Virus record (IMG/VR): IMGVR_UViG_3300021387_001106
Span: 34,633-98,632 of that record
Source: a virus
Lineage: Duplodnaviria > Caudoviricetes
Strand: one strand, 5' to 3'
Length of the DNA stretch: 64,000 nucleotides
Shown here: piece after piece, positions 1 through 64,000 of the stretch
Numbering within the stretch: the first letter of the stretch is position 1
How the letters are laid out: each line of letters opens with the position of its first letter
Program-made: the position numbers and the translations under genes
Notes under the pieces: model-generated
Database searches by the model: none
Seen by the model: the letters and a program-made list of their open reading frames with translations, nothing else
What the model was told of the DNA's origin: nothing

Positions 1-15
1 TTCAAAGGAGGGCTT

Positions 16-342
16 ATGACGGATAAGATTTGGGCACAGGCGGTTCGCCGTTTCAACGGCATTATGATGAACATTGGCTACGAACACAACACCATCGGCA
101 CCTGCTTCTCGGAGGACACTGATGACTGGAACCTGAGGGATCTGGTCGCGGAGGCCGACTACACGCTTAGCACCTACTACGAGAACGGGCACGTAAACGC
201 GGATATGCGGTACGGAGAGCCCGACGAGAGAAAGATGTGGCGGTCGGAGACCGGCAGGCTGAAGCGCTTCATCGAGAAGTTTGAGCCCTACATCGGGGAC
301 CTGAAATGCGCGATGGGACATTGCAGCGCTTACGACAACTGA
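16..342 (+). CDS. hypothetical phage protein
   Basis: AAGGAGG RBS, ATG, 108 aa, in a dense + strand run of genes. Confidence 0.75.
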   Translation: MTDKIWAQAVRRFNGIMMNIGYEHNTIGTCFSEDTDDWNLRDLVAEADYTLSTYYENGHVNADMRYGEPDERKMWRSETGRLKRFIEKFEPYIGDLKCAMGHCSAYDN

Positions 343-374
343 GGCAGGTTCAACAAAGGAAAGGGGGATATAAG

Positions 375-527
375 ATGCTCTACGTAGAGATTGAGTCCGT
401 GTACGGCGGAACGACTACCGGGCTGGTGAGCAGGGAGCTCTGGTTCGACTATCTGATGGATGCTCTGGAGGGCGATGTGACTGTGGAGCATTACAGTGTG
501 AGCGAATGGACGGGGGACGCGAGATGA
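375..527 (+). CDS. small hypothetical protein
   Basis: AAGGGGG RBS before ATG 375; 50 aa. Confidence 0.55.
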   Translation: MLYVEIESVYGGTTTGLVSRELWFDYLMDALEGDVTVEHYSVSEWTGDAR

Positions 528-541
528 TGCGGCGCTCCAAA

Positions 542-569
542 TTGACACTACATGTTCGCATGTTACTAT
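542..569 (+). promoter_or_regulatory. sigma70-type promoter (TTGACA-N16-TACTAT, extended -10)
   Basis: Intergenic; TG precedes the -10; same geometry as other promoters in the window. Confidence 0.6.
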
Positions 570-622
570 AATTATGCAAGGGGGTTACCAAACGACAAGC
601 GCAGAAACCGGAGGGAAAAAAG

Positions 623-805
623 ATGACGAACAATGAGCACTGGATCTATCTTGAAAAGCTCCGCCGCAGCGGAGAAACAAACATGTTCGGGGCAGTCCCC
701 TATCTTCAGGCGGAGTTCGGAATGGGCCGCAAGGAAGCAACGGACGTCCTTCTGGACTGGATGAAGAACTACAACCGGTCCGATTACGAAGGACTGGAGG
801 ACTGA
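623..805 (+). CDS. small conserved phage protein
   Basis: GGAGG RBS; LEKLRRSGETNMFGAVPYL motif typical of small phage early proteins. Confidence 0.7.
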   Translation: MTNNEHWIYLEKLRRSGETNMFGAVPYLQAEFGMGRKEATDVLLDWMKNYNRSDYEGLED

Positions 806-840
806 CCGGCAACAGGCCGGGAAAATGAAAGGGGGTACCT

Positions 841-1158
841 ATGGAGCTCAAGACCAGATACGCAACCTATAAGGACTGCTACCTGACCATCGACCGCTAT
901 GTAGCGGATAAGTCGCCCGCTATCCAGATTTGGAACGCAGAGGACGGGCCGATCGCCAAACTGACCGTTTGCCTTGACGCGAAGGAACTCGGGCTGAAGC
1001 CCAACGAGTCCTTCGTTGACGTGAACAACCTGCCTGAAGCAATCGACTTCATCCGCGAGTACAAGCTCGGAGAGCTCACGGAGTTCGCGGCGTGGAGCGG
1101 CTTCTGCCGGTTCCCGCTGGTCGCCTTCAACATGGACGAGATCGATAAGTACAAGTGA
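841..1158 (+). CDS. DUF4313-like protein
   Basis: RBS; LTVCL...ESFVDVNN...SGFCRFP pattern recognised by eye. Confidence 0.6.
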   Translation: MELKTRYATYKDCYLTIDRYVADKSPAIQIWNAEDGPIAKLTVCLDAKELGLKPNESFVDVNNLPEAIDFIREYKLGELTEFAAWSGFCRFPLVAFNMDEIDKYK

Positions 1159-1187
1159 AAAGGGATTCGCACGCAAGGGGGTGAGAT

Positions 1188-1562
1188 ATGGGATACGAAA
1201 GCAGACTCTACGTCGTGAATAAACATGACTGGGGAATCGGAAAATCCCTTGGCGAAAACAAGGTATGGGGAGAGGTCATCGCGACCTTCAACCTCTGCGT
1301 GGTGCCCGATGTCGCGGCTGCAATGAAGGCGTATCCTGCCACAAACGCCTACTTCTATCTTGACGGCGGTGGCGGGGAGCGGGTGCTTGAGGACAACTAT
1401 GGGGAACCGCTTGCGGAAATTCCGATTGCCGATGCAGTCGGCATCCTCGAAAAAGCGGCTGCGAATGAGGACTACAGACGCTTCGCACCGTGTATCCAGA
1501 TGCTGAAAGGTTTTTCCCCTGAACAGTGGGATGACCTGGTCGTCCTGCACTACGGATACTGA
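1188..1562 (+). CDS. hypothetical protein
   Basis: RBS GGGGGTGA, 124 aa. Confidence 0.7.
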   Translation: MGYESRLYVVNKHDWGIGKSLGENKVWGEVIATFNLCVVPDVAAAMKAYPATNAYFYLDGGGGERVLEDNYGEPLAEIPIADAVGILEKAAANEDYRRFAPCIQMLKGFSPEQWDDLVVLHYGY

Positions 1563-1590
1563 TTCAGAGAACAGAGTGGGGGTGGAACGG

Positions 1591-1827
1591 ATGAACGAAT
1601 GGGTGGTTTTGCACTTTTTGGCCGATGAAAGGCCGGTATCTATCCGTAAGGATGCTGTCACCATGTTCTACGAATACGTCGAACAGTATTATCACGATGA
1701 GTTCAGAGAACCTGAGGTGAAGGGAACATGCCTTATTGTAAAGGGCGCATATGAACAGGTGGTCGTGCGTGAGCCTTATGCGGTAGTGCGGAAGATGCTG
1801 GGTATGGATGGCTCGTGCTTTCCGTGA
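1591..1827 (+). CDS. hypothetical protein
   Basis: GGGGGTGG RBS before ATG 1591. Confidence 0.6.
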   Translation: MNEWVVLHFLADERPVSIRKDAVTMFYEYVEQYYHDEFREPEVKGTCLIVKGAYEQVVVREPYAVVRKMLGMDGSCFP

Positions 1828-1848
1828 TGAAGGACTGAGAGGTGATAT

Positions 1849-2112
1849 ATGGGGATTGAAGGGCTTTCGGAACTTCAGCAGAAGAAGCTCCGATGTAACT
1901 ACAATGCTTTCAAGGCAAATTTCGGGGAAGTGGACATTATCAAAAACCCATGCAGATCTGGCGGGCTGTTGATCTACTATCCGCCCGGGAGTGACAGTTT
2001 TATCCAGTCCTGCGAGAATGCCGACTATGCAAACGGCTGGCTCTATGGGGCGGTACAAGGGAACATCGTCAGGTCAAGGGCATTGATACAAGAAGCGGAG
2101 AAGGGTGCATGA
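1849..2112 (+). CDS. hypothetical protein
   Basis: GAGGTGA RBS, 87 aa. Confidence 0.65.
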   Translation: MGIEGLSELQQKKLRCNYNAFKANFGEVDIIKNPCRSGGLLIYYPPGSDSFIQSCENADYANGWLYGAVQGNIVRSRALIQEAEKGA

Positions 2113-2133
2113 CACAGAAGGATTCAGGGGGGA

Positions 2134-2622
2134 ATGGACATGGAAAAGGAAAAAGAAAAAGAAGTAAGCATCTCTTATGGGGATGGGAATCTGGTGGATG
2201 TTTACCGCTATGGGCACAATAAATATTCTGCTTTCTTCCATGACGACAACCATTGTGTCTATGGGGATTACATGGACGTCGCAAGGGCGGTCGCCAAATA
2301 CGGGGAGAAGGGGTCAGGGGCTGCCGGCCAAACTGACAGTATACCTGTGGAAGATGAAGAGAACCACGCGATGTGTTCCTGCGGCAATTACATGAACCTT
2401 TGGACGACCGGCGGTGATTATGACGTGTTCATAATGCTCCATGAGGCTGAGCCTCAGGAAAATTTCGACAAAATCATCGAACACGAAGTGGATGAAACAT
2501 GCCGAAAGGTCATGCGGAACACGAAGCTCAGCACGGAAGAAAAGAAATCGTTGGTCGAGACTATTTTTGCGGCATATACAGATTTTGGCGTCGAGGTCAT
2601 GATCGTTGAAAAGAACAGGTGA
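2134..2622 (+). CDS. hypothetical protein
   Basis: G-rich RBS, 162 aa. Confidence 0.65.
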   Translation: MDMEKEKEKEVSISYGDGNLVDVYRYGHNKYSAFFHDDNHCVYGDYMDVARAVAKYGEKGSGAAGQTDSIPVEDEENHAMCSCGNYMNLWTTGGDYDVFIMLHEAEPQENFDKIIEHEVDETCRKVMRNTKLSTEEKKSLVETIFAAYTDFGVEVMIVEKNR

Positions 2623-2642
2623 CAAAAAGAAGGGGGAATAAG

Positions 2643-3044
2643 ATGGGGAAGAAGATTGATGCTATTGTTGTTCGGCCTATGGAAAAGCCGAGGTTCATGA
2701 AGGTCGACGCCTCACTGGACGGGTACTACAAGACGATCGGATGCGACTGTATTCAGGCGGTCTATCCGTTCGAAGACCCGGTAGCGGTCATCTGTGATGA
2801 TGAGGGCAAATTCCGCCAGATGCCGAACAGGGCACTGAAGATGGATGGCAAGATTTACGATGTCCTGTTCGGAACCTTTATCATTTGCGGCGTCGGGGGC
2901 TCTGACTTTTGCAGTCTCCCTGCTGAGCTCAAGGACAAGTACATGAAGATGTTCGCCTCACCAGAGATGTACATGAAGAACGTTGATGGCCGGGTGCTCA
3001 GGATCGTCATGGACGGCTCCGAACCGACAATGGTCATCGCATAA
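2643..3044 (+). CDS. DUF3846-like protein
   Basis: VVRP...IQAVYPFEDPVAVICDDEGK...PNRAL...GTFIICG motif. Confidence 0.7.
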   Translation: MGKKIDAIVVRPMEKPRFMKVDASLDGYYKTIGCDCIQAVYPFEDPVAVICDDEGKFRQMPNRALKMDGKIYDVLFGTFIICGVGGSDFCSLPAELKDKYMKMFASPEMYMKNVDGRVLRIVMDGSEPTMVIA

Positions 3045-3375
3045 CAACGCTGCGGAAAGGCAGGGCATTACGCCTTGCCTTTTCTTTTGCCGCGAACCAT
3101 ATGTCATGTATTTCGATATAGGCAAAGGCACCGTTCATGGAATCATACCGGCCACGCTGCTCGTGGAACGGGACGTTGCGGGAATGCCGGTGCCTCAACC
3201 TACAGCGGCTGTTGCCGTAATCGGTCATGATGACCCACTCATGACCCGTGGTGAAGCTCTGTAATGTGACGTCATGACAATTCGCGGAAAGGATTTTGAA
3301 TCTGCCATCTGTAAGCTCTGTGAGCAAAGATAAATCATGCCTACTGAACACGGTCCGTCCTCCTGAGTCAGCCAT
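3034..3375 (-). CDS. hypothetical protein (only plausible minus-strand gene)
   Basis: Fills an otherwise non-coding gap; GAGG upstream; converges on the hairpin at 3053-3088. Confidence 0.45.
   Translation of the reverse strand: MADSGGRTVFSRHDLSLLTELTDGRFKILSANCHDVTLQSFTTGHEWVIMTDYGNSRCRLRHRHSRNVPFHEQRGRYDSMNGAFAYIEIHDIWFAAKEKARRNALPFRSVVMR
3053..3088 (+). terminator. intrinsic terminator
   Basis: aaaggcagggc-atta-cgccttgcctttt hairpin plus T run. Confidence 0.6.
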
Positions 3376-3686
3376 CGGTTACCTCGTAATTATACACGCC
3401 ACAAGGCGATGGTAAAACTGGTTCCGGTAATCGGACATTATCTGCACGAAAAAGCGGTTATCGGCCAAAAGAGTGTCGGCCATTATCACTTACCCTGCGG
3501 GGCACGTACAAAAGGCGAGCTAAGAGCGAATCAGCACACACATACATACTATATATCCCCGGGGACGCTAAAAACGCGTCTCAGGGGATTTTTGTTGTGG
3601 CGAGAACACGGTCGAAGGCCGCTCAACGGACATGGAACAGAATGATGGTACAGCCCTCGATATAGCTAAAAGAATGTGAATACGAA

Positions 3687-3768
3687 TATGTAATTATGAA
3701 TATTCTGTTAAACTATGCGAATATACATTGATATAGGCGGCCCGTATGGTACAATATAATTACAGGGG
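3687..3768 (+). promoter_or_regulatory. repeated ~80-bp promoter block, copy 1
   Basis: TTGATA-N16-TACAAT with extended TG; near-identical to 6172-6253. Confidence 0.7.
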
Positions 3769-3869
3769 GATACCAATTACACACACCACCCACCAGAGTC
3801 GCCGGTCGGCGCTTGGCAGGATTGCGGGTGCTGGACGAGCCGAGTGGAGAGCCAAAAAGGAGGGCTGAT

Positions 3870-4196
3870 ATGAGATTCAACAAGAGCAAGCTGATGAGCA
3901 ACGCTTGGCTGATCTTCCGCAAGGAAAAGGGCATCTCTTTTGGCGAGGCCCTTCACAGAGCATGGCTTTCCGCGAAAGCTGAGCCGGTGAACGCCCGTCG
4001 CATCGCAGATGCGAAAGCGGCTGCGGGGGTGGCCGAGGAAGTTAAGACCTGGTACGGCTGGAAGATGGCCGGTTTCATGGTCCGCCACGGTTCCAAGAAC
4101 CTCTTCCAGGTTGAGCTGATCCATGGAAGCAAGGGAGACGGTAAGACCTACAAGGCTTCCTTCTTCGGAAAGTCTCAGGTCGAGGCAATCGCCTGA
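3870..4196 (+). CDS. ArdC-like ssDNA-binding motif protein
   Basis: AAGGAGG RBS; KTWYGWKMAGFMVRHGSK resembles the ArdC N-terminal motif. Confidence 0.5.
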   Translation: MRFNKSKLMSNAWLIFRKEKGISFGEALHRAWLSAKAEPVNARRIADAKAAAGVAEEVKTWYGWKMAGFMVRHGSKNLFQVELIHGSKGDGKTYKASFFGKSQVEAIA

Positions 4197-4217
4197 CAGG
4201 CGGGAAAGGGGTGCGGT

Positions 4218-4418
4218 ATGGTGACTGTTAAGAGGACGGTTACGAAGGAGATCTACGACGAGCTCAAGGCTCTCGAACCGGTGAAGAGGAAAGAAGCCTT
4301 CGAGAAGTATCTGGACATCTGCATCCTTTGCGGATACGGGTACTACGGCTTCTACGGGCCGTTCGAGGAGGGCGGCACCTACTTCGTCGAGTACGTTCGT
4401 GGGAGCACCTGCGACTGA
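4218..4418 (+). CDS. hypothetical protein
   Basis: RBS, 66 aa. Confidence 0.6.
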   Translation: MVTVKRTVTKEIYDELKALEPVKRKEAFEKYLDICILCGYGYYGFYGPFEEGGTYFVEYVRGSTCD

Positions 4419-4474
4419 CGGTTGTTCGGGACATGCCCCGCCGGTCGGGCCAAAGGCCGGCAAAGGAGCGACTT

Positions 4475-4786
4475 GTGGAAAGGAAGTACACGATAAAGGA
4501 GTACAAGCTGCTCAAAGAAGTTATTGAATCGGAGCGGACGAGCAAGTGGTTCATTCTCTACTGGGTTCGCTACAAAGGGCAACCCATGCACGCCTATTTC
4601 TGCAAGAATGATTCCGGTATGTATGTGGTGCTCGGAAAGACGAGGTATGGAAAACCTTCAAAGGGACTGGACATTCGATGGGCTTCCACTTGCTATGTTG
4701 ACGTCTATTACCGGCGGAATTTCCTGAGCGCGGAAGATGGGAACCGCTTTTACAAGAGGCTGAAAGATACCAAGGAGCTTGGATAG
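4475..4786 (+). CDS. hypothetical basic protein
   Basis: AAGGAG RBS before GTG 4475. Confidence 0.6.
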   Translation: MERKYTIKEYKLLKEVIESERTSKWFILYWVRYKGQPMHAYFCKNDSGMYVVLGKTRYGKPSKGLDIRWASTCYVDVYYRRNFLSAEDGNRFYKRLKDTKELG

Positions 4787-4826
4787 GGACAACGTGGTTG
4801 CCAGTTGTTTGTACAGGGGGTATGCG

Positions 4827-5102
4827 ATGAACCTTACCACTGGGTATGTGGCCGGTCTTGTGGATGGCCTCAGGAAGAAGGGCGATGTCGTTAAGATGCT
4901 GAAGGAAAACGACATCCGGTTTGAGGACGTTTCGGCGGATTCCGGGTATGACAACATCCGTATCCCGACCAATGACGGCGGATACATTAGGGTGTACCGG
5001 GGCAAAAGAACCGACCAGTTCAAGGTGCAGAAATTCGAGATGGTCGAGTTCAAATGGTCTGGCATCCCGACGTTTGAGCCGAGCGGGCGGCGGAGCTTCT
5101 GA
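4827..5102 (+). CDS. hypothetical protein
   Basis: AGGGGG RBS before ATG 4827. Confidence 0.6.
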   Translation: MNLTTGYVAGLVDGLRKKGDVVKMLKENDIRFEDVSADSGYDNIRIPTNDGGYIRVYRGKRTDQFKVQKFEMVEFKWSGIPTFEPSGRRSF

Positions 5103-5196
5103 CGGACCTGCCGCCGTACACAGAATGATTGACCCGGGCGGGACACGTAAGACTTGCCCGGGTGTTCGACATTATCACTCACGAAAGGGGACGCAC

Positions 5197-5577
5197 ATGA
5201 TGATGGCAAGGGAGAAGGCTGTTGAGATGCTTGTGTACAATGGCATCTTTGATTACGGGGACATAGGAACGCCGGCCATGGAGTTCTACATCAGGGACAT
5301 AATGGAATCGGGAGATGACTGCATCTGGGACATCGACCGTCATGCCTACCTGAACACGCTGTTTGGCTATGAGATAGGGCGCAGGGCGGCGATGCTGATC
5401 GACCACTGGCTCTGGTGCAGCAAAGACGAGGACGGTGAGGTCAGGGACATCGAAACATTGGAGCTTACCTACAGGGATAAAGACCTGATACAGCGGTGCG
5501 TTGAGGAGCAGGGACTCGGCCTCTCATTTGAGAAGTGGAGAACGACAGACGTGATGGTCTATGAGTATTATCAATAA
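5197..5577 (+). CDS. hypothetical protein
   Basis: AAGGGG RBS before ATG 5197. Confidence 0.65.
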   Translation: MMMAREKAVEMLVYNGIFDYGDIGTPAMEFYIRDIMESGDDCIWDIDRHAYLNTLFGYEIGRRAAMLIDHWLWCSKDEDGEVRDIETLELTYRDKDLIQRCVEEQGLGLSFEKWRTTDVMVYEYYQ

Positions 5578-5598
5578 GACCGTTGGCGACGTATGAAA

Positions 5599-5626
5599 TT
5601 GACCATGCACACACATGTGTGAAAAT
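5599..5626 (+). promoter_or_regulatory. TTGACCATGCA-family promoter
   Basis: TTGACC-N16-GAAAAT with TG extension. Confidence 0.5.
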
Positions 5627-5691
5627 ATACATAGGAGATACCAGACGGGAATAATTGATGCCGGCAGGAAACCGGCGAAAGGGGATAGCGC

Positions 5692-6111
5692 ATGTACAAG
5701 GTTTGGATACGCCTCTACGAGGGCGATAAGCTGATAGCGTCCGCCACATCCATAGAGGAGTTCGGAAACAAGCAGGACGCCGAACGGTGGGTAAGGAAGA
5801 TATACACCAGTCCGCCTGACGGCGGCTATGAGTTCAGATGGGCGGTAAGTGAGACCGACCCGGGCCCGTTGGACGAGGTGCCTGAGCAATATGAGGTCGA
5901 GGTCACCTGTGAGGTCACGGCCCGCAGGAGCTACTCCATGACCATCAGCAGAAGTGATTACGAGATGCTGCTGGAAGGGGATACTTCTCCTATCGAGGGC
6001 ATGTTTGATGAGACCATCCGTGACTCCATCGGAACCGGCGACTATGAGAAGGACTTCACGGTCTTTAACATCGACACTGGGAAACAAGTTGTGGACTGGA
6101 ACTGGAAGTGA
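5692..6111 (+). CDS. hypothetical acidic protein
   Basis: RBS, 139 aa. Confidence 0.65.
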   Translation: MYKVWIRLYEGDKLIASATSIEEFGNKQDAERWVRKIYTSPPDGGYEFRWAVSETDPGPLDEVPEQYEVEVTCEVTARRSYSMTISRSDYEMLLEGDTSPIEGMFDETIRDSIGTGDYEKDFTVFNIDTGKQVVDWNWK

Positions 6112-6171
6112 TGGACAGGGAAACGGGCGTACCTGATTGGTTGAATCTCTCTGGAAAGATTCAAATAAGCA

Positions 6172-6253
6172 TATGTATAATATGAAATAATTGTTAAACT
6201 ATGCAGTAATACATTGATATAGCCGCTCTGTTTGATACAATATAATTACAGGG
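6172..6253 (+). promoter_or_regulatory. repeated ~80-bp promoter block, copy 2
   Basis: TTGATA-N16-TACAAT; shares tgttaaactatgc and tacaatataattacaggg with copy 1. Confidence 0.7.
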
Positions 6254-6285
6254 ACACCTACACACACATCTGGAAAGGGGGCGCA

Positions 6286-7464
6286 ATGAGGTACGCGATC
6301 TTTGAGGGAAACATGGAACGGCTCACCAAGAAGATGACCCGTATCCAGAACAAGTGCAAAAAGTACGGGTGCTCCTTCACCTTCAACGAGGTCGGTGAGG
6401 AGTTCCGCGAGCTTACGGATGAGGACGGTCGGAACTACACGGCCCGCTTCGTCCTTGTGGAAGCTGAGGGCATTGCCCGCGTGAACGGATGGCAGTTCGT
6501 TGCCTCTGTCGAGCACACGGAGAAGGGCAACATCCTCAACAAGGCGACCGAGGTGGAAGTGCCCGAACGCTACTACACCGGGGCTCCCTACTGCGAGCAC
6601 TGCGGCAACAGGAACCTGAAGTACACGTTCATTATCCACAACGAGGAGACCGGCGAGTTCAAGCAGGTCGGACGCAACTGCCTGTGCGACTTCACCCACG
6701 GCATGAGCGCCGAGGGCATCGCGCAGTACATGTCCGCCTTCGACGAGCTTATCGTTGGCGAGGCTCCGATGCCCGGGTGCAGCATCGAAAGGTACTACGG
6801 CACGGAAGAGTATCTCAGATACGCGTGGGAGACCATCCGCCACTTCGGATATGTGAAGACCGCGAACAGAGAGGACCGGCCTACACGTGACCGTGCCCTT
6901 GCCTACTACGAGGTGGAGCACGGTGGATACAGGGGCATGATGGCAGAAGCCGGCAGAAAGTACAGCAGGGAGATGAAGGCGGTCGGCTTCGACGCCAAGA
7001 GCCCTGAGGCCGTTGACATGACGGCAAAAGCCCTTGAATGGCTCGATGCTCAGCCTGAGGACAACAACTACATGCACAACCTGAAAGTCGCCTGTGCGCT
7101 TGAGTACGTGACATGGAAGAATCTGGGCATCCTTGCAAGCCTGTTCCCTACCTTCAACAGGGAGCTGGAACGCGAGGCGGAGCGCCGCCGCAGAGAGGAG
7201 AACGCAAAGAAGTCCGAATGGGTCGGTGAGGTCGGCAAGCGCATCGAACTGAAGCCGGTCGAGGTGATCTGCGTGACCGGTTGGGAGACCCAGTGGGGTT
7301 ACACCTGCATCTACAGGATTACGGATGAGGCCGGTAATGTCTTCACTTGGAAGACCGCGAAGGACATTGCTGAGGACGTGAAGAAGATTAAGGGAACGGT
7401 GAAGGCTCACAACGAGTACAGGGGGACGAAGCAGACCGAGCTGACCAGATGTGAGTGTGCCTGA
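6286..7464 (+). CDS. conserved phage protein with CxxC motif and OB-fold-like C-terminus
   Basis: RBS; CEHC...VGRNC; C-terminal GNVFTWKT...IKGTVKAH...TELTR. Confidence 0.7.
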   Translation: MRYAIFEGNMERLTKKMTRIQNKCKKYGCSFTFNEVGEEFRELTDEDGRNYTARFVLVEAEGIARVNGWQFVASVEHTEKGNILNKATEVEVPERYYTGAPYCEHCGNRNLKYTFIIHNEETGEFKQVGRNCLCDFTHGMSAEGIAQYMSAFDELIVGEAPMPGCSIERYYGTEEYLRYAWETIRHFGYVKTANREDRPTRDRALAYYEVEHGGYRGMMAEAGRKYSREMKAVGFDAKSPEAVDMTAKALEWLDAQPEDNNYMHNLKVACALEYVTWKNLGILASLFPTFNRELEREAERRRREENAKKSEWVGEVGKRIELKPVEVICVTGWETQWGYTCIYRITDEAGNVFTWKTAKDIAEDVKKIKGTVKAHNEYRGTKQTELTRCECA

Positions 7465-7480
7465 ATAAGGGGGTGATGGC

Positions 7481-7503
7481 AAGGGGCCTTCGGGCCCCTA
7501 TTT
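7481..7503 (+). terminator. intrinsic terminator
   Basis: ggggcc-ttcg-ggcccc hairpin. Confidence 0.6.
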
Positions 7504-7597
7504 GCCCGCTAAGACGTTTTCAGCACCCATACCCATACATATATACCTATCGGTAAGTAAAAAGAGCGTAGAGGGCGTTTTAGAAGGAGGTAAAAAG

Positions 7598-7990
7598 ATG
7601 AGACTGGATAAGACGGAGGTAGAGGACAACATTTTCATTGCGGGCTGGTATGACATGGACGATGCTGTTGCAAGGGACGGTGAGCTCTATGTAGCGATCG
7701 ACGAGACATGCTTTCTGGAGGGAGAGGCCGACAAGGTCATGAAGGCCAACGGGGCACTTCCATTTTTCGACTACAGCGGGGAGTATGACCCGGATGGATG
7801 GTACGACATGTATCTGCTCTGCGGCGAAGACTCGGTGAAAGCTCTGGTATTCAGGCCGCAGGAAACAAAGCAGGAGCTGGAAGAGGAATACGAGATACCT
7901 ACAGACCCGGTAACGAGGGCGGCCATGTTTGACCGAATCGAATCTCTTTTCGGTGCGGAGAGATGGCAGAAAATCTTTGGACGGGGGTGA
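7598..7990 (+). CDS. hypothetical acidic protein
   Basis: AAGGAGGT RBS. Confidence 0.65.
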   Translation: MRLDKTEVEDNIFIAGWYDMDDAVARDGELYVAIDETCFLEGEADKVMKANGALPFFDYSGEYDPDGWYDMYLLCGEDSVKALVFRPQETKQELEEEYEIPTDPVTRAAMFDRIESLFGAERWQKIFGRG

Positions 7991-8268
7991 TGTTTTCCTA
8001 TAAGTTCCTTTTGGTTCCTTGCATGTCCATTTTTGAAAGTGGTATAAGGTAAGCTGTCGGAAAATGAAAGGGAATGAGGTCCTGAAACATGTTCTGGTAA
8101 AGATGACATATCCGATGCAGATATATATTCGGAAGAGCATAAATGCTGTGAATCAAAGCCGTTATAAATATGCGCTTATGAATACTTTTACTTGCAATTC
8201 GAACGTGTATTTGGTATAATAATAATACAGGGAAACACTTCTTTTTGATTGATTGCAGGAGGTGCAGA

Positions 8269-8631
8269 ATGGCAAGATTCACAACCTTTACGGCTGAGGA
8301 ACTGGAAGAGCTTCGCAGATTCGACGAAGAGGTCGACGCTTCCGAACTCACTTATGAGGACTTCCTGCTGGAAGACCTCGTGGAAGACCTGCTCTTCCCG
8401 GAGCGGGTGGTAACTCGTAAGAAAAACGTGGAGCGGCGCAAAAGGGAGAATGCTTCCAAGACTCCCGAGGAGCTGAGCCGCAAGTACAAAGAGGACTACG
8501 CAAAGAGGGACAAGGAAGCCGAGCGCCAGAGGAAGCGCGAGTGGTACAAGCGCAACAAGGAGCGCGTGATGCTTCAGCAGAGGGACTACCGGATTAAGAC
8601 CGGCAGACAGAAAGCCGAAGCCACCTGCTGA
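8269..8631 (+). CDS. hypothetical protein with basic helical C-terminus
   Basis: AGGAGGTG RBS; own promoter TTGCAA-N17-TATAAT at 8192-8220. Confidence 0.65.
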   Translation: MARFTTFTAEELEELRRFDEEVDASELTYEDFLLEDLVEDLLFPERVVTRKKNVERRKRENASKTPEELSRKYKEDYAKRDKEAERQRKREWYKRNKERVMLQQRDYRIKTGRQKAEATC

Positions 8632-8639
8632 CGGGTGAG

Positions 8640-8667
8640 GGCACGGACCTGCGGGTCCGTGCTTTTT
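8640..8667 (+). terminator. intrinsic terminator
   Basis: gcacggacc-tgcg-ggtccgtgc plus TTTTT. Confidence 0.75.
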
Positions 8668-8669
8668 AA

Positions 8670-8697
8670 TTGACCATGCATACCACCGTTGTATAAT
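8670..8697 (+). promoter_or_regulatory. TTGACCATGCA-family promoter
   Basis: TTGACC-N16-TATAAT. Confidence 0.7.
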
Positions 8698-8738
8698 GAT
8701 TCAAGGGAACATTATCATCATACAGAGGGGAGGTTGCA

Positions 8739-9074
8739 ATGAGGATTTACGTAGAAAAGAACGCAAGGCTGGGTGAGGGCTACCATGTCCGTGTGATGGG
8801 TGATGAGGGCCAGACCGACCTGATCGACTTCCATCCATACACGCTCAGGAAGGCCGTCCTGATGGCGAAGAAGGCACTGGACATTATCAATCAGCGTGAG
8901 GGGGCGAACACCAAGCTCCGCCACGTTCTGGAGATTGACCAGAAGAGCGTCATCGACAACAGGGAGTTCGATGACCTGAGCTGGAACATCGCCTCTAAGA
9001 TTGATGCGGGGCAAGGCATCAGCTATGAGGACGGTATTGAGGACTGCTTAGATGATTCTGATAAAGGAACTTGA
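8739..9074 (+). CDS. hypothetical protein
   Basis: GGAGG RBS. Confidence 0.6.
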   Translation: MRIYVEKNARLGEGYHVRVMGDEGQTDLIDFHPYTLRKAVLMAKKALDIINQREGANTKLRHVLEIDQKSVIDNREFDDLSWNIASKIDAGQGISYEDGIEDCLDDSDKGT

Positions 9075-9879
9075 AGACCGGGGCTTTGTCAAAACGGGCA
9101 CGGGACTCAGATATGACAGCATTTCCATTCCGCTCAGCGGGGGACGTTTGAAGAGCACACGGGCAGACGCAAGTTCCCGCCTTGCTTTCGGGCTCTGCAA
9201 GAAGTACGGCATCGACCTTCCGAAGGGGGCTACGCCAAAAGATGCGTGGGCAGCCCTGAACGAGAAGACCGGCAAGACACCGCAGGACTTCTACAGCAGC
9301 AGTGGGGAGAAGGGCGCGGACAAGATCAGGTTCGGCAATATCGGTACGAAGAAATACGTCAAGGCGCTTGAAGCAGCGAAAAAGTCGCAGCCGCCAAAGG
9401 ACGCGTGGCGTGTGACTGGCATGTCGGAAAAGGAACTTAAAGAGTGGCATCCCGGTGCAAAGCTCCATGTCTCAGACGGTGGCAGTACGATCGCCGTCGA
9501 CAAGAGCGGTGACATCGTGGCCGTATGTGTCGGCAAGGGGGATGGAAAAAAGGGATTTATAGCGGGAAAGACACTTCTGGCCCATGCCGTTAAGAATGGC
9601 GGAACGAAGCTGGACAGCTACGAGGGCAACCACAAGTTCTACGTCAAGTGCGGGTTCGAGCCGGTAAGCTGGTGCAAGTGGGACCCGCAGTATGAAGACC
9701 TTGCGAAACAGCAGGGATGGGACCCGAAACGGGACAAAAAGGAGAGCATCATCTTCTACAGGTATGTGGGGCCGGGAAAGGTCAAGAATACGAGCCTGAA
9801 GAATTTCTGCAAGCAGACACCGGCGGCAAAGGATTATGATGCGGCCTACGAACTCAGGGATAAGGCGCTCGGGAAATAA
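9052..9879 (+). CDS. GNAT-like acetyltransferase domain protein with RxD-containing leader
   Basis: GKTLLAHAVKNGGTKLDSYEG..FYVKCGFEPV is GNAT-like; LRYDS and TRADA near the N-terminus. Confidence 0.6.
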   Translation: MILIKELEDRGFVKTGTGLRYDSISIPLSGGRLKSTRADASSRLAFGLCKKYGIDLPKGATPKDAWAALNEKTGKTPQDFYSSSGEKGADKIRFGNIGTKKYVKALEAAKKSQPPKDAWRVTGMSEKELKEWHPGAKLHVSDGGSTIAVDKSGDIVAVCVGKGDGKKGFIAGKTLLAHAVKNGGTKLDSYEGNHKFYVKCGFEPVSWCKWDPQYEDLAKQQGWDPKRDKKESIIFYRYVGPGKVKNTSLKNFCKQTPAAKDYDAAYELRDKALGK

Positions 9880-9890
9880 GGGGGAATGAT

Positions 9891-10136
9891 ATGAGGAAGA
9901 TGACGGAAGAGGAAGCTGAGAAGTTCTGCGAGGAGAGATGTACCTTCCTCGACTACAAGGACATCGACGAGTACATCGAGGACATTATCACCTGCCTTGT
10001 TTACAGCCCATGGCATTACACCGAGGAAGAGGCAAGGAAGCAGTGCGAGGACCGCATGGGGATCATCGAGAACGCCTTCGAGAAGAAGGAACCGGCGGAT
10101 GACTGCTCAGTGGATGTGGGATACTGCTGCGGGTGA
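9891..10136 (+). CDS. small acidic protein (possible partner of the upstream GNAT)
   Basis: RBS; 81 aa; starts 11 nt after the upstream stop. Confidence 0.6.
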   Translation: MRKMTEEEAEKFCEERCTFLDYKDIDEYIEDIITCLVYSPWHYTEEEARKQCEDRMGIIENAFEKKEPADDCSVDVGYCCG

Positions 10137-10229
10137 GAATGTGGATTGCCGATTGGAAAATACGTTGACAGATTGGTATTTTTGTCGTAAAATATAATGT
10201 GGATGATGAATAAAATCAGCAGAGATAAA

Positions 10230-10257
10230 TTGACCATGCACTCCTATATGGCACAAT
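10230..10257 (+). promoter_or_regulatory. TTGACCATGCA-family promoter
   Basis: TTGACC-N16-CACAAT with TG extension. Confidence 0.6.
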
Positions 10258-10298
10258 AAAATATAAACAAATTTTATGTACCTGATAGGAGGAACAAA

Positions 10299-10769
10299 AT
10301 GTCAATTTACACAAGCAGATACAGCAATAAAGAACTTGATGGCGACCGGTACTACACGGTCGGTATATCGAGGGGAAAGCCAAGGTTCAGGCTCGGATAC
10401 GTCGAATCGGAACACTGCATATCACTGGCCCCGACAAGAGAGATGTGGGGCATCGTAAGTGATGATGATTTCGAGGTGGCGTACAGGCAGCATCTGGACA
10501 GGATGGGACCGGAAAGGGTCAGAACCCTTCTGGAAAGGATGTCCCTCAGGGCGGATGGCAAGGATGTCGTCCTTCTCTGCTTTGAAGATGTAAGGGATGA
10601 ATCCCAGGTCTGTCACAGGACGATGCTGGCAAAGTGGCTGAAAGACAGGCTCGGCTTGGAAGTGACCGAACTTCCAGACCCGTCACCAGTCAAGAGGAAA
10701 AAGCCGAAGGCCAAGGAAGTACCACAGGAGATTGAGGGACAAATGTCTATCGAGAACTTCCTTAACTAA
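10299..10769 (+). CDS. DUF488-family protein
   Basis: IYTS..., LAPT, VLLCFED...CHR motifs. Confidence 0.7.
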   Translation: MSIYTSRYSNKELDGDRYYTVGISRGKPRFRLGYVESEHCISLAPTREMWGIVSDDDFEVAYRQHLDRMGPERVRTLLERMSLRADGKDVVLLCFEDVRDESQVCHRTMLAKWLKDRLGLEVTELPDPSPVKRKKPKAKEVPQEIEGQMSIENFLN

Positions 10770-10816
10770 AACTGCAAAACAGCCGGCGTGCATAAAAACC
10801 ACGTCGGCTCATATAT

Positions 10817-10887
10817 CCGCCATTAGTATATTGGATAGAACGTTCCTATCTAAGGGAAAGGGCGAGGTTCGAATCCTCGGTGGCGGT
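10817..10887 (+). tRNA. tRNA-like element with irregular anticodon arm (UCU or CUA depending on register)
   Basis: Acceptor CCGCCAT/GTGGCGG; U8A9; D-loop with GG; perfect T-arm CGAGG-TTCGAAT-CCTCG. Confidence 0.6.
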
Positions 10888-10895
10888 CTCAAACG

Positions 10896-10925
10896 AGGAG
10901 GCGGCAAGCCTCCTTTTTCATTTTC
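10896..10925 (+). terminator. intrinsic terminator after the tRNA-like element
   Basis: aggaggc-ggcaa-gcctcct plus T run. Confidence 0.6.
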
Positions 10926-10946
10926 CGAAAACAGAAGGAGTACGGA

Positions 10947-12407
10947 ATGGCAGGGTTCAACAGTCCGAACATCCTGTTCCTGAACACTTACGACACGTTG
11001 GACAGGAAGTATATCAAAGAGCTTGCACCAAAGCTGAGGGGAGCGGGGTATGACCGCTATGTGGAGCTATACTGCGGGGCATTCGTCATGCCGCTCATCG
11101 TGGCTGCGGAGGGCTATCCGCCAGAGAAGATGAACTGTTATGACATCTCCCTGTTCTCGAACATAATGGGATATGTCTTTTCGGGGAAAGACCTGGCGGA
11201 GCTGGAAGTGAGGAAGGACGGGGAGCTGATACCTCTGACCGGAAAAGATGCTTCAGAGAACGCGGGGATACTGATGTATGAGCAGGCGTTCGCAAGGCTG
11301 AAGAAGGCGGAGGGCATCATATATTTCCATTACCTTCTGGAAGACATGGAGGAGAACCGGCAGAAGCACATAGATGCCATCGCTGAAAAAGTCCGCAAGA
11401 TGGACGCATCGCTCCATGGGCTGCATTTCGAGAGGCTGTATATCTGGGAAGCATTCGAGAAGGAAAAGGACAGCCCGAACACTTTTATCTGCTCTAATCC
11501 GCCTACATACAAGGGTGCGTATGAGAAGTTCTTCGATACGGACGGCGTGATAACCTGGGCGGGAGATGATTACGAGTACCAGATATGGGATGGATCGGTC
11601 GACTGCCCGAAACTCATGCAGGAGGCAGAGGGGCATGAAGCCCTCCTGATGCTCCTACAGCAGGCGAACAAGGGAAAGGCTGCCACAGAGGAGCCGGTAA
11701 GCGCCAGATTCCTGTCTATGACGCAAAACGTCTATTGGAATACTAATCATCCAGACATCGTAAAGAACCTGATCAGCAAGAAGGCAGAGACCGCTAACGG
11801 GGCGCAGATAGTCAAATCCAAGTACAGCATACTACCGCCCGACTACAAGATAACAAAGGACGCAAAGATAGATATATTCGTGGAAGAGCCGAAAGTCGCG
11901 GAATACTACCGGAAGATATGGCTCCACCGTATAAGGGGCAAGGCGGTATCTATCCACCTTTGCGTATTGCTGGATGGGATGATAGCCGGGTTCATAGGGC
12001 TCGACTTCAATGCGATCGTAAAGCCGTACAGGGAGACAGACAGGAATACGGTCGTTTTATCATATGCAGTGCCGTCGCCTAATGACACTTGCAGGAATGC
12101 GAGACTTCTCGTTGAACTGGTCAAGAGCAAGAAAGTCATTTTGGACGGCATGAACAGGGGGAAGAAACCATCTCAGTTCGTCATGTACGCCACCATCGCG
12201 GATTCCATCTGCACGGTGGAGTATACGAAGTACCATGAGGTGAAGGGGCTGCGAGGGCTCATGAAGATCAAGCGCAAGGAGAAGAAGGCGGAAAATCTGT
12301 TCGCCCTCACCTACTTTGCAGACCTGAACGAGAACTCGGCGGAACAGTGTTTGGCTAACTTTGTGGATGCGGAAGAAAGGTACAACAAGAAATGTCAGAA
12401 GAAGTGA
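10947..12407 (+). CDS. divergent adenine DNA methyltransferase-like protein with extra C-terminal domain
   Basis: YVELYCG (SAM motif I-like) and SNPPTY (motif IV-like). Confidence 0.55.
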   Translation: MAGFNSPNILFLNTYDTLDRKYIKELAPKLRGAGYDRYVELYCGAFVMPLIVAAEGYPPEKMNCYDISLFSNIMGYVFSGKDLAELEVRKDGELIPLTGKDASENAGILMYEQAFARLKKAEGIIYFHYLLEDMEENRQKHIDAIAEKVRKMDASLHGLHFERLYIWEAFEKEKDSPNTFICSNPPTYKGAYEKFFDTDGVITWAGDDYEYQIWDGSVDCPKLMQEAEGHEALLMLLQQANKGKAATEEPVSARFLSMTQNVYWNTNHPDIVKNLISKKAETANGAQIVKSKYSILPPDYKITKDAKIDIFVEEPKVAEYYRKIWLHRIRGKAVSIHLCVLLDGMIAGFIGLDFNAIVKPYRETDRNTVVLSYAVPSPNDTCRNARLLVELVKSKKVILDGMNRGKKPSQFVMYATIADSICTVEYTKYHEVKGLRGLMKIKRKEKKAENLFALTYFADLNENSAEQCLANFVDAEERYNKKCQKK

Positions 12408-13159
12408 AGAATGAGCTGGTAGCGACGCTGGAAGGCGGGATGGAGATATGGAAGCTCAATGCTTCTACCATCAAGGAACAGGACATCAATGCGCAGGTCA
12501 TGGACGACAGGCGCATGAAGATTCTTACCTCGAACATCAAGAACAGGGGGGCGTTGGAGTCCCTTCCGTACGTGTACAAGGACGGTAACACATTCAGCAT
12601 TATATCCGGGCACCACAGGGTCAGGGCGGCAAACGACGCGGGGATGAAGACTATCTACGCACTCGTGGATACGAACCCAATGACTAAGTCCCAGATAACG
12701 TCCAAGCAGATCGCACATAACGAGCTGGTGGGCAAGGCAGACAGCGAGATACTGGGGAAGCTCATCCAACAGATGAATGATGTGGACGACATCATCGCTT
12801 CCGGTCTCCCACAGGAGATGCTCAACTCCATCAATGCACAGTCGCAGGTGATCGATATTCCGCACCTGTCGTTCGACTGGCGTATTATCAATCTGACATT
12901 CCTTCCGAAAGAACTGAAGAATCTGGAAACACTGGCAAAGGCGGTGGACTCCAAGGCGGATATGGTGGGGGTGGCAGATGTCAAGCAGTATCAGGATTTC
13001 TGTGATGCACTCATGAAGTTCGGCAGAACCAAAAACGTCAAATCCATTGGTACGTCCATCGCACTGCTTACCGAAATCGCGTTAAGAGAGGTTGAAAAAT
13101 GCAGGCAGGAAGAGGAAGACCAAGCGGATACAACGCAAAGTACCACGTCCCATGGGTAA
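12392..13159 (+). CDS. ParB/Srx-like N-terminal domain protein
   Basis: IISGHHRVRAA motif. Confidence 0.75.
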   Translation: MSEEVKNELVATLEGGMEIWKLNASTIKEQDINAQVMDDRRMKILTSNIKNRGALESLPYVYKDGNTFSIISGHHRVRAANDAGMKTIYALVDTNPMTKSQITSKQIAHNELVGKADSEILGKLIQQMNDVDDIIASGLPQEMLNSINAQSQVIDIPHLSFDWRIINLTFLPKELKNLETLAKAVDSKADMVGVADVKQYQDFCDALMKFGRTKNVKSIGTSIALLTEIALREVEKCRQEEEDQADTTQSTTSHG

Positions 13160-13611
13160 GGAGCCTTGCGAGAAGGGGACTGACGGTAAAGGAGATAGCG
13201 GACGAGATAGGCGTGGCGAAATCCACACTATGCAAATGGGTCAGCGAAAACCCGGATTTATCGGACGCCCTAAATGAGGGCCGGGACATAGCCGATTCCG
13301 TCGTGGAAGAATCCCTTTACAAGCTCGCTTGCGGTCATACTGTACAGACCAAGAAGACTATCGTCTCCGCCGGGAAGGATGGAGAACAGAAGCCGGCACG
13401 GATAGAGATTATGGAACAAGAGGTCTCGCCAAATGCAACGGCATGTATCTTCTGGCTCAAAAACCGCAAGAGGGCATTATGGACAGACCGTCAGGAAGTG
13501 CAGCTTGAGGCGTCCAATGAAAGTGATACGGATGTAGTCATCGTACTGCCGCACAACAACCGGCAGGAACATATAGATGGAACGGTTGAAATCGGCGCGG
13601 ATGAACAGTAA
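13099..13611 (+). CDS. terS: terminase small subunit
   Basis: GRPSGY, HTH, VEESLYK, TACIFWLKNR; directly upstream of TerL. Confidence 0.8.
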   Translation: MQAGRGRPSGYNAKYHVPWVRSLARRGLTVKEIADEIGVAKSTLCKWVSENPDLSDALNEGRDIADSVVEESLYKLACGHTVQTKKTIVSAGKDGEQKPARIEIMEQEVSPNATACIFWLKNRKRALWTDRQEVQLEASNESDTDVVIVLPHNNRQEHIDGTVEIGADEQ

Positions 13612-13619
13612 GGCGCGGC

Positions 13620-16052
13620 ATGGCGAAGAAGACGATAAAGATTACTGCGCAGAAAGGGCCGCAGTGGGACTTCCTTGGAACGGAAGCTGATATATGCATA
13701 TACGGCGGAGCAGCGGGCGGCGGAAAAGCAATGCCGCTCTCGGAACCGGTACTGACTACCCGTGGGTTCATTCCCATGGGTAGAGTTAGGATTGGGACAG
13801 AAGTCCGTACACCCGACAATGGTACAGCAAAGGTTATCCAGATACATCCTCAGGGTGTGGTGGATACCTACAGGATAAGGTTCTCGGACGGAGCCGAAAC
13901 GGTTTGCACCGCTGACCATCTGTGGATGTCAAGGGTGTCTCGTGTCCCTGACAGCGACAAGGTACGAACTACGGCGGAGATTAAGCGGCTCATAGATGTA
14001 GAGAGGAAGAACGTCTTCATACCACTTTGCTCACCGATAGAGTTCGACAGGGAAGTAGAACTCCCCATAAAGCCGTATATGCTCGGTGTACTGATAGGGG
14101 ACGGGTACCTGTGCAGGTATACGATTACCATTACCAAAGGCGATATGGAAGTGTTCGACCGTATCAGGGAGGACGGCTACAGCCTGACAAATTACTGTGG
14201 GAACCATCCCGAGCGTACACCTGAATATGGGGTGAAAGACTTCAAGGAAGAGAAGAAGTGGCTCACAGAGAAAAAGCTCAGGTGCAAAGGGTACAAGAAA
14301 TATATCCCGAATGAATACAAATACGCGTCCATCCAAGACCGCATAGACCTGATACAGGGGCTTATGGATACGGATGGTTACGCTGATAAACATGGCAACT
14401 GTTCCTTCTCAACCACGTCGAAGCGGCTGGCAAATGACGTGCAGTGGATAATCCGTTCACTGGGCGGCAGGGCCAAGATAACGAGCAAGATACCTTCCTA
14501 TACACGCAAGGACGGCACAAAGAAGAAGTGCAGAAGAGCCTATATCGTACATGTTCGGATGCCTGACAACTCCATACTGTTCAGCCTCCCGAGAAAGAAA
14601 AAGCGGTGTGAAGTCACCTATAAAAGAAAGCATCCACAGGGACAGGGCAGAAGGATTGCTTCGATACTTTGGGACGGGGAGAAGGAATGCCAGTGCATCA
14701 CCCTTGACAACGAGCAGGGACTGTATCTGACAAGGGACTTCATCGTCACGCACAACAGCTATGGGCTATTGCTCAGCCCGCTGATGTACAAGGGCGTGAG
14801 AGGGTTCAATGCTGTTGTCTTCAGAAGAACATTCAAGCAGATATTCTCACCCGGCAGCTTGTGGGATATGGCGCATGAGATATATTCCCTCATTCCGAAC
14901 GCTCAAATGCGAAAAGTTGCGGCATCTTGGGAGTTCGTTGATAAGGCGGGGGACGTCATATCGAAAGTAACATTTGCACATATAGAGAACTATAGCGCTG
15001 TTGACGACTGGAAGGGCAGCCAGTTATGCGAGATATGCTTCGATGAGGTGACTCATTTTGGTGAGGACACCTTCTTCTATATGTTGTCCCGTAACCGCTC
15101 TACGTGCGGCGTTAAGCCATTTGTAAGGGCAACCTGCAACCCTGACGCTGATTCATGGGTCGCCAAATTCATAGAATGGTGGATAGATCAGGACACTGGA
15201 TACCCTATACAGGAACGGAGTGGGAAGCTCCGATGGTTCGTCAGACGGGACGGTATTATCAACTGGGCCGATACAAAAGAAGAGCTGTGGGAAAGGTTCA
15301 ATCTTCAGACACCCGAGGAACGGGATGAACCACGGTCAGTTACCTTCATAATGTCGAGTATCTACGACAACAAGGAACTGCTGAAGGTCAACCCGCAGTA
15401 CCTGTCTTCACTGAAAGCGCTCCCGGAGGTTGAACGTGAACGTCTGCTGAAAGGGAACTGGAAGATCAAGTCCACAGCCGGTACGTATTTTAAAAGAACA
15501 CAGATTGAGCTTGTGCTTGATGAACCATCCGACATACAGCAGTATTGCAGGGCGTGGGACCTTGCCGCGTCATCGGACAAGGAGAGCGGAGACCCTGACT
15601 ATACAGCCGGGGTTCTGGCTGGTCTTAGGAAGGATAAATCCGTTGTAATCCTTGACGTCATTAACAAAAGGGTACCGGCATCGGATGTTGAACGCCTGAT
15701 ATATAACACGGCTGTTGCTGACAGGAAAAAATACGGCCTCAAATGCAAGATACGGATACCGCAGGACCCGGGAGCAGCAGGGAAAATTGTTGCGCAGAAC
15801 TATATAAAAATACTGTCTGGATTTCCAGTTAAGGCTATTCCCGTGTCAGGAAGCAAAGAACTGAGGGCAACGCCTGTTGCCGCCCAATGGCAGGTCGGAA
15901 ATATATATGTTCTGGCGGCAGAATGGAACGATATGTATTTCACTCAGCTTGAAAGTTTTCCTCAGGGCGCACATGACGATATGGTGGACGCAACATCTGA
16001 TGCTTTCAACGAACTATCGAAGCCGACATTTGAACTGAAGAACCTTTTGTAG
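13620..16052 (+). CDS. terL: terminase large subunit containing an intein
   Basis: Walker A GGAAGGGK/S, Walker B ICFDE, TCNP, RAWDLA, HDDMVDA. Confidence 0.93.
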   Translation: MAKKTIKITAQKGPQWDFLGTEADICIYGGAAGGGKAMPLSEPVLTTRGFIPMGRVRIGTEVRTPDNGTAKVIQIHPQGVVDTYRIRFSDGAETVCTADHLWMSRVSRVPDSDKVRTTAEIKRLIDVERKNVFIPLCSPIEFDREVELPIKPYMLGVLIGDGYLCRYTITITKGDMEVFDRIREDGYSLTNYCGNHPERTPEYGVKDFKEEKKWLTEKKLRCKGYKKYIPNEYKYASIQDRIDLIQGLMDTDGYADKHGNCSFSTTSKRLANDVQWIIRSLGGRAKITSKIPSYTRKDGTKKKCRRAYIVHVRMPDNSILFSLPRKKKRCEVTYKRKHPQGQGRRIASILWDGEKECQCITLDNEQGLYLTRDFIVTHNSYGLLLSPLMYKGVRGFNAVVFRRTFKQIFSPGSLWDMAHEIYSLIPNAQMRKVAASWEFVDKAGDVISKVTFAHIENYSAVDDWKGSQLCEICFDEVTHFGEDTFFYMLSRNRSTCGVKPFVRATCNPDADSWVAKFIEWWIDQDTGYPIQERSGKLRWFVRRDGIINWADTKEELWERFNLQTPEERDEPRSVTFIMSSIYDNKELLKVNPQYLSSLKALPEVERERLLKGNWKIKSTAGTYFKRTQIELVLDEPSDIQQYCRAWDLAASSDKESGDPDYTAGVLAGLRKDKSVVILDVINKRVPASDVERLIYNTAVADRKKYGLKCKIRIPQDPGAAGKIVAQNYIKILSGFPVKAIPVSGSKELRATPVAAQWQVGNIYVLAAEWNDMYFTQLESFPQGAHDDMVDATSDAFNELSKPTFELKNLL
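13728..14756 (+). mobile_element. class 3-type intein (Ala1) with LAGLIDADG homing endonuclease, 343 aa
   Basis: Starts AMPLSEPV, block B CTADHLW, block F ECQCI, ends FIVTHN/S; LGVLIGDG and QGLMDTDG motifs. Confidence 0.9.
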
Positions 16053-16103
16053 GTATGGACTTTACCTGTGATTGGACGGGATAAATACAGGGGGAAGGAA
16101 TAA

Positions 16104-16280
16104 ATGCACGAATGTTTCCATTGTGGAGAAAAAGCAGTCATATGGGATTCTGACTTCAGCTTTGAAGAGATGGGGGATGAAGGCGACGGCATTTATCAAT
16201 TCTGCCATTGCACCCACTGTGGGGCAGAGATACAGTACAGGATACCCTTCGGAACAGAGGGGGATGATACAGACTCATAA
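16104..16280 (+). CDS. small Zn-ribbon protein (58 aa, not in the ORF track)
   Basis: MHECFHCG...CTHCG; G-rich RBS. Confidence 0.65.
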   Translation: MHECFHCGEKAVIWDSDFSFEEMGDEGDGIYQFCHCTHCGAEIQYRIPFGTEGDDTDS

Positions 16281-16324
16281 AGACGGGCCGGGATACGGAT
16301 AACGAAAAGGGAAAAGAAAAATGC

Positions 16325-16358
16325 GCAGGATAGACAGCAAAAGCCTATCCTGCTTTTT
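16325..16358 (+). terminator. intrinsic terminator
   Basis: gcaggatag...ctatcctgc plus TTTTT. Confidence 0.7.
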
Positions 16359-16377
16359 ATTTGCGCAACATAATAAA

Positions 16378-16405
16378 TTGACCATGCATGCGGTTATGCT
16401 ATCAT
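16378..16405 (+). promoter_or_regulatory. TTGACCATGCA-family promoter
   Basis: TTGACC-N16-TATCAT with TG extension. Confidence 0.6.
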
Positions 16406-16482
16406 ATTTTACAAGAACATCGTTAGCTGTAATGGGCCAAACCGTAGCGCAGAGTTGATAATGCAAGTTGGAAGGAGGATGT

Positions 16483-17022
16483 ATGAAAGCGGATTGGCTC
16501 AATAGGAAAGTCGAAAAAATCAGAAGTTCTATGTTAGAGCGGTCGGACGGTGGCCCCGGCAGTGGTAACTGGGGACACGTCGGAAGGCCAGGGGAACCCG
16601 GTGGCTCCCAAAAAGGCGGTGGGAAAGCGTTCCGCATGGTGAATGTAGTAAAGAACACATATACATCACAGCCGAAGATCAGGCAGGCTGCCAAGCAGCA
16701 GTATAAGAACGCAAAACTGTCTGGCAGCGCCAAGCTGCTCGCAAAGGCGCAGAAGCGCATGAAGAGCATCAACACGAACATAAAGACCGCTGATGTCAGG
16801 AAGGCCGGCAAGAAGGGCTATCAGGTCGTCAATGAGATCGACGAAAATGCAAGCAGAAATATCCTGAAGGACAAAAAGCGCGGCAAGTCGGCAAGGGAAA
16901 ACAACCTGATGAAGGTAAAGGGAACGAATGAGACGATCAAGTACACATTCCCGAACCGGGTCACAAGGGGCGGCTCTGGCAAACGTGGTGGCAAGACCAC
17001 TGTGCGGAGAGCGAAAAACTGA
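16483..17022 (+). CDS. highly basic protein with RSD-GGPGSGNWGH motif (putative head cargo)
   Basis: AAGGAGG RBS; motif shared with the ORFs at 22088 and 23297. Confidence 0.7.
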   Translation: MKADWLNRKVEKIRSSMLERSDGGPGSGNWGHVGRPGEPGGSQKGGGKAFRMVNVVKNTYTSQPKIRQAAKQQYKNAKLSGSAKLLAKAQKRMKSINTNIKTADVRKAGKKGYQVVNEIDENASRNILKDKKRGKSARENNLMKVKGTNETIKYTFPNRVTRGGSGKRGGKTTVRRAKN

Positions 17023-17037
17023 TAAAGGAGGAAGGCA

Positions 17038-17337
17038 ATGCCCGATGTTGAAAAATTATCATACGAGGTAGCGATGCTGGCAAGGAGTTTCACGCCGGCT
17101 GAGATGGAAGTGTTTGAAACACTGCTCGATTATACCGAGACGCTTCCAGAAGGTTTCTTTAGTGATAAGACTCTGGAAGAGCTCAACGAGCATTTCGGCG
17201 GCCATGACGACATGGTGGTCACAGAGAAGGTCCGCACCGCGCTTGACAAACAACAGATGGTTGACCTCATGATGGACGCGATGATGCAGATATACGATGA
17301 CCTTCCCGAAGATGACGAGGATGAAGACGAAGAGTAA
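17038..17337 (+). CDS. small acidic protein
   Basis: AGGAGG RBS. Confidence 0.7.
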   Translation: MPDVEKLSYEVAMLARSFTPAEMEVFETLLDYTETLPEGFFSDKTLEELNEHFGGHDDMVVTEKVRTALDKQQMVDLMMDAMMQIYDDLPEDDEDEDEE

Positions 17338-17373
17338 CATCACGCAACAAAAACCGACAAAAATGGACATGGA

Positions 17374-17398
17374 ACAGGGCTGAAAAGCCCTGTTTTTT
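17374..17398 (+). terminator. intrinsic terminator
   Basis: acagggct-gaaa-agccctgt plus T run. Confidence 0.75.
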
Positions 17399-17460
17399 GT
17401 TACCTAAGAAAAAAGCGGCAGGAGTACGGTAAAGATTATCACTCGCCGTAAGGAGAGAGC

Positions 17461-20400
17461 ATGGCAAGCAGGAAGGAAAAAATCGACTCGCTCAGGCGCT
17501 ACACGAACTTAATACAGAAGCAGACCGGCAGAGTCGTAAGACCCTACCGCATGGACGGCTATGTCAACATGCTCACCAAGTACGGCACGTCCCGTGATGC
17601 TTCGGAAAGATATGAGTTTAAACAGGAACCACCGGTACCGGATGAACAGCTCACTTCCTTCTACGAGGGGAACGGACTGTTCGCCAAGATCATAGACGCA
17701 CCGGCGGAAGAGGCCATCAAACACGGCTTTGAGCTGGAAGGGCTTCAGGACCAGAACATCGAGGACTTCTACACGGAAGCACTTGAAGAGCTGGACTGGG
17801 AAGAGACCATGATGACAGCAGTCAAATGGGCAAGGCTTTTTGGCGGTTCCATCGCTGTCATGATGATCAATGACGGCAGGGGTGTTGATGAGCCTCTCGA
17901 CTGGAAGAACATCACATCTATCGACGACATCAGGATATATGACCGTTCCCTAATACAACCAGACTACGGAAGCATGTTCTCCTACGACCCGGACGACCCG
18001 TTCGGGACAAGGGGGAGCCGGTTGGGTATGCCTGAATACTACGATGTCTACAGCCGGTACGGGAGCTTCCGGGTGCACGACTCCAGATGCCTTGTATTCC
18101 AGAACGGTATACTCCCTGAGAACACGAGCAATTCTGTCTATCAGTTGTGGGGTATGCCGGAGTACATCAGGCTCAACAGGGCGATACGTGACGCTGAGGT
18201 CGCACACGGAACGGCTCCAAAGATGCTCGACCGCTCCATACAGGCGGTCTACCGGATGAAAGACCTTGCAACAGAACTTGCTACAGAGGAAGGCGAGGAC
18301 AGGGTTCTCAGGCGTCTACAGACCATCGACATGGCAAGGGGGCTTTTAAACTCCATCACCATCGACAGCGAGGGCGAGGATTACGACTTCAGGCAATTTT
18401 CATTTACCGGCGTTTCCGAGGTCATCGACACGACATGCAACTTCCTGTCTGCATTGACTTCCATCCCACAGACCATCCTGTTCGGAAGGTCACCCGCCGG
18501 TATGAACTCCACGGGCATGGGAGACCTTGAGAACTGGTACAACTACCTTGAACGCATCCAGAACCGCATGATAAAGAAGAACCTGAGGTATCTTCTGAGC
18601 ATCATCTTTCAGGCGGGCGTATGTACCGGTGAGATAGATGAGGTCCCACCTATCAAGGTCAAGTTCAACCCGCTGTGGTCACTGTCCGATCAGGAAGAGG
18701 CGTCCCTTGAACAGATGAGGGCGCAGGTTGCGAACACCAATGCCAACACCGCTATGGTCTACGTCCAGATGCAGGCGCTCGACCCTTCTGAGGTCAGAAA
18801 GAAACTTGCGGATTCCGAGGAGTTTGATGTTGAGACTCTGCTCGACGAATATACCGAGGAGGAACTGGAAGAAAACGACCCTATGAAGAAACAGGCGGAA
18901 GGTGCTATGCCGGGTATGGAAGGCGGCGGTATGCCGGGAATGCCGGGGATGCCTGCAATGCCCGGTGGACCGGAAGGAGCACCGCCTGAAGGGGCACCGC
19001 CACAGGCACCGGATGCTATGGGCGGAACACCTACTGGAAAGGTTCAGCCTAATGACGGCCCTAAACCCGAAATGGCGCAGGGCGGCAAAGAAAAGGATAC
19101 GGATATTGGCGGGAACGCCCCGGCTGCTGCACCGGCAGCAACAAAACTTCCTGTTGATATGAGCGGGAAGGAAAAGGACAAAGCAGAGGAAGCTAAGGAA
19201 GAGCTCAAGAAGCCTGTAGACAAGGCTAAAGACAACACTCAGGAATCGACAGCTAAGCCAGAAGAAAAGGCAGAAGATGCAGAGGACACTCTGCGCAATG
19301 CATGGCTTGGTGTCGGGCCTGAAGAAGAAAAGCCCTCTGATAAAAAGATTATCAAAAAGCCAAAAAAGCCCGTCGACCCGCTCCCGGGGGATACCCTTCG
19401 GAACGCGTGGCTGGGAATCACTCCAAAAGAAGAAGAGGATGAGGAGGACACGCTCACAAAAGCATGGCATGGAACAGAACCGGTCGATACTGAGGATACG
19501 CTCAGGAACGCATGGCTCGGTAACATTCCCGTGAAACCGCCTCATGGCTCCAGGATCGTCCGTACACGCAAGGGGGATATTTCTATCAGGGACTTCCGTG
19601 CGGCGTCCAGAGAGGACGAAGAGAACCCTCTGACGGCAATGTACGACCATGAGATCACCGCCAGAAATGGCAAGACCTACAGGGCGTTTGAGGGCGAAGG
19701 CTACAAAGCCTATGGCGAGAGGATGCGTGAAAGCTCCCGTATGGATGCGGGTGCGCAGGGTGCAGTCGGCGTGTATGTCATCAAGGATGGCAAGATACTG
19801 ACAGGCATTCGTGGTGAAGGGGATGGACAATACCTTCTCTGCGGTCCCGGCGGACACATCGAAGAAGGTGAGACCCCCGGACAGGCTGCAATACGCGAGA
19901 CACAGGAAGAGTTTGGTATCACACCCATGGAGCTTATCCCGTTCGGGAAAGGGGAAAAGCAAAGCAACGGTCTACGGCCTGACCTGTTCCTATGTGTCAG
20001 GTTTGAGGGGAAACCCAAGTGCGATGAACACGAGATGCACAATCCGAGGTTCACAGCCATCGAAGAGATCGAGCACTCGGGCCGCCTGTTCAGGCCGTTT
20101 GAAAACGGCATCCAGAAGCTGATACAGGCAGTTACTGGAAAGAACATCCACGCAGATGATGAAAAGTGGATTACTGTCAACGGAACACACGTACTTGTTG
20201 ATGATGATGGAACCGCTAAAAACGGCGGCAAGCTCAAAGGAATGTCTTTTTCAAAAGCCGAGAGCGAGGAAAGCGCAAAGCAGACCAATGCTCCCGGCTC
20301 AAATAAAATACTCTTCCAACCGTCAAAGACTAAGATTAACAGGGAAATCTCTGATATAGCGGATAAGAGCACGCAGGATACGGTTGAAGATGACATTAAG

Positions 20401-21633
20401 AAGATTGGGAAGCTGCTTGACACACTTGAACCCGGCTCCGTAGTCACTGTCCCGGCAAATCTTGCGGGGGATGATAAGTACACCTATACAAAAGATGAAG
20501 ATGGAAGATGGGGTGGAAAAGGCACCAACGGAACATGGAAAGCTGAGGACATCGCGTGGGATTTTCTCTATGAAGACCCGAGGGAACGCGCATATATCAG
20601 CAAGTCCGCATTATCGGAAACTGAGAAAGAAAAAGACAGACAGAGCTATGAGGCACGGAATTTCCGCAATCAGGAATCCCCGTGGGCCGGTGACAACTCA
20701 TTGGCTCAAATGGCTGAGGTACAGCTTCAGAGGGAAGACCTGAAGAAAGCCGGTGAAGGCACCGTAGCGGTCGATAAGGATGGAAGACAGCTCCAATGCC
20801 ACGGAGATGGCGTATGGACAGACAGGGACGGAAACATCGTGAAGAATCCATCCGGGCTGAAAGTGGAAGGTGACTACTTCGATATAAACTGCGGATTGAA
20901 CGGCATGGATCCTATCGAAATAAGCAAGGTCAGGGACGTGTTCGATAAAATGCCACCGGATATTCAGGGTATATACGAAAAAACCTTCAGGGAACATGGC
21001 GTAAGACCGTCTGAGGAAGGATGGGACATCTCATATTTCAAACCGTCAGATGGCCGTGTATATCTCCGCGAGGGGTCGTCAGCGGGCACCTTCTTCCACG
21101 AGATGAGCCATGCGCTTGACAGAGGGGCCGTAGACATAGAGTACGTAAAAGAAAACGGAGAGAAATACAGGGTGACGTCTGCGGCGGAAAACCTTGACTG
21201 GCTTGCGCATCCGCTTAAAGAAAAGGGAAGAGAAGACTTCGAGACGATGGCAAAAATCGTCGGATTTAATACTAACGGGAAGGGATGGTTCGCCAACGAG
21301 AAAGAAGAACAGGCGTCCGTCCGACAGTTCATCGACTGGGCATATAAGTATTCCGATATACCGGGATTTGAATGTGTCAGCGATGCAGTAAGCGCAATGA
21401 CATATGACGTATGCGGGGCAAGCATATACTCTGGCGGTCATGACAGGCAGTATTGGACAGGCTCGTACCTTCAGGGCAGAAAGACATCTGCAACGAGCGA
21501 TGAATACTGGGCGAATTTCTGTGAACTTAAAGCGATGCGCTACGATACTGCTCTAAAACTCCTGAAAGTCATTACGCCGAACAGATATGCTGCGGCAGAG
21601 GCGACCTACAAAGAAGCCTTTAAGAAGAGGTAA
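17461..21633 (+). CDS. portal protein (DUF1073-like) fused to Nudix hydrolase and HExxH metallopeptidase-like domains
   Basis: N-terminal ~480 aa portal-like (KIIDAPAEEA, ARLFGGS, IPQTILFGRSPAG, FNPLW); Nudix box GGHIEEGETPGQAAIRETQEEFG; FFHEMSHALD. Confidence 0.85.
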   Translation: MASRKEKIDSLRRYTNLIQKQTGRVVRPYRMDGYVNMLTKYGTSRDASERYEFKQEPPVPDEQLTSFYEGNGLFAKIIDAPAEEAIKHGFELEGLQDQNIEDFYTEALEELDWEETMMTAVKWARLFGGSIAVMMINDGRGVDEPLDWKNITSIDDIRIYDRSLIQPDYGSMFSYDPDDPFGTRGSRLGMPEYYDVYSRYGSFRVHDSRCLVFQNGILPENTSNSVYQLWGMPEYIRLNRAIRDAEVAHGTAPKMLDRSIQAVYRMKDLATELATEEGEDRVLRRLQTIDMARGLLNSITIDSEGEDYDFRQFSFTGVSEVIDTTCNFLSALTSIPQTILFGRSPAGMNSTGMGDLENWYNYLERIQNRMIKKNLRYLLSIIFQAGVCTGEIDEVPPIKVKFNPLWSLSDQEEASLEQMRAQVANTNANTAMVYVQMQALDPSEVRKKLADSEEFDVETLLDEYTEEELEENDPMKKQAEGAMPGMEGGGMPGMPGMPAMPGGPEGAPPEGAPPQAPDAMGGTPTGKVQPNDGPKPEMAQGGKEKDTDIGGNAPAAAPAATKLPVDMSGKEKDKAEEAKEELKKPVDKAKDNTQESTAKPEEKAEDAEDTLRNAWLGVGPEEEKPSDKKIIKKPKKPVDPLPGDTLRNAWLGITPKEEEDEEDTLTKAWHGTEPVDTEDTLRNAWLGNIPVKPPHGSRIVRTRKGDISIRDFRAASREDEENPLTAMYDHEITARNGKTYRAFEGEGYKAYGERMRESSRMDAGAQGAVGVYVIKDGKILTGIRGEGDGQYLLCGPGGHIEEGETPGQAAIRETQEEFGITPMELIPFGKGEKQSNGLRPDLFLCVRFEGKPKCDEHEMHNPRFTAIEEIEHSGRLFRPFENGIQKLIQAVTGKNIHADDEKWITVNGTHVLVDDDGTAKNGGKLKGMSFSKAESEESAKQTNAPGSNKILFQPSKTKINREISDIADKSTQDTVEDDIKKIGKLLDTLEPGSVVTVPANLAGDDKYTYTKDEDGRWGGKGTNGTWKAEDIAWDFLYEDPRERAYISKSALSETEKEKDRQSYEARNFRNQESPWAGDNSLAQMAEVQLQREDLKKAGEGTVAVDKDGRQLQCHGDGVWTDRDGNIVKNPSGLKVEGDYFDINCGLNGMDPIEISKVRDVFDKMPPDIQGIYEKTFREHGVRPSEEGWDISYFKPSDGRVYLREGSSAGTFFHEMSHALDRGAVDIEYVKENGEKYRVTSAAENLDWLAHPLKEKGREDFETMAKIVGFNTNGKGWFANEKEEQASVRQFIDWAYKYSDIPGFECVSDAVSAMTYDVCGASIYSGGHDRQYWTGSYLQGRKTSATSDEYWANFCELKAMRYDTALKLLKVITPNRYAAAEATYKEAFKKR
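19282..19524 (+). repeat. four EDTLRNAWLG-type peptide repeats in the portal linker
   Basis: EDTLRNAWLG, GDTLRNAWLG, EDTLTKAWHG, EDTLRNAWLG. Confidence 0.85.
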
Positions 21634-21638
21634 AACGA

Positions 21639-21845
21639 ATGGATAACTATATGGCTGATATGATGCGCAAGCGGGGGTTTCCGTACACGGCAGATTATAT
21701 CGAGATGTTCGGCATGGACAACATGAACCCGTGGTTCAGGAACGGCGCGAATGAAAAGACAGAAGCATTTTACAAGCAGTGCGTTGAGGAAAAGCGGCCA
21801 TGGGACTATTTTATTGACCCGCCAGACGATGACGTTGTGCTCTGA
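21639..21845 (+). CDS. small acidic protein
   Basis: GAGG RBS overlapping the portal stop region. Confidence 0.6.
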   Translation: MDNYMADMMRKRGFPYTADYIEMFGMDNMNPWFRNGANEKTEAFYKQCVEEKRPWDYFIDPPDDDVVL

Positions 21846-21861
21846 ATGATCGGAGAAGGAT

Positions 21862-22068
21862 ATGTATATACCGCATTATGATACAAAGGCAGACAGGTTG
21901 CCATCGGACGCCACTGCTGAAGAAAAGGGAAGGTTCGAGCGCAGCCACAATGGCTATGGATGGATGCTTTTTTATAAGGAGCTTTATCCAGACCTGTCTG
22001 TCCCATATATGCGGTGGGATGGTAAGGTAATTGACAGCACATGGCTGTCCTTTTTTGATGCCGTCTAA
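21862..22068 (+). CDS. small hypothetical protein
   Basis: GGAG/AAGG RBS, 68 aa. Confidence 0.55.
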   Translation: MYIPHYDTKADRLPSDATAEEKGRFERSHNGYGWMLFYKELYPDLSVPYMRWDGKVIDSTWLSFFDAV

Positions 22069-22087
22069 CCTGTTACAGGAGATGACT

Positions 22088-23251
22088 ATGGAACGGATAC
22101 AGGCGATAAAACTGAAATCCATACAGATACGCTATCGACTCAGACAGAGGATGGACGGCGGCCCGGGTTCTGGCAACTGGGGGCACGAGGGGAGACCCGG
22201 CAAGATCGGCGGATCGGCGGAAGGCGGCGGCACACATAACCGACAAAAGAACAGGTTCGGCGGCTATACCTCGTTCAGCAAATGGAGAAAAGAATCTGCG
22301 AGGAGCCACGCGCTTACGAGTCAGGACATAAAGGATGTCTACGACTTCGAAGACATTATCATTGTCGACAAAGACGGAAACCGATACCAGAGGAGCGGGC
22401 ACAACTTTGAGTGCAAAACGACCGGGGATAGAAGGGATTTCGCTATTGGGGATGAATGCCGGCTCATCATCCCGAACAAGCTCAGTCCGAATTACAAGGT
22501 CACCCGCGATGATAAGAAGGCAATGGCCTTGAATCAGGAACGGTTTGAAAGAGCGTTCTACCCGGAGGAAAGAGGCGATGCCGATACCAGATACAGGTCT
22601 GAAGCCGGGGAAATATGGAATGGATGCAGCGAAAAAGAAAAAGATTCCATGTATAGATATACCTCGTCGGAGTATAGGAGGATAAACAAAAATGTTCGCG
22701 GCGGTAATACCGATGACGAGGAGTGCAACGAGACCATAGCAGCTATCACGGATGTGATAGACAGGTCCGAATTGAGACAGGATAGTGTCCTCAGGAGAGG
22801 AATATCGCTGGGAGCCGCTGAGAAACTGTTCGGGCTGCCAGAGGGGTATCTGGAGGCCGGCAATCATGCCGATGAAGGGAACATCTCCATGGTCGGCAGG
22901 GTCGGAACTGATGATGCGTTCATGAGCTGCGGTTCATCCCGAGATTCCGGGAATGACCGTCAGGTTGTTCTGGAGATTCTGGCTCCTGAGGGAACCAAGG
23001 CCATGTATTGTGAACCGTTTTCCGCGCACGGCTTGGGTGACAGAAAACTGTGGGACGGGAAAAGCGGACAAGAATACTTTTCCTCTGAATGCGAGAGCCT
23101 TTTGCAAAGAGGAACCACTCTACAGGTCATCAGCCACGAGATGAAGGACTCGTTTGGGTTTACATACCATACGATGAGAGCGGTTATTTTAAGGCAGGAT
23201 ACAGGAAGTTCTGAATACAGTCAAAAGATAAAAAAGGCAAAGTGGAATTGA
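22088..23251 (+). CDS. VIP2/C3-like ADP-ribosyltransferase with RMD-GGPGSGNWGH leader
   Basis: YTSSEYRRIN..., LRRG, FMSCG, SECESLLQRG (R-S-ExE). Confidence 0.75.
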   Translation: MERIQAIKLKSIQIRYRLRQRMDGGPGSGNWGHEGRPGKIGGSAEGGGTHNRQKNRFGGYTSFSKWRKESARSHALTSQDIKDVYDFEDIIIVDKDGNRYQRSGHNFECKTTGDRRDFAIGDECRLIIPNKLSPNYKVTRDDKKAMALNQERFERAFYPEERGDADTRYRSEAGEIWNGCSEKEKDSMYRYTSSEYRRINKNVRGGNTDDEECNETIAAITDVIDRSELRQDSVLRRGISLGAAEKLFGLPEGYLEAGNHADEGNISMVGRVGTDDAFMSCGSSRDSGNDRQVVLEILAPEGTKAMYCEPFSAHGLGDRKLWDGKSGQEYFSSECESLLQRGTTLQVISHEMKDSFGFTYHTMRAVILRQDTGSSEYSQKIKKAKWN

Positions 23252-23296
23252 TTTCAGACACGTATTATCAAAAAACCCGCTATAGGAGAACAGGAT

Positions 23297-24406
23297 ATGC
23301 CATCAATTCAGAATGACTTGAAAAGGATCCGCCTTTCCCTTAAAAAACGAAGAGAAGACGGATATACGGGAGAAAAAACATGCACAGGCGCATATAAAAC
23401 GCATGGGAAAATTGACCGGGGGGCCGCAAGTGCTATAATAAAGTTGAAGGGGGGGAAGGTACGGGCAGATAGCTGCCAAAAAGGACAAGCGGACGGCGGA
23501 CCGGGAAGCGGAAACTGGGGACATGAAGGCAGGGACACAGGTGAACCCGGCGGTTCAAAGCCCGGTGGCGGAAAGAAAAACAGGACATACCGCAATAAAA
23601 TAGGTTTCATTGCAACAATGAAGAAAGGAGACGCTAAACTTCTCGAACGGACAGACAGAAAGGTGGCTAAGATGAGGAAAAAGCTCCCCGGGCTCATGAA
23701 AGAAAGCCATGAAACATGGGAAAGCTGTGTAGCCGCCAGCAAAAGCGGGTCTTCAATCCCTTCCGGGTCTGAGGCAAGAAAAGACAGAGTTTTAAAAGGG
23801 CTTTCGCCGGGGGCACAGAAAAGGTATGACCGAGTTTTCGAAGCAGAACAAAGGATAACAAAAGACCTTATCGGCATTGCGTCCGACAGTGGAACTGAGA
23901 TGTACGGCTTGGATTTTTCGCTGAAGAAGGGTTCCTCTGTGGTAGAGAAGGTCGCAAGGAAAAGAGCGGCGGATATTGCGCGTGAACTTAAACCTAAAAC
24001 AGACGAAGAATATGTATCTCAACTCGGGGACCTTGTCAGGTACACACAACTTTGTGACCATAACAAGATGGCAGACGTCGCAAAGGGCACGCTGTCTTCA
24101 CTGAAGGCAAAAGGATATGACGTAGTCGAGGTAGACAACAAGTGGCAGGATGAGAAGTCCACATACAAAGGATTTCACATAATCGCAAAGGATAAGAACG
24201 GACAGCGGTTTGAACTCCAGATACATTCGAAAGAGAGTATGGATGTCAAGGAGCTTAACCATGTGCAATATGAAGTTGCAAGGCAGCCAAAAGCCAGCGC
24301 TTATGTCAGGGATACGCTCGACCCACAAATGGCTGAAAGAACTGCAAAAATGAAGAAGCCAAAAGGGATGAACGATCCCGCCTTGAAGTCGTGGAAAAAT
24401 GAATGA
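23297..24406 (+). CDS. RelA/SpoT-family nucleotidyltransferase (small alarmone synthetase-like)
   Basis: KKGSSVVEK, DLVRYT, YKGFH, FELQIH correspond to SYN1-4-like motifs. Confidence 0.75.
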   Translation: MPSIQNDLKRIRLSLKKRREDGYTGEKTCTGAYKTHGKIDRGAASAIIKLKGGKVRADSCQKGQADGGPGSGNWGHEGRDTGEPGGSKPGGGKKNRTYRNKIGFIATMKKGDAKLLERTDRKVAKMRKKLPGLMKESHETWESCVAASKSGSSIPSGSEARKDRVLKGLSPGAQKRYDRVFEAEQRITKDLIGIASDSGTEMYGLDFSLKKGSSVVEKVARKRAADIARELKPKTDEEYVSQLGDLVRYTQLCDHNKMADVAKGTLSSLKAKGYDVVEVDNKWQDEKSTYKGFHIIAKDKNGQRFELQIHSKESMDVKELNHVQYEVARQPKASAYVRDTLDPQMAERTAKMKKPKGMNDPALKSWKNE

Positions 24407-24419
24407 AAGGGGGGATAAA

Positions 24420-24677
24420 ATGAGAGAAGTGACCTACTATCTGGCGGATAACTGCGGTAACATTATCCTCATGAAACGTGTGCGCGACCCTAAAAAAGGT
24501 ATTTTTACCGGATATATCTGGAACCCGCACAAATGGGTCGAGGCATGGGAGCTTTGTTGTGATTACTTCTACGGATACGAACCCGCCAAAGTAACAGATG
24601 AAGAGGGGGCCAAGGCTTACATGGTCGAGGCCGGTGTAACCGGGGAACAGGCAGAGGAGTTCCTGAAAGAGGATTGA
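24420..24677 (+). CDS. small protein, candidate immunity partner
   Basis: G-rich RBS; directly follows the synthetase. Confidence 0.6.
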   Translation: MREVTYYLADNCGNIILMKRVRDPKKGIFTGYIWNPHKWVEAWELCCDYFYGYEPAKVTDEEGAKAYMVEAGVTGEQAEEFLKED

Positions 24678-24847
24678 TGAACGAAAAAACGCAAAAGGGG
24701 GGAATAACCTTCCGACCCGGTAAAGACGGCAGCATAGAGGCTGTCAAGGATGGTAAAGTGATAGGGCATATCTGGACGAATGATGATGTGGTCGATACGA
24801 ACGAAACGGACGGTAGAACCAATACTGAGAACAGCACGGATAAATAA
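24677..24847 (+). CDS. 56-aa protein homologous to an internal module of the 25881 protein (not in the ORF track)
   Basis: TGATG overlap; ITFRPGKDGSIEAVKDGKVIGHIWTND. Confidence 0.7.
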   Translation: MNEKTQKGGITFRPGKDGSIEAVKDGKVIGHIWTNDDVVDTNETDGRTNTENSTDK

Positions 24848-24906
24848 TTCATACTAAGCCGGGGGCGGCTTAGAGGGGCAGATAAAAAGAATATATAGTG
24901 TTTTTT

Positions 24907-24932
24907 AAGCAGGGTATACACCCTGCTTTTTT
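24907..24932 (+). terminator. intrinsic terminator
   Basis: aagcagggt-atac-accctgctt plus T run. Confidence 0.75.
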
Positions 24933-24958
24933 ATTGCCCAAAAGAGCGTAGGGGAAGG

Positions 24959-25801
24959 ATGACAGAATACAAGAGCTTTTTCAAAACTGTCGGGGGCAAC
25001 GAGGGCAACAAGTGCCACTACCCGACAAGACTTGATAGCTACGGGTGTGGCTGCGCACATGACTGCAAATACTGCTATGCAAGGTCGCTGCTGGAGTTTC
25101 GCGGGCTGTGGCGTCCCGAGGACCCGTCTGTTGCTGATATAGGCAAGATACGGCGTAAATTGGATAAAGTGGAACCGGGGACGATATTGAGGCTCGGCGG
25201 AATGACAGACTGTTTTCAGCCGATGGAACGCAAACTGGCCATCACATATCAGGTGGTCAGGGAACTGAACAAGCGCCGTATCGGGTACCTGATCGTGACG
25301 AAATCCGCCATGGTTGCGGATGACCGGTACATCGGTGTCTATGACCCGGAACTTGCCCATATACAGGTGACCATTACGGCAACAGATGATGCCGTGGCGC
25401 TTGGATACGAGAAAGCGAGTCCAATTTCAGAGCGTATCAAAGCAGTCGAGAAGCTACAGATGAATGGTCTGGACGTGGCCGTAAGGCTTTCTCCATTCAT
25501 ACCTGAGTATGTAGATTTTGATGTTCTGAACAGCATCAAATGTGACAAGATACTTGTGGAGTTCCTCAGGTCAAATGCCTTTATCCGAAAGACATTCCCA
25601 ATAGACTACTCGGAATACACGGTGAAGCAGAACGGATACTGGCACATGTCGCTCGACAGGAAGAAATACTGGCTATCAAAGATAACGGGTTTCAACGAGC
25701 TGACGGTATGTGATGACGAGACAGAAGCATACGAATATTGGAAACAAAACGTCAACCCGAATCCTGATGACTGCTGCAATCTTCGGAAGGTTGCAATCTG
25801 A
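24959..25801 (+). CDS. radical SAM protein (spore photoproduct lyase-like)
   Basis: GCAHDCKYCYA (CxxxCxxC), GGMTDCFQP, IVTKS, RLSPFIP. Confidence 0.8.
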   Translation: MTEYKSFFKTVGGNEGNKCHYPTRLDSYGCGCAHDCKYCYARSLLEFRGLWRPEDPSVADIGKIRRKLDKVEPGTILRLGGMTDCFQPMERKLAITYQVVRELNKRRIGYLIVTKSAMVADDRYIGVYDPELAHIQVTITATDDAVALGYEKASPISERIKAVEKLQMNGLDVAVRLSPFIPEYVDFDVLNSIKCDKILVEFLRSNAFIRKTFPIDYSEYTVKQNGYWHMSLDRKKYWLSKITGFNELTVCDDETEAYEYWKQNVNPNPDDCCNLRKVAI

Positions 25802-25880
25802 AGGAAGAACTCAAAGAACATAGACGATGAACTATGGGACAGCAATGACTGTTCTTTTTTTTGCACAGAAGGAGGCGCGG

Positions 25881-28800
25881 ATGACCACGCTGGATTTCAA
25901 TAAGGCGGTAATGGCATTTGTGTTCGCCTACCGTGCTGGAAATATCGAGAACGATTCTACACACATGGACAACGCTTACGATGAATGGCTCGAAGAAAAC
26001 CTCGATAAGTTTGAAGACGACGATTCAGAGGTGGCATTTGCCCAATGGAAGAACAGCGAGGGGGAAAAGCCAAGGGACTGTGATGACATCGACATGGTCG
26101 AGGCAATGTGGTTGGAATACAAAGGGCGGAGGAAAGACGGAAAAGACGATGAGGAAGGACGCTGGATTACCACGGAAAACAAGCATAAGGTGCATATCAA
26201 TGAAGAAGGCGTCGCTGACAAAGGGAATCCACATGTCCTTGCCGTGATGAACGAGGGGGAGAAAAGTGCGAGGAATAACAGCAGCCCTAAGGGGACGGCA
26301 AAGCACAAGATCGTTAATGGAAAAGATATTTCTGAATCTTACAGCGGTGAAGGAACCATAACGTCTGTCATACACGAACAGGGATTTGATGGGGTGCCTA
26401 AAGTCGTTTCGGATGATGAGTTTGATGAAGCTGTCAAAGCAAGCGGTTTTGTCGCTCAGAGGACATATTCATCAGAGTCGCCTGAGGTTCTGGATGCATA
26501 CCGGGAAGCACTTTACAGCGGGGAATGGTATGTGGAGTGTACTTATGGAAAGTCAGCATTTGGAAGGGGTATGTATACCGTATCCGATGCCTCGGGGACT
26601 ATAACAGAGGCTGCGGAAGAAGAGGTTGCGAAATATCGAAAGTATGGCCAACATAGCTATACGGAAACGATGACGCTTGCCCCGGGGGCCAAGATAGCAG
26701 ATTACAGAAAAATTGCAGAAGATTGGGAAGATGGCTTTAATCACTACAATGACCTTGAGGAAATAAAAGCCTTAGAGAATAGGGCTCAGGAAGATATTGA
26801 TAAAAAAATAAAAGGACTGGGCAAAAGAGGAAAAGAGTATCTTGATTGGGCAAAGCCTTTAGAAGAAGCCTTTTACAAAGAACAATTTAAGGTAAATTGG
26901 AAAGACGAAAAACAGATAGAAGAATACAACGGGCGGTATAAAAAATTTTACGAGGAAAAGAAAAGAAGGCTCAGCATGTTTGACCCGGATACTGCTCTTG
27001 CATTGGATAAGCCTCATAAGGCAGCTGAGAAAAGATTCAGGGAATTAGAAAAGGAGAAGTTCAAAAAAGGCATTGAGTTGCGTAAAAGATTCAAAGACAT
27101 CAACGCTTATGCAGCGTCGTTGGGATACGATGCGGTCAACGTACCCCACGGAAAGGGGCTCTTTTACACAATCATCCTGAACCGAACGAAGCTCATCATT
27201 AAAGATAAGCGAAATCGGAAAGATGATGAAGATGACAAGCACATCACCTTCCGCCCGGGAAAAGACGGACAGATGTTGGCTGTAAAAGACGGAAAAGTGA
27301 TTGGCTCGGTCTGGACAAACGATGTGCAGTCAGACGATATGCAACATGATTCCGATGAAAGCTCTGGTCCGGTGGAAAGCCTTGGGGACAAGCTCAGAAA
27401 ATTTAGGATGATCCGCAGAAAATATAGGCACGATGCATCCTTTGGAGACGAACCTGTTGATGAACTTATTGATGATTTCGGCCTTGGTGATGACGAAGAG
27501 TGGATAACAGTAAATGGCACGCATATACTCCTGAATCAAGAGGGCAAAGCGGTGAACGGCGGCGACCTTGCCGGGAAGGACTTCTCAAATGCGAAAAGCG
27601 AGCCGACCGTCGCACGCCGTCCTACACCGGAAGTCGGGAAGAGAAAGTCGACGGACTTCCTTCCACTGCATTCCTACAGGGATACAGAAACGTTTAAGGA
27701 CGCAGTGGCCTCTTATAAAGAAGCAAGTGAAAAAGCCGATGAGCTGTGGGCAAAAAGAAAAGAACTTGAAGAAGCTGTCAAAAGCGAGAGCCGACCGAAA
27801 CCGAAAGATGAATGGGATGAGGAAGATGAGTACCAGTCACTGATAGGGAAAAGGCCGAGGATATACACCGAAAAAGGAAAGAAACTCCAAGACGAGTTAT
27901 CAAAAGTCGAGAAGGAGTGGTTTAAACAGAAAAAAGCCAATGACGAAGCATCTGAAAAGCTCGATGCCATGAAAGAGCAGGAACATCAGCGTCAGGCTGC
28001 CGCCTATAAGCCGAACAAGTTCAAGGAAGCTAAAAAGGATGACTATGAAGGGTTCACGCTCGACAAGACCAGCAATTCATTTGGTGATGAGTACCTTCAG
28101 AACGGCAAGGGCAGGATCGTAGAGATGTCACCGAGGGAGTACCTTGAACGGTGTGCTTACGAGATATTCCACAACGGCACAATGGAAAGCACCATGGGGG
28201 CTGTTGACGAAAAGACAACGGACAAATACGCGGAGCAAATGAAGAACGGCGAGAAGTTCGACCTTCCATACCTGAACTACAAGGACATGGGACAGGAGGG
28301 AAGGCACAGGGCTGTAGCTGCATACAAAGCCGGTATCGAAACAATGCCGGTGCTCATTATCGGGGACCCGAAACACAGGAAAGATTCCAAACGACATGAG
28401 CGTATGGATGAAGAACCAGAAGAATGGATTACCGTGAACGGTAACCACATACCGCTTGATGGCGATAAGAAGCCTATCGGCGGACAGATGAAAGCGCTTG
28501 GGAAAGCAGCTCCAAAAGCAAAAGCCCGTCCTGCACACGGGGTGGTATCCAAAAAGACGTCACTCACTCCTGCTCAAAGGAAGCATTATTCGGACGAGCT
28601 CGAACGGATAACAGAAGCTTTCCAGAAGGAGAGGGATTTCCAGAAGAGTGTTAATCCAAAAGTGAAGGACTACGACCCGACCCCGTTTATTGAAAGCGAA
28701 AAGCGAGCAAAAGAACTCCGTGCGGAGGGGGAACGCCTCTGTGGGGAAATGCCGGCGGGGACAATTATCACTAAGGGCACCGAACTGTATGAGAAGACAG

Positions 28801-31130
28801 ATGACGGAAAATGGACAATGACCAAACCGGGAATCAGAAGGACGATCGAAAATTCGAGTGCGGCTGATTTCATAGGCGGCTATACAGATAACTCTTCCAA
28901 TTACGGGCCAAAGCTCGTGGAGAGCACGGATGAGGCAGAACAGCTTGAAGACATCTCCATGCACGACAACAGCACGTATGGGGACTGGGCTGCTGACCTC
29001 AACGGAAAGGCTCGTAAAGACCTTGTCAAGCGAGCAAAGAAAGACCCTGAGTTCAAGGAGCTGGTCGATTCCATAGTCCTTTATACAGAAGGTGGATATG
29101 TCGACCAAAGGAAAGCACTCGAAGCGGCAACGGAGACCGGACTGAAAGATGTCGATGCTCAGACAGTAGGAATGTACGCAAACGATACCATCTACAAAAT
29201 ACGGGATCTGTGGAAAGGACAGGACCTGACAGGCAGTCAGGCATCACTTGCGGGGGGCATGGCGCACCTCACGGGTGTCATCAATGCCGCAGACCCGGTT
29301 GAGAAGCCGCTGTTCCGCGCTGCTCAGGATAGGAGCATCGCAAAGACCGGGGAACAAGAACCATATGTTCCACCAAAGCCGGGTGATGTTATTTCCATAA
29401 CAGCCCCGACTTCCTTCACCGACAGCAAGGATGTTGAAACAGAAATCTCCCGGGGGAAAATGGGTGATGTCATCCACTATGAACTGGAACCCGGGGCAAA
29501 GGCCGTAAACGTAGCGGAGCTGTCACGGTATAAACAGTCAGAGTATTTGACATCTGGAAACTTCGAGGTTGTATCGGTTGATACGGAAACTCATCCATAC
29601 CCTGTTTTCAGGGACTCAGACATCACACCTGCTATACAGAAAAGAGGCGTTAAGGAAGACCAGTGGGGCAACAGATATTGCGAAAGATACGTCTGCACTA
29701 TAAAGCTCCGCCGAGTTGGTGATACAAACCTCACCGGTAAAAAAGATTCTGAAGAAGAGTATCTTGTCTACAACGGGCACTTCGACGAACGAATGGTCTT
29801 GTCTGGCGTCAGAGGGGATGCTGAGCCCGACAGTTGGATTACACTGAAGAACGGCAACCATATACCACTTGATAAGTCTGGAAAGGCTATAGGAGGCGCT
29901 GGGGGCTGGGCAGAAGGAAAAGATTTCAGCGGGGCAAAGAAGAAAACCAATGGTACCGCCGATTCCCTCACAAAGCGTGTAAAGGATGCGTACGGGAAAC
30001 CTGATTACGTTGAAGTGGCGAGTGCATTCAGAAAAGCGCTGAAGGATATGCCGGTTGGAGCATCTGTGAAAAGCGGTTATTACACATACACAAAGACTGG
30101 CGATAATGAGTATGAGTACGAGTGGAAGCCCGGCCAGAAGACAACAGTGAATGAGAACTCGGTCGTCAATGGACAGGATTTCTTTGACCCGGAAAAAGCA
30201 CCGGTGTTCAAAGACCCCGTCGGAGGGCCTGAAGATTCTCACGAAGTTAGAGAGCCAAAGGAAAGACCATCCTCTAATAAGGCTATAAGCATAAAACCAA
30301 AACTTGAGCACGCTAATTCTGGGAGCGTCGTGTTCGATAATAATGGCAATGTTTATGAAAAACAAGAAGATGGAGATTATCTAAGCCTTGGCAGCGGGGA
30401 AATATTATCCGCAGAAGAACTGACTGATAAGGGCGCTGAATTAGCGGAGTATACCGGGAAAACATCTTTTGAATATGGGGATGTTAGTCCAGACGTAGCG
30501 CAAAGCAGATATGAGGATTTAATAAAAAATCAATTCCGCAATGAAGGAAAAGCAACGCTCAACTCCGAAGAGTTCGAATCTATGGTCAATAGCGTATTAC
30601 ATTATGGAACAGGGGGTGAGTGTCAGATGATACTTGCCACACAAGATCCTGATGCTTACGCAGACATACCTGATATGGGCTTGAGTGGACGATATGAGGA
30701 GTACGCAAAAGAAGCAGATAGACTCGAAAAATTCATTGAACTGTCAAATAAATACCCCGGCACTATTTACAGGGGCATGTCATTTAACGACTCGATTCCG
30801 GGACAAAAAAAGGTTGTCGAGGACCTGATTTCGAATCTCAAACCCGGCAACGAAATAACAATGGGACATATTTCGAGTTGGTCTTCCAACGAAGGAACAG
30901 CAAGGAGTTATTCTTTAGGAGCGGTTGACCTTGAGCTGGAAAGCGGAAACAATTACTCGGTTATATATGAATGCGATAATCACAAATACGCAACAGACCT
31001 TAGCGGAATAAACCCCGAAGGTGAATGCATAGCCACAAAAGATGCCCGTTATCGTATTCGAAGCGTAGATTATAAATATGACGAGTCCTTGGAATGCCAT
31101 GTATACAAAGTCAAACTGGAGGAAATCTGA
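25881..31130 (+). CDS. 1749-aa modular (polyvalent-type) protein: four W-motif modules, three ART-like domains, one ParB-like domain
   Basis: AAGGAGG RBS; FGRGMYT..GYDAV; QEGRHRAVAA; LFRA..TSFT..QSEYL; IYRG..SSWSS..EGECI. Confidence 0.8.
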   Translation: MTTLDFNKAVMAFVFAYRAGNIENDSTHMDNAYDEWLEENLDKFEDDDSEVAFAQWKNSEGEKPRDCDDIDMVEAMWLEYKGRRKDGKDDEEGRWITTENKHKVHINEEGVADKGNPHVLAVMNEGEKSARNNSSPKGTAKHKIVNGKDISESYSGEGTITSVIHEQGFDGVPKVVSDDEFDEAVKASGFVAQRTYSSESPEVLDAYREALYSGEWYVECTYGKSAFGRGMYTVSDASGTITEAAEEEVAKYRKYGQHSYTETMTLAPGAKIADYRKIAEDWEDGFNHYNDLEEIKALENRAQEDIDKKIKGLGKRGKEYLDWAKPLEEAFYKEQFKVNWKDEKQIEEYNGRYKKFYEEKKRRLSMFDPDTALALDKPHKAAEKRFRELEKEKFKKGIELRKRFKDINAYAASLGYDAVNVPHGKGLFYTIILNRTKLIIKDKRNRKDDEDDKHITFRPGKDGQMLAVKDGKVIGSVWTNDVQSDDMQHDSDESSGPVESLGDKLRKFRMIRRKYRHDASFGDEPVDELIDDFGLGDDEEWITVNGTHILLNQEGKAVNGGDLAGKDFSNAKSEPTVARRPTPEVGKRKSTDFLPLHSYRDTETFKDAVASYKEASEKADELWAKRKELEEAVKSESRPKPKDEWDEEDEYQSLIGKRPRIYTEKGKKLQDELSKVEKEWFKQKKANDEASEKLDAMKEQEHQRQAAAYKPNKFKEAKKDDYEGFTLDKTSNSFGDEYLQNGKGRIVEMSPREYLERCAYEIFHNGTMESTMGAVDEKTTDKYAEQMKNGEKFDLPYLNYKDMGQEGRHRAVAAYKAGIETMPVLIIGDPKHRKDSKRHERMDEEPEEWITVNGNHIPLDGDKKPIGGQMKALGKAAPKAKARPAHGVVSKKTSLTPAQRKHYSDELERITEAFQKERDFQKSVNPKVKDYDPTPFIESEKRAKELRAEGERLCGEMPAGTIITKGTELYEKTDDGKWTMTKPGIRRTIENSSAADFIGGYTDNSSNYGPKLVESTDEAEQLEDISMHDNSTYGDWAADLNGKARKDLVKRAKKDPEFKELVDSIVLYTEGGYVDQRKALEAATETGLKDVDAQTVGMYANDTIYKIRDLWKGQDLTGSQASLAGGMAHLTGVINAADPVEKPLFRAAQDRSIAKTGEQEPYVPPKPGDVISITAPTSFTDSKDVETEISRGKMGDVIHYELEPGAKAVNVAELSRYKQSEYLTSGNFEVVSVDTETHPYPVFRDSDITPAIQKRGVKEDQWGNRYCERYVCTIKLRRVGDTNLTGKKDSEEEYLVYNGHFDERMVLSGVRGDAEPDSWITLKNGNHIPLDKSGKAIGGAGGWAEGKDFSGAKKKTNGTADSLTKRVKDAYGKPDYVEVASAFRKALKDMPVGASVKSGYYTYTKTGDNEYEYEWKPGQKTTVNENSVVNGQDFFDPEKAPVFKDPVGGPEDSHEVREPKERPSSNKAISIKPKLEHANSGSVVFDNNGNVYEKQEDGDYLSLGSGEILSAEELTDKGAELAEYTGKTSFEYGDVSPDVAQSRYEDLIKNQFRNEGKATLNSEEFESMVNSVLHYGTGGECQMILATQDPDAYADIPDMGLSGRYEEYAKEADRLEKFIELSNKYPGTIYRGMSFNDSIPGQKKVVEDLISNLKPGNEITMGHISSWSSNEGTARSYSLGAVDLELESGNNYSVIYECDNHKYATDLSGINPEGECIATKDARYRIRSVDYKYDESLECHVYKVKLEEI

Positions 31131-31131
31131 T

Positions 31132-34100
31132 ATGGAAAGACTGTCGCTCGGAGATCGAATGATGCTCGAAGCCGGCTTCCTTCCGATAATGTTTAATAAT
31201 AAAGGTAGCAGAAAGGATGATGATTGGGTAACCATAAGTGGCACACATGTACTGTTGAATGAAAACGGGAAAGCTCAGGGCGGAGGAAAGCTCAAAGGAA
31301 AGACATTTTCAAAAGCAAAGAGCTCCGGGGCTGGAACAGGAACCGGGGGTGCCTCGGCGCAGCGGACAAAGCGAATGCAGGATAAACTGTCAAAGGCGCT
31401 CTCCGGGAAAGGCTCCAAGGATGACAAATATGGCGCTGTAAGGGACATTCTCAAAAACTGCGAGGTTGGTTCCACGTACCGTGTCGGGGACGCGCTGTTC
31501 ACGAAGATGAAAGACACTGACGATGAGCGGGAAAGCAGCCTTGCCTTGGGAAACAGCGATTATGCGGACTGGTCTTTCAGTGACATGGTGCACATGATGG
31601 AATACCACTTCACCCATGAAAACGACCCGCCAGAATTTGTCGACAGGGGGAAGAAAAGGGCAGAAGTACAGGAAAAGATAAGCGAACTGAAGAAATCCGG
31701 TGAACTGAGCGGCACTGAGGAGATGAAGAAACTGGAACAGGGACTCATCTCAAAAGACAGCCCTGATTTCGGAAAGCCCGGAAAGTATGTCATGTACCGC
31801 AGCGGAAAAGTTGGGAAGAGGAGCGGTATGCTCTTCTTCGCACCTGACAAGGCGGGTGCTGACACTTACGCTGACCTGCATGATGGCGACACTGTGCAGT
31901 ATTCCGTGGATATAAAGAATCCTCTGGTGGTCACGGGTAGTGCTGATGGAGAGTGCCTGAGAAAAGCATGGCAGTCCCTTCACCCCGGACAGACGCCGCC
32001 AAAGAATCTGACCGGGTCATCTTGGAAGAAGATGGACAGGGAAAACGCTTCTGCGCTTGAGGGCTCACAATACGACTCCATCATTTATAAAATAGGAGAC
32101 AGGCCGCAGGAGATACAGATACCTGCAAAACGTGGCAAGGAGCTTGAAAAGCTCGCAACCTATACCACAACAGATTGGAGTCGGGCGGGACGAAGTATAG
32201 AAGACGCAATATTTGCGGACAAGTTCAAAGATGACCCGCATGACTTCAAACGAATCGACAGCAGAGAAGATTCCACTGACGACGACCTTTACGAAAACGA
32301 GGATTTCAGATACTTCCTGTGTGACTGGAAAAGGGCAAGGCATAAAGACGACGAAGAGTGGAAGACGATAAACGGGACACATGTTCTGGTCGACACGGAA
32401 ACGGGAAGTGTCAACAAAGGCCCGGATGGGCTGAAAAAATGGAGCGAGAGCAAGAAGCCAGGTCCGAATGGGTCTGGCTCTTCTCATTCTGGGACTTCTA
32501 CAGAAAAAGGGTTGTCCGGTGCCATGAAGCCCGCTCAGACGGGGTACGATATGACCCTCGATGATGGCTTTGATGATTTCGTCAGAAAGAACATGGGGAA
32601 CCGCAGGAATCCGAAAGCGCTGTACAGCTTTTATCACGAAGTCGAAGATAACGGCGGCGACGGGCACGAGGCTGTTAAGGATGAATACCAGAAATCCAGA
32701 CTGGCCATGTGTACAGAGGGTCTCAAGGAAATCAGCCGGGATGAAGCGGATGAAATCCTCTATGACAACCTGAACCATGGAACGGTACAACAGTGGTTCA
32801 GGGAATACAACCATGAGGTCAAGGACGGGCTGGTATGGCAGATGACACAGAGCCCGGGGGTACATAACGCAGCCCTGAACATCATGTACGGGAACTACAA
32901 GTACAACTGCATGGAAGAGGGGTCGGAGCCGCTTCCGTTTGAGCAGTTCCTTGTTACTCCAATCAAGATGTACAGAGGCGGCACCGGCATGGAGTACGAT
33001 GAAGCAGGAGCTTTTTCATCCTACACGTTCAACAGGAAAGTGGCAGAATCGTTCACTGGAAGCGAGGTGGGACAAGGCCACAGTTTTGACCCGAACGGCG
33101 TAGTGTATGAGGCTGAGATCCGTCCGATAGATACATATGGGAGTGTATATACGAACGGCGAATCTGAGATTCTGGTTCCGAAGATGATCGCGCCGAATAA
33201 GAACAGGGACAGTGCTGACAGCAGGGAAGATGAAGAATCCGCCAGAATGTTCAGTACAGTCGAACTGTTCGCTATGTTTTCAGTGTATGGTAACAGCTAT
33301 ACAGAGAAGAAGTTAATTGACATCGCAAGCCGGCATGGTACCATACTATTGGGAGGAAGAAACGCCCACGGGGATGAAAAGCCTGCCTCATGGATAAGCA
33401 CTGAGGAGGGCCACCATATACCCTTGAACAAAGAGGGAATCGCCATCGGCGGAGCCGGTGGATGGGCAACGGGCAAGGACTTCTCCGGGGCTAAAAGCGA
33501 GAGTAAAAGCAAACAGTCTGATAAGCCGGAAAAAAAGAAGAAGCCCGGGCAGAAAAGGGAAGCTCCACAGGGCGGAAAACCCTTTATCTACGTTGGGTCG
33601 GTTAAGCGCAACAAAGGTACAAAACCTAAGCCCACTGGTGGAAGCTCTGGAAGCTCGGAAAAACCTAAGGTATCTTCAGAGACTGGAAGGACGCCGGTAA
33701 GCAGGGTAACCCCAGAACCGACCGGGAAAAGTACGGCGGAAAAGAAACGGGAAACCAGACCTGAGGAAAAACGGCGGGAACATAGAGCTGAACCGAAAAA
33801 GGGAACAGCGGCTCATCCCTCTCCAAGAGGGGAAAACATTCCGTGCACCGGCATGAAGAATGACAACTGCGTGAAACTCCACGAGAAACACTACAAAGAA
33901 GTCGGGGCATCTGGCAGAGAGGATTACGAGAAAAAGGCAATAGACTTTATCAAACAGCCCTGCGGGGGTGACATCGACGGGTATTGCAGATGGCCTGAAC
34001 CCGGCTCCAAAAAGAAACCAGTCATTGTACGGTTCAACAGGAAGACCGGGGAGATAGGCTTCGGAATACCGGGCAGCTTCTTCCTGAGCTACTATGTTGC

Positions 34101-34194
34101 AAAGTATGATGAAGCGACTGGGAAGACGGATATTGATCGGGCTAACAGATATTTCGATAAGATTAAGAAACAGGAAGGCGGGGGAATAGTATGA
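31132..34194 (+). CDS. 1020-aa modular protein: three W-motif modules, two ART-like domains, C-terminal toxin-like domain
   Basis: GGAGG RBS; MYRSG..LFFAP..IKNPL..YDSII; MYRGG..SSYT..ESEIL; HEKH..E.G...Y...A..F. Confidence 0.75.
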   Translation: MERLSLGDRMMLEAGFLPIMFNNKGSRKDDDWVTISGTHVLLNENGKAQGGGKLKGKTFSKAKSSGAGTGTGGASAQRTKRMQDKLSKALSGKGSKDDKYGAVRDILKNCEVGSTYRVGDALFTKMKDTDDERESSLALGNSDYADWSFSDMVHMMEYHFTHENDPPEFVDRGKKRAEVQEKISELKKSGELSGTEEMKKLEQGLISKDSPDFGKPGKYVMYRSGKVGKRSGMLFFAPDKAGADTYADLHDGDTVQYSVDIKNPLVVTGSADGECLRKAWQSLHPGQTPPKNLTGSSWKKMDRENASALEGSQYDSIIYKIGDRPQEIQIPAKRGKELEKLATYTTTDWSRAGRSIEDAIFADKFKDDPHDFKRIDSREDSTDDDLYENEDFRYFLCDWKRARHKDDEEWKTINGTHVLVDTETGSVNKGPDGLKKWSESKKPGPNGSGSSHSGTSTEKGLSGAMKPAQTGYDMTLDDGFDDFVRKNMGNRRNPKALYSFYHEVEDNGGDGHEAVKDEYQKSRLAMCTEGLKEISRDEADEILYDNLNHGTVQQWFREYNHEVKDGLVWQMTQSPGVHNAALNIMYGNYKYNCMEEGSEPLPFEQFLVTPIKMYRGGTGMEYDEAGAFSSYTFNRKVAESFTGSEVGQGHSFDPNGVVYEAEIRPIDTYGSVYTNGESEILVPKMIAPNKNRDSADSREDEESARMFSTVELFAMFSVYGNSYTEKKLIDIASRHGTILLGGRNAHGDEKPASWISTEEGHHIPLNKEGIAIGGAGGWATGKDFSGAKSESKSKQSDKPEKKKKPGQKREAPQGGKPFIYVGSVKRNKGTKPKPTGGSSGSSEKPKVSSETGRTPVSRVTPEPTGKSTAEKKRETRPEEKRREHRAEPKKGTAAHPSPRGENIPCTGMKNDNCVKLHEKHYKEVGASGREDYEKKAIDFIKQPCGGDIDGYCRWPEPGSKKKPVIVRFNRKTGEIGFGIPGSFFLSYYVAKYDEATGKTDIDRANRYFDKIKKQEGGGIV

Positions 34195-34409
34195 TCGTAA
34201 GGATTAAAGAAAACGATGAACACATGTGCCCGGTCTGCGGGAAAACAGAGTTTCCTTACAGAGGCTCGTTCAGCACATGTGAAGTTTGTGGATGGGTCGA
34301 TGACCCGGTACAACTTGAAGACCCGGACGAAGACAGATGTGCGAACCGTGAAAGCCTGAACGAGTACAGAGCCAAGTGGAAGGCCGGTTGGAGACCATAC
34401 GATGATTAA
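34191..34409 (+). CDS. CPCC-family cysteine-rich protein (candidate immunity protein)
   Basis: CPVCG...CEVCGWVDD...ANRESL; ATGA overlap with the upstream gene. Confidence 0.75.
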   Translation: MIVRIKENDEHMCPVCGKTEFPYRGSFSTCEVCGWVDDPVQLEDPDEDRCANRESLNEYRAKWKAGWRPYDD

Positions 34410-34435
34410 AAGGACAGTTTAGGCTGTCCTTTTTT
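34408..34435 (+). terminator. intrinsic terminator
   Basis: aaaggacag-tttagg-ctgtcctttt. Confidence 0.7.
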
Positions 34436-34448
34436 CGTGGAGGAAATG

Positions 34449-35381
34449 ATGGAAAACAGGATTGATAAAACCATCGCGAGAATCAGAAAAGACCATAGAA
34501 CCCGAATGGACGCTGAGGAAAAATGGATAACGGTCAATGGAACACATGTAAAGGTCGATAAAGAGGGAGAGCTTAGTGGGGCAGTTGGCAAGAAGATAAG
34601 CTCCACATCAAAGACTACAAAGAAGTCATCCGGGCCTTCTAAAAAAGGTGTTTCCTCAGCAGCAAAGAGGATTACTGACATCATTAAAAAGATAGATGAT
34701 GGCAGTGTCCCGGATATGAGTGGAGCTGAACAGATCATGGATGAAGTAAAAAATCTACCAGATGGTTCAGTTATAAATCTTTCACTTTTCGGCAGTGATA
34801 TGGAATACACGAAAGGCAACGGGGGGTGGACAACGAACGGCGTTGATGTAGACGTGGATGAGCTTTTTAACGACATTTACGATGGAAAAAATCTAAAAAT
34901 AACACAGGGCAAAAAAAGCGAGAAAAATGGTAAGAATGCTTATTCGCCCGGATTAAAAGGGTACAACAAACTTATAGAAGACACGATGTCGAAAAAAGAG
35001 CCTGCGGAAAGAAGGGCATTTCTTGAAGCAAATGCACACTGGCTCAATGGAAAGCCAAAAGAATCGACAGACTACATAAAAAATCCTGACAACATGACTA
35101 AGAATCAAATGCTTGATGCCGCAAGTGATATTGCATACAAGGGGCAACCCGGGGACGTAATAGAAGTAAAGACGAAAGATCGCGGTGGAATTACATCAAC
35201 GTCAAGGTATATAAGAACTGACAAATATAACTGGATAGACGAAGGACAACTCTATAATTTAATGAATAATGCAACCGCTGGAAGACAAAATAAGTCTTCT
35301 CAAAATGAAATGTTTAGGGAAATTAAATATTTCATTGATAACGGAGAAATGCGTGGAATGAAATTTCACCGGTATTCATGA
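34449..35381 (+). CDS. putative head cargo protein (RMD + WITVNG motif), function unknown
   Basis: GGAGG RBS; TRMDAEEKWITVNGTHV. Confidence 0.7.
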   Translation: MENRIDKTIARIRKDHRTRMDAEEKWITVNGTHVKVDKEGELSGAVGKKISSTSKTTKKSSGPSKKGVSSAAKRITDIIKKIDDGSVPDMSGAEQIMDEVKNLPDGSVINLSLFGSDMEYTKGNGGWTTNGVDVDVDELFNDIYDGKNLKITQGKKSEKNGKNAYSPGLKGYNKLIEDTMSKKEPAERRAFLEANAHWLNGKPKESTDYIKNPDNMTKNQMLDAASDIAYKGQPGDVIEVKTKDRGGITSTSRYIRTDKYNWIDEGQLYNLMNNATAGRQNKSSQNEMFREIKYFIDNGEMRGMKFHRYS

Positions 35382-35444
35382 TTTCAGGGTATGGCATGAA
35401 TCAGATTTTAAGAAGGCGTAAATGCTGATAAAAGGAGACCAGTT

Positions 35445-36860
35445 ATGAAACCTATTCAGCGGATAAAGCTCGATACCATCCGCATCAGACACTCTTATAA
35501 GAGAATGGACGCGGATGATGATACCCAGTGGATTACCATTAACGGTGCGCATGTCCCAATAGATACAGGGGGGAATCTCAGGGGAAGCGTCGGAAAGAAA
35601 ATAGCCAAGACTTCGACTGGTAAAAAGTCGTCTGGTGGTGGAAGCAGCTGGAAAAGGTCTGCCGACAAAGTACCTACGACAGCAAAGTGGGGAGGCGCTT
35701 CTGGCTCAAAAAAAACTGGTAGCAACAGTTCCGTAGGTCACGAAATGACTGGACATACTGGTAATCGTTATCAAGAAAGCGGAACGGAAAAAGGGAATCC
35801 ATATTCCACAGTGGCGGCTTCGAGGCCAAAGAAGAAAACCGTATATGGCAAGATGAAGGACAGCGAGTTTGTTCCAAGTGGGAGCTGGACTGAGAGAAAG
35901 CTCATAAAGGAGAATACAGCCAAGTCATCTTCAAACTCTGGCACCGGCAAATTCAAGATGCCAAAAAGCGGAAAAACAGGGATAACTCACCCAAATGGAT
36001 CAGAGGCGTCTCAGGAAGACATTGTTGATGCTGTAGAGTATATGAAAGGAACAGGGGACAAGGCTTCACTCAGAAAAGACATTGAGGCCGGTAAGTTCTC
36101 GAAGAAAGAGATCGAGAGATGCCTGGACTATCACGCCACAAAAGGGATTCCTTCCAGTAAGAAAAACTCATATTTTAAAAAACTTCAAAACGAAAGGAAC
36201 GGAGCTGAATCGTCGGAGAAACGACAGAGCACCACTAAAAATCCACACCTAAAAGATGGATGGGGAGACACTTACAGACATACCCCGGGGGCTGGAAGCA
36301 CATTTCAGGGATTATTCAAAGATGGAAAGCGTGTCGGGTATATTGAACACTGGGAAGATGATGGTGACCATGGGTATTCCGTCTATAAAGACGACAATAC
36401 ATTCTTAGGCGGTTTTCGTTCGGCAGATAAAGCAAAAAAAGCGCTGGAAAAAGAAGCAGGAAAAAGCAGGACAAAAAAAGCAGTTGAGGCACCTGCATAT
36501 TCCGGGCCCCGGTCCGGTGACAAAAAGCTGGATTCTCAGTTTGATAAGACCCGGCAAGCACTTGCTGAATGGGAGAAAGCTAAACAGGATGAGCAAAAAG
36601 CGTACAAAAGAGTATGCAGAAAACTTGGGATAAAAGAGACGAGACAAGAAAGCATACACAGTTCTTCCAATCAGGCAAAAGTAAGGGCCGCAAAAGACCC
36701 GAACCTGATCGCCGCTGAAAAAGCGAGCGAGAACGCGATGTCAAAACATGCGAGGGCCACAAGCGAATTGAAAAAGCAGTATGGGGAGTATAGGAAGAAC
36801 GGCGGAAAAGCCATAAGCGAATACTACAGCGCAGCAAGAGAATGGGATGATTATGATTAA
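35445..36860 (+). CDS. putative head cargo protein (RMD + WITING motif), basic
   Basis: AAGGAG RBS; KRMDADDDTQWITINGAHV. Confidence 0.7.
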   Translation: MKPIQRIKLDTIRIRHSYKRMDADDDTQWITINGAHVPIDTGGNLRGSVGKKIAKTSTGKKSSGGGSSWKRSADKVPTTAKWGGASGSKKTGSNSSVGHEMTGHTGNRYQESGTEKGNPYSTVAASRPKKKTVYGKMKDSEFVPSGSWTERKLIKENTAKSSSNSGTGKFKMPKSGKTGITHPNGSEASQEDIVDAVEYMKGTGDKASLRKDIEAGKFSKKEIERCLDYHATKGIPSSKKNSYFKKLQNERNGAESSEKRQSTTKNPHLKDGWGDTYRHTPGAGSTFQGLFKDGKRVGYIEHWEDDGDHGYSVYKDDNTFLGGFRSADKAKKALEKEAGKSRTKKAVEAPAYSGPRSGDKKLDSQFDKTRQALAEWEKAKQDEQKAYKRVCRKLGIKETRQESIHSSSNQAKVRAAKDPNLIAAEKASENAMSKHARATSELKKQYGEYRKNGGKAISEYYSAAREWDDYD

Positions 36861-36944
36861 GAAAGGCTTCAAAGAATAAACACTGTTCAGAACTCAGGCG
36901 TTCAGCCTGTTTTTTTATGCCATTACAGGCGCGGGGGAAGCTGG

Positions 36945-37094
36945 ATGAAAAACTTGGATGAATCCTGGGTTGAGCATTTCGCTGCTGAATGGGTGGAGAT
37001 ATGCAAGATTGTCCTTATAGCTATCGGGAAGGGCAAACCAGAAGAGAATACGCCAACGGATGAGTCGGGAGAGGATAAGCAGAATACACTGTAG
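36945..37094 (+). CDS. 49-aa hypothetical protein (not in the ORF track)
   Basis: GGGGG RBS; MKNLDESWVEHFAAEW... Confidence 0.45.
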   Translation: MKNLDESWVEHFAAEWVEICKIVLIAIGKGKPEENTPTDESGEDKQNTL

Positions 37095-37129
37095 GGCTGC
37101 CAAGATTGCCCTGTAAGGCGCTTAAAGAC

Positions 37130-38044
37130 ATGGATGGTACAAATTATCAAGATAAGGCCCAGAACCTCGTACAGAGGAAATTCGGACGCAAGAAAAGGAT
37201 GAAAAGCAGGTACGCACCACGGTACCCGTCAAGTGCTGAGCGTGAGTACAGGCGCATCAACAGCGCGTATGTACAGATACTCGATAAGACGCTGGAGAAG
37301 CAGCTCCCTTCCATCCTGAAAGCCTATGAGAAACAAATGCGCAAGGACAGCCACGAGGACGGTGTCTTTGATTTCCTTCCGTTCCTTCGAAAGAAGATAC
37401 ATGCCATGGCGGACACGATAGCAAAAGCCATGGAAAGATTTCGGTTGCAGGAACAGATCGGGAAGATAGGGCGCATGGTTCAGGAGAGGTCTATCACCGA
37501 ATGGGGGTCAGCCCTAAAGAGCACCCTTGACATTGACATACCTGCGGATAAATACAGGGAAGGTGCATATGAGCAGGAGATGCAGAGATGGATTTCCGAC
37601 AATTACAACTATGTCAGGAACATACCTGTAGACACTCTGCTTGAGATTGAGAACCTGATAGCAGATGCTTTCCGGGACGGTGTTGACATAGACGTTCTCG
37701 AAGAGGAAATTCGGAACCGGCTCGATAAAGCGTTCAACAGGGGGCAGTTTGCAGCGATAAGTCAGGTGTCCTCACTGAATGCTTACATGATGAAGTCCTT
37801 CCAGACCGGGGCCGGCGTAAAGAACTACGTATGGATTTCATGCCGGGACGACAGGGTCAGGGAAAGCCACCGCTCATTTGACGGAAAGACGTTCTCATGG
37901 GATGACCCGCCAGAGGATTGGTACCGGACAAAGGAACGAGGGGTCGTCAGGACCGGGAAGAGATACAATCCCGGGGAAGCACCCGGGTGCAGGTGCTGTG
38001 CTGTTCCTGTGTTCGACAAGAAAACATTTGAGATTCCAAAGTAA
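37130..38044 (+). CDS. MuF / SPP1 gp7-like minor head protein (no C-terminal toxin)
   Basis: YVWISCRDDRVRESH...FSWDDPP...PG...CRC. Confidence 0.85.
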   Translation: MDGTNYQDKAQNLVQRKFGRKKRMKSRYAPRYPSSAEREYRRINSAYVQILDKTLEKQLPSILKAYEKQMRKDSHEDGVFDFLPFLRKKIHAMADTIAKAMERFRLQEQIGKIGRMVQERSITEWGSALKSTLDIDIPADKYREGAYEQEMQRWISDNYNYVRNIPVDTLLEIENLIADAFRDGVDIDVLEEEIRNRLDKAFNRGQFAAISQVSSLNAYMMKSFQTGAGVKNYVWISCRDDRVRESHRSFDGKTFSWDDPPEDWYRTKERGVVRTGKRYNPGEAPGCRCCAVPVFDKKTFEIPK

Positions 38045-38061
38045 AGTGTACTGATGCCGAA

Positions 38062-38089
38062 TTGACCTTACATGAGCAGATGGTATTAT
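38062..38089 (+). promoter_or_regulatory. TTGACC-N16 promoter
   Basis: TTGACC-N16-TATTAT with TG extension. Confidence 0.6.
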
Positions 38090-38112
38090 ATACTTGAAAG
38101 GGGGCTTACTGT

Positions 38113-38370
38113 ATGTCTGACAAGAAGAACATGGGCAGCAACCCAAGGCTCGCACCGGACGCCGTAGAACCTCTCAGGTTTCCAGAGCTTGACAAGGTTG
38201 TCTGTAAGGACTGTATGTACAGGGCAAAAGACATCGGGAAAGGCAAGGATGCAGTAAAAGGAGCAGTCCTTGGAACCTGCGACGCCTATGCCATCAAACC
38301 ACCATCCATCCTGCTCGATGGAGCGGAGTGCATGTATTACCTCAGCGAGGAAGACGAAGAGGAAGAATAA
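38113..38370 (+). CDS. small Cys-rich protein
   Basis: CKDC...CDAY..KP...C.YY; own promoter and terminator (38378-38407). Confidence 0.65.
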   Translation: MSDKKNMGSNPRLAPDAVEPLRFPELDKVVCKDCMYRAKDIGKGKDAVKGAVLGTCDAYAIKPPSILLDGAECMYYLSEEDEEEE

Positions 38371-38435
38371 CCGACTGAAAAGGACTGGCATTACGCTGGT
38401 CCTTTTTGTGTGGAACATTTTCAAAGGTGACCGTT

Positions 38436-40022
38436 ATGGACAGACTTCAGATGAATATGCTTGCCGAGATAGTAAGGATACGGCATCAGCTCCGCAGAAG
38501 ACGTATGCAAAACTCCGAAATGGACCGTGTAGGGCTTTCTGGTACAATAAAAGTATCCGGGGAACCAAACCGGGAAGACGATGAAGGAACCTGGGTCACC
38601 ATTAACGGAACGCATGTTGAGATTGACAAGGAGACTGGGGGTATCACGAAGGGCCCAAAAAACCTGAAGGACTACTCCGAAAAAAAGAAGGGAATAAAAG
38701 CAGCGGGACGGAAGGCAATCGATACAGCAAAGAGCAAGTGCGATGACCTGAAGAAAAAAATGGACAAGGCGGAGGCGGCGGAAAAGGAATGGGAGGATAA
38801 GGAGTATTTAGCACGCCTTGATGTGGCTTTTGCTAAAGGACACATCAACATCGTGGAGGATAATCTCAAAAAAGCAAAGGCTGAGCTCAAGAAGTACGAT
38901 TCTGGTCGCTCAGACGAAGAACTGGACAAGGCAATCAAAGACACTCAGAAAGAGATGGATGAGCTGCTGGAATGGATCGACGCACATCCACGTGAGCATG
39001 GGGAACCGCATGAACAGTATTTGGAGCGTCGCCACAAGAGAGAACTTTACTCGGATGCAATGAACAGGTATCTGAACGCTTCCTCTGAAAAACATGCAAG
39101 GGAAGACCTGAAAAAAGCAGAAGCGGATTATCATGAGACTGTTGCAAAACTTGAGGCGGCTGAAAAGGAACATGAGAGGATAAAAGCGGAGGAGCCAAAA
39201 GCATATCAGAAAGCCCGAGAGGAATATAACAAAGCCGCCAAAGAAAGAAATGAGGCTGTATTAAAGACGTTCAAAACTGCTGATGACTGCGAGACATCAC
39301 AGGATGCCACGGACTATATCCGTGCGAGGGAGTATTTTGACCAGAGTGAAGGCTACCATAAATCTGACAAGAATACCGACCTGACAAAAATGTCTCCAGA
39401 GATGGCCATTGCCCATGCGAGGACGCTTGACCGTTTCTTTGGTGATTATCCCGGCCTGAAGGGGAGATTTGAAGGAATTGACTGCCGTGATATGAGTAAA
39501 GAGCCCGGATACGAGTCAACCTATGGATATGCAAGCGGAACGATGGTATCCTTAAATACGAAGTATTTTGGACCGGGCGGCAAGGGAAAAGAATCGTACG
39601 AGAAAGACTGCCATGACTTCAAGCTCTCGCATAACGGCTTCCATCCAAAGGGGACATCTGTCGAGGCGGTCCTTGACCACGAGTTTACACACGCAATCGA
39701 GGCACTGCTGAACAAATGGCTCGGGAATGGGCAGAAGGCTTCAGACATCATCATGCAACGGGCTCAGGAAAAGATGACAGGATATTACGCCAGAAGCAAC
39801 GAGGACTATGTAAGGGCACAGGTCAGCGGATATGCAAGAGAGAACAGGGGCGTAAAACCCGATGGAAAAGGCGGGGCAACTGTTGATAAAGCCTATGGCG
39901 CCAACACTGAGTTCATAGCTGAGGCGATGGCAGACGCACGGAACAACAAGGCACCGGCCCTGTATTCTTATGCGGTAAGGGAAGTAATGGAAGAAATGAT
40001 GAAGGAGGCTGGACTTATATGA
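38436..40022 (+). CDS. putative head cargo: W motif, coiled coil, HExxH metallopeptidase-like domain
   Basis: NREDDEGTWVTINGTHV; DHEFTHAIE...EFIAEA. Confidence 0.75.
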   Translation: MDRLQMNMLAEIVRIRHQLRRRRMQNSEMDRVGLSGTIKVSGEPNREDDEGTWVTINGTHVEIDKETGGITKGPKNLKDYSEKKKGIKAAGRKAIDTAKSKCDDLKKKMDKAEAAEKEWEDKEYLARLDVAFAKGHINIVEDNLKKAKAELKKYDSGRSDEELDKAIKDTQKEMDELLEWIDAHPREHGEPHEQYLERRHKRELYSDAMNRYLNASSEKHAREDLKKAEADYHETVAKLEAAEKEHERIKAEEPKAYQKAREEYNKAAKERNEAVLKTFKTADDCETSQDATDYIRAREYFDQSEGYHKSDKNTDLTKMSPEMAIAHARTLDRFFGDYPGLKGRFEGIDCRDMSKEPGYESTYGYASGTMVSLNTKYFGPGGKGKESYEKDCHDFKLSHNGFHPKGTSVEAVLDHEFTHAIEALLNKWLGNGQKASDIIMQRAQEKMTGYYARSNEDYVRAQVSGYARENRGVKPDGKGGATVDKAYGANTEFIAEAMADARNNKAPALYSYAVREVMEEMMKEAGLI

Positions 40023-40282
40023 CCGGACCGTCACCCTACAGCATGTGGCCTGACCTGCTTGAGGTCAAAGACCCGGAGATGATTGCCATATCTACAAACC
40101 TGAAAATGAAGAAATCTGCGTCTGATAAGGACAAGATGGATTTCGAACGGTATGAAAATGAGGAAAACCGGTTCTTTATCAGGGACGCTCACCCGGATAT
40201 GAAAGACCCGTATTACACATGGGAAGGGGATGTGGTCGAAAAAGCATCTCTCAAAGGCAGAAAACTCCCGGCTGCCTACTGA
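40019..40282 (+). CDS. small protein, candidate partner
   Basis: AAGGAGG RBS; ATGA overlap. Confidence 0.6.
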   Translation: MTGPSPYSMWPDLLEVKDPEMIAISTNLKMKKSASDKDKMDFERYENEENRFFIRDAHPDMKDPYYTWEGDVVEKASLKGRKLPAAY

Positions 40283-40308
40283 TGGCAGATAACTGAATAT
40301 GGTTTAAC

Positions 40309-40334
40309 AAGCAGGGATAACACCCTGCTTTTTT
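40309..40334 (+). terminator. intrinsic terminator
   Basis: aagcaggg-ataaca-ccctgctt plus T run. Confidence 0.7.
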
Positions 40335-40369
40335 GTTGCACAGATATTATCACTCAGGGAAGGAGGAAC

Positions 40370-40639
40370 ATGGAGGAACGCGGCGTAGATGCAATGCTGT
40401 ACAAGGCGAAAAAGATTGTAGTGGATTACTTCAATTCCAACGCCGATGTTACGGACGGATGCGAAATCACGATGGATGATGTTTTCATCGTCTGGTTCAG
40501 CAAGACGTTGCAGAACTGGAAAGCACTTGTCAGCACTGTCATCAGCGATGGTATGTATTATGAAATCACGTATGATGGTGACAAGAAATGTGCGTATGTA
40601 GACGCCTATAAGAAGTGGAAAAACTTCGTTGTTGAGTAG
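40370..40639 (+). CDS. DUF6275-like protein
   Basis: VFIVWFSKTLQNWKALVST..DGMYYEITY motif. Confidence 0.75.
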   Translation: MEERGVDAMLYKAKKIVVDYFNSNADVTDGCEITMDDVFIVWFSKTLQNWKALVSTVISDGMYYEITYDGDKKCAYVDAYKKWKNFVVE

Positions 40640-40827
40640 GAACAGGGTGTTTTTACACGCCTCAAATAACTCAAAAAGTAGCAGCTATTACAATATATTG
40701 TCACACAACTATACTGTGGGTCAAATATATACAGTAAAATGGACAGGGTACCACCCTGTTTTTTTGTTGGCAAAAAAGAGGGAGGGCAAAGCTATGAAAG
40801 CACGCATCAGGGGGAGGGATTCTCCTA

Positions 40828-41178
40828 ATGTCACAGCAACCGGAACTCATGGCGAAAGGAGCAAATGGAATGACGAATGAGGACGTTATTATCGACCTGA
40901 GCAGGCAGCTTGAAGCTGTAGCGGAACGGATAAAGGAGATTACCGAGGGCATTTCCGCAATGCGCGAGGGAAATCCGTCTATCTGCGAAAACTACGAGAA
41001 CTTCCTGCTTGATGAGGTGGCGCACGTACAGATACTTGCGCTTGACCTGACACAGGCCGTAACGGAAGGGGAGGACGGCAACCTCGACGAAGCCTTCGGG
41101 CCGGGTGAACTTACGGATGTGCCTGAGAATGAAGACGAGGACGAGGAACCGGACGAACCAACGGAGGAAGATGCTTAA
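40828..41178 (+). CDS. acidic helical protein
   Basis: GGGAGG RBS; abuts the protease gene. Confidence 0.65.
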   Translation: MSQQPELMAKGANGMTNEDVIIDLSRQLEAVAERIKEITEGISAMREGNPSICENYENFLLDEVAHVQILALDLTQAVTEGEDGNLDEAFGPGELTDVPENEDEDEEPDEPTEEDA

Positions 41179-42771
41179 ATGAAACTGAAAAGGGTGATAC
41201 GCCTTGACAGTATGCCACTAAACCGGGCGTCATTTACACCGGAAGGATTCCTGATGGATACGCCTATACTGACGTGTACGGGTATCTTTGAATACACAAA
41301 TCCTGACGGCTCTGTGAGAAAAGAACTTCGTTTGCCAGAGGAGGTCTTTTCGAAAGAAAGCCTTGCGTCCTATGAGGGTTCGCCAATCATCATAAGCCAT
41401 GACGCAGGGTTGATCACAAAGGACAATGTCGCTGAGAATGAGATAGGAACCATTCTGACGAAAGGCTTCCGTGACGGAGACAATGTCAGGGCAAAAATCG
41501 TAATCCATGACACGGACGAGATGAAGGAAAGTGGACTGAAGGAACTTTCCCTTGGCTACAACCTTGACCTCGATGAAACTCCCGGGGAATGGAACGGAGA
41601 ACCGTATGATGCGGTTCAGCGGAATATCCGCATAAACCATCTGGCACTTGTCAGAGAGGCAAGGGCCGGGGAACAGGCACGTTTGAACATCGATGGCAAA
41701 GGTGCTGAAAAGAAAGGAGAAGACATAATGGGTTACAGAAAACTGACCAAGACCAGAACAAGGGCAAAGACAAGAAGAGTGAGACGCTCTGATGGCATTC
41801 TCTCTCCTGATGAGCTGAAAGAGGCGATCAAGGAGTACAGGAAACGTCATCCCGAAGCCGGTCAGGGCGGCAACAAGGATGAGGATGACGAAGAGAAGAA
41901 ATATGCGATCCCCGCTGTTGAGCAGGACGACGACGATGTCTCCCCTGAGGAAGCAGCAGCCGAGAAGATCAGGCAGGAAATGCAGGCGAAGCTCGATGCC
42001 GAGGAGGATGACCTCGCTCAGGCAAACGAGACCATTCAGCATCAGGACGAGGACATCCAGACCCTTCTGGACATCATCGACACCCTGCTTGCGGAGCGCG
42101 ATTTCAACGGCTCCAAGACTGATTCCGACGATGAGACTCTCCCCACTGAGGAAGAGAACACCGATGAAGATGAGGAGGTGATCCCAGAGGACGAAAACAC
42201 CGACGAGGACGAGGAGTTCGCTGACGAGGAGAACACCGACGAGGATGAGGAGTTCACCGACGAGGAGAACACCGACGAGGACGAAGAGTTCCTTGACGAG
42301 GAGAACTCCGACTGCGACGACGAGGAGCTGAAGGAAGACGACGATGAGGAAGAGGAGCTCATCGAGGACGATGCAGACGAGGACATCCCGGATGCAACCA
42401 AGGCCGAGGCTGCCGTGATGAACGCTGACAGCATCGACAGGATCGTCCGTGACCGCGTCAAGCTGGGCATCGTTGCCGACAAGCTGCATCTCCGTGGACT
42501 GGAGAACATGTCCATGAGAGCCGCCAAGAAGGCAGTCATCCGCGTGGTCCGTCCTTCCATCAATCTTGACGGCAAGGGCAACACCTACATCAATGCCATG
42601 TTCGATCTGGCCTGCGATGATGTGAAGGTCCGTTCCCGCAAGACCACCCGGTACCAGAGGAAGCAGATGTTCAACAAGGATTCCCGCAGAGCGGTATCCA
42701 GAAGGGGCAACTCTGCTGAGGATGCACGCAAGAAGATGATCGCGCGTCTTCAGAAGAAGAGAAACAAATAA
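41179..42771 (+). CDS. DUF2213 prohead protease fused to an acidic scaffold
   Basis: [37 protein letters not shown]. Confidence 0.85.
42148..42330 (+). repeat. tandem ~33-36 bp repeats encoding E(E/D)ENTDEDEE in the scaffold
   Basis: About five units visible in both DNA and protein. Confidence 0.85.
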
Positions 42772-42791
42772 TATAAGAGGAGGCAAGAAAT

Positions 42792-43286
42792 ATGAGCGCA
42801 CAGCTGAATTACAGATATTCCACACCCCTTGGCGTGGCCGGCGGTATCGTCGATCTTGCGCCTTATGCGATCGATACCCTCAAGAATGAGGAAGAGAACG
42901 GCGTCATGACTTTCGGCATCGCTGTCGTTTCCGGTACGAACGTCGGCGTCCAGATCAAGAAGCCCGTTGCAGCTTCCACCGCTGCGAATTTCGAGGGCAT
43001 CGCGACCAACAATCTGACCACAGAGTACGACCTTGACGGAAAGATCCGTATCCTGAAGGGTTCCCCGGTCGGCGTCATGCGCTATGGCCGCGTGTACTGC
43101 CGTGTGGCAGACAACGTGACCCCGGCTTATGGCGATGCGGTCTACTTTATCAAATCCGGTGAACAGGCTGGATACGTCACCAACAGTTCTACAGGCACCG
43201 TTGCCATCAAGGGACGCTTCCTTGGAACCGTTGACGCAACCAACCGTGTCGCTGAGGTTGAACTGTTCAACCAGGCTCAGGTATAA
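42792..43286 (+). CDS. capsid decoration/cement protein
   Basis: Between protease and MCP; beta-rich, 164 aa. Confidence 0.7.
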   Translation: MSAQLNYRYSTPLGVAGGIVDLAPYAIDTLKNEEENGVMTFGIAVVSGTNVGVQIKKPVAASTAANFEGIATNNLTTEYDLDGKIRILKGSPVGVMRYGRVYCRVADNVTPAYGDAVYFIKSGEQAGYVTNSSTGTVAIKGRFLGTVDATNRVAEVELFNQAQV

Positions 43287-43312
43287 CGGCTTAATCAAAG
43301 GAGGCGAAAACT

Positions 43313-44392
43313 ATGGCTAAGAAAAGACACACATCCTATGACAGGGCTGACCTGAAAGCCCTTCGTAATTCTGGTATCCCTGCGACCATCATGGCCTCTG
43401 CCGGTACCAGATTTGACAGCGTGGACGACGCGTCTGTCTTCTTCGCTCGTGAACTCGACCACGTCAAGGCACAGTCCTATGACGTTGAGTATCCTGAGCT
43501 GACTGCTCTGTCCCTGTTCCCCCAGACCTCTGAGGCGGATGAAGGCGCAGAGACCATTACCTACTACACCTACGATAACGTCGGTCTCGCGAAGGTTCTG
43601 GACAACTACTCCACCGACCTTCCCAGAGCAGACGTGATCGGTAAGCCCAGCTTTGCAAGCATCAAATCCATCGGTGACAGCTACGGCTACTCCGCACAGG
43701 AGATGCGTGCATCCCGGCTGGCCGGCAAGTCCCTTGACGCAAGAAAAGGTGAATCCGCTCGTTATCAGGTCGACAACCTGATCAACCGTATCGCATGGGC
43801 CGGTGACAAGGGCTCCGGTCTGATGGGCGTCCTGTCTGAGGGCCAGAACATCCCTCTCTATCTTGTCGCAGCCGGCGGCACCACTGGCAAGACCAAGTGG
43901 ACCGAGAAGAGCGCAGACGAGATTCTGGACGATGTCAACGGCATGGCGAAGCAGGTCGCAAAGGTGACCAAGAACGTCGAGCGCCCCGACACCCTGTGTG
44001 TCCCTGCTGACGTTTACATGGACATCTCCACCAGACGTATCCCGGATACAAGCACCACCGTCCTGAAGTTCGTTCTGGATCACGCTCCCTACATCAAGGA
44101 AGTCATCTCCACCGCCGAGCTGGATGCTGATTCCCCTGAGACCAACCCTTATGCAGTGACCGGCGTCACCTATGAGGTTGACGGCCAGAACTTCACTACC
44201 ACTGAGGGCGTGGGCGTTGCGTTCCTGTTCAAGAACGACGTTCGGAAGCTGGCACTGGAGAACCCTATGCCCTTCCGCCAGTATCCGATCCAGGTCCGCA
44301 ACCTTGACACCGTTGTCCCCTGCGAGGCAAGGACTGCCGGTGTTATCGTTTACTACCCTCTGTCCTGCCTGATCGCGGTCGGCGTCTGCTGA
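43313..44392 (+). CDS. major capsid protein (DUF2184-like)
   Basis: FFARELDHV, DLPRAD, YGYSAQE, ends VYYP; strong codon bias; followed by a terminator. Confidence 0.9.
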   Translation: MAKKRHTSYDRADLKALRNSGIPATIMASAGTRFDSVDDASVFFARELDHVKAQSYDVEYPELTALSLFPQTSEADEGAETITYYTYDNVGLAKVLDNYSTDLPRADVIGKPSFASIKSIGDSYGYSAQEMRASRLAGKSLDARKGESARYQVDNLINRIAWAGDKGSGLMGVLSEGQNIPLYLVAAGGTTGKTKWTEKSADEILDDVNGMAKQVAKVTKNVERPDTLCVPADVYMDISTRRIPDTSTTVLKFVLDHAPYIKEVISTAELDADSPETNPYAVTGVTYEVDGQNFTTTEGVGVAFLFKNDVRKLALENPMPFRQYPIQVRNLDTVVPCEARTAGVIVYYPLSCLIAVGVC

Positions 44393-44432
44393 CAAGAGAC
44401 CCCGGGATGGGGAACGGCGTAAGCATAATCAA

Positions 44433-44463
44433 AGAGGCTGCCCTGACGGGGTAGCCTCTTTTT
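44433..44463 (+). terminator. intrinsic terminator after MCP
   Basis: agaggctgccc-tgac-ggggtagcctct plus T run. Confidence 0.75.
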
Positions 44464-44480
44464 GAAGAAAGGAGCAATAC

Positions 44481-44786
44481 ATGGCTGAGTTTAAAGATGC
44501 CAATACCCGTGACAGCATCAGTGACCTTGTGGAGAGGATCGCAAATGCAGTCTGCGGCGCCGAACAGACAGCCTATACGGGGCCGAGTGACCGCTACAGG
44601 CACGCACTTGACAGGATCGCCAGCCACCTTGAAGGAAGCGGCAGCACTGCCGGTGCATCGCAGGTCGCGAACCAGGCGGCGAGCACGGCGACCGATGCGG
44701 AAGGGCTTGTAACGGATTTCAATGCACTGCTCACCAAGCTGAAAGCCGCAGGTCTTATGGAACCAGATGCAGACGACAATGGCTGA
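44481..44786 (+). CDS. head fiber protein-like
   Basis: C-terminal DFNALLTKLKAAGLM motif. Confidence 0.7.
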   Translation: MAEFKDANTRDSISDLVERIANAVCGAEQTAYTGPSDRYRHALDRIASHLEGSGSTAGASQVANQAASTATDAEGLVTDFNALLTKLKAAGLMEPDADDNG

Positions 44787-44848
44787 CGTCTGAAAGCAGC
44801 TTGAAAAAAAGAAATATGAAGAACTAAAAAAATGCAATAAGGAGGATA

Positions 44849-45181
44849 TTGATGCTGCTTAAAAATACAGGAGACAAGATTTTGAACGTAGGGCGTGACA
44901 TCCTGATGCCCGGCGAGGAGAAGAACTTCCCGAACGGGATGATCGGGTCGAGTACCCTTGCGACGCTTGTTGGCATGGGTTTCCTCAAGGTATCCATGGA
45001 TAAGAAGGCTGAACCTGTAAAGGCTGCACCGGCACCGGCACATGCCGCCACACCTTTTGATGCTGCCACTCAGGCACCAGCGGAGGCACCTGCGGCAGAG
45101 ACCCCGGCACCTGTTGTCGAAAAGGAGACCGCCACTACGGAGAAGAAGTACACAAGGAAGTCTGTCAAGAAGGCAGAGTGA
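44849..45181 (+). CDS. small head-associated protein, Ala/Pro-rich
   Basis: AAGGAGG RBS; position after MCP. Confidence 0.65.
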
Positions 45182-45191
45182 GGAGAAGGCC

Positions 45192-45590
45192 ATGACAGCC
45201 ATTGAAATCATCAGGCTTATAGGGTCGGAGTTTGACAGCATGGATGATGAGACCCTTGGCAAGTGGATAGAAATAACGAAGCCGCTTGTCAGCAAGAAGC
45301 AGTTCGGAAAACTGTACGAACAGGCACTCGCCTATCTCGTATGCCACAAGATGAAGATGGCTGGAAATGGTGAGAACCCATTCGGAGACCAACTGGGCAA
45401 CATCAATTCTTTCGGTTTTGCGTTCAGCAGTGTTTCGGAAGGGGGAAGTAGTATCAGTTTTGGATCATCGCAAAGTTCGAACATTAACAAGGACGCCGAG
45501 TACGGGCTGACGTCCTACGGTATGCAGTATCTCAACCTGAGGAAACTTGTGGTTGTCCCCATCCACATAAGTGGTGAGGATACGATGTAG
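45192..45590 (+). CDS. head-tail adaptor (DUF4054-like)
   Basis: AYLVCH...[11 protein letters not shown]...TSYGMQY. Confidence 0.75.
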
Positions 45591-45601
45591 GCGGGATTAG
45601 C

Positions 45602-46312
45602 ATGAACATTACGATCTTTAATAGAGAATACGTGATGAGGAGATTTGCACCTGATGGCAGTTATGAAGACTCGACCATCAGCGTGCATCTCCACGCCTCT
45701 GAGAACGGCGGCGGAAGCCCATGGGCGGAATCACAGGGCATCGTCAGGCAGGTACAGGGGCACGGTATGGTACCGCTCAGGGAAGCAGACCTTGAGGCGG
45801 GTACAAAGGCCGACAGGGTCTTCTATCGCGGAAGGTGGTACGAGTGTACGTCTTCCACGCTGTACGACCATACGTCGCTTGCCCACTACAACTACTCGTT
45901 CATCGTTGTTCCAGAGGACGCCATAGAGACCATCACGATATTCAACCTCGTGTTTGACCCGGAAAACGGGCTCGACATTTATGTGCCGACTGTTATCAGG
46001 GGCGTTTCATGGCTCGGACCGGAACTGACGACACAGGAGAACCTCGGCGTCAAGAGCGCCACAAGGTTCACGATAAGGATACCCGAGGAAGCAGATTTCT
46101 CGGGGAAGGAATATGTCGCGCCGGTTGACTTTACCGGGGAAGACGGGACATTCACCTTCATGCCGGGGGACATCATCGTACATGCACAGGAAGAAACGGT
46201 CACTAAACCGGCAGAACTCCAGAAGAAGTACCGTACCATCGTGAAGGTCATGAATGTTTACGACTTCAGGACAGCCCCGAACCACCGGCACTGGAAACTG
46301 GAAGGAGAGTAA
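45602..46312 (+). CDS. head-closure protein, apparently two fused closure domains
   Basis: ADRVFYRGRWYEC followed by TITIFN...IRGVSW...GDIIV...HWKLEG. Confidence 0.6.
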   Translation: MNITIFNREYVMRRFAPDGSYEDSTISVHLHASENGGGSPWAESQGIVRQVQGHGMVPLREADLEAGTKADRVFYRGRWYECTSSTLYDHTSLAHYNYSFIVVPEDAIETITIFNLVFDPENGLDIYVPTVIRGVSWLGPELTTQENLGVKSATRFTIRIPEEADFSGKEYVAPVDFTGEDGTFTFMPGDIIVHAQEETVTKPAELQKKYRTIVKVMNVYDFRTAPNHRHWKLEGE

Positions 46313-46315
46313 ACC

Positions 46316-46681
46316 ATGGGATTTTCAATGGAAGCAGACTTTGGAGATTTCTCCACAAAAGACCTTCTTGCGAAGTTTGAACTTCTTCCGGGGCAGAAGG
46401 TGCAGAAGGTGATAGACAGGGCGGTCATAGACTGGTGCGTCCCGTACTGCCCATGGCGGACGGGCAAGCTCGCAATGAGCCCATACACGGACACTGACAT
46501 CGGAAGCGGTGTCATCGAGTACGGGGTGGACTACGCGGAAGAAGTCTACTACGGGGAGGACATCATCAGCTTCAACACGGAGATCAATCCGCTTGCCGGG
46601 TCATTCTGGTTTGAGCGTGCGATGGCCGACCACATGCAGGACGTGTATGATGCGGCACTCAAAGCAGCGAAGGAGGTCTGA
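46316..46681 (+). CDS. neck/minor capsid protein (HK97 gp10-like)
   Basis: PYCPWRTGKL...YAEEVYYG...AGSFWFER. Confidence 0.7.
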   Translation: MGFSMEADFGDFSTKDLLAKFELLPGQKVQKVIDRAVIDWCVPYCPWRTGKLAMSPYTDTDIGSGVIEYGVDYAEEVYYGEDIISFNTEINPLAGSFWFERAMADHMQDVYDAALKAAKEV

Positions 46682-46683
46682 CC

Positions 46684-47121
46684 ATGTCTGAAGTGAACAA
46701 CACAGAGAAACTGCGTGAGTGGCTCAGGGAATGCCCTGCTGTTTCGAAGACCAACCGTTTTCAGGCAGATTATCTCGGGGAGAACCCTACGGAGTACAGT
46801 ATCCAGTCGTCCCCATCCGCGCTCAGGAGCCACGAAAACATCCTTGGGGAAACTGTCCTCGACGACATCCAGTTCCAGAACTTTATCATTGCCTCACGGG
46901 AACCGTACGGCGGTGATGTCTTGCAGAACCTTGCGAACCTCGGGTTCTATCAGGACATGGCGGAATGGATCGTCGAACAGAACAACACCGGGAATTTCCC
47001 TGAGTGGGACGGAGGCACGGTGAAAGCTATCCTTCCCACCCTGACCGCCTATCCCGTACAGGGCGGGAGCAACATGGCGAAATACCAGATACAGATACAA
47101 GTCACTTACAGGAGGAACTAA
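46684..47121 (+). CDS. tail terminator/completion protein
   Basis: Position; ends YQIQIQVTY. Confidence 0.6.
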   Translation: MSEVNNTEKLREWLRECPAVSKTNRFQADYLGENPTEYSIQSSPSALRSHENILGETVLDDIQFQNFIIASREPYGGDVLQNLANLGFYQDMAEWIVEQNNTGNFPEWDGGTVKAILPTLTAYPVQGGSNMAKYQIQIQVTYRRN

Positions 47122-47124
47122 AGC

Positions 47125-47610
47125 ATGGGCAAGATTGAAAGAAAGTACCTTGCGCATTACCTCGATGCGTCCTTCAACGGCACGACCACAAACTATGTCC
47201 GGTTGGGCAAAGACCTTGAGTCGTACGCAGAGGAACTCAATCCGCAGGTTGATGTCAGCAAGAACATACTCGGTGAGCAGAACGTCGTCCATCAGGGCTA
47301 TGAGGTTCAGTCTGAGGTCAGCCCCTTCTATGCGGAAGAGGGCGATCCGCTCTGGGAGAAACTGGCAAACATCGCAAACAACCGCACCACAGGCGACGGC
47401 TGCATGAGCACCAGAGTAGAGTGCCTCATATCTGCTTCCGGGTCGGTCGAATGGGCTTTCAGGGAAGACGTCTATGTCGTACCACAGAGCCTTGGCGGCG
47501 ATACGAGCGGAGTCCAGATCCCGTTTACGGTCTACAATACAGGAAACCGTGTTGCGGGGTCTTTCAATATCAATACGAGGACATTCACACCTACTGCGAC
47601 TACGCCTTGA
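47125..47610 (+). CDS. major tail tube protein
   Basis: Position; followed by a terminator (47645-47673); ELNPQVDVSKNILG. Confidence 0.7.
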   Translation: MGKIERKYLAHYLDASFNGTTTNYVRLGKDLESYAEELNPQVDVSKNILGEQNVVHQGYEVQSEVSPFYAEEGDPLWEKLANIANNRTTGDGCMSTRVECLISASGSVEWAFREDVYVVPQSLGGDTSGVQIPFTVYNTGNRVAGSFNINTRTFTPTATTP

Positions 47611-47694
47611 TAAGAGAAAGGCCGTCTGAATACAAAGAACCACAGGGGAATCCATCAGGGTTCCCCGTTTTTTATTTAAGAGAGGGGGAATACC

Positions 47695-48177
47695 TTGGCT
47701 ACTGAAATCAAGAATACTGCGGCACTGTCAATCGTTGTTGACGACGGTTTTGTCCACGTACCCATGTACAACATGCACGGCGACAAGATCGGAGAGTTCT
47801 CTTTTCAGCCGACGGACGTGGACATCGTGAACCGCTTCAATGAATCCATGGAGAAGTTCGACGATGTGGTCGCGCCGCTCACGGCAGAGGCAGAGAAGGA
47901 AGACGGTGAAGCGGATTCCATCGAAGCCCTGAATGAGGCGAGGGACAGGCTGTTCAAGCTGTGCGATTACATCTTCAACACGGATACGGGGTCGAGCCTG
48001 TTCGGCAGGATGCACCCGTTCTCTCCCGTGAATGGGAAGTTCTACTGCGAGGAAGTGTTCGACAAGCTCGGCGCTTTCATTCAGGCACAGTTCGGTGAGG
48101 AAACGAAGAAGGTCAATGACCGGATGAAGAAGTATGTCGGCAAATACACACCGGCTAACAGGAGCAGGAAAAAATGA
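47695..48177 (+). CDS. tail assembly chaperone
   Basis: Between tube and Gp15-like gene. Confidence 0.65.
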   Translation: MATEIKNTAALSIVVDDGFVHVPMYNMHGDKIGEFSFQPTDVDIVNRFNESMEKFDDVVAPLTAEAEKEDGEADSIEALNEARDRLFKLCDYIFNTDTGSSLFGRMHPFSPVNGKFYCEEVFDKLGAFIQAQFGEETKKVNDRMKKYVGKYTPANRSRKK

Positions 48178-48740
48178 TCGGAGACCTTCCGATGACCCTT
48201 GAGGTCAATGGCTCTGAGTATCCAATAAGGACAGATTTCCGCGACATCCTCAGGATCATGTCGGCGTTCGAAGACCCAGATTTGGAGAATCAGGAGAAGG
48301 TCTTCGTAATGCTCTACATCATCTATCCGGACTTCGAGGACATCCCGAGGGAGGACCTTGAGGAAGCCTATAAAAAGGCTGCCTGGTTCATTGACTGCGG
48401 TGCCGACACGAAGGAAGAACCAAAAAAGAACCCACGGGTAGTTGACTGGGAACAGGATGAAAGACTTCTTTTCCCGGCGATCAATGCTGTGGCGGGACGC
48501 GAAGTCCGGTCAATGGAATATCTCCACTGGTGGACGTTCATGGGCTACTTCATGGAGATACGTGAGGGCACTTATTCACAGGTGCTGCAACTCAGGCATA
48601 AGAAGGCAAGAGGGAAAAAACTGGAAAAGTGGGAACGTGAATATTGGAACAACAACAGTGACATCTGCGTGATACACAAACGACTCAGTGAAGAGGAAAA
48701 GGCGGAACAGGAGTTCCTGAAAAATCTCCTTGACGGATGA
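48174..48740 (+). CDS. Gp15-family phage protein
   Basis: IRTDFR, DWEQD, YLHWWTF. Confidence 0.8.
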   Translation: MIGDLPMTLEVNGSEYPIRTDFRDILRIMSAFEDPDLENQEKVFVMLYIIYPDFEDIPREDLEEAYKKAAWFIDCGADTKEEPKKNPRVVDWEQDERLLFPAINAVAGREVRSMEYLHWWTFMGYFMEIREGTYSQVLQLRHKKARGKKLEKWEREYWNNNSDICVIHKRLSEEEKAEQEFLKNLLDG

Positions 48741-48757
48741 AATGAGGTGATGGAGCC

Positions 48758-51700
48758 ATGGCGAATGCAAACCCTATGTCGCTTAAATTCGATACAGAAC
48801 TGGACAACAAGGGGTTTGAGAAAGGCTCCAGTGAACTCCAGAAAGCGCTTCAGTCCCTGCGCGAGAAGTTCATAAAGCTGTCCGGTGATATGAGCGGCGC
48901 GTTCGACCTGAAGACATTCGGGGACAACCTGAAGAACATTTCCCGTGGGACCGAGGACTTTGAGAGAGACCTCATGGAACTCCGAAAAACCATGGAGAGC
49001 ATAGACATGACCGACACCTTTATACAGGCTGAGTCAAGGCTTGCTCTTCTGACAAAGATGGTGGAAGAGTTCGGGAGAAGAACCTACACGCTCGAAGACG
49101 GTACAGTGGTCGTCGGGAAACAATCAGAACAGTATGACTACCTCACAGAAGCACTTACGACCCTGAGGGAGAAGATAGACGAGGTCGACGAATCACAGAA
49201 GAGTACCATAGGCAATTATGAAGATATTAACTTCTATGTAGATGAGTTCAGGGAAACGATAGAGAAAATTAGTGATAACCCAACATGGGAAGAAACCGCC
49301 GCAGCCATTAAAGAACTGAAGCGGCAGATGGAAGAGCTCGGCGGACACGACTTTGAAATCAACGGAGAAACATTAAGCGGAAAATCGACAGAGGCATACA
49401 GACAGATGGGAGAAGCTGTAGGAGAGCTTGAGGGAAGGCTCGACTCCTTCTCCCACAGCGCGGCATGGTCTCAGATGGAAGAGAACTATCAGAAGATGCC
49501 TACCCTGTCAGATATGGTTTCTGACTCCACACAGAACGCTTTCTCTAAAATGGAACAAGCAGTTACACAGGCGAGTTTCAACCTAAAACAGGCAATCGAC
49601 AATCCGATTGGAGCCATGGACAAGTTTGGTCTTGCCGCAGCCACTGCCGCTGTCAACATAGGCGGCATGGTTGCAAGCAATGTAATTGGATTCTTCATAA
49701 GCCTTGGTGCAGCGCTTGCTCAGATACCCGGTAAGATCGCACAAATGGGCATAGACCGTGTAGTCAAAGGCTTGAAAAGCCTTGGCAGTGCAGCGCTCGG
49801 GGCGGCAAAAAACCTTGCAAAACTCGGCATTAACACAGCAGCAAATGCCCTCAAGAAGGTCAACGGATTTGCTCTCAACGCCGCGAAATCGCTTGGGAAG
49901 ATGGTCGCAAGCAAGATAACGAACGGCATGAGGAGTCTTGCCTCAAATATCCTCGGAGTTGGCAGAAATGCCAAGGCTATGGGGCGTCAGGCAACCATGT
50001 CGTTTAAGCAAGTGCTTAGTTATGCGGTTGGTATTGGGTCACTTGCGGCACTCTTCGGGAAACTCAGAAATGCAGTGCAGGAGGGCTTCTCCAAGATATT
50101 GGAGAGCGACCCGGCGCTTGCTCAGACAGTTAACAACATGAAAGCATCTGTGGAGCAGCTGAAGGTGAGCTTTGCGGCGGCTTTCCTCCCCCTGATACAG
50201 ATCGTTCTCCCGGTCATCAATACTATCATTAACGCTTTATCAAAAGCCGTCAGCTACATCGGCATGTTCATAGCCGCGCTGACAGGGCAGAAGACATACA
50301 AAGCCGCAGTAGCAGGCCAGAATGCTGTGGCCGGCGCTGCGGATAATGCCGCAGATTCATATAACAACGCCGCCAAAGCGGCAAAGGAAGAACAGAAAAC
50401 AGTAGCCAGTTTCGATGAACTGCATCAGCTTGCCGGTCCGAACGACAACAGCAGCGGAGGCGGTGGCGGTGGTGGTGGAAACGGCGGAGGCTACTCCCTT
50501 CAGGATATGCCGGTGGCGTCTGACATAGACGATCTCGCGAAAAAACTGAAGGAGATGTGGGACTTGGCAGACTTCACCGAACTTGGTAAGAAGCTCGGTG
50601 AGGGGCTCAAGAGGCTCCTCGAAAGCATCCCATGGGACAAGATAAAGGAGATAGCAAGGAAGCTCGGAAAAAGTCTTGCAACGCTCTTGAACGGCTTCAT
50701 GGAAGTCCCCGGACTGTTCGAACTTCTGGGCAAGACACTTGCGGAGGGCATCAATACCATCTTTGAGCTGCTGAACGCATTTGTTACCAACCTTCACTGG
50801 GACAGCCTCGGCAGGGCAATTAAGGATTTCGTCCTTGGCCTTTTGAACAACATTGACTGGCCGCTGATATTTGACACGTTCGCCAAACTTGGCGCGGGTA
50901 TCGGAACGGCCTTGGAAGAGGCGTTAGATAACCCGGAGATATGGACGGCTATCTTTACGACAATATCCAATGTCATAAAGTCACTGCTGTTGCTCATCTA
51001 CAACCTGTTCGATGTGCCAAACTGGGCGAGCATAGCGCAGAACATCGGTATAGGTCTGAATCAGGGCATTGAGGAGTTTCCTTGGGAGTTGTTATCAGAA
51101 ACGATTTCAACAGTCCTCAATGCGTTCTTTGACTTTGCCTATAACCTGCTGACCACATTCGATTTTAAGGGTGCTGGTGCGCATATTGGTCAGTCTATCA
51201 TGGACGCCATAACCGGGACGGATTGGGCAACCGGGGCGGCGGCTTTTGCCGCCTTTATAAATGGACTTTACGATTTCTTAAACGGAATATGGGAAACCGT
51301 AGAGTGGGGAGAACTCGGTGGGAAAGTCATAGAAGCCATCGCGGGATTCTTCAATGAGATAGATTTCAGCAAATGGAGCGAATGGGTCAGCAACATTTTT
51401 ATCGCCCTGTTCGATTTCCTGACAGGCGCTGTCGAAGAAGTTGACTGGGCAAATCTCCCTGACAACATCCTTGCCAAGATAGGCGAGTTCATGGACGGGT
51501 TTGACTGGGAGGGCATAGGAACTGCTCTTACAAACCTGTTCGATGCACTCTCAACTGCACTCAAGGAAATAGACTGGGCGTCGATACCCGGAAAGATCGT
51601 CGATGGGATAAGTGAGTTCTTCTCGAATTTCAACTGGGACGAGATGGCTGATACCGCCATGACACTTCTGGGAAATGCCCTCGGTGCCGCTGTCGAGCTG

Positions 51701-53641
51701 CTGGTGGCAGTTGGCGGCCTAATCTACGAAGCGTTCGGAAATATCGTAGACGGCGGTCTTGAGGGCATCGTTGATGCGCTTGCAAATATCGGGACATGGC
51801 TATACGACCATGTGCTTACCCCTATCGTTGATGGCTTCAGGGAAGTCTTTGATATGCACTCGCCATCAGAGGTCATGAAGCCTCTCGGTGTTGACATAAT
51901 CAATGGTATCGGTGAGGGCATCATCTCATGGATAACCGGTATCCCGGCTTGGCTCGCAGAGCACGTTGGCGGCCCGTTCGTCAACGGCATCATGGATCTG
52001 TTCGGAATCGGCTCTGGTGACCCCGCTCTGAAAAGCTCAGGTATGGGCGTTATCGAAGGCATGAAAGAAGGTATGTCGAATGCCCTGTCTGGTGCCTTCG
52101 AATGGGTCAGGAACAATGTCACGGGAAATGTCATAGACCCTATTAAAGAGGGCCTCGGTGCCGGGAACGGGTCTTCTACTGTTACATCAGAATACGGCGC
52201 AGAAGTAGCAGCTGGACTTAGGTCTGGTATTGAGGCTAATTCTGGCAATCTTACTTCAGCCGGCACGGGCCTTGTCAATTCGGTCTTGACGCCTATCAAG
52301 GCTGGATTTGGCATAAACGGCGGTACATCGACTGTGCTTTTGCAGTACGGCGGTGCGCTTGTTGAATCTCTGAAAAACGGAATCGGGAACGGCGCGAGTG
52401 CGGTAGTAACGGCTGTTACAGGTATCGCACAAAAGATGATGCAAGCGTTCCAAAGCATCAAATGGGACTCCACGGGGAGTGAAATCATAAGTGGAATCTC
52501 AAATGGGATACGGAGTACCGCCTCGAAAATCACAGATGCATTTAAGAACCTGGTCTCTGGAATTGTAACACTTATAAAGGACACGAAATGGAGTGATCTT
52601 GGAGTCACTTCGATACAGGGGATTATTGGGGGATTAAAGGCGACAGTTGGAAACGTCATAAACATCTTCAAGGAGATGCTTGCGGCAGTCCTTCAGATGT
52701 TTAAAACGGTCAACTGGAACGCTGTCGGCACATATGTGCTGAAGGAGATAGGAACCGGTATCAGTAAAACAGTCAGCGATGTTATTAAGACTGTGGACGA
52801 TTTCATTTCTAAAATCAAAAAAGCCTTTGAACAGGTGGAATGGAACAAAGTAGGTTCCTTTGTTGTTGAGAAAATACAAAATGGATTATCTGGCGGTGCT
52901 CGCGACTTAGCCAATACCGCAACGAATATTGCGTCTAACTTGTTTAATGCTTTCCAGAACAGTAACTGGGAAAGTATCGGTAACAGTATCTGTGCTGGTA
53001 TTAACAATGGACTCCTGAACGGATGGGACTGGCTTACTCAGACAGCATGGAATCTGGCAAACAACATCTTCTGGGCTGCTTGTAATGCACTGGGCATCAA
53101 CTCTCCTTCCAAAGAGTTCCAGTGGATGGGCGAGATGGTTACGGAAGGTATGGTCAAAGGTATCGAAGATACCGAGAGGGACGCCGTCAACACTGCGGAG
53201 GCCATGGCTGAAGCGGTCGTGGACGGAGCCAACGGTGCCAAGCCTGTCATCTCCCTTGATACGACAGTGGACGGAATAGACGGAGTATTATCATCCTTTG
53301 CCGACAGGGTAACGGACAGCTTTGCGGCAATGGTCGCACGCATGGAACAGATCGCCGCCGGGTCATCTTTCTATGTACCGGCTGCGGCTGCGGGAACGTT
53401 AGCACCTTACGGGGCAGGGGTCGGTTCCGGTGGGAGCGGTATGGACGTTCTCAACGAGATACTGAACCGCCTGACCATGGCAGAGAATCAGCGTATCACG
53501 AGGGGAGACCTTCGGGATGTGCTCACAGATGTGGTTTCAGAGTACCTTGACATTAGCTTCTACCTCGGTGACGAGCAGGTAGCACGGAGCGCGAACCGTG
53601 GCAATGAACGTATAAACAGACGGTATAAGTCGGTAGAGTGA
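48758..53641 (+). CDS. tail tape measure protein
   Basis: 1627 aa; SFDELHQL; periodic W repeats (DW..lG); HSPS and NSPS motifs. Confidence 0.9.
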   Translation: MANANPMSLKFDTELDNKGFEKGSSELQKALQSLREKFIKLSGDMSGAFDLKTFGDNLKNISRGTEDFERDLMELRKTMESIDMTDTFIQAESRLALLTKMVEEFGRRTYTLEDGTVVVGKQSEQYDYLTEALTTLREKIDEVDESQKSTIGNYEDINFYVDEFRETIEKISDNPTWEETAAAIKELKRQMEELGGHDFEINGETLSGKSTEAYRQMGEAVGELEGRLDSFSHSAAWSQMEENYQKMPTLSDMVSDSTQNAFSKMEQAVTQASFNLKQAIDNPIGAMDKFGLAAATAAVNIGGMVASNVIGFFISLGAALAQIPGKIAQMGIDRVVKGLKSLGSAALGAAKNLAKLGINTAANALKKVNGFALNAAKSLGKMVASKITNGMRSLASNILGVGRNAKAMGRQATMSFKQVLSYAVGIGSLAALFGKLRNAVQEGFSKILESDPALAQTVNNMKASVEQLKVSFAAAFLPLIQIVLPVINTIINALSKAVSYIGMFIAALTGQKTYKAAVAGQNAVAGAADNAADSYNNAAKAAKEEQKTVASFDELHQLAGPNDNSSGGGGGGGGNGGGYSLQDMPVASDIDDLAKKLKEMWDLADFTELGKKLGEGLKRLLESIPWDKIKEIARKLGKSLATLLNGFMEVPGLFELLGKTLAEGINTIFELLNAFVTNLHWDSLGRAIKDFVLGLLNNIDWPLIFDTFAKLGAGIGTALEEALDNPEIWTAIFTTISNVIKSLLLLIYNLFDVPNWASIAQNIGIGLNQGIEEFPWELLSETISTVLNAFFDFAYNLLTTFDFKGAGAHIGQSIMDAITGTDWATGAAAFAAFINGLYDFLNGIWETVEWGELGGKVIEAIAGFFNEIDFSKWSEWVSNIFIALFDFLTGAVEEVDWANLPDNILAKIGEFMDGFDWEGIGTALTNLFDALSTALKEIDWASIPGKIVDGISEFFSNFNWDEMADTAMTLLGNALGAAVELLVAVGGLIYEAFGNIVDGGLEGIVDALANIGTWLYDHVLTPIVDGFREVFDMHSPSEVMKPLGVDIINGIGEGIISWITGIPAWLAEHVGGPFVNGIMDLFGIGSGDPALKSSGMGVIEGMKEGMSNALSGAFEWVRNNVTGNVIDPIKEGLGAGNGSSTVTSEYGAEVAAGLRSGIEANSGNLTSAGTGLVNSVLTPIKAGFGINGGTSTVLLQYGGALVESLKNGIGNGASAVVTAVTGIAQKMMQAFQSIKWDSTGSEIISGISNGIRSTASKITDAFKNLVSGIVTLIKDTKWSDLGVTSIQGIIGGLKATVGNVINIFKEMLAAVLQMFKTVNWNAVGTYVLKEIGTGISKTVSDVIKTVDDFISKIKKAFEQVEWNKVGSFVVEKIQNGLSGGARDLANTATNIASNLFNAFQNSNWESIGNSICAGINNGLLNGWDWLTQTAWNLANNIFWAACNALGINSPSKEFQWMGEMVTEGMVKGIEDTERDAVNTAEAMAEAVVDGANGAKPVISLDTTVDGIDGVLSSFADRVTDSFAAMVARMEQIAAGSSFYVPAAAAGTLAPYGAGVGSGGSGMDVLNEILNRLTMAENQRITRGDLRDVLTDVVSEYLDISFYLGDEQVARSANRGNERINRRYKSVE

Positions 53642-53660
53642 GTGAAGGGAGGTGGATGAT

Positions 53661-54032
53661 ATGGCTGTGACAATGCCGTTTAAGATAGACAACACGTACA
53701 TCCCGACCCCTGATTCATACAAGGCAGGGATACAGGATCTGTCGAGCAAGGAGTCGGGCCGTAACCTCAAGGGCACGATGGAAAAGGACATCGTTGCTGT
53801 AAAGGCTACATACGAGTGCCAGTGGTCTGTGCTCACATGGTCGGAACTGAGCACTATTCTGAACGCCGTGGAGGGGAAGAAGAATTTCCTGTTCACACAT
53901 GCAGACCCAAGACGCCCGAACGTATGGGTGCAGGGCAGGTTCTATGTCGGTGACAGAACGGCGGCGGCTCTGAACCTGAACGACCCTCAGTACACATGGA
54001 GCGGTCTTGCAATGAAATTTGTTGAGGTGTAA
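53661..54032 (+). CDS. distal tail protein (DUF6711-like)
   Basis: Follows TMP; SGRNLKGTM...FYVGDR. Confidence 0.7.
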   Translation: MAVTMPFKIDNTYIPTPDSYKAGIQDLSSKESGRNLKGTMEKDIVAVKATYECQWSVLTWSELSTILNAVEGKKNFLFTHADPRRPNVWVQGRFYVGDRTAAALNLNDPQYTWSGLAMKFVEV

Positions 54033-54035
54033 TTC

Positions 54036-56870
54036 GTGATAAGCGTAGATAACCGAATCAAGCAAGCCATAAGCAGCAGCAACAAGAATTACCTTGTGTA
54101 CGCCACGATCACGCTTGCAAACAGTCAGGGGACTTTAAACCTCACAAATGAAGACTTATGGGAAAACGGGGGCTTTGCGAAAGAAGAAGCAGTCTCCGAG
54201 GACAATAAGTTTTCCGCATTGGGGGCGACCATCATCGGTTCCGCCACGTTAGCCATAAAGAATCAGGAGGAAGCCTACTCCACATACGACTTTACGAATG
54301 CAAAGGTAGCTATAAACCTGAACATCGAAGGCGTTGAGGCTTCCTCATTCCGGGTGGGGACATACACGGTCGACGAGGCGACCTACACGGAGGCTTCCAT
54401 CAACCTGTCCATGCTTGACAACATGGAGCAGTTCGACAGGCCGTATGGCACAGGGTCGAGTACGAGGGGATTGTCCTACCCCGCAACGCTGTTCCAGATC
54501 GTCAATGCGGCGTGCCTTGACTGCGGCGTACCTCTGAACGGAACATCATTCCCTAACCACACGTTTCAGATTGATGAAGCGTTTCCTACGGACGGCCTTA
54601 CATACCGTGAAGTGGTCGGCATGGCGGCGGCTATAGCAGGATGCTACGCAAAATGCAACCCGATGGGATACCTTACACTTGCATGGTTCGACCGGACGAA
54701 CCTTGATGCATGGAGGACGGCTTACAACAATAACAGGACACCGTCAACGACCGTACGGAATAGTATGCACTACTTCACATCCCTGTTTTCGCAGGAGATA
54801 AGCGTTGACCCGGTCATTATCACTGGCGTCAGTATCACGTATGAAAAGACGGATACAGATGGGAAGAAGCAGACATATACGACGACTCCATACGGAACAA
54901 CCGGGTACGTCATCGGGATAGAGAAGAATGAACTGCTCAACGCGTGCACGGTCGCCAAGATACAGACTGTATGCAACCGCATCGGCGCACAGCTCGTGGG
55001 GCTTACGTTCCGAAAAGTGTCCATCTCCCACACCTCAGACCCTACCATAGAAGCAGGTGACATAGCTGCTGTATGGGACCGCAGGGACAGGGGCTATCCG
55101 ATGCTTGTCACCCGGACGAACTTTACTGCGTACAGTCAGCAGAAGACCATATCGGGGGCGGAGACACCTTCAAGGAACAACGCTACCAGATACAGCTGGA
55201 CAACGAAGAACTACATAGAATCTCAAAAGCGGCTCAACGAGGAGAAGTCACTCAGGGAGATTATAGAACAGCAGATATTGGATGCCATAGATGGCGCATC
55301 TGGGCTCTACTATCATGCGGATAATACCCAAACGCCGCCTATTTATTATTTGCACAACTTTGAAGATTTTGATTCGTCGCCGGTCAGGATCATGTTTTCT
55401 TCTGCTGGTATCATGCTCACGGCAAATGGCACGGACGCAAATCCGACATGGTATGGACTCACTGCAAACGGCACGATGCTTGTAAACCTTCTGCGAACAA
55501 CGGGATTTAGTTTCGACTGGGCAAATGGTGGAACACTTTCGTTGGGCGGTCAAGGGAACGGAGACGGGGTTCTTGAAGTACATGATGCAAGTAATACCGT
55601 AATAGGAAAATGGGATAATACCGGGATAAATATCTCTTCCGGGACGATTTCGGGGCCGAATATTACGGTTGGTGGCAACAATAATGTTAACGGGACTATC
55701 ACTGTTAAAAACGCTTCGGGAACGACTATTGGGACGTGGAACAATAACGGCATCAATCTATCTGCTGGTACGATTGCAGGGCCTAATATCACGGTCGGTG
55801 GGAGTAATAACGCAAACGGAACCATTACCGTTAAAAATGCTTCGGGCACAACCATCGGGACATGGGATAACACAGGGATAAATCTTTCCGCTGGCACTAT
55901 ATCTGGTCCAAACATCACAGTTGGTGGAAACAATAATGCGAATGGAGTTCTTACCGTCAAGAATGCATCTGGCACAACCATCGGAACATGGAATAATGCT
56001 GGGATAAATGTTACCTCTGGAACGATTTCCGGTACGACTATAAGCGTAGGTGGGGCAAATGACAAAAACGGCATTATCAATGTTTATGACTCAAGCAATG
56101 ACCTGGGGCTACGCGTAAGTAATAGTGGGATTTGCCTATATCACTCTTCATCTTCCTCAGCGAAGACGTTTATAAATAAAGGAACAGTAAACGGAAAGTA
56201 TTGTTGCAAAATTAACACTCAATCACAAACCACTACATATCTTTATGTTACGGGGACGGATGCGGAGGTTGTTGTTGGTGGGTCGACTTATAGTAGTTGC
56301 ACACGAATAAACAATGGTACAACGCGCCTTAATGGAAATTGTTTAGTTACGGATTGTCTGAGGGTTTATAACACCGGCGGTTGGAGTGCCGGGTATATTT
56401 ATACAGCTAATTTAGTGGCATCTGGTTCTAAATCTCGGCAGGCTAAAACGGAAAATTATGGTGACCGGTTGCTGTACTGCTATGAAACTCCAACACCGAT
56501 GTTTGGAGACCTGGGAACAGGTACGTTAGACGAAAATGGAGAGGCGTATATATCTATTGATGACATCTTTAGCGAAACAATCAAGAGCGATATTGAATAC
56601 TATGTTTTCCTCCAAAAACAAAGTGAGGATGACATATGGGTGAGTGAAAAGGACACAGGGTACTTTGTTGTCAAAGGAACTCCAAATGCAAAATTCATGT
56701 GGGAAATAAAAGCTGCGCAAAGAGGGTTCAGCGACAGAAGGCTTGAAATGCCAGAATACGGGCTTGAAGATACTAATATAAGGGAAGCAGAGCAAAACTT
56801 TGTAGGCATTTACGATTACCCAGAATATTTTATTAACAAACAGGAGGAACTGTTGTATGAAACAGCTTAG
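54036..56870 (+). CDS. tail tip/hub protein with 42-aa beta repeats
   Basis: DPTIEAGD; repeats; C-terminal YCYETPTPMFGD motif. Confidence 0.75.
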   Translation: MISVDNRIKQAISSSNKNYLVYATITLANSQGTLNLTNEDLWENGGFAKEEAVSEDNKFSALGATIIGSATLAIKNQEEAYSTYDFTNAKVAINLNIEGVEASSFRVGTYTVDEATYTEASINLSMLDNMEQFDRPYGTGSSTRGLSYPATLFQIVNAACLDCGVPLNGTSFPNHTFQIDEAFPTDGLTYREVVGMAAAIAGCYAKCNPMGYLTLAWFDRTNLDAWRTAYNNNRTPSTTVRNSMHYFTSLFSQEISVDPVIITGVSITYEKTDTDGKKQTYTTTPYGTTGYVIGIEKNELLNACTVAKIQTVCNRIGAQLVGLTFRKVSISHTSDPTIEAGDIAAVWDRRDRGYPMLVTRTNFTAYSQQKTISGAETPSRNNATRYSWTTKNYIESQKRLNEEKSLREIIEQQILDAIDGASGLYYHADNTQTPPIYYLHNFEDFDSSPVRIMFSSAGIMLTANGTDANPTWYGLTANGTMLVNLLRTTGFSFDWANGGTLSLGGQGNGDGVLEVHDASNTVIGKWDNTGINISSGTISGPNITVGGNNNVNGTITVKNASGTTIGTWNNNGINLSAGTIAGPNITVGGSNNANGTITVKNASGTTIGTWDNTGINLSAGTISGPNITVGGNNNANGVLTVKNASGTTIGTWNNAGINVTSGTISGTTISVGGANDKNGIINVYDSSNDLGLRVSNSGICLYHSSSSSAKTFINKGTVNGKYCCKINTQSQTTTYLYVTGTDAEVVVGGSTYSSCTRINNGTTRLNGNCLVTDCLRVYNTGGWSAGYIYTANLVASGSKSRQAKTENYGDRLLYCYETPTPMFGDLGTGTLDENGEAYISIDDIFSETIKSDIEYYVFLQKQSEDDIWVSEKDTGYFVVKGTPNAKFMWEIKAAQRGFSDRRLEMPEYGLEDTNIREAEQNFVGIYDYPEYFINKQEELLYETA
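55530..56130 (+). repeat. 126-bp (42-aa) tandem repeats
   Basis: Units start at 55641, 55767, 55893 and 56019, with degenerate flanks. Confidence 0.9.
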
Positions 56871-57054
56871 TAGTTTTCTGGTGTTGAACATTAACGGTGG
56901 TGACCGAATCGCTTTCACCTATGATGAAATTGACGGAAAGACGGGCGAGGTAATTGCTCAGAATACAAAGGAAAGTTTTTTTGTGGTTGATGAATCTATC
57001 AGAAAAAAGATTAACGATATAAGGAACTATATCCGGGATAACAAATTGTCATAA
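56857..57054 (+). CDS. small tail-associated protein
   Basis: AGGAGG RBS; overlaps the upstream gene. Confidence 0.65.
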   Translation: MKQLSSFLVLNINGGDRIAFTYDEIDGKTGEVIAQNTKESFFVVDESIRKKINDIRNYIRDNKLS

Positions 57055-57064
57055 AGGAGTAACT

Positions 57065-57259
57065 ATGCAAAATAAAGAAAAGCCGTTAGAAGTGGCATAT
57101 AGGGAATTTGTTGATGCTATCGTAAAAACAGTCAACAGTTGTGAACTGCCGCCCTTTATTTGCGTTCTTGCATTGAAAGATATACTGACGGAACTCAATA
57201 AAGCCGCCGAGGACGGGTATCAGCAAGCGCTCTCTTTATACAACGCTAAAGAAGGATAA
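57065..57259 (+). CDS. small hypothetical protein
   Basis: AAGGAG RBS. Confidence 0.65.
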   Translation: MQNKEKPLEVAYREFVDAIVKTVNSCELPPFICVLALKDILTELNKAAEDGYQQALSLYNAKEG

Positions 57260-57430
57260 CCATATTATCAATCACAAAAAGACTATAAGATGAATGAACT
57301 ATAAAGCGGTCAACTTATATGAAAATGATATAAAGACATCTTAGAAACGTTTTATGAAGTTCGTAAATAAGCGTATGTAACAGCACAGCCGGTGGCAGGT
57401 GCTTTTTTTATGTCCAAAAGGAGGACGTCT

Positions 57431-57961
57431 ATGGCGGTAGAGAACAGGAACTACCTGACGGTGGTGAAATATGAAGACTTCGACCCAAGCAAGGTCAACC
57501 CCGGAGAGGTCATCATCGTAGATGTCCTCGGAATGCACGCGGTGTATATCGGCACGAGCGCGGGGGAGGCCCAGCGGATGGCGATGTACGAAGAGGAAAA
57601 GCAGTTCGTGGAAACGGTCAGACAGGCGGCTGCGGAGGCCGACCAGTCACGTGCGAACGCGGCGGTGCTTTATGAACTCACGCTGAGGAGGAGCGCGGAA
57701 GTCAATGACGCTGCCATGAGGGCAAAGAACTCCGTGGAGGAAACGGCGGACAGCGTAAAGCAGTACACGGAGAAAGCCATGAAACAGGCGGACATTATCA
57801 ATCAGCAGGCGATCGACAAGGCACAGGAAGCGGCACTCAGGGCGGAGAAGGCGCTTGCGGCGGTGAACAAGACGGTGGAGCTTCTCCAGAACACGGTATC
57901 TGCTGTGGTCGGTGCATATACGACCATCAACCAGACTGACACGGGAGGAGGTGGGAAATGA
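57431..57961 (+). CDS. helical tail-associated protein
   Basis: AGGAGG RBS after the terminator at 57382-57409. Confidence 0.65.
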   Translation: MAVENRNYLTVVKYEDFDPSKVNPGEVIIVDVLGMHAVYIGTSAGEAQRMAMYEEEKQFVETVRQAAAEADQSRANAAVLYELTLRRSAEVNDAAMRAKNSVEETADSVKQYTEKAMKQADIINQQAIDKAQEAALRAEKALAAVNKTVELLQNTVSAVVGAYTTINQTDTGGGGK

Positions 57962-58317
57962 TCATTCATGAACTGGACATAGATATGGTTCCCGGTGGTC
58001 ATGCCCCGCTTCTGGCACTGAATAACGGGGACACGGATTTCGGTCTTGTACTGAACCTTTACAACAGCCATGGGGAGTTCCAGATACAAAGCGGAACGAC
58101 CGCAAAGCTGATCGGGAAGAAACCCGATGGGAGCGGTTACGAAAAGAGCGCTTCCATTTCGGGCATGAGCATCATTGTGGCAAACAGTTCACAGCTTACG
58201 GACGTTTCCGGGTATGGTGAGCTGGAAGTATGCCTTACGCACAACGGGAAGTCACTGCACTCGCAGAACTTCCCTTTTTATGTTGAACAAGAGGCGAATG
58301 GAGGGACGGAAACATGA
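57958..58317 (+). CDS. BppU-like baseplate protein
   Basis: GKKPDG...SQNF; paralogous to the N-terminus of the next gene. Confidence 0.65.
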   Translation: MIIHELDIDMVPGGHAPLLALNNGDTDFGLVLNLYNSHGEFQIQSGTTAKLIGKKPDGSGYEKSASISGMSIIVANSSQLTDVSGYGELEVCLTHNGKSLHSQNFPFYVEQEANGGTET

Positions 58318-61259
58318 GCATTATACTTCCATATTCTCTCGATATGGTCCCGGGCGGGCAGAAGACGGTCGTCCGCCTGAACCAATACGATGAGGACTTC
58401 ACTTTGGTTTTCGACCTGTACGCAAGCCGTGGCACTTTCACGATAGAAGAGGGCACTACGGCAAAGATACGAGGGACAAAATCAGACGGGAATGGATACT
58501 CAGTGGACTGTACGCTCGACGTGGAGACCGGAAAGGTCACTGTGGAGGGCGATGTACAGATCACGGCTGCGGCTGAAAAAGGGCAGTTTGAACTGACCCT
58601 CTATAAGGATGGGAAGGAGCTGAACACGGCGAACTTCACCATCTGGGTGGAGCACGCCGCGCTGGACCAGAACACAGTGGCGTCCGACTCCAAGGTGGCT
58701 GAACTGTATGCAATATACGGACAGGCGGATGACATTATCAATGCCGGCGCCCAGTATGCAGACTACCAACAGGCGCTTGAGAATACTGCGGCAGCTGCTG
58801 CGGAAAGTGCTGCTGCTGCCAAGGCAAGCGAGGAAAGCGCCGCCAGTACGCTGACCAATTACAACAACACCTACGCCGAGGATATGTACGAGTTCAACAC
58901 GGCATATACCAACGCGATGAATACCATCAATACGAAGACAGAGGCCATCGCGCAGTTGACCACAGATGCCGGTACTATTTCCAGACAGGCACTGGACTTG
59001 GCGACTCAGGCAACGAACGATGCGGCGGACCTGTCTACGCAGGTATCAACGGTCAAGCGTGCGCAGACGAGTTTTCAGCTTCTGCTGGATGAAGCCTTCG
59101 ACGGAGCGTACATCGAGAACAACGCAATCTACTTCACCCATCAGGGCGAGGTAGTCGCCGGCCCATTCTCAGGCATAGGCGGCGGAGGCGGCGGAGGCGG
59201 CGGTGGTGACGCCGGGAACAACGCCGTCCTGACTGTCAGCAACAGCACCGGGTGGCAGGCTCGTACCATTGCGGACGGAAGCGAGTGCGTGACAAGCGTG
59301 ACGTGGTCTTCCATCGAGGAAGAGAACCCTACCGGCCCCGGTACACTGACCATCACCGTGAACGGCATGACCAAGGCACTCCTGAACGTGTCCCAGGGAA
59401 CCGTCATGGTGAACATCGCACCCTACCTTATCACCGGTTCCAACGTGGTCAAGCAGACCATCAGGGATACATACGGCAATGCGAGGACGGTCAACTTCTC
59501 CATCGAGAAGGTATCGGTCAGCATCAGTTCGACCTTTGATTCGTCCACGGCATATCAGGGCGCAATATCCTTCCCCTATACGCCGGTCGGCGCGGTCGAA
59601 AAGACCATCCACTTCCTTCTGGATGGGAACCAGATCGGTTTCACGACCACGTCCGTATCGGGCAGACAGATGTCCTACACGATACCTCAGCAGACGCACG
59701 GGGCTCACACCTTTGAGTGTTACTTCGATGCGGTCATCAATGGCCAGATGGTCGAGTCGAACCGTCTCTACTTCGAGATCATCTGTCTGGAGACCCTGAA
59801 CACAACGCCCATCATCGTCTCCGACTTCAACCAGACGACTGCCGTGCAGTACGAAACGATACTCATGGACTACAAGGTCTACGACCCGCTCCACATGGAA
59901 GCTGCCGCCACGATCTCCGTCAACGGGACGCAGGTGCAGTCGATCACTGTGGACAGGACGGCTCATACATTCTCCTACAGGGCAGATGAACCGGGGTCGG
60001 TCACCATCACGGTCACCTGCGGGCAGACATCCATCTCAAGGACGGTCGCAGTATCCGAATCGGAGATACATCCCGAAGCGGTCACGGATCAGCTTGCGCT
60101 GTATCTGACGAGCGCGGGCAGGTCGAACAGCGAGAACAACCCCGCCGTGTGGGAATACGGCGATGGAGCGTCAAAGATTTCCGCTTCCTTCTCTGGCTTC
60201 AACTGGACAAGGGACGGATGGGTACAGGACGACGACGGCTATTCCTGCCTCAGGACAATGGGTGGTTCTACGGTAACGATACCATATCAGCCGTATGGTG
60301 CGGACTTCCTTACCAACGGCAAGTGCATCGAGATCGAGTTCGCAACGCATGACGTTCTGGACTACGACGCCGCTATCATCTCCTGCATGAACGGCGACAG
60401 GGGATTTTCAATCACCGCCGACCATGCGACCTTCAAGTCGGCTCGTTCCACGGTCACGGCGCGGTATACGACGGATACCCACCTCAGGCTTTCGCTTATT
60501 GTGCAGCCGCAGACGAAGAACCGTCTCGTGTACCTGTTCATCGACGGTGAGTACGCCGGCATCTCGCAGTATGCGGCTACCGACAGCTTCAGGCAGCCTG
60601 ACCCGGTGGGAATCACCATCGGAAATGCCCTCTGCGGTGTGGACATATACAACATCCGCGTGTATGACCGCGACCTTACCGACGATGAGATTCTTGGTAA
60701 CTTCATCGCAGACCGGCAGGATGTTGGTGAGATGCTCACCCTCTACTACGCCAACGACATCAAGAACGATTACGGAAACATTGTCATTAACAAGCTCGAC
60801 CCGTCGCTGCCATATGCGGTATTCACCGGGCCAGAGTCACCCCAGAGCAAGGGCGACAAGAAGACCGTCGACCTTGAGTATGTGGAACCGACCAACTCGG
60901 CAAGGCATCTGGCCGCAAGCGGGGTACAGGCGGATGTTCAGGGTACTTCTTCACAGTATTACGCGGTCAAGAACCTGAAGATCAAGTTCAAGAACGGCGC
61001 GACTGTCAACGGTACACTGACCATCGGCTTTACCATCCGGGACGGCTCCATAGAAGTAAGCACGTTCACCCTCAAGGCAGACGTTGCTTCCTGCGAAAGC
61101 GCGAACAACATCTGCCTTGTCAAGATTTACGAGGATCTGAGCAGACAGCTCGGCATCCTTACTCCGCCACAGGAAAACGATTCACGCATCAGACAGGGCG
61201 TGGACGGATTCCCCTGCGTAGTCTTTTGGGACTACGGCGATGGACCGGAGTTCGTGGGT
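58314..61259 (+). CDS. giant tail/baseplate protein, exon 1 (BppU-like N-terminus, Ig-like and LamG-like regions, start of CotH-like domain)
   Basis: 982 codons ending ...GPEFVG; VQGTSSQYY..KN, LKAD. Confidence 0.85.
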
Positions 61260-61763
61260 AGACCAGCATAACTTGCCCACGTAAAACCTTCTCTGATATA
61301 CGGCGAAACCCGTGCGGACGGCAACGCCTTGGAAGGAAAGAATTTGAAAGTATGAGCAATAAATGGACAGTATAAATGTACTGCTTCCCGAACGGAAAAA
61401 AGAAACAAGGATGAGAAGAAGCCTTGCGCGTCGAAAAAAAGTAGTCGCAACCCATACGGTCACGCATGAAGAGATAATCTTCGAAAGTGGGGAGAAAGCG
61501 GCAGAATACTTTGGAGTAAGAGCATCTTCGATTTCAAGATGGATTAGTGGGAAAAGAAGAGCCACAAATAAATATACTTTCAAATTTCTATCCGCCAACA
61601 ACGACTGAGCGAGAAGGACTGGTCTCAGAATCAGTATGCAACAGTCTGACCACAGGCAACACCGCTTATATGGAGCCTGTGAGGAACGGTCAGAGGTAAC
61701 CAGACCACTTAAAGAAGCACCGTTCCCGCCTAATCATATAGGTATAAAAGTAACATATATATG
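61260..61763 (+). mobile_element. group I intron (504 nt)
   Basis: P1 CGTGGGT/GCCCACG with U-G at the splice site; P10 ACTT/AAGT; P3 CCTTCTC/GAGAAGG; P7 GACTG/CAGTC; terminal G; splicing restores the frame. Confidence 0.9.
61352..61608 (+). pseudogene. degenerate GIY-YIG/NUMOD1-type homing endonuclease remnant
   Basis: MSNKWTV*MYCFPNGK followed, in another frame, by HTH-like FESGEKAAEYFGVRASSISRW. Confidence 0.65.
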
Positions 61764-64000
61764 AAGTACAACTGGAACAATGATAAGGGCACCCATGAAG
61801 TCTTTGGCTTCTCCGAAGGCGATGAATCGTGGGAAGTCAAGTCCAATACGTCACAGCTCTCCAAGTTCCATACCGCCACATTCCCGGCCAACTGGAACGG
61901 AGAGGACTATGAACCGAGATACCCGGATGACTATGAAGACAACACGAAGCTGAAAGCGATGACCGAGTTCATCTACAGCACATGGCAGGATGAGGCGACC
62001 GGGGACGCACTCGATGAACCTGTCACATATAACGGAGTGCAGTATACCAACGATACGGCTGCGTACAGGCTCGCAAAGTTCAAGGACGGATACCCTCAGC
62101 TTTACGATCTGGACAACGCAACGTTCTTCTACGTGTTCACATTCGTCTTCCTTCTGGCAGACGACCGTCAGAAGAATGAGTTCCTTACCTACTGGCACGA
62201 GACCGGCAAGTGGTGGGAACTGCCTTACGACTTTGATACGGCGCTCGGAACGGATAACAGAGGTAACCTGACGTTTGAATACTGGATGGAAGACACTGAC
62301 CAGTTCAACGGTGAGTATGTCTTCAACGGTGCGGACAACGTTAAGTGGGTCAACTTCCGTCAGGCGTTCTGGGATGAGTGCAAAGCCATGTACCAGAGGA
62401 TGCGCTCCACCGGTATGCTCAATACGGAGTATATCAAGAACTATTTCAGAAACTGGCAGTCGGCATGGCCGACACAGATCTGGAATGAGGACGGCGATTA
62501 CAAGTACGTCAAACCGCTCAGGGACAGCGGTACTACCACTTACCTGACGATGGCGTACGGCTCGAAGAGATGGCAGAGGGAGGAGTTCTACGACTGGAGG
62601 ATACCCTACATTGACTCGATGTTCGATGTTTCGGACGCCCTGCTGTCCATCATGTTCCGTCCCTTCTATCAGGTGACGGAGACCGAGAGGGCAAGAGGCG
62701 ACGTTGACATTCAGGTGGATGTCTACAAGAAGAGCTACGTGACAGTACTGTGGGACGCCACAAAGGTTTCCCATCGCGTCATTGACGAAACATACACCTG
62801 CAACGTGGAGAACCCGCTTGCGTTCGCAAACGACGCGGTGTGCGCTATCCACAACGCAAAGATGATCAAAGACGTGCACGGGCTTGAGAAGCTGAACGTA
62901 GGATTCTGGGACAGCACGAACGCCCCGAACCTTCAGGCAATACGTCTGGGAAGCAATGCTGCCGGCTACCAGAACACGGCTACCAAGACCGTTTCGGTCG
63001 GTGCAAACAGGAAGCTGACGCTGGTCGACCTTCGTAACTGTGTCAATTTCGGCACGGATGACCAGAAGACCCTTGACCTTGCACACTGCCCGAACATCCG
63101 GGAAGTCTATCTGGACGGCACATCCTGCATGGGCGTTGACCTTCCCAACGGCGGCTATCTGGAAGTCCTGCACCTGCCGGCGACCACAACGAGTATCGTT
63201 CTCAGGAACCAAACAAAGCTCACTGACACCGGGCTTTCGGTCGCTTCCTACAACAGCATCGACCAGTTGTGGCTGGAGAACATGACCGGGGTCGACACTT
63301 TATCAATCCTGCGGTCCGTCCCGGCGGGAACGGCAGTCCGTATCACAGGCTTTTACTGGGAAGCGGAAGACGCAGAGGAGATCGAGGGGATCTTCGATCT
63401 GTTCGACACGATGAACGGCATCAACATCAACGGCGAGGAAGTGGCGACTGCACAGCTTTCCGGTACTATCCATACCACTGCACTGCGTGGCGATGACATA
63501 GCTTCATGGAATGAGCGGTATCCTACCGTGACGGTCAGCGCTGATTCTGTGGCGTCCTACCTGTACTACAAGACATGGGACGGTTCCCAGACTCTGAAGA
63601 CCGTTACCTGCGTGGACGGCGTCCCTCAGGATACGACCGCTCCTGCGGGCCCTGCAAGGGCGGATACAGAGCGGTTCCGTTACACCTTCGTTGGTTGGAA
63701 CACGCAGCAGGATGCTTCTACGGCAGAGACAGGGTATCTTGACGACGTTCTCGCTGACAGAAATGTTTACGCCGCCTACAGCAGGGTAGCACTGACATAT
63801 CTGGCATATAAGACATGGGATGACGCAACACTCATTAAGACCGTTACCTGTGTGGATGGTGTGCCTGAGGAATCTTCGCCGTCAGGGCCAACAAGGACTT
63901 CAACCGCTCAGTATGATTACTCCTTTGTCGGGTGGAACCTCAGTCAGGATGCCCAGACAGCAGATGCATCGTGTATCACTAATGTTTCTGCCGACAGGAC
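61764..64000 (+). CDS. giant tail protein, exon 2 (CotH kinase-like, LRR-like, InlB-B-like repeats); runs off the window
   Basis: KYNWNNDKG...DDRQKN...PYDFDTALG; LTLVDLRNC; YTFVGWN; no stop before the window end. Confidence 0.85.

Follow-up and report, generated by a model that had tools for sequence, protein, structure and literature searches.

Tagged, probable polyvalent-type cargo of a phage head module and its predicted cleavage by a DUF2213 protease

Introduction

Effectors carried in the head give a phage its earliest action against host defences, and to our knowledge the choice and maturation of head cargo are known only for T4, P1 and giant phages. The closest described systems are the polyvalent proteins of Iyer, Burroughs, Anand, de Souza and Aravind 2017 (PMC5512222; extended in PMC9503650); the capsid-targeting sequence/gp21 system of T4 (internal proteins, Alt), together with phiKZ gp175 and SPN3US gp245; MuF polymorphic toxins (Jamet et al. 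2017, PMC5576092); and the T1/TLS-type heads of Drexlerviridae.

The window, meaning the whole stretch of 64,000 nucleotides analysed here, belongs to a gut-type phage (IMG/VR record IMGVR_UViG_3300021387_001106). Its head-module block shares with polyvalent proteins the presence of multi-effector proteins (ART, ParB-like, NUDIX, RelA/SpoT, metallopeptidase) among late/head genes and the fusion of effectors to MuF, portal or capsid-processing peptidase, and in both cases packaging, injection and processing into units are all predictions. The two or more effector domains per polypeptide typical of that class are present in the portal (NUDIX and HExxH); pp1 and pp2 hold 4 and 3 tag-delimited units, with domains assigned on ESM-Atlas leads only, and all cargo lies in a late/virion setting, between the TerL and protease/MCP genes. 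Pfam matched none of ART-PolyVal, LPD, PBECR or Kinase-PolyVal in the window proteins; polyvalent signature domains of that class (ART-PolyVal, LPD, PBECR, Kinase-PolyVal) are carried by tag-bearing relatives. The polyvalent papers credit an embedded metallopeptidase with processing, whereas the window sites fit the head maturation protease instead, and unit boundaries here are given a sequence rule by two short tags that the full texts of PMC5512222 and PMC9503650 do not mention.

Common to the locus and the T4 system are the modelled fold of the prohead protease (Z 10.7 against gp21), an ART in the cargo set, an acidic residue at the cleavage position (predicted here) and N-terminal leaders, predicted to be removed, that end in a site common to the capsid protein (R-x-D leaders, MCP R-F-D). 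Unlike in T4, that residue is Asp in [R/K/H]-x-D rather than Glu in L/I-x-E. The leaders have a basic character and a length of 21-23 aa; besides occurring singly, units are strung together in polyproteins and added to the portal, and each mature unit would retain a conserved tag. The two head modules are not related, this one having a PF09950 capsid protein and a PF06381 portal. MuF polymorphic toxins similarly place variable toxin domains on a head protein, and the account of them in PMC5576092 describes neither a linker motif nor cleavage; in contrast, the window MuF is toxin-free and the toxins have their own leader and tag. T1/TLS-type heads share the portal, MuF, DUF2213 and PF09950 module, and their capsid protein is cut after x-x-D, as is predicted for the window, although neither tags nor a cargo block occur in the scanned head/tail region of TLS (record 8-32 kb).

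Organisation of the head-module block

The genes run on the + strand in the order TerL, basic protein, portal, ART, RelA/SpoT-like protein, radical SAM protein, pp1, pp2, o314, o471, MuF, o538, DUF2213 protease, cement protein and major capsid protein (MCP), and the varied domains between TerL and the protease and MCP agree with the original prediction of polymorphic cargo within the head module. That prediction had spoken of about ten tagged open reading frames; the block itself stands, and the 14 tags are spread over nine of them (16483-40022, +). TerL (13620-16052, +) carries a LAGLIDADG insert and is followed by the basic protein o184 (16483..17022, +; 179-184 aa), in which a 22-aa leader ending R-S-D precedes tag A (16549-16614). 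The portal (17461..21633, +; 1390 aa) comprises PF06381 (aa 63-425), a linker, a NUDIX domain (aa 767-870) immediately preceded by R-M-D at aa 760 (19738-19746), H-A-D with tag B (aa 903; 20167-20265) and an HExxH domain (21097-21111). In the ART (22088..23251, +; PF03496, E 3.4e-16) a 23-aa leader ends R-M-D ahead of tag A (22157-22222), and in the RelA/SpoT-like protein (23297..24406, +), whose C-terminus is similar to those of MuF-toxin and XopAD, the leader ends R-E-D and tag A (23495-23560) follows Q-A-D.

Both polyproteins are multi-unit, as had been noted. Four copies of tag B divide pp1 (25827..31130, +; 1767 aa from 25827, 1749 aa from 25881), at 26163-26261 (degenerate), 27501-27599, 28425-28523 and 29835-29933 (aa 113, 559, 867 and 1337), and three divide pp2 (31078..34194, +; 1038/1020 aa), at 31225-31323, 32359-32457 and 33391-33489 (aa 50, 428 and 772). 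Two smaller proteins, o314 (34446..35381, +; 311-314 aa; tag B 34524-34622) and o471 (35445..36860, +; 471 aa; tag B 35529-35627), each begin with a 22-aa leader ending R-M-D, and beyond its tag o471 is K-, S- and G-rich. The MuF head morphogenesis protein (37106..38044, +; 312 aa) stands alone without a tag and matched only PF04233 in Pfam, with no toxin domain found, and o538 (38436..40022, +; 528-538 aa) has a basic leader followed by R-E-D and tag B (38592-38690), with an HExxH in its C-terminal part (39678-39692). The common layout that had been claimed for the units holds for the tag and its upstream site, but enzymatic domains were recognised in only some units: Pfam returned zero matches for the pp1 and pp2 units, o314, o471 and o184, the last without a detectable enzymatic domain. 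ESM-Atlas leads, to be read as no more than that, point with high confidence to an ART-like last unit in pp1 and with somewhat lower confidence to a ParB-like second unit.

Tags and their distribution

Tag B reads W-[IV]-T-[IV]-N-G-x-H and is present in 11 copies (one each in the portal, o314, o471 and o538, besides those of pp1 and pp2), and tag A, GGPGSGNWGHxGR, in 3. All 14 lie within 16.5-38.7 kb of the window and score 38-68 bits with the tag HMMs; a six-frame search of the whole 98.6-kb genome found no others, the next best match scoring below 5 bits. Neither tag has an entry in Pfam or NCBIfam. Both families are confined to the cargo block within this genome, yet are common in the head proteins of other phages, with tag A matching 6,097 cluster representatives at as many as 9-10 copies per protein. 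Elsewhere the tags come after four portal families and MuF and adjoin head proteases (contexts include Mu-type, lambda-type and HK97-type portals, MuF and S78-like proteases), tag A directly following the MuF HPNC[RK]C end in L144, L147 and L215, and tag B following MuF in L070. ART-PolyVal, ParB_N and 2H domains occur in the highest-ranking tag-A proteins, and there are tag-ART-DUF2213 and tag-LPD3-DUF2213 fusions.

The His of tag B is invariant in the window's 11 copies, and both Asn and His are invariant in a 93-sequence alignment of tag A. Such invariance, together with conservation of the tags in phages with differing head proteases, would suit tags that cleave themselves through Asn-x-x-His (N-G-x-H, N-x-G-H) in a strand-turn-strand setting, recalling the self-cleaving NPTH turn of FlhB/EscU. 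This is nonetheless highly improbable: several of the window's 11 tag B copies have another residue in place of the Asn, many tags lie only 4-12 aa from Met1, so that almost nothing would be released, and the lineage-specific residue ahead of the tag is left unexplained.

Sites and leaders upstream of the tags

Enrichment of x-x-D at the junctions, as originally proposed, is clear against both random positions and shuffled controls. For 13 of the 14 tags a [RHNK]-x-D site is present in the preceding 12 aa, compared with 2.0 ± 1.3 for random positions in the same proteins (at least 13 in 0 of 20,000 trials) and 5.9 ± 1.6 in shuffled upstream 12-mers (P = 5e-5), and R-M-D occurs 6 times against ~1.1 expected, every occurrence at a junction. 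Six N-terminal leaders of 21-23 aa have the common core [IV]-R-[IL]-R, and five of them end in R-x-D. Against this, [RK]-x-D often arises by chance within domains, with 35 R-x-D-type matches in 8,688 aa.

Within a protein, no position is as uniform as residue -1 of tag A (0.87 vs 0.55 shuffled); a control found within-protein uniformity also at the tag's variable internal positions and at +1 to +4, and concerted evolution therefore accounts for part of the upstream signal. Uniformity that extends to both flanks and to the interior of tag A is expected from gene conversion and would also fit an explanation without proteolysis, in which the tags are conserved cassette boundaries or flexible linkers for module swapping, resembling the pre-toxin motifs of polymorphic toxins, and the polyproteins and extended portal stay intact in the virion, just as polyvalent proteins of the N4 vRNAP type are packaged without processing (PMC5512222). 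Such swapping would be in keeping with one and the same ParB-like domain end that precedes tag A in L188 but tag B in the window, with the co-occurrence of both tags in one protein in 8 of 120 relatives, and with inter-unit similarity that ends directly after the tag, the units resembling one another in the tag alone or, in some, in a second ~50-aa module as well. We consider intact cargo unlikely, as it leaves unexplained why the junction equals a capsid cut site (measured or inferred) in two deep lineages, why residue -1 is far more uniform than other flank positions, and why N-terminal tags come after leaders of 21-23 aa that have the site at their end.

DUF2213 protease and capsid cut site

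The window protease (41179..42771, +), which has an acidic, scaffold-like C-terminus, matches DUF2213 (PF09979; Pfam E 1.9e-33, 116 bits vs a cut-off of 22) and PHROG 530, 'head maturation protease' (E 9.9e-81), with H74, S124 and H154 invariant in 20 sequences. Comparison of its AF2 core (aa 18-170, block-mean pLDDT ~90) with 48,161 chains gave as best matches T4 gp21 (5jbl; rmsd 2.8 Å over 128 residues at the Z score given above) and, at Z 9.0, VZV protease; unrelated chains reached at most 5.9, and the modelled core is credibly a T4 gp21/assemblin-fold protease with a Ser-His-His set. Both candidate self-sites, R-L-D (41200-41208, +) and R-S-D (41785-41793, +), fall in segments of pLDDT <50 flanking the folded core. 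The protease linker has a conserved [R/H]-x-D behind a basic stretch; one DUF2213 sublineage is without the Asp at the protease N-terminus, so that N-terminal motif may be structural.

The motif [R/H/N]-F-D↓S is found just ahead of the N-arm in the capsid proteins of 19 relatives, and in the window MCP (43313..44392, +; PF09950) R-F-D (aa 33-35; 43409-43417) lies in a coil preceding the N-arm helix in the AF2 model. The Edman N-terminus of the TLS MCP is ASDMGIW (PMC11447400), which its gene (AKND↓ASDMGIW) places after K-N-D, within a head module of DUF2213 protease, PF09950 MCP, PF06381 portal and MuF, and the T1 MCP model begins at A27, after K-Q-D26 (PMC11945409). Both Asp residues align with window MCP R-F-D35, and by transfer from TLS through this alignment we infer a cut after R-F-D35. 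The tag junctions match this capsid maturation site of DUF2213 heads (TLS K-N-D, T1 K-Q-D26, with window R-F-D35 by alignment), and [R/K/H]-x-Asp is proposed as a candidate DUF2213 rule, anchored on the published TLS Edman data.

Processing could instead fall to embedded zincin-like metallopeptidases (the HExxH of the portal C-terminus and of o538), the head protease being uninvolved; the block holds two such units, and autoprocessing by a domain of this kind was proposed by Iyer et al. 2017 (PMC5512222). The HExxH units, however, match no Pfam peptidase model, many of the tag-punctuated proteins examined contain no recognisable metallopeptidase, and the junction residue follows the head protease family and the capsid site, which together make this route distinctly improbable.

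Proposed processing and its implications

Sites before the tags match the capsid cut of this protease class, and the cargo is therefore probably cut and loaded in the head; the block as a whole is, on balance, a probable head-module arsenal of polyvalent-type cargo, predicted to be cut by the DUF2213 protease and carried in the head. Its members would be effectors standing alone, the polyproteins pp1 and pp2, and the portal with its extension, each unit having the form [site]-[tag]-[linker]-[variable domain]. Within the prohead the protease probably cleaves after Asp at four classes of site: R-F-D↓S of the capsid protein, R-S-D↓G of the protease's linker, the leaders, and the junctions inside the cargo proteins. 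Cleavage would remove the basic leaders, which may bind the protease's strongly acidic scaffold region in the manner of T4 capsid-targeting sequences, and would split pp1, pp2 and the portal extension into individual units exiting with the DNA. Mature units would keep their tags, for which retention, exit and site presentation are candidate roles; predicted sites without tags (MCP, portal R-M-D before NUDIX, protease linker) argue against the tag belonging to the cleavage signal.

Site and tag together offer a sequence rule that marks unit boundaries in polyvalent proteins and covers thousands of protein clusters unnamed in public sources, along with predicted mature cargo ends and a proposed cleavage specificity for DUF2213 head proteases, a very common group present in 1,881 cultured phage records.

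Junctions in other phages

A grammar peculiar to DUF2213/DUF2184 phages, as first suggested, is contradicted by tags in many DUF2213-negative phages (among near-complete genomes, 11 of 17 with tag B and 5 of 14 with tag A), and FP_Brigit, like TLS within record 8-32 kb, has a DUF2213 head yet no tags were found. The tags themselves are not specific to this head type, whereas the Asp junction of tag A is linked to DUF2213: strong DUF2213 matches are present in 21 of 23 Asp-type tag-A contigs vs 0 of 27 others (Fisher P = 4e-12, uncorrected for kinship), an association that may in part be due to shared descent. With tag B, upstream Asp is specific to DUF2213 only weakly (20/21 with the protease vs 18/28 without).

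A broader proposal, possible though doubtful, is that both tags are universal sorting or exit signals for head-carried proteins, whatever the head type, with the preceding four residues tuned to each phage's own protease. If so, tag and site would form a portable code, making capsid cargo and its mature ends predictable in thousands of uncultured phages and usable for loading chosen proteins into phage heads. Capsid cut sites in the Lys, Asn and Leu lineages are putative; in the Leu/Ala-type lineage tag junctions read R/K-[TAV]-[LA]↓GG and capsid proteins R-[AT]-[LA]↓[SA]P, and tag A immediately follows a divergent DUF2213-like protease domain.

Tags, junctions and leaders

The window covers the right-hand 64 kb of a virus record of 98.6 kb, and the closest cultured relative of the phage is the Faecalibacterium phage FP_Brigit. 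On the + strand, downstream of a terminase gene carrying a LAGLIDADG insert, lies a gene block closing with MuF, the DUF2213 protein (PF09979, head maturation protease), a cement protein and a PF09950 capsid protein. By Pfam, the block encodes a PF06381 portal with NUDIX, an ADP-ribosyltransferase, a radical SAM protein and, on a weak match, a RelA/SpoT protein; the 1767-, 1038-, 314-, 471- and 538-aa proteins carry no recognised domain. Ten unit segments compared with Pfam at E-values up to 0.5 returned noise only, and the enzymatic nature of every unit is a prediction.

Two short conserved peptides punctuate these proteins. Reading and scanning of the translations located tag B, W-[IV]-T-[IV]-N-G-x-H-[IV], in 11 copies over six proteins and tag A, GGPGSGNWGHxGR..G..GGS, in three copies over three proteins; when the complete genome was searched with the tag profiles in all six frames, exactly these 14 copies came back, at 38–68 bits, and no other match exceeded 5 bits. 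Thirteen of the 14 have the tripeptide [RHNK]-x-D in the 12 residues upstream, compared with 2.0 ± 1.3 for random positions in the same proteins and 5.9 ± 1.6 for shuffled upstream segments (P = 5e-5). R-M-D is found six times against approximately 1.1 expected, always at a junction. Six proteins open with basic leaders of 21–23 aa built around the core [IV]-R-[IL]-R, and in five of them the leader ends in R-x-D; basic stretches resembling these leaders are also present upstream of internal tags in the 1767-aa polyprotein. Tag counts, upstream enrichment and leaders establish that the layout described in the original prediction, with a basic leader, a tripeptide and a conserved peptide ahead of a variable domain, is real.

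Similarity between units ends after the tag, except for a second module of ∼50 aa in some units, which gave BLASTP matches with E-values of 1e-5 to 3e-8 over 86–212 aa. This module, P-x-G-S...Y-x-Y-T-K..D-G-x-W, follows tag B and a K/S/G-rich linker in the portal (aa ∼985–1040), the 314-aa ORF (aa ∼100–150), units 3 and 4 of the 1767-aa polyprotein and unit 1 of the 1038-aa polyprotein.

The x-x-D tripeptide as a candidate cleavage site

Several lines of evidence agree on x-x-D as a cleavage site, the cut in the cargo proteins being a predicted one. Capsid proteins of 19 close relatives carry [R/H/N]-F-D-[S/G/D] at approximately residue 33–35, directly before the conserved N-arm, and the AF2 model of the capsid protein (mean pLDDT 82) places R-F-D in coil, with short helices on one side and the N-arm helix on the other. 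The capsid protein profile aligns this Asp with D26 of T1 gp47, and the first residue in the cryo-EM model of the T1 capsid is 27 of 319 (PMC11945409). Phage TLS combines a DUF2213 protease with a PF09950 capsid protein and a PF06381 portal; Edman degradation of its virion capsid protein gave the N-terminus ASDMGIW (PMC11447400), immediately preceded in the gene by A-K-N-D.

In the DUF2213 protein itself, [R/H]-x-D is conserved ∼40 residues past the protease core, behind a basic stretch (R-S-D203 in the window), at the position where a protease/scaffold release site would be expected; the AF2 model places both R-S-D203 and the N-terminal R-L-D10 in disordered segments flanking the core. An obligatory cut at the N-terminal R-[LFM]-D-S was rejected, one sublineage having F-Y-G-S at that position. 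The core fold matches T4 gp21 (Z 10.7) and herpesvirus proteases (Z 9.0, 6.6 and 5.8), with unrelated chains reaching at most 5.9, and His74, Ser124 and His154 are invariant. The literature search on DUF2213 retrieved no biochemical study; cleavage data are absent from the Pam3 paper, and a CBASS/prohead-protease preprint is irrelevant to cleavage specificity.

Association with the head protease

DUF2213 was found in 26 of 50 tag-A contigs and in 21 of the 49 tag-B contigs searched (nearly all ≥19 kb), including 6 of 17 near-complete ones, and both FP_Brigit and the scanned head and tail region of TLS have DUF2213 heads with no tags. The tags are therefore neither exclusive to the DUF2213 head nor required by it, and specificity for DUF2213 was rejected. 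The interpretation in the original prediction is partly supported: the cleavage rule has good indirect support, exclusivity to DUF2213 is refuted by DUF2213-negative tag phages, and the address role of the tags is hypothetical. The rule itself, a site followed by a tag, is general and testable.

The residue before tag A is uniform inside one contig and differs among contigs. In contingency tables uncorrected for kinship, a strong DUF2213 match accompanies Asp in 21 of 23 contigs, the two negatives being about half-complete fragments; DUF2213 is found with Lys in none of 15 and with Asn in none of three, and Leu/Ala has no strong match in eight contigs and a weak, partial DUF2213-like match in five of them. 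The GC-rich Leu/Ala lineage has R/K-[TAV]-[LA] at its tag junctions and R-[AT]-[LA] before [SA]-P in its capsid proteins; there, tag A stands directly behind the protease domain, so that a tag-punctuated polyprotein contains the protease. A few Lys-type and Asn-type contigs have Lys and Asn, respectively, as the last residue ahead of the HK97-type N-arm, these capsid cut sites being putative. Searches with PF04586 (S78) and PF05065 found head genes in a few Lys-type contigs only, so that the Lys and Asn covariation rests on 3–4 and 2 contigs and on inferred cut sites. The HK97 capsid protein is cut after Lys103.

Among 86 proteins with at least three copies of tag A, within-protein uniformity peaks at position -1 (0.87 vs 0.55 shuffled), followed by -3, -2 and -4, with -5 to -8 near random. 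The tag's own variable positions and positions +1 to +4 show uniformity too, falling with distance, and concerted evolution therefore accounts for part of the signal; only the effect size at -1 stands out beyond it. The link between tag B and DUF2213 is weaker than that of tag A: Asp lies within 10 residues upstream in 20 of 21 DUF2213-positive vs 18 of 28 negative contigs, and at least 15 residues precede the tag in 19 of 21 vs 13 of 28.

The head protease itself also lies within tag-punctuated polyproteins in other phages: contig L135 (1788–3956, - strand) encodes an S78-like domain upstream of tag A copies at aa 297 and 558, and L297, L298 and L299 encode a divergent DUF2213-like domain with tag A directly behind it.

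Proposed mechanism and comparison with known systems

The DUF2213 protease is proposed to cut after the Asp of [R/K/H]-x-D at four kinds of site: in the capsid protein, in its own linker, in the cargo leaders, and at internal junctions of the 1767- and 1038-aa polyproteins and the portal extension. By analogy with T4, the basic leaders may serve as targeting sequences towards the highly acidic scaffold region of the protease. The tags would be unnecessary for the cut, because no tag accompanies the sites in the capsid protein, in the protease linker and ahead of NUDIX in the portal (R-M-D); for this reason the tag was rejected as part of the cleavage signal. The tags would remain on the mature units. 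Acidic repeats ([10 protein letters not shown]), approximately four in number, lie in the scaffold-like part of the DUF2213 protein (42150–42400), a region with which the basic leaders may interact.

The system would work like that of the T4 targeting sequence and gp21, with Asp for Glu and with concatenated units. It belongs with the polyvalent proteins, for which multi-effector architectures and effector fusions to MuF, portal and capsid-processing peptidase have already been described by Iyer et al. (PMC5512222) and in a follow-up (PMC9503650), with predicted packaging, injection and processing by an embedded metallopeptidase; neither paper mentions either tag. The MuF toxins of Jamet et al. 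were described with no linker motif.

Tags in other phages

Searches of IMG/VR with a degenerate DNA pattern for each tag matched at least 118 and at least 114 stretches. Tag B occurs behind leaders resembling those of the window, at 4–12 residues from Met1, or inside long proteins directly behind a PF06381, Mu-type or lambda-type portal core or MuF, followed there by PBECR1, NUDIX, polyvalent-type kinase and similar domains; tag-ART-DUF2213 proteins form one abundant group and tag-LPD3-DUF2213 proteins another. A word-index search for tag B returned polyproteins carrying as many as five tags, together with fusions of portal, ART and NUDIX, almost all unnamed in public sources. Tag A reaches nine copies per contig and is also found behind HK97-type portals and MuF ends. 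Its profile (93 copies) matched 6,097 of 1.84 billion cluster representatives at E ≤ 0.001 and 169 at E ≤ 1e-30, with up to 9–10 copies in proteins of 2,000–2,500 aa; ART-PolyVal, ADP-ribosyltransferase, ParB and 2H domains occur in the top proteins.

Pfam and NCBIfam hold a model for neither tag, PDB sequence searches with both profiles gave no match, and searches for the motifs as text in the literature returned nothing relevant; tblastn of tag segments against cultured phages also gave no match, which is weak evidence as the queries are short or Gly-rich.

The tags appear interchangeable, since one ParB-like domain end, M-P-V-L-I-I-G-x-P, precedes N-R-H-D and tag A at the end of an ORF in contig L188, and precedes H-E-R-M-D and tag B in the window (28300–28430). 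In DUF2213-negative phages (L026, L027, L034, L050, L056, L097 and L107), [RK]-E-[VIP]-K-x is usual before an extreme N-terminal tag B, and several such genes lie in tandem, with four in the 111-kb phage L050/L056.

Further features of the gene block

The insert in the large terminase (13620–16052), LAGLIDADG/Hom_end at aa 229–325 between the N-terminal part and Terminase_6N/6C, looks like an intein or homing endonuclease. The linker between portal core and NUDIX (19285–19521) carries four copies of D-T-L-[RT]-[NK]-A-W-[LH]-G in an acidic, Pro/Gly/Met-rich stretch. A radical SAM protein (24959–25801) lies within the cargo block without leader or tag. In the region 23297–24677, the RelA/SpoT-like protein has a C-terminal half that matches the C-terminal end of XopAD/skwp-family effectors (NCBIfam E-value 6e-19) as well as the C-termini of PHROG ‘head morphogenesis’ toxins; the stop codon of its gene is overlapped by an ORF of 92 aa, which may be an immunity gene.

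Follow-up and report, generated by a model that had tools for sequence, protein, structure and literature searches.

Three proteins encoded in the head-gene cluster of a gut/rumen phage carry the same 20-residue Gly-rich peptide, GG-P-GSG-N-W-GH-x-GR-(P)-G-xx-GGS, directly after an Asp, which raises the question of what this peptide, here named the G-box, does on proteins that otherwise have little in common. Our preferred answer, to which we give a probability of roughly 0.6, is that the G-box forms the invariant first 20 residues of mature proteins carried in the phage head, where a leader would target the protein and the head protease would cut before GG. The window, i.e., the whole stretch of 64,000 nucleotides analyzed here, was first searched from sequence alone, and this first-pass annotation had described one tag in three proteins with unrelated C-termini. 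A six-frame regular-expression search agrees with that description: the window contains exactly three copies, all on the + strand, preceded by Asp codons at 16546, 22154, and 23492 (Table 1), and their host proteins are unrelated beyond the tag. The back-translated DNA pattern likewise has three matches, vs. 0.00 expected from 100 dinucleotide-preserving shuffles. The third copy departs slightly from copies 1 and 2 by a one-residue insertion.

Table 1. Positions of the G-box copies, their bearer genes, and neighboring head genes in the window.
Feature	Position	Strand	Remarks
Large terminase	13620..16052	+	Roughly 380-aa insertion
Basic G-tagged protein gene	16483..17022	+	179 aa, pI 11.05; directly 3' of large terminase gene
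22-aa leader of basic protein	16483..16548	+	Ends R-S-D; aligned in A6
G-box copy 1 (20 aa, GG to GGS)	16549..16608	+	In basic protein
Portal-Nudix-cargo polyprotein	17461..21633	+	PF06381 and NUDIX; W tag at 20167
C3/VIP2-like ADP-ribosyltransferase (ART) gene, G-tagged	22088..23251	+	387 aa
23-aa leader of ART	22088..22156	+	Ends R-M-D; AF2 helix at residues 2-21
G-box copy 2	22157..22216	+	In ART; modelled disordered, invariant across 35 ART homologues
RelA/SpoT-like (small alarmone synthetase-like) gene, G-tagged	23297..24406	+	PHROG 7625 and PDB 8vx3 matches
G-box copy 3 (21 aa)	23495..23557	+	In RelA/SpoT-like protein; R-D-T-G instead of R-P-G
W-class protein	34449..35381	+	Same leader type, ends R-M-D
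W-class protein	35445..36860	+	Leader 50% identical to ART leader
MuF-like head morphogenesis protein	37106..38044	+	PHROG 324 E 1.2e-48; separate gene
DUF2213-family head maturation protease/scaffold	41179..42771	+	PHROG 530 E 1e-80; PF09979 E 1.1e-35
Major capsid protein	43313..44392	+	PHROG 264 E 8e-78

Any pair of G-box copies differs in 8-9 of the 12-13 codons that encode identical residues and are degenerate, and Ser codons change even between AGY and TCN. Synonymous sites are near saturation, and therefore selection works on the peptide; the same codon differences rule out a recent DNA duplication as the source of the three copies. The G-box is a genuine peptide-level signal common to unrelated cargo proteins of the head module, and not, as the first-pass annotation had allowed, a duplication remnant without peptide constraint. 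Among 35 homologues of the ART with an overall identity of 31-52%, alignment columns D24 to S44 are invariant (alignment A5), and the AlphaFold (AF2) model of the ART has pLDDT <50 across residues 20-62, G-box included, so modelled as disordered yet invariant. Pfam and NCBIfam have no family over the G-box, PHROG has no match over this stretch, and string searches of the searchable literature found no description of it. It is scarcely credible, and was already disfavored, that the G-box is a mere flexible linker or recombination joint, functionless and hitch-hiking with shuffled effector cassettes. The cargo after the junction does differ between orthologous polyproteins, and therefore cassettes are exchanged there, but a peptide that stays unchanged while synonymous sites approach saturation, in these homologues and across thousands of protein clusters, is foreign to ordinary linkers.

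The basic protein matched no Pfam, PHROG, or NCBIfam family, and is probably disordered (ESM Atlas model, mean pLDDT 0.45). The second bearer is a C3/VIP2-type R-S-E ADP-ribosyltransferase, with a PF03496 match above the cut-off (E 3.1e-16, 59.8 bits vs. 23.4) and an ART fold in the AF2 model (mean pLDDT 84.9), for which the top Foldseek matches are CDTa, VIP2, and C3 (E about 1e-12, probability 1.00). In alignment A5, Arg, Ser, and Glu are invariant at R238, S281, and E335/E337, which we take as the R-S-ExE positions, and an identical 387-aa protein (P0151) is present in the public collection. The third bearer matched a solved SaSAS chain (8vx3, E 9.8e-9) and PHROG 7625 (E 1.6e-19), and it scored below the cut-off of 27 against PF04607 (E 0.0014, 19.3 bits). 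PHROG 7625 is annotated as ‘head morphogenesis’ and is taken here as a MuF fusion family. This protein has two D sites, the R-E-D that ends its first leader (23357-23359) and another at 23492-23494.

The G-tagged genes sit between the terminase and capsid genes. Relatives of the large terminase align with it only in 431-aa pieces, and the major capsid protein is 58.7% identical to that of Faecalibacterium phage FP_Brigit. The MuF-like protein is not fused to the G-tagged effectors, none of which contains a MuF domain; PF04233 (MuF) was matched in genome G000. The DUF2213 protein is the candidate enzyme for cutting after Asp; its closest solved chain (9b40_G) bears the name scaffolding protein, which speaks against this role. 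The portal polyprotein contains an H-E-x-x-H stretch near its end, over which no Pfam family was reported. From gene position, and from fusions to portal, MuF, or protease domains, we infer that the G-tagged proteins are virion cargo.

The first-pass annotation had also suggested a motif search beyond the window. A G-box profile matched 2,816 protein clusters at E<=1e-3 (554 at E<=1e-10), and the motif genes adjoin terminase, portal, and MuF genes in several lineages. Phage polyvalent proteins rank at the top, with as many as 9-10 motif stretches in one protein and a median distance of 225 aa between copies. In these top matches the G-box always lies directly ahead of an effector, a portal-appended, or a protease-appended module. 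The domains behind it include ART, Nudix, PI3/4-kinase-like, Zeta toxin, GNAT, ParB, topoisomerase IB, and DRAT, and the G-box also follows portal domains or comes directly after a DUF2213 protease-like domain. It is never at the extreme N-terminus: a leader of 8-44 aa precedes it in all 110 unique N-proximal cases. The G-box thus looks like a mark of cargo-module starts in thousands of uncultured-phage proteins, placed directly after an apparent head-protease cut site.

If the G-box is part of a delivery system, either the tag or the sequence before it could serve as the packaging address. Six window proteins, including members of both the G-class and the class with a different tag (the W tag), have a common N-terminal leader with the consensus M..xQxIxxxxxRIRxSLRxRMD (alignment A6), and the leader of the ART is 50% identical to a W-class leader and only 27-35% identical to the other G-class leaders. 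As the leader is common to both tag classes, it is the better candidate for a packaging signal like the capsid-targeting sequence (CTS) of T4, and it is more likely than the tag to serve as the address. Either tag can stand at one and the same junction. Orthologous portal-Nudix polyproteins align in BLASTP up to the same helix, after which the window protein continues with H-A-D and the W tag, and its relatives L003 and L004 with D and the G-box. A homologue of the ART (P0201) has the same leader type ending in R-M-D, followed by a third tag of H-P-R type. Of 390 tagged ORFs in the fetched viral loci, 255 have only the G tag, 112 only the W tag, and none both. In the models the two tags differ physically, as the G tag is disordered and the W tag forms a beta-hairpin.

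These results support two claims of the first-pass annotation: that the G tag and the W peptide share one slot, and that the two never occur together, which is true within single proteins, in the window as well as in the wider set. Its interpretation of the tag as an address fares less well: the leader is common to both classes, the G-box stands before every module of polyproteins and in portal-fused cargo, where one address or none would do, and it starts directly after a residue that tracks the protease family. Docking partner or ejection timing may possibly still differ between the two classes.

A related alternative is that the G-box itself is a docking or packaging peptide, comparable to an encapsulin cargo-loading peptide, that binds a conserved internal part (the capsid inner surface, portal, MuF, or DNA), with the W tag as an alternative address for another partner or another timing. 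Its extreme conservation across different portal and protease families would point to a partner common to all of them; as a linear motif it is disordered and has fixed anchor residues (aromatic, His, Arg, and Pro); it is never in one polypeptide with the W tag; and one protein that carries it is protease-like and has to get into the procapsid itself. We nevertheless regard this alternative as unlikely, given the repetition of the G-box before each module even in tethered cargo, and a separate leader that can serve as the address. Further, the search revealed no universal partner (only 18 of 29 motif-bearing genomes, and 6 of the 9 complete ones, gave a MuF match), and no solved capsid, portal, or other chain in the PDB contains the G-box (best match E 3.7).

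Which residue stands directly before GG depends on the lineage (D, K, N, L/A, E, or R). This residue is the same in 93% of within-locus pairs, vs. 20% expected at random, an agreement that is partly inherited, since G-box copies within one phage are paralogues. Of the window's head proteins, the DUF2213 protease has homologues in 20 of the 51 D-type loci, MuF in 32, and the portal in 33, vs. only 1 of 112 non-D-type loci with any of them. D-type genomes match PF09979 strongly, and four genomes of the L/A type match it weakly; PF04586 or PF14550 was found in K-type genomes only, and PF03420 (the T4 gp21 type) in E-type genomes only (3 of 4). Upstream signatures also differ, with [R/K]-x-L in 122 of 161 cases of the L class and R-x-A in 60 of 69 of the A class. 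L/I-x-E is the cleavage consensus of T4 gp21, and [L/I]-x-E precedes the tag in 27 of 34 E-class cases, in phages that have S77 proteases. T4-type proteases cut C-terminal to Glu (PMC5694885). The residue before GG tracks the head-protease family, which fits a G-box that starts at P1' of a maturation cleavage site.

Five complete genomes of K-, N-, or K/L-type (G001, G009, G010, G013, and G020) show no member of the six protease families tested, which speaks against processing by a head protease. Such genomes would suit a separator that acts by itself, either autoproteolytically (through its Asn, His, Ser, and Arg) or as a 2A-like translational skip or pause; it would be needed at every junction whatever the protease family, and viral 2A peptides are similar in length to the ~20 aa of the G-box. 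This mechanism is very improbable in our view. The Asn position is variable (N in 354 of 496, H in 93, F in 22, D in 14, and Y in 13), the G-box is modelled as unstructured, a lineage-specific preceding residue with protease-matched signatures favors an external enzyme, and we know of no bacterial precedent for 2A-type skipping.

Processing by the head protease is the preferred reading. A cargo unit would consist, in order, of the end of a leader or upstream domain, the cleavage residue, the G-box, a short Gly/Ser linker, and the effector domain, with the leader and cleavage residue lineage-specific and the G-box shared. The N-terminal leader would bring single-gene cargo into the procapsid as the T4 CTS does, and in polyproteins the fusion to portal, MuF, or another module would replace this function. 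To judge from sequence statistics, the head-maturation protease would then cut directly before GG (after the Asp at 16546, 22154, and 23492 in the window proteins), removing the leader or separating the modules, and each module of roughly 150-280 aa would be left with a flexible G-box at its N-terminus. Cleavage alone does not explain the conservation, because an invariant block of 20 residues far exceeds the known needs of head proteases, and the cleavage sites of T4 or SPN3US have nothing like it. Our preferred guess is that the G-box acts as a primed-side substrate determinant, which would provide a disordered, accessible, and uniform site ahead of diverse domains, and it may have a second role for each module in retention or ejection.

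On another reading, the G-box would act in the host after ejection, where it might steer the module to DNA, the nucleoid, or a universal host component, or keep toxins inactive until processing. A host-side or DNA partner would suit conservation independent of head type, a very basic protein is among the three bearers, and the G-box contains G-R-P-G, with an AT-hook-like G-R-P core, followed in D-type phages by a basic G-G-G-x-x-[N/Y]-R. This is improbable, as the residues beside G-R-P are mostly acidic or hydrophobic rather than basic, the G-box also stands behind portal and protease domains, and Pfam scans gave no AT-hook or other family over it.

The closest known counterpart of processing at the G-box is in T4, in which the internal proteins and Alt have targeting propeptides of 10-20 aa that are removed by gp21 (PMC7411985). 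In both systems, unrelated proteins, one of them an ADP-ribosyltransferase, have a common short N-terminal sequence and are encoded in the head module; in T4 these proteins (IPI-III and Alt) are ejected and their propeptide ends at the protease site, as would be expected of the window proteins. A short N-terminal leader common to unrelated proteins of one phage, the mark of a T4-like CTS, is present in the six window proteins, and the E-type G-box phages even have gp21-type proteases together with [L/I]-x-E before the tag. Unlike T4, which conserves only the propeptide and nothing after the cut, the G-box system conserves the block after the presumed cut and varies the leader and cleavage residue. 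The prohead protease of SPN3US and phiKZ cuts many ejection proteins of the head interior at a short A-x-E motif, and the propeptides of these proteins are believed to direct them to the prohead (PMC5694885, PMC7411985); these propeptides are long (20-130 aa), and no common post-cleavage motif was reported for them. The MuF polymorphic toxins of temperate phages (Jamet et al., 2017, PMC5576092) have the same kinds of toxin domains (RelA/SpoT-like and ART) delivered via the phage head, whereas the window proteins lack an N-terminal MuF (PF04233) and have a leader and G-box instead of a covalent fusion.

Polyvalent proteins of phages and conjugative elements were predicted to be packaged and processed into units, with processing by embedded zincin peptidases proposed (Iyer, Burroughs, Anand, de Souza, Aravind, 2017, PMC5512222). 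Our best profile matches are proteins of this kind, with ART-PolyVal, ParB, GNAT, 2H, and kinase-like domains; relatives P0001-P0150 and the window's portal polyprotein have at least two effector domains and lie beside portal-terminase genes, and the three G-tagged window proteins are single-effector versions. A text search of PMC5512222 found no description of an inter-domain punctuation motif, and MPTase-PolyVal (PF18818) was found in 0 of the 29 motif-bearing genomes tested. The preferred reading would refine the polyvalent concept, with processing mainly by the head-maturation protease at marked junctions and not by embedded metallopeptidases.

Proteins coinjected with phage DNA are the first weapons of infection. 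Since the targeting peptide differs from one phage group to the next, such proteins are hard to spot by their sequence. A tag that very different phages have in common would be a simple sequence handle for capsid-delivered effectors, and could list thousands of candidates in metagenomes (among them ARTs, alarmone synthetases, kinases, and nucleases) together with their module borders. Such a tag further makes it possible to test how head-protease specificity relates to substrate sites in uncultured phages, and it may serve as a portable element with which foreign proteins are loaded into phage heads.

Encapsulin cargo-loading peptides are similarly short, Gly-rich, disordered, and conserved, and occur on unrelated cargo enzymes of an HK97-fold shell. 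They differ from the G-box in being usually C-terminal, in having no association with cleavage, and in showing no sequence resemblance; shell binding by the G-box is putative. On a broader but doubtful reading, the G-box, the W hairpin, and the H-P-R-type box would form a small universal set of cargo-module signals of tailed phages, docking independently of the protease to a component of all heads. If so, the site would be the interior of the HK97-fold shell, the portal channel, or the packed DNA, the set would be the phage counterpart of the encapsulin peptides, and the tag class would determine the location or exit time of a module.

Short invariant motifs also occur in the polymorphic toxins CdiA (VENN) and Rhs (DPxGL), at the point where the constant delivery part gives way to exchangeable toxin cassettes, and double-glycine leaders are helices of 15-30 aa that end in G-G. 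The G-box resembles these as a short invariant border motif, but the secretion route and the sequences are different, and neither a C39 peptidase nor an Rhs core would be expected to take part here. The upstream consensus L-R-x-[K/L/R]-G-G looks like ubiquitin-tail or double-glycine sites, and the scissile bond could instead fall after GG.

The first-pass annotation had claimed that one glycine-rich peptide (the G-box) occurs in three proteins with unrelated C-termini. The peptide was found exactly three times in the window, at the claimed places, and its back-translated DNA pattern gave three matches in the window versus none in 100 shuffles. The C-termini are indeed unrelated: the bearers are a very basic (pI 11.05) and probably disordered protein, an ADP-ribosyltransferase (ART) confidently modelled with a fold of the C3/VIP2/CDTa type, and a RelA/SpoT-like protein resembling small alarmone synthetases. 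Any two copies use different codons at 8-9 of the 12-13 degenerate positions that encode identical residues, indicating that selection acts on the peptide. This synonymous divergence rules out recent DNA duplication as the source of the copies, and the possibility that the motif is only a duplication remnant with dN/dS near 1 clearly fails. The G-box of the RelA/SpoT-like protein (23495-23557) reads R-D-T-G in place of R-P-G. Candidate D sites follow both residue 21 and residue 66 of this protein, which may therefore carry a two-step propeptide.

The window covers the right-hand 64 kb of an IMG/VR virus record that is 98.6 kb long and has a completeness rating of 96%, and the + strand carries every gene. 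Among cultured phages, Faecalibacterium phage FP_Brigit is the closest relative (58.7% capsid-protein identity).

Head-region genes of the window in their order
Feature	Position	Strand	Place in order
Large terminase	13620-16052	+	first
Basic 179-aa protein, G-tagged	16483-17022	+	after terminase
Acidic 99-aa protein, pI 4.05	17038-17337	+	directly after (3' of) basic G-tagged protein
Portal-Nudix-cargo polyprotein, 1390 aa	17461-21633	+	after acidic protein
ADP-ribosyltransferase, G-tagged	22088-23251	+	after portal polyprotein
RelA/SpoT-like protein, G-tagged	23297-24406	+	after ART; then small ORF
Radical SAM protein	24959-25801	+	between tagged effectors and polyproteins
Two large polyproteins	25827-31130 and 31078-34194	+	after radical SAM; further tagged proteins next
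MuF	37106-38044	+	after further tagged proteins
DUF2213 protease/scaffold	41179-42771	+	after MuF
Major capsid protein	43313-44392	+	last of those listed

The acidic protein may serve to chaperone or neutralise an internal protein that binds DNA, and homologues of both the basic and the acidic protein are present in one other fetched locus (L081; 40 and 42% identity, respectively). The radical SAM enzyme was considered as a modifier of the motif and rejected, as homologues occur in just 4 of ~270 motif loci. The large terminase has 810 aa, but relatives align in ~431-aa pieces only; the extra ~380 aa, which start just past the Walker A glycine-rich loop and end in T-H-N-S, look like an intein with a homing-endonuclease insert.

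A wider motif search was performed with a 46-column profile built from the three copies against 1.84 billion cluster representatives, and revealed a general rather than local motif (2,816 proteins at E<=1e-3, 554 at E<=1e-10, and 44 at E<=1e-30). The top matches are proteins of 800-2,700 aa with up to ten matched stretches each, and the median spacing of motif copies in the best matches is 225 aa. They correspond to the polyvalent proteins that Iyer et al. (2017) described, and the domains following the motif include PF03496 ARTs, ART-PolyVal, DRAT, Nudix, PI3/4-kinase-like, Zeta toxin, GNAT, ParB, 2H, and topoisomerase IB. The consensus is [variable residue]-GG-P-GSG-N-[F/W/H/Y]-GH-x-GRPG-xx-GGS, with Phe more frequent than Trp at the aromatic position; with exact back-translated patterns, the Trp form matched 55 viral stretches and the Phe form more than 114. 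Genomic context was read from IMG/VR loci, several of which (for example L189, L201, and L207) have ids in a number range that probably denotes isolate genomes. Seven MAG contigs were matched among genome contigs, which says little on bacterial distribution because the Trp variant alone was used. One Trp-type match among genome contigs (L062) comes from a contig of 52 kb assigned to a Methanothrix MAG, which may represent an archaeal virus or phage DNA binned in error. A 22-kb IMG/VR contig (L217) contains nine G-boxes, each preceded by Lys, in a run of four genes located behind those for terminase and portal; one of these four combines an anthrax-lethal-factor-like zincin domain with a topoisomerase IB domain, and the record also has an S78 protease match.

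No entry or chain in Pfam, NCBIfam, or PDB and no PHROG match covers the motif, and literature text searches, including the text of the most relevant papers, returned no description of it. A tblastn search of 50,697 phage records with the tag and with a cluster-representative polyprotein (P0001) gave nothing useful, although the low-complexity filter of BLAST may mask the motif, and absence from cultured phages is therefore not established; the G-box is absent from FP_Brigit and Clostridium phage phiCTP1. What was seen in the window extends to a large signal of putative phage capsid cargo that seems to have gone undescribed. As judged from the sequence, there is no supporting evidence for reading the motif as RTX-like, P-loop-like, AT-hook-like, or collagen-like (five G-X-Y triplets).

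The motif is never located at the protein start; in 110 unique N-proximal cases, the leader preceding it measures 8-44 aa, with median lengths of 13 aa in K-type, 21 aa in N- and E-type, and 30 aa in D-type phages (named by the residue directly before GG). In an AlphaFold2 model of the window ART (35 homologues), a helix at residues 2-21 is followed by a segment with pLDDT <50 (residues 20-62) and then by a well-folded enzyme, while the motif columns do not vary among these 35 homologues, whose identity is 31-52%. Predicted disorder combined with invariance is typically seen in linear motifs that another molecule recognises. The tag is not restricted to effectors, since in an L-type phage (L030:7617-8936, + strand) one ORF encodes a DUF2213 protease-like domain, a G-box right behind it, and a C-terminal part of ~100 aa. 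The G-box is also found behind portal domains of four Pfam families.

Other proteins of the window carry the W peptide, W-[I/V]-T-[V/I]-N-G-x-H-[V/I], which was found in more than 118 viral stretches. Unlike the disordered G-box, it is modelled by AlphaFold as a small beta-hairpin (pLDDT ~85). In a 62-aa segment of the window (20131-20316), the hairpin strands are residues 12-16 and 19-23, with a conserved Gly next; there and at ten other W sites, the tag lies 3-6 acidic residues past the D site, not directly at it. The two tags had been described as occupying the same slot without co-occurring, which was taken to suggest interchangeable address classes. The shared slot holds between orthologues: the portal-Nudix proteins of the window and of two other loci (L003 and L004) align up to the helix after Nudix, past which H-A-D and three more residues lead to the W tag in the window, D is followed by the G-box in L003 and L004, and the cargo beyond the junction is unrelated. 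Exclusivity holds as well, as none of 390 ORFs has both tags and only 2 of 271 loci have both classes. The address function, on the other hand, is probably misplaced. The leaders of the G-class and W-class proteins of the window form one family, and this lineage-specific leader, being common to both classes, is the better candidate for a packaging address, similar to the T4 CTS, in which the address lies in the N-terminal sequence (PMC7411985).

GG is preceded by D in this phage, whereas D, K, N, L, A, E, or R may stand there in others; the residue is almost constant within one locus, where 93% of pairs agree versus 20% expected. Homologues of the DUF2213 protease, MuF, and portal of this phage were found in 20, 32, and 33 of 51 D-type loci, compared with any of them in 1 of 112 other loci. 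Since loci were fetched with exact patterns and comprise paralogues as well as related phages, counts from them do not represent independent events. Across 29 whole virus records searched with Pfam, DUF2213 was strong in D-type genomes and weak in four L/A-type genomes, S78 or S78_2 was present only in three genomes, all K-type, and S77 (T4 gp21-type) only in E-type genomes (3/4). No single partner or protease is universal (MuF 18/29, ClpP 0/29, MPTase-PolyVal 0/29, and S49 0/19 motif-bearing genomes), and five complete motif-bearing genomes have no recognised head protease of the families tested. The consensus of the T4 protease is L/I-x-E. Upstream signatures are [L/I]-x-E at 27 of 34 E sites, [R/K]-x-L at 122 of 161 L sites, R-x-A at 60 of 69 A sites, and R-x-D or N-x-D among D sites. 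T4-type proteases cleave C-terminal to Glu (PMC5694885).

We infer cleavage, virion association, and ejection of the tagged proteins. The junction just before GG would be a maturation cleavage site, whose unprimed side may co-vary with the enzyme; the G-box would occupy P1'-P20', and the tags would be the parts remaining on the mature module, although the scissile bond could also lie after GG. Cleavage alone does not account for the 20-residue invariant block. Rival explanations are that the G-box docks to shell, portal, or DNA, that it plays a part on the host side, or that it brings about self-processing.

A third tag class, H-P-R-x(2-4)-G-x-F, follows R-M-D sites. In FP_Brigit (L059, 22789-25275), R-M-D is followed in the same slot by a box of the H-P-R-D-x-x-G-Q-F type, and an ART homologue (cluster representative P0201) has an N-terminal leader of the same type ending in R-M-D and then the H-P-R box. 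Unlike the W tag, the H-P-R tag does occur with the G-box in one ORF (5 ORFs and 2 cluster representatives). Finally, four copies of another short peptide, T-L-R/T-N/K-A-W-L/H-G, lie at 19288-19530 of the window, in the acidic/Pro-rich stretch that links the portal and Nudix domains. Each copy comes immediately after an Asp, and they look like additional D sites with their own conserved primed side.

Follow-up and report, generated by a model that had tools for sequence, protein, structure and literature searches.

Described prohead proteases and related head modules

To our knowledge, a defined cleavage site has been described for few prohead proteases. The known sites comprise glutamate for T4 and the phiKZ-like phages, lysine for HK97 and alanine for the herpesviruses. 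In the prohead core of T4, the protease gp21 acts on (Leu/Ile)-x-Glu sites, and a capsid targeting sequence is found on the internal proteins IPI-III and on Alt. In P1, the Pro protease removes an N-terminal piece from the capsid protein gp23 and from the anti-restriction cargo DarA (PMC12810830). A further group comprises the polyvalent proteins of phages and conjugative elements, for which injection and processing into separate units are assumed (Iyer et al. 2017, PMC5512222). The literature searched on DUF2213 and on PB1-like capsid processing gave no specificity information, while the search for prohead proteases together with aspartate gave only the paper on the Glu-specific case of SPN3US; an explicit Asp rule for the DUF2213 family was not found there. 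The T1 and TLS papers examined report the N-terminus of the capsid protein and do not state an Asp rule.

The DNA analysed here (the window; 64,000 nucleotides, positions 34,633 to 98,632 of IMG/VR record IMGVR_UViG_3300021387_001106) originates from an uncultured myophage of 98.6 kb, a gut phage and a relative of Faecalibacterium phage Brigit. A homologous protease-scaffold fusion and a PF09950 capsid protein occur in the T1-like coliphages (Drexlerviridae; T1 gp50, T1 gp47, TLS gp36), which share with the window the gene order portal, MuF, protease, decoration protein and capsid protein. T1 and TLS also have a short capsid propeptide that ends in Asp at the aligned position and is removed directly after it, an R-F-D↓S at the N-terminus of the protease and a [K/R]-x-D↓G-Y at the N-terminus of the portal (the arrow marks the bond after Asp). 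In contrast to the window, they show Lys at P3, their scaffold part comprises about ten K-x-D↓[A/G/S] sites, and they are siphophages of ~49 kb without packaged enzyme cargo, Arg-rich leaders or portal extension.

With T4, the window shares the fold of the protease (5jbl, Z 9.6), the acidic nature of P1 and the presence of N-terminal leaders on packaged proteins, which in T4 are cut off by the enzyme that trims the capsid protein. The differences are a P1 of Asp instead of Glu, with R-x-E even under-represented in the head region of the window (32 compared to 46.5 expected), a basic or polar P3 instead of Leu/Ile, the fusion of protease and scaffold, an Arg-rich leader of about twice the length, and a cargo with a portal fusion and with polyproteins exceeding 1000 residues. 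The window system works like T4 capsid targeting, but by its specificity it is not a member of it. As in P1, where the cargo is an anti-defence protein, capsid protein and cargo would each be shortened at the N-terminus by the prohead protease, whereas the P1 capsid propeptide comprises ~124 residues and serves as scaffold (PMC12810830). The polyvalent proteins resemble the window in the presence of multi-enzyme proteins among the head genes (ADP-ribosyltransferase, Nudix, RelA/SpoT-like, MuF); for them a zincin-like peptidase was proposed, whereas the window sites match the capsid site of the prohead protease (PMC5512222).

Head module of the window

The features of the head module are collected in Table 1. 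The portal protein carries a C-terminal extension of 900 residues with a Nudix domain and an HExxH region (HExxH at residue 1213), and in the protease-scaffold protein the DUF2213 domain is followed by an acidic, repeat-rich scaffold part. Throughout these proteins a motif with Asp at P1 recurs, which in our view is probably recognised by the head-maturation protease that the phage itself encodes; this enzyme would cut capsid, scaffold, portal, MuF and cargo proteins.

Table 1. Head-module genes and candidate cleavage sites; positions refer to the window, and sites are given as P3-P2-P1 with the residue that follows.
Feature	Position	Strand	Remark
Small ORF 16468-17022, leader end R25-S26-D27	16540..16548	+	followed by G-G-P-G-S-G-N-W-G-H module
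Portal	17461..21633	+	Phage_portal_3 (Pfam, PHROGs), residues 63-425
Portal R30-M31-D32, then G-Y-V-N	17548..17556	+	candidate N-terminal cut
Portal R760-M761-D762, then Ala	19738..19746	+	Nudix unit start
Portal H897-A898-D899, then Asp	20149..20157	+	Nudix unit end; directly precedes W-I-T-V-N-G-T-H-V module
ADP-ribosyltransferase protein, leader end R40-M41-D42	22148..22156	+	followed by G-G-P-G-S-G-N module
RelA/SpoT-like protein, leader end R19-E20-D21, then Gly	23351..23359	+	
1767-aa cargo protein R102-K103-D104, then Gly	26130..26138	+	homology-boundary cluster at ~residue 97
1767-aa cargo protein, paired R851-K852-D853, then Ser, and R859-M860-D861, then Glu	28377..28409	+	ahead of W-I-T-V-N-G module
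1038-aa cargo protein R45-K46-D47, then Asp	31210..31218	+	ahead of W-V-T-I-S-G-T-H-V module
314-aa protein, Arg-rich leader end R23-M24-D25, then Ala	34503..34511	+	
471-aa protein, Arg-rich leader end R20-M21-D22, then Ala	35502..35510	+	
MuF H83-E84-D85, then Gly	37352..37360	+	conserved MuF site
538-aa protein (HExxH at residue 425) R56-E57-D58, then Asp	38571..38579	+	
Protease-scaffold fusion, 530 aa	41179..42771	+	DUF2213 protease domain, ~residues 15-160
Protease R8-L9-D10, then Ser	41200..41208	+	candidate N-terminal self-cleavage site
Protease N170-I171-D172, then Gly	41686..41694	+	candidate cut separating protease and scaffold
Major capsid protein, 359 aa, HK97 fold	43313..44392	+	PF09950, Pfam E 1.1e-53
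Capsid R33-F34-D35, then Ser36	43409..43417	+	predicted maturation cut, with residues 1-35 as presumed propeptide

Capsid protein

The capsid protein belongs to a family of more than 1300 phage records and is matched by about 3100 clusters (50% identity) in metagenomes. The N-terminus of the TLS capsid protein was determined by Edman degradation as residue 28 (PMC11447400), and a check of the TLS sequence showed that this residue is directly preceded by A-K-N-D27. The cryo-EM model of the T1 capsid covers residues 27-319 (PMC11945409), and V-K-Q-D26 lies immediately before the first modelled residue. Both T1 Asp26 and TLS Asp27 align with Asp35↓Ser36 of the window (HMMER). The Asp-specific prohead-protease cut that the first-pass annotation had put forward is supported for the capsid protein by these two determinations, and the mature start at Ser36 is a well-supported prediction based on the experiments on the homologues TLS and T1.

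Among 120 close relatives of the capsid protein, [R/H]-F-D-S is almost invariant. A logo of the family calculated from 123 diverse representatives showed Asp in the P1 column in 111 of 119 sequences, R/N/H/K at P3 in 87 of 117, L, M or F at P2 in 102 of 119 and A or S at P1' in 103 of 121; the P3 set R/H/N/K proposed earlier coincides with this family-wide pattern. Since the invariant Asp is located in the part that is discarded, a role in recognition is pointed to.

In the structural model the cut site is located in a loop between helices. Relatives in the PDB comprise T1, FCWL1, Pam3, XM1, Pa193 and E217, with fold matches at Z 19-21 for Pa193, Pam3, XM1, FCWL1 and T1. The structural alignment left the N-termini unfixed because of the poor fit of the N-arm (for XM1, rmsd 10), and the mature N-termini were taken from the counts of modelled residues and from the papers instead. 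The E217 capsid protein is visible from residue 66 and PB1 has Asp64, which is consistent with a cut after Asp; in PB1, A-M-D↓S is present in the capsid protein as well as in the portal. The XM1 capsid protein, visible from residue 31, may be a further case, although it matches the capsid profile only at E 0.8.

Protease-scaffold protein

The protease was identified by PF09979 (Pfam, E 1.9e-33, residues 18-169) and by phrog_530 'head maturation protease' (E 9.9e-81), and it shows 35% identity to T1 gp50 over the protease domain (BLASTP, E 5e-25). The model of the protein (ma084e310ba4d) has a mean pLDDT of 72, with 80-94 in the core. In a comparison of the protease domain with 48,161 chains, the best match was T4 gp21 (5jbl; Z 9.6, rmsd 2.8, 132 residues aligned), which was also the sole match with Z of at least 8, followed by the proteases of VZV (Z 7.5), HCMV and KSHV. 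In 31 relatives H74, S124 and H154 never vary, they also align with T1 gp50, and we infer a catalytic role for them. For a Drexlerviridae protease, S121 was named as catalytic residue (preprint 10.1101/2023.05.21.541620).

Two candidate sites flank the protease domain. At the N-terminal one, R8 and D10 are invariant in the 31 relatives, T1, TLS and Brigit comprise R-F-D↓S, and the site lies in a stretch of low pLDDT ahead of the folded core. The second one, L-N-I-D172↓G at the end of the domain, was absent from the earlier list of sites. Its N170 and D172 are invariant and aligned with L-N-L-D↓A of T1 gp50, and it forms the first stretch past the folded core, with pLDDT below 50.

Portal and MuF proteins

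At the N-terminus of the portal, R-x-D↓G-Y is kept in at least 20 relatives, including two insertion variants, and the site is also present in Brigit, T1 (K-H-D7↓G-Y-N) and TLS (K-E-D12↓G-Y-N). In the extension, the segment 763-899 scanned alone comprises one Nudix domain (E 2e-14), and the homology segments of relatives begin at 765-768. For MuF, the site M-R-K-D81 named before had to be replaced, as the conserved site is S-H-E-D85↓G, four residues later; the corresponding column in relatives reads [S/A/I/V]-[R/H]-x-D↓[D/G/A/S/N], with Q-R-H-D↓D in Brigit. Conservation continues past the Asp in the portal, the protease and MuF, where the motif could therefore belong to the structure of the mature protein.

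Cargo leaders

An Arg-rich leader ending in R-x-D was observed in about ten proteins of the window and in many proteins of relatives, where many unrelated cargo proteins carry an Arg-rich leader ending in R-[L/F/M]-D↓[G/A/S]. The RelA/SpoT-like protein shows additional sites at D58 and D66, the latter just ahead of the Gly-rich module, and in relatives the unit after D42 of the ADP-ribosyltransferase protein recurs, with the same starting point, as part of longer proteins, several of which are of portal length. In relatives, Asp precedes the G-G-P-G-S-G-N-W-G-H module in 45 of 45 distinct contexts. While this Asp is invariant, P3 varies, so that its presence ahead of the module may have a cause other than cleavage.

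This leads to an alternative in which the capsid protein is cut after Asp35, but the R-x-D of the cargo proteins represents the conserved end of leaders or linkers that stay uncut and act as a signal for loading into the capsid or for ejection. The Asp as an invariant part of the Gly-rich module, combined with a variable P3, would fit this explanation, as would the finding that the motif always adjoins one of two repeated peptide modules. Nonetheless, we regard it as unlikely: the P3, P1 and P1' pattern of the cargo is that of the experimentally supported capsid site, the leaders of unrelated proteins end in exactly the same pattern, and precedents for cargo leaders removed by a prohead protease exist in the T4 internal proteins and in DarA of P1 (PMC12810830). 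Judged from the sequence patterns, cleavage of the cargo leaders by the prohead protease is probable.

Internal polyprotein sites

The motif had been assigned to most of the cargo domain boundaries. This was found for about half of them: in the three giant proteins, 9 of 18 [RH]-x-D-[GSADE] sites are located at most 8 residues from a homology-boundary cluster, compared to 3.6 at random (P 0.004), and the other half of the internal sites coincide with no homology boundary. At the paired site of the 1767-aa protein, the homology segments of relatives begin at 854-855. When the segments between sites were scanned with Pfam and PHROG, matches were obtained only for the Nudix unit and for two C-terminal head-protein regions. 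Cleavage at the internal sites is plausible from these sequence comparisons, and site-by-site calls are impossible.

The cargo polyproteins could also be processed by a zinc metallopeptidase which is itself part of the cargo, either in the capsid or after injection, so that the prohead protease would be limited to capsid and scaffold. Two HExxH motifs are present in head-module proteins (in the portal and in the 538-aa protein), and zincin-like peptidases were proposed as processors of polyvalent proteins (Iyer et al. 2017, PMC5512222). However, neither HExxH region matches a peptidase family of Pfam or PHROG, and the cargo motif is that of the capsid site, which is cut in T1 and TLS without an HExxH head protein. 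Since the head genes of T1 comprise no such protein, the Asp cut in T1 is not made by an enzyme of this type. Altogether, a processing of the cargo by a metallopeptidase is considered quite improbable.

Distribution of the motif

The tetrapeptides listed in the first-pass annotation were all found at the positions given: nt 17548 belongs to portal codon 30, the Arg of Y-R-M-D32, nt 19738 to the Arg of S-R-M-D762 and nt 43417 is the last base of the capsid codon Asp35; likewise, the mature starts predicted for capsid protein (SVDDA) and portal (GYVNML) read as claimed. The list is a selection of 28 out of 142 [RHNK]-x-D sites in the head region, and this number shows no enrichment compared to shuffled sequences (151 +/- 10.5, z -0.9). 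Taken singly, K-x-D, H-x-D and N-x-D showed no excess over shuffles in the head region either. Motif-like tetrapeptides are present even within the folded domain of the mature capsid protein, so context must matter. The view that the site is readable directly from sequence went too far, as the tripeptide is too common for calling single sites without position or conservation.

The suggested enrichment test was negative for this loose class in the head region and positive for R-x-D-[GSA], with 22 in the head genes compared to 8.7 expected (z 4.8) and 1 in the tail genes compared to 3.3, a form that was picked post hoc with the data already seen, as were the narrower forms in part. In 80 related loci, R-x-D-[GSA] reached 2.4 times the expected number upstream of the capsid gene and 0.34 times the expected number in the neck and tail genes, counts that are not independent due to the homology of the proteins. 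A motif-specific avoidance in tail proteins was rejected, since all [R/K]-x-D forms there are at 0.5-0.8 of expectation.

The motif [RNHK]-[LMF]-D-[ASDEG] was built from unrelated capsid proteins outside the window. It was found 15 times in the head genes compared to 6.8 expected (P 0.002), and 8 times in the non-head genes compared to 6.2. Considering the position, 11 of 17 head-module proteins contain [R/H]-x-D-[G/S/A/D] within residues 9-90, compared to 2.0 +/- 1.3 expected and to 3 of 36 other proteins of the window. In 2000 shuffles, done per protein with the composition kept, the number of 11 was reached in none.

These numbers bear on the possibility that the pattern outside the capsid protein is an effect of composition and selection, in which head proteins rich in Arg, Lys and Asp offer a loose motif near any boundary. 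The expected abundance of [RHNK]-x-D and the choice of 28 sites described above agree with such an effect, and several of the listed sites, e.g. G-N-K-D, F-N-K-D and A-H-G-D, are unsupported by relatives. Yet the N-terminal sites exceed what composition-keeping shuffles yield, the motif is kept across relatives with an exchange of R and H, and the motif derived outside the window is enriched in head genes only, which makes this explanation very improbable.

Proposed processing of the head proteins

For recognition by the head-maturation protease, the following course is proposed. The enzyme would be the N-terminal DUF2213 domain of the protease-scaffold protein, a putative serine protease with the fold of T4 gp21 and the herpesvirus assemblins. 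It would cut inside the assembled procapsid, in flexible segments and on the carboxyl side of Asp, following a site rule of Arg/His/Asn/Lys at P3, any residue but often Leu/Met/Phe at P2, Asp at P1 and a small or acidic residue at P1'. Based on the homologue experiments, capsid residues 1-35 would be removed, leaving Ser36 as the first residue. The remaining steps are suggested by conservation and position: the protease would trim its own N-terminus after Asp10 and be freed from the scaffold part after Asp172, the scaffold would be fragmented, the portal would be trimmed after Asp32 and MuF after Asp85, and an Arg-rich helical leader of 15-25 residues would be removed from about ten cargo proteins. 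This leader, ending in R-x-D, is probably the signal for loading into the capsid, comparable to the targeting peptide of the T4 internal proteins. More tentatively, enzyme units in the giant proteins may be separated, as for example the Nudix unit between Asp762 and Asp899 of the portal.

Implications for the phage group

An Asp cut for the DUF2213 family would yield a practical rule for a head module that is very widespread. Combined with the shared leader, the rule would predict which proteins of a phage are loaded into the head and which pieces are delivered, offering a direct route to the injected anti-defence enzymes of uncultured gut phages, and the leader is a candidate tag for packing foreign proteins into capsids. 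In a broader reading, which we hold tentatively and at somewhat less than even confidence, the Arg-rich leader and the Asp cut would form a portable code for capsid loading and release in a large group of gut Firmicutes phages. It would pack at least twelve unrelated enzymes, including a twelve-copy portal-borne set, that are freed as separate units before injection, and the Asp rule would hold family-wide for DUF2213; the ADP-ribosyltransferases, the Nudix hydrolase, the RelA/SpoT-like enzyme and the HExxH proteins would be covered by the same tentative reading. If true, the packaged proteome would become readable from sequence in thousands of phage genomes.

Head module of the virus

The source virus record has a length of 98.6 kb, of which the window comprises bases 34633-98632 with all genes on the + strand. 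Its nearest cultured relative is the Faecalibacterium phage FP_Brigit (Brigit), a myophage with a capsid identity of 59%. In the 810-aa large terminase, the LAGLIDADG / Hom_end homing-endonuclease insert (residues 229-325) is located N-terminal of the Terminase_6N match (397-630) and may represent either an intein or a domain insertion.

Features of the head module (window positions)
Feature	Position	Strand	Basis
Large terminase with LAGLIDADG insert	13620-16052	+	family profiles
Small tagged ORF	16468-17022	+	
Portal, 1390 residues; Nudix and HExxH regions in C-terminal extension	17461-21633	+	
ADP-ribosyltransferase	22031-23251	+	
RelA/SpoT-like protein	23297-24406	+	
Radical SAM protein	24959-25801	+	
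Giant proteins, 1767 and 1038 residues	25827-31130 and 31078-34194	+	
314-aa and 471-aa proteins without family match	34437-35381 and 35445-36860	+	
MuF	37106-38044	+	
538-aa protein without family match	38406-40022	+	
DUF2213 protease-scaffold	41179-42771	+	
Cement protein	42792-43286	+	
PF09950 capsid protein	43313-44392	+	

Predicted capsid cleavage site

The first-pass annotation had proposed [R/H/N/K]-x-D as an Asp-specific prohead-protease site, with Ser36 as the mature start of the capsid protein. G-T-[R/H]-F-D-S was nearly invariant in 120 capsid relatives (74-97% identity), while the preceding 30 residues were more variable. Among solved structures, the capsids of coliphage T1 and FCWL1 were matched by the capsid profile (E 1e-44), and Asp35↓Ser36 (↓, cut point) was aligned by HMMER with Asp26↓Ala27 of T1, where V-K-Q-D26 is followed by A27. 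The model of the T1 capsid protein gp47 was built from residue 27 of 319 (PMC11945409). For the T1-like coliphage TLS, the Edman N-terminus of the capsid protein is A-S-D-M-G-I-W (PMC11447400), which in the TLS record begins at residue 28, directly after A-K-N-D27. A cut after Asp at the homologous capsid position is thus shown by experiment in homologues, and since both mature ends follow the Asp at the aligned position, the predicted start at Ser36 is supported by homology. According to the current 324-residue annotation of the TLS capsid protein (5986-6960 of the TLS record), 27 residues are removed, compared to an estimate of 45 in the original paper (PMC11447400).

The capsid structures of E217 and XM1 (visible from residues 66 and 31, respectively) and the E217 portal (visible from residue 97) are consistent with an Asp cut, the E217 models being from cryo-EM. 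Pseudomonas phage PB1, near-identical to E217, comprises A-M-D64↓S in the capsid protein (7218-8366 of its record) and A-M-D76↓S in the portal (1112-3421). Both lie shortly ahead of the point where the E217 models begin, which suggests a P3-independent Asp rule for Pbunavirus, whose DUF2213 protein has so far been called only 'scaffolding protein'.

About 3100 capsid relatives were obtained when 1.8 billion representatives were searched with the profile, and 123 full-length sequences were aligned (per-column totals 117-121; median propeptide length 13 residues). Around the cut, P3 was Arg (31), Asn (31), His (15) or Lys (10) in 87/117, P2 was Leu (75), Met (15) or Phe (12) in 102/119, P1 was Asp in 111/119 and P1' was Ala (80) or Ser (23) in 103/121. 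Brigit has Asn at P3. The P3 set R/H/N/K, proposed from the window sequence alone, therefore equals a family-wide logo that could not have been seen there.

Protease, portal and MuF

In the protease, R8, D10, N170 and D172 of the two putative sites as well as H74, S124 and H154 were invariant in 31 relatives. The enzyme is homologous by sequence to T1 gp50 (35% identity over the protease domain), and the match takes in the N-terminal R-x-D↓S and the L-N-x-D at the domain end. In the AlphaFold model of residues 1-200, the core (15-160) is confident, and the two invariant sites, at Asp10 and Asp172, fall within its low-confidence flanks. A fold search of this model against 48,161 solved chains ranked T4 gp21 at the top (Z 9.6), with herpesvirus proteases next. 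Since T4 gp21 cuts after Glu, an acidic P1 fits the protease fold.

The scaffold parts of T1 and TLS each contain about ten K-x-D↓[A/G/S] sites. In the window, the scaffold part at 42160-42320 (residues ~329-378) shows four to five tandem acidic units of ~12 residues (E-N-T-D-E-D-E-E-F...), each holding an N-x-D↓E tetrapeptide. The portal R-x-D↓G-Y is kept in relatives, including two variants with insertions just upstream. For MuF, the site listed previously was not the conserved one; the conserved column, [R/H]-x-D↓[D/G], corresponds to S-H-E-D85↓G four residues after it.

Motif frequency

All tetrapeptides of the first-pass annotation that were checked were found at agreeing coordinates. Its 28 sites represent a selection from 142 [RHNK]-x-D sites in the head region, where 151 were expected from per-protein shuffles; no enrichment was observed for this very loose motif. 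Instead, the signal is in narrower features. R-x-D-[GSA] occurred 22 times in head genes (8.7 expected from per-protein shuffles) and once in tail genes (3.3 expected), and [RH]-x-D-[GSAD] was present within residues 9-90 in 11/17 head-module proteins of at least 90 residues (2.0 +/- 1.3 in shuffles; 11 reached in 0/2000) and in 3/36 other window proteins. The independent motif [RNHK]-[LMF]-D-[ASDEG], taken from the capsid logo, was found 15 times in head genes (6.8 expected, P 0.002) and 8 times in the rest of the window (6.2 expected). Across 80 related loci, R-x-D-[GSA] reached 2.4 times the expected count upstream of the capsid gene and 0.34 times downstream of it; homologous proteins are among those counted, so these numbers are not independent. 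Selection of the non-capsid sites from a common tripeptide is a less likely explanation.

Cargo leaders and internal sites

Where the site lies near the start of a protein, an Arg-rich leader of 15-25 residues (hydrophobic-x-R-I-R-x-x-L-x-x-R-R-x-D) comes before the Asp. In the 80 related loci, many unrelated proteins are headed by this leader, ending R-[L/F/M]-D before Gly, Ala or Ser and at times, in several relatives, in tandem. Directly after the Asp, cargo proteins carry either a Gly-rich module (G-G-P-G-S-G-N-W-G-H, three copies) or a short acidic stretch that leads into W-I-T-V-N-G-T-H-V (seven copies). Asp preceded the Gly-rich module in 45/45 distinct contexts in relatives, with P3 variable unless a leader stood in front. 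Ahead of this module, the RelA/SpoT-like protein contains three candidate sites in succession, at Asp21, Asp58 and Asp66. The radical SAM protein is without the leader, and its T-R-L-D26↓S directly precedes the Cys-rich cluster motif. Three small ORFs of the head module (17038-17337, 38113-38370 and 40828-41178) have strongly acidic C-terminal tails with Asp/Glu runs, which might pair with the Arg-rich leaders.

The sites had also been said to mark most cargo domain boundaries. In a BLAST comparison of the three giant proteins with relatives, this held for 9/18 [RH]-x-D-[GSADE] sites, located no more than 8 residues from a cluster of homology boundaries (3.6 at random, P 0.004), and not for the other half; listed sites such as G-N-K-D, F-N-K-D and A-H-G-D are without homology-boundary or domain support. 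Portal residues 763-899, with a site at either end, make up exactly one Nudix domain. The ADP-ribosyltransferase unit, which follows a leader in the window, begins at the same point within long proteins of relatives, of which several have the length of a portal. That the non-capsid sites act as an uncut leader or linker motif is less likely than cleavage.

HExxH motifs occur in two tagged head-module proteins, the portal (residue 1213; 21097-21111) and the 538-aa protein (residue 425; 39678-39692). No Pfam or PHROG match was found for either region; they are possible zinc peptidases. No HExxH protein was found among the T1 head genes, and processing of the non-capsid sites by these regions is considered less likely than by the DUF2213 protease.

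Altogether, the motif is best read as the site at which the DUF2213 prohead protease cuts specifically after Asp, and the predicted trimming of the capsid protein is well supported. The protease would probably also remove the Arg-rich cargo leaders and trim itself, scaffold, portal and MuF, and possibly separate the units of polyproteins. In the way it works, the system would resemble that of T4 gp21 and its capsid-targeting leaders; it would differ in specificity, in the fusion of the scaffold to the protease and in the far larger size of the cargo.

Follow-up and report, generated by a model that had tools for sequence, protein, structure and literature searches.

The 64,000-nucleotide window analysed here comes from a gut phage record of 98,632 bases, a Brigitvirus-like relative of Faecalibacterium phage FP_Brigit. 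A group of cargo or effector proteins is encoded between the phage's portal and its head protease, flanked by genes for TerL, portal, MuF, protease, cement and capsid proteins. The portal (PF06381) is part of a long fusion (17461–21633, + strand, as are all features given below), in which it is followed by a linker with four DTLRNAWLG repeats, a NUDIX domain (PF00293), a tryptophan-led module that we call the W header, and an HExxH domain. The repeats were considered as docking sites, an idea that was dropped because they are confined to the two closest relatives. Two large cargo polyproteins lie downstream, one of 1767 residues with four header-led units (25827–31130), whose C-terminal part matches the PHROG minor head protein family phrog_16619, and one of 1038 residues with three such units (31078–34194). 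HExxH motifs are found at 21097 in the portal fusion and at 39678 in the protein encoded at 38406–40022; these proteins match no Pfam peptidase family, and ATLF matched one homologue. The head genes also include a stand-alone MuF head-morphogenesis protein of 312 residues (PF04233; 37106–38044), a head-maturation protease of the DUF2213 family (PF09979) joined to a strongly acidic scaffold part (41179–42771) and the major capsid protein (PF09950; 43313–44392).

The earlier note had described eleven copies of a W(I/V)T(V/I)NGxH(V/I) peptide in this region, and all eleven of the tryptophan codons that it listed head an in-frame module. A profile made from these copies recovers the eleven W-x-T-x-x-G-x-H modules in six head-module proteins and scores each at 57–73 bits (domain E 1e-16 to 1e-21), with no twelfth copy in six frames of the window or of the whole 98,632-base virus record. 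The portal fusion has one copy (20134–20280), between the NUDIX and HExxH domains and downstream of I-H-A-D. The giant cargo protein has four, namely the variant RWITTENKHKVHINEEG (26127–26282), a second copy at 27471–27614, a third downstream of E-R-M-D (28389–28541) and the variant SWITLKNGNHIPLD..GGAGGW downstream of V-R-G-D (29805–29957). The 1038-residue protein has three, at 31189–31341 (after S-R-K-D), at 32326–32478 (WKTINGTHV, after R-H-K-D) and at 33358–33513 (WISTEEGHHIPLN, with a long Lys-rich linker downstream); the C-terminal domain of this protein resembles that at the C-terminus of the FP_Brigit portal. The proteins encoded at 34437–35381 and 35445–36860 carry one copy each (34488–34640 and 35493–35642), in both cases preceded by an Arg-rich N-terminal leader ending in R-M-D. 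The last copy (38562–38708) follows N-R-E-D in the protein encoded at 38406–40022, which ends in the second HExxH domain.

The peptide pattern proved looser than first described, since the strict form W[IVL]T[IVL]NG.H[IVL] occurs in six copies and the other five are variants (WITTENKHKV, WITLKNGNHI, WVTISGTHV, WKTINGTHV and WISTEEGHHI). In the alignment of the module W and H are invariant and T and G at least 90% conserved. The continuation GG.L.GK.FS.AKS is indeed present after the tryptophans at 20167, 27501 and 31225, and in the form GGAGGW..GKDFSGAK after those at 29835 and 33391. The reported xxD site with an acidic patch is likewise there, as [R/H/K]-x-D no more than 13 residues before the module and then an acidic run, for 10 of the 11 copies. 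The DNA of the copies has diverged, with the same codon used for the same amino acid in only 36% of cases and a longest exact word common to any two copies of 13 nucleotides. The peptide has been kept all the same, which supports selection on the W module as a peptide, in agreement with the earlier reading.

The module matches no described domain in Pfam, NCBIfam or PDB sequences. The only Pfam matches to it are chance-level ones to Glucodextran_B (E 0.002–0.04, below the cut-off), NCBIfam gives none, and a profile search of PDB sequences gives none at E<=10. A literature search found no paper on the W module, and motif strings of either the W tag or the GG tag described below returned nothing relevant. 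A WW domain was rejected because there is no Pfam match. AlphaFold2, given an alignment of 74 sequences, predicts a mini-domain of ~35 residues with pLDDT 92–96 over residues 11–40 (mean pLDDT was 57 with 34 sequences only), and the predicted fold has the beta-hairpin core that the earlier note had suggested. Foldseek found no match to the predicted model at E<=0.001, ESM Atlas gave no usable match, and VIA-align rows spanned only residues 160–215 of the model, outside the module. By this model a predicted folded header of ~35–45 residues is built around the W peptide, its parts being a hairpin (W-h-T-h-x-G-x-H-h-x-h-[D/N]), a strand or turn rich in Gly, and a linker rich in Lys and Ser; positions +30 to +70 are 16% Lys and 12% Ser.

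In a profile search of 1.84 billion proteins the module was found in 583 representative proteins at E<=1e-3 (88 at E<=1e-10), so that some 583 metagenome protein clusters carry it. In 116 of 150 carriers no more than 100 residues separate the protein start from the first copy, 55 of the 150 have internal copies as well, and 144 have at least 100 residues after the last copy, with a median spacing between copies of 326 residues; a header always precedes a domain-sized stretch. The cargo identified in 104 carriers includes ADPrib_exo_Tox (13) and portal (4), besides NUDIX, Gln_amidase, Zeta_toxin, ATLF and HD domains, and some homologues combine ADP-ribosyltransferase (ART), NUDIX and portal. 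The header is thus a recurrent tag on unrelated cargo domains and portal fusions, present about once per polyprotein unit. The head-module setting of the carriers recurs in relatives and in more distant phages, and the module shows far stronger conservation than do the head proteins of its carrier phages. Other searches added little: one module had no tblastn match among 50,697 phage records, pattern scans found one locus in genome contigs and four in metagenome contigs, the module profile matched one of 399 Clostridia genomes, the one already found, and searches for related loci with two divergent carriers (P0047 and P0039) found no relatives.

The W header is exchanged with other tags. In orthologous portal slots it alternates with GGPGSGN[WF]GH.GR, in fuller form D-GGPGSGN[WF]GH.GR.G..GGS, and with [FW]NE.DHPRD..G.F. 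Downstream of a shared RGE[RC]DPFE[TE]D, five relatives have the W header and three the GG tag, and at the corresponding position the FP_Brigit portal reads RMD-FNEADHPRD. A swap at the D boundary exchanges the header along with its cargo. In this genome the alternative header D-GGPGSGNWGH.GRPG..GGS is found on a small basic protein after E-R-S-D (16546–16611), and GG headers are found on an ADP-ribosyltransferase (PF03496) after Q-R-M-D (22154–22219) and on a RelA/SpoT-like protein (23492–23557). The claim that W and GG tags never co-occur is true of this genome but false elsewhere, as 12 of 150 W proteins have GG tags at other junctions.

An Asp-containing element lies upstream of most copies of the header. 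[RKH]-x-D is found within 13 residues before 176 of 227 copies (78%), compared with 12% of random windows, while [RKH]-x-E is no more common there (10%) than in random windows (13%). The D lies anywhere from 2 to 12 residues before the W, and the density of [RKH]-x-D is about nine times background at –10 to –1, its sole peak; from 0 to +49 it is depleted, with no later peak. This fits a tag that would be kept on a new N-terminus. The earlier suggestion that the peptide becomes the new N-terminus after cleavage therefore agrees with the position of the element, the cut itself being one that we infer.

A candidate for the cutting enzyme is encoded at 41179–42771, near the capsid gene, by the protein that matches PF09979 (E 1.9e-33, 116 bits against a cut-off of 22) and phrog_530, head maturation protease (E 1e-80). 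Across 47 such protease-scaffolds H74, S124 and H154 are invariant, as is D172; D10 (IRLD), D205 (RR.D-G) and D464 (RLD-GK) are invariant as well, each in an R-x-D context. The capsid protein has T-R-F-D at residue 35, with the R-F-D ahead of its conserved core; for phage E217, whose capsid protein also belongs to PF09950, the published account says only that residues 1–65 of the capsid protein cannot be seen. Because the same element recurs at invariant places of the protease-scaffold and near the N-terminus of the capsid protein, we infer from the sequences that the Asp-specific R-x-D upstream of the header is the cut site of the DUF2213 protease. A complex prediction of protease residues 1–180 (45-row alignment) with leader, site and W module (34-row alignment) scored 0.01, which counts neither for nor against this reading. 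DUF2213 was present in 9 of 13 viral records searched, 12 of which carry W modules and one (G013) only GG tags. A strict tie of the module to DUF2213 was rejected because the module also occurs in records that lack it; examples are a complete phage of 107 kb and a Clostridia MAG with a prophage-like region, where the hairpin comes with neither R-x-D nor detectable DUF2213. Portal-fused cargo, which needs no address for head entry, also bears the W tag, and this qualifies the reading of the peptide as an address, as do the hairpins lacking R-x-D; site and tag are thus separable elements. The NUDIX unit of the portal fusion, which follows R-M-D directly, shows that the header is not required by every unit.

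Our preferred reading, which we hold with rather more confidence than doubt, is that the cargo is made as header-led units, that these are cut at R-x-D by the DUF2213 protease, and that the header is kept as a handle inside the head. The protease would cut 2–12 residues upstream of each header, so that after prohead assembly the chains would become units, each with a short acidic stub followed by the W mini-domain at its N-terminus. In the single-unit proteins the Arg-rich N-terminal leader would be the part removed, as with the T4 capsid targeting sequence. As the tag stands just after a likely protease site, separation of the units in the capsid, and their injection, are probable. The retained header would most likely be a handle read by a conserved partner in the head, and through it each unit would be retained, put in order or set free to be injected along with the DNA. 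A bolder version, which we offer tentatively, is that three tags (W mini-domain, GGPGSGN[WF]GH.GR and HPR) make up a small, portable cargo-header code read by a conserved head receptor (portal, scaffold or protease). If so, a protein of any kind that bears one of these headers after a protease site would be taken into the head, freed and injected, and uncultured gut phages would have a natural, re-usable system of protein-delivery tags.

The same linkage of site and header might instead mean that the header is a recognition cassette, or exosite, that makes the nearby R-x-D cleavable and has no later role. Headers stand at every junction, including those in portal fusions, which need release rather than loading; the 78% of copies with a site within 13 residues and the presence of DUF2213 in most of the records searched would also be expected. 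However, the variable distance from D to W, the R-M-D that precedes the NUDIX domain with no header, and the hairpins of other lineages that lack both site and protease all argue against it, and three unrelated-looking tags would have to fit one exosite. We therefore consider this unlikely. A role during or after ejection, in which the header would lead each unfolded unit through portal and tail, seed its refolding or be gripped by a conserved host factor, is improbable too. It would suit a header that becomes the new N-terminus of a unit ahead of a flexible Lys/Ser-rich linker, and conservation far above that of the carriers' head proteins fits a partner outside the head shell, but the NUDIX unit has no header with which to do this.

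That header and basic linker bind the packaged DNA, holding the cargo on the genome until it leaves with it, we regard as decidedly improbable. The Lys and Ser content of the linker would fit, and so would the strong conservation across diverged head types, DNA being common to all phages; against this, an acidic stub immediately precedes the hairpin, and no known nucleic-acid-binding family was matched in Pfam, NCBIfam or PDB. The joint swapping of header and cargo could also be had from a passive junction, a conserved linker at cassette borders that eases domain shuffling, much as pre-toxin junction motifs may do in polymorphic toxins, and binds nothing. This is hardly probable, as the near-invariance of W, T, G and H, together with a confidently predicted fold, points to a structural or binding role, and the diverged DNA copies mean that the module cannot be recombination homology within a genome. 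Least probable of all is self-cleavage by the hairpin in the manner of GPS-, SEA- or Nup98-type autoproteolysis, with Thr as nucleophile and a cross-strand His as base, which would nick the polyproteins with no protease involved: the wider carrier set shows an invariant T and, on the neighbouring strand, an H conserved to ~97%, and the module is found where no protease was detected, yet the case is one of residue identity and the linked Asp-specific site already accounts for processing. FlhB-like N-P-T-H or Asn-Gly self-cleavage was rejected outright, as Asn cyclisation at N-G fails when N is only ~51% conserved in that set.

That phages send proteins into the cell along with their DNA is established, but how most such cargo is selected, held and released is understood for only a few model phages. 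A header that occurs on hundreds of protein clusters with toxins and host-modifying enzymes, and that exchanges with two other tags, could serve as a sequence mark for injected effectors in metagenomes and is a candidate for a tag by which proteins of choice could be loaded into phage particles. R-x-D likewise gives a testable rule for the uncharacterised DUF2213 protease family.

Several known systems resemble parts of this arrangement. Encapsulin cargo-loading peptides are short tags that send unrelated enzymes into an HK97-fold shell by binding the shell protein. As here, a short tag is found on unrelated enzymes, though encapsulin tags are linear peptides and the W header is a predicted folded mini-domain. 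The pre-toxin junction motifs (VENN, PT-TG and Rhs DPxGL) of Zhang and colleagues, from 2012, are said to border interchangeable toxin cassettes, sometimes with processing. They share with the W header the form of a short conserved border, but belong to secretion systems rather than capsids and are unrelated in sequence. In the MuF polymorphic toxins of temperate phages, the subject of work by Jamet and colleagues in 2017, a conserved N-terminal part reportedly brings swappable toxins into the head. There the carrier is the MuF domain, whereas here MuF is encoded by a separate gene, no W-carrying protein of the window matches it in Pfam, and the carrier is a 35-residue header.

Phage T4 offers a further parallel. 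Its capsid targeting sequence, found on IPI–III and Alt and cut off by the prohead protease gp21, is a short N-terminal element on unrelated head proteins, as the W header may be; the T4 head protease cuts after an acidic residue, as the DUF2213 protease would, and in both cases the cargo includes an ADP-ribosyltransferase, which T4 injects. The T4 tag, however, stands before the cut and is removed by it, while the W module stands after the likely cut, and the depletion of [RKH]-x-D from 0 to +49 suggests that it has no T4-type site after it. The W module further differs in being repeated in polyproteins, in its predicted fold, in an Asp rather than Glu site and in having no sequence likeness to the T4 tag. 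N-terminal propeptides on head proteins are also found among the ejection proteins of giant phages, the SPN3US gp245 substrates (PMC10052503). The phage-type polyvalent proteins (Iyer et al. 2017, PMC5512222) are, in the parts of that study available to us, similar strings of effector domains encoded among head genes and fused to portal, with ART, NUDIX, ParB-like, zincin-like peptidase and PBECR-like domains that are predicted to be packaged and injected. Our phage likewise has portal, NUDIX and HExxH domain in one polypeptide and its cargo genes among portal and terminase head genes. The same parts of that study propose processing by the zincin-like peptidase and contain no description that we found of junction headers or an R-x-D site. 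Our preferred reading would extend the published picture, the chains being strings of header-led, separately released units.

The eleven tryptophan codons listed in an earlier note on this genome all lie in frame at the head of a W-x-T-x-x-G-x-H motif, the core of a module of about 35–45 residues (the W module) found in six head-module proteins. A profile built from the eleven copies scores each of them at 57–73 bits, and no twelfth copy was found with it in any of the window's six frames or elsewhere in the virus record. Other parts of the same description also held up: an acidic run and an [R/H/K]-x-D site stand just before 10 of the 11 copies, and the Gly-rich ...GK.FS.AK(S) continuation with its Lys/Ser-rich linker occurs in five. 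The DNA has diverged while the peptide was kept, as proposed, with a codon shared at only 36% of identical residues and a longest common word of 13 nt, which argues that the copies are old and maintained by selection on the peptide.

No Pfam, NCBIfam or PDB-sequence match was found over the module, and a literature search with the motif strings found no paper. When 1.84 billion representative proteins were searched with the profile, 583 carriers were found at E≤1e-3, of which 88 pass E≤1e-10. A tblastn search with one module gave no match among 50,697 deposited phage records. Bacterial genomes seldom carry the module (1 pattern match among 185,579 species genomes, and a profile match in 1 of 399 Clostridia genomes). 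The best 150 of the 583 carriers hold 227 copies, in which the Trp and Thr are invariant and the Gly and His nearly so, with flanks that are Arg-rich at −16 to −8 and acidic at −5 to −1; several subtypes are distinguished by their second half. Of these 150 carriers, 116 have their first copy inside the N-terminal 100 residues, 144 extend at least 100 residues beyond the last copy (the other six look like truncated reading frames), and copies of one protein are spaced by a median of 326 residues. The module is thus the header of what comes after it. Pfam searches on 104 carriers found ADP-ribosyltransferases in 13, together with other ART families, portal, NUDIX, glutamine deamidase, zeta toxin, lethal-factor-like peptidase and HD domains; the only functional name on any carrier is the generic TIGR01555 “phage-related protein” label of one portal fusion.

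An AlphaFold2 model built from a 34-sequence alignment showed, with low confidence, a hairpin and a leader helix. With an alignment of 74 full-length carriers, the module of one of them (P0050) reached a pLDDT of 92–96 over residues 11–40, with strands at 13–16 and 19–23, another short strand and a helical turn, and the module is therefore predicted to be a small folded unit rather than a linear motif alone.

Comparison with 20 relatives retrieved via the portal shows that the header can be exchanged. Portals of relatives share the same upstream RGE[RC]DPFE[TE]D, followed in five by the W header and in three by D-GGPGSGNFGH.GR.G..GGS (the GG tag), and the cargo domain beyond is different in each case. 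The closest cultured phage, the myovirus Faecalibacterium phage FP_Brigit (portals 58% identical), has R-M-D-FNEADHPRDENGQF in the equivalent slot, a third tag that is found in three other places too, and in one relative the slot holds a degenerate hairpin. At least three header classes, the W peptide among them, thus share this place, and header and cargo move jointly. The three GG-tagged proteins in the window are consistent with interchangeable headers. The claim that W and GG tags never co-occur is true of this genome and fails elsewhere: GG tags stand at other junctions in 12 of the 150 W carriers, each directly after Asp, and one portal carries both.

The source IMG/VR virus record (98.6 kb; the window covers its right-hand 64 kb) is estimated to be 96% complete, and the genes of the window are oriented on the + strand. 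In the head module, also on the + strand, the large terminase (13620–16052), interrupted by an insert of homing-endonuclease/intein-like type, is followed by genes for a small basic protein, a portal (PF06381) with an extension of ~900 residues, an ADP-ribosyltransferase (PF03496), a RelA/SpoT-like protein (23297–24406) and a radical-SAM protein (24959–25801; PF04055, E 3e-9). Then come two giant proteins, 1767 and 1038 residues long, and three of medium size around a MuF gene that stands alone, followed by a DUF2213 protease (41179–42771) joined to an acidic scaffold part, by a cement protein and by a PF09950 capsid protein. The terminase insert matches Pfam Hom_end and LAGLIDADG_3 at residues 229–325, before both terminase domains (N and C), and is probably either an intein or an inserted endonuclease. 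Upstream of the packaging genes, 10947–12407 encodes a fusion of phage DAM-like methylase and phage GNAT-like domains (PF22555 and PF22559). The portal extension contains four tandem (E/D)DTLRNAWLG repeats (19285–19540), seen among 20 related portals only in the two closest relatives. The RelA/SpoT-like protein bears a GG tag and has a further match, far under the cut-off, to XopAD/skwp type III effector models in their C-terminal part (NCBIfam E 6e-19); it is followed by a small gene (24399–24677), and the radical-SAM gene lies among the cargo genes without a header tag. A small module, ITFRPGKDG...AVKDGKVIG.(I/V)WTND, is both a free 57-aa gene (24674–24847) and a segment of the 1767-aa protein (27243–27340), so that polyprotein segments have free-standing counterparts. 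The C-terminal domain of the 1038-aa protein (33790–34190; ..C.G...KH..H....G......Y..K...F...P.GGDIDG..) also ends the FP_Brigit portal, as it does a small protein encoded by a distant phage (L043, 8798–9595). Its match in phrog_15528 portals is to their C-terminal part, and it may be a PBECR-like nuclease of the sort that Iyer et al. 2017 describe for portal fusions.

An [RKH]-x-D site lies within 13 residues upstream of the Trp in 176 of the 227 copies, compared to 12% of random windows from the same proteins, with a sole density peak at −10 to −1 and depletion from 0 to +49. [RKH]-x-E is not enriched (10% versus 13%), though Glu is common there. Arg occupies P3 in 142 cases, Met, Ala, Leu and Phe predominate at P2, and the Asp is followed by Ala, Glu or Asp. 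The same element is found in the phage's own head proteins: 47 DUF2213 protease-scaffolds have invariant D10 (IRLD), D205 (RR.D-G) and D464 (RLD-GK), as well as invariant D172 and H74, S124 and H154, the last three likely catalytic, and the capsid protein has T-R-F-D immediately upstream of its conserved core. From these sequences we infer that the R-x-D element is the site of the maturation protease, with the header retained on the downstream product. For phage E217, whose capsid protein is also PF09950, the published account goes no further than noting that the first 65 residues of that protein cannot be seen.

The site and the hairpin are separable. The NUDIX domain of the portal fusion is preceded by R-M-D with no header. 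Divergent carriers have the hairpin without R-x-D, as does a prophage-like stretch in a Clostridia MAG; this stretch has a different terminase and portal, and a search of it gave no DUF2213. The hairpin is also carried by a complete 107-kb phage that lacks DUF2213, and DUF2213 was found in 9 of 13 viral records searched for it, 12 of them with W modules and one with GG tags only. The site therefore seems to accompany the protease and the hairpin to have a separate role, which must be compatible with head proteins diverged almost beyond recognition.

The picture best supported by the sequences is a string of cargo units, each led by a header, that the head protease would cut at R-x-D following assembly; in proteins with a single unit, the portion removed would be the Arg-rich leader. 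In the protease protein the scaffold part (41850–42380) is extremely acidic, with repeated ENTDEDEEF units, and the leaders are Arg-rich, making an electrostatic loading contact possible, by which the leaders may hold onto this region. For the retained header, the first-ranked candidate is a handle that would keep or order cargo in the head. An exosite for the protease is the next best of the six readings considered, ahead of a role during or after ejection; DNA binding ranks below these, and a passive junction lower still. Self-cleavage of the header is the least likely.

Systems of this general kind are already known from T4 targeting sequences and giant-phage propeptides (PMC10052503) and from polyvalent proteins (PMC5512222). 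No description was found of what sets the present system apart, namely a folded header placed on the downstream side of the putative cut and repeated at every junction, its exchange with two other tags, and an Asp-specific site that is probably tied to DUF2213.
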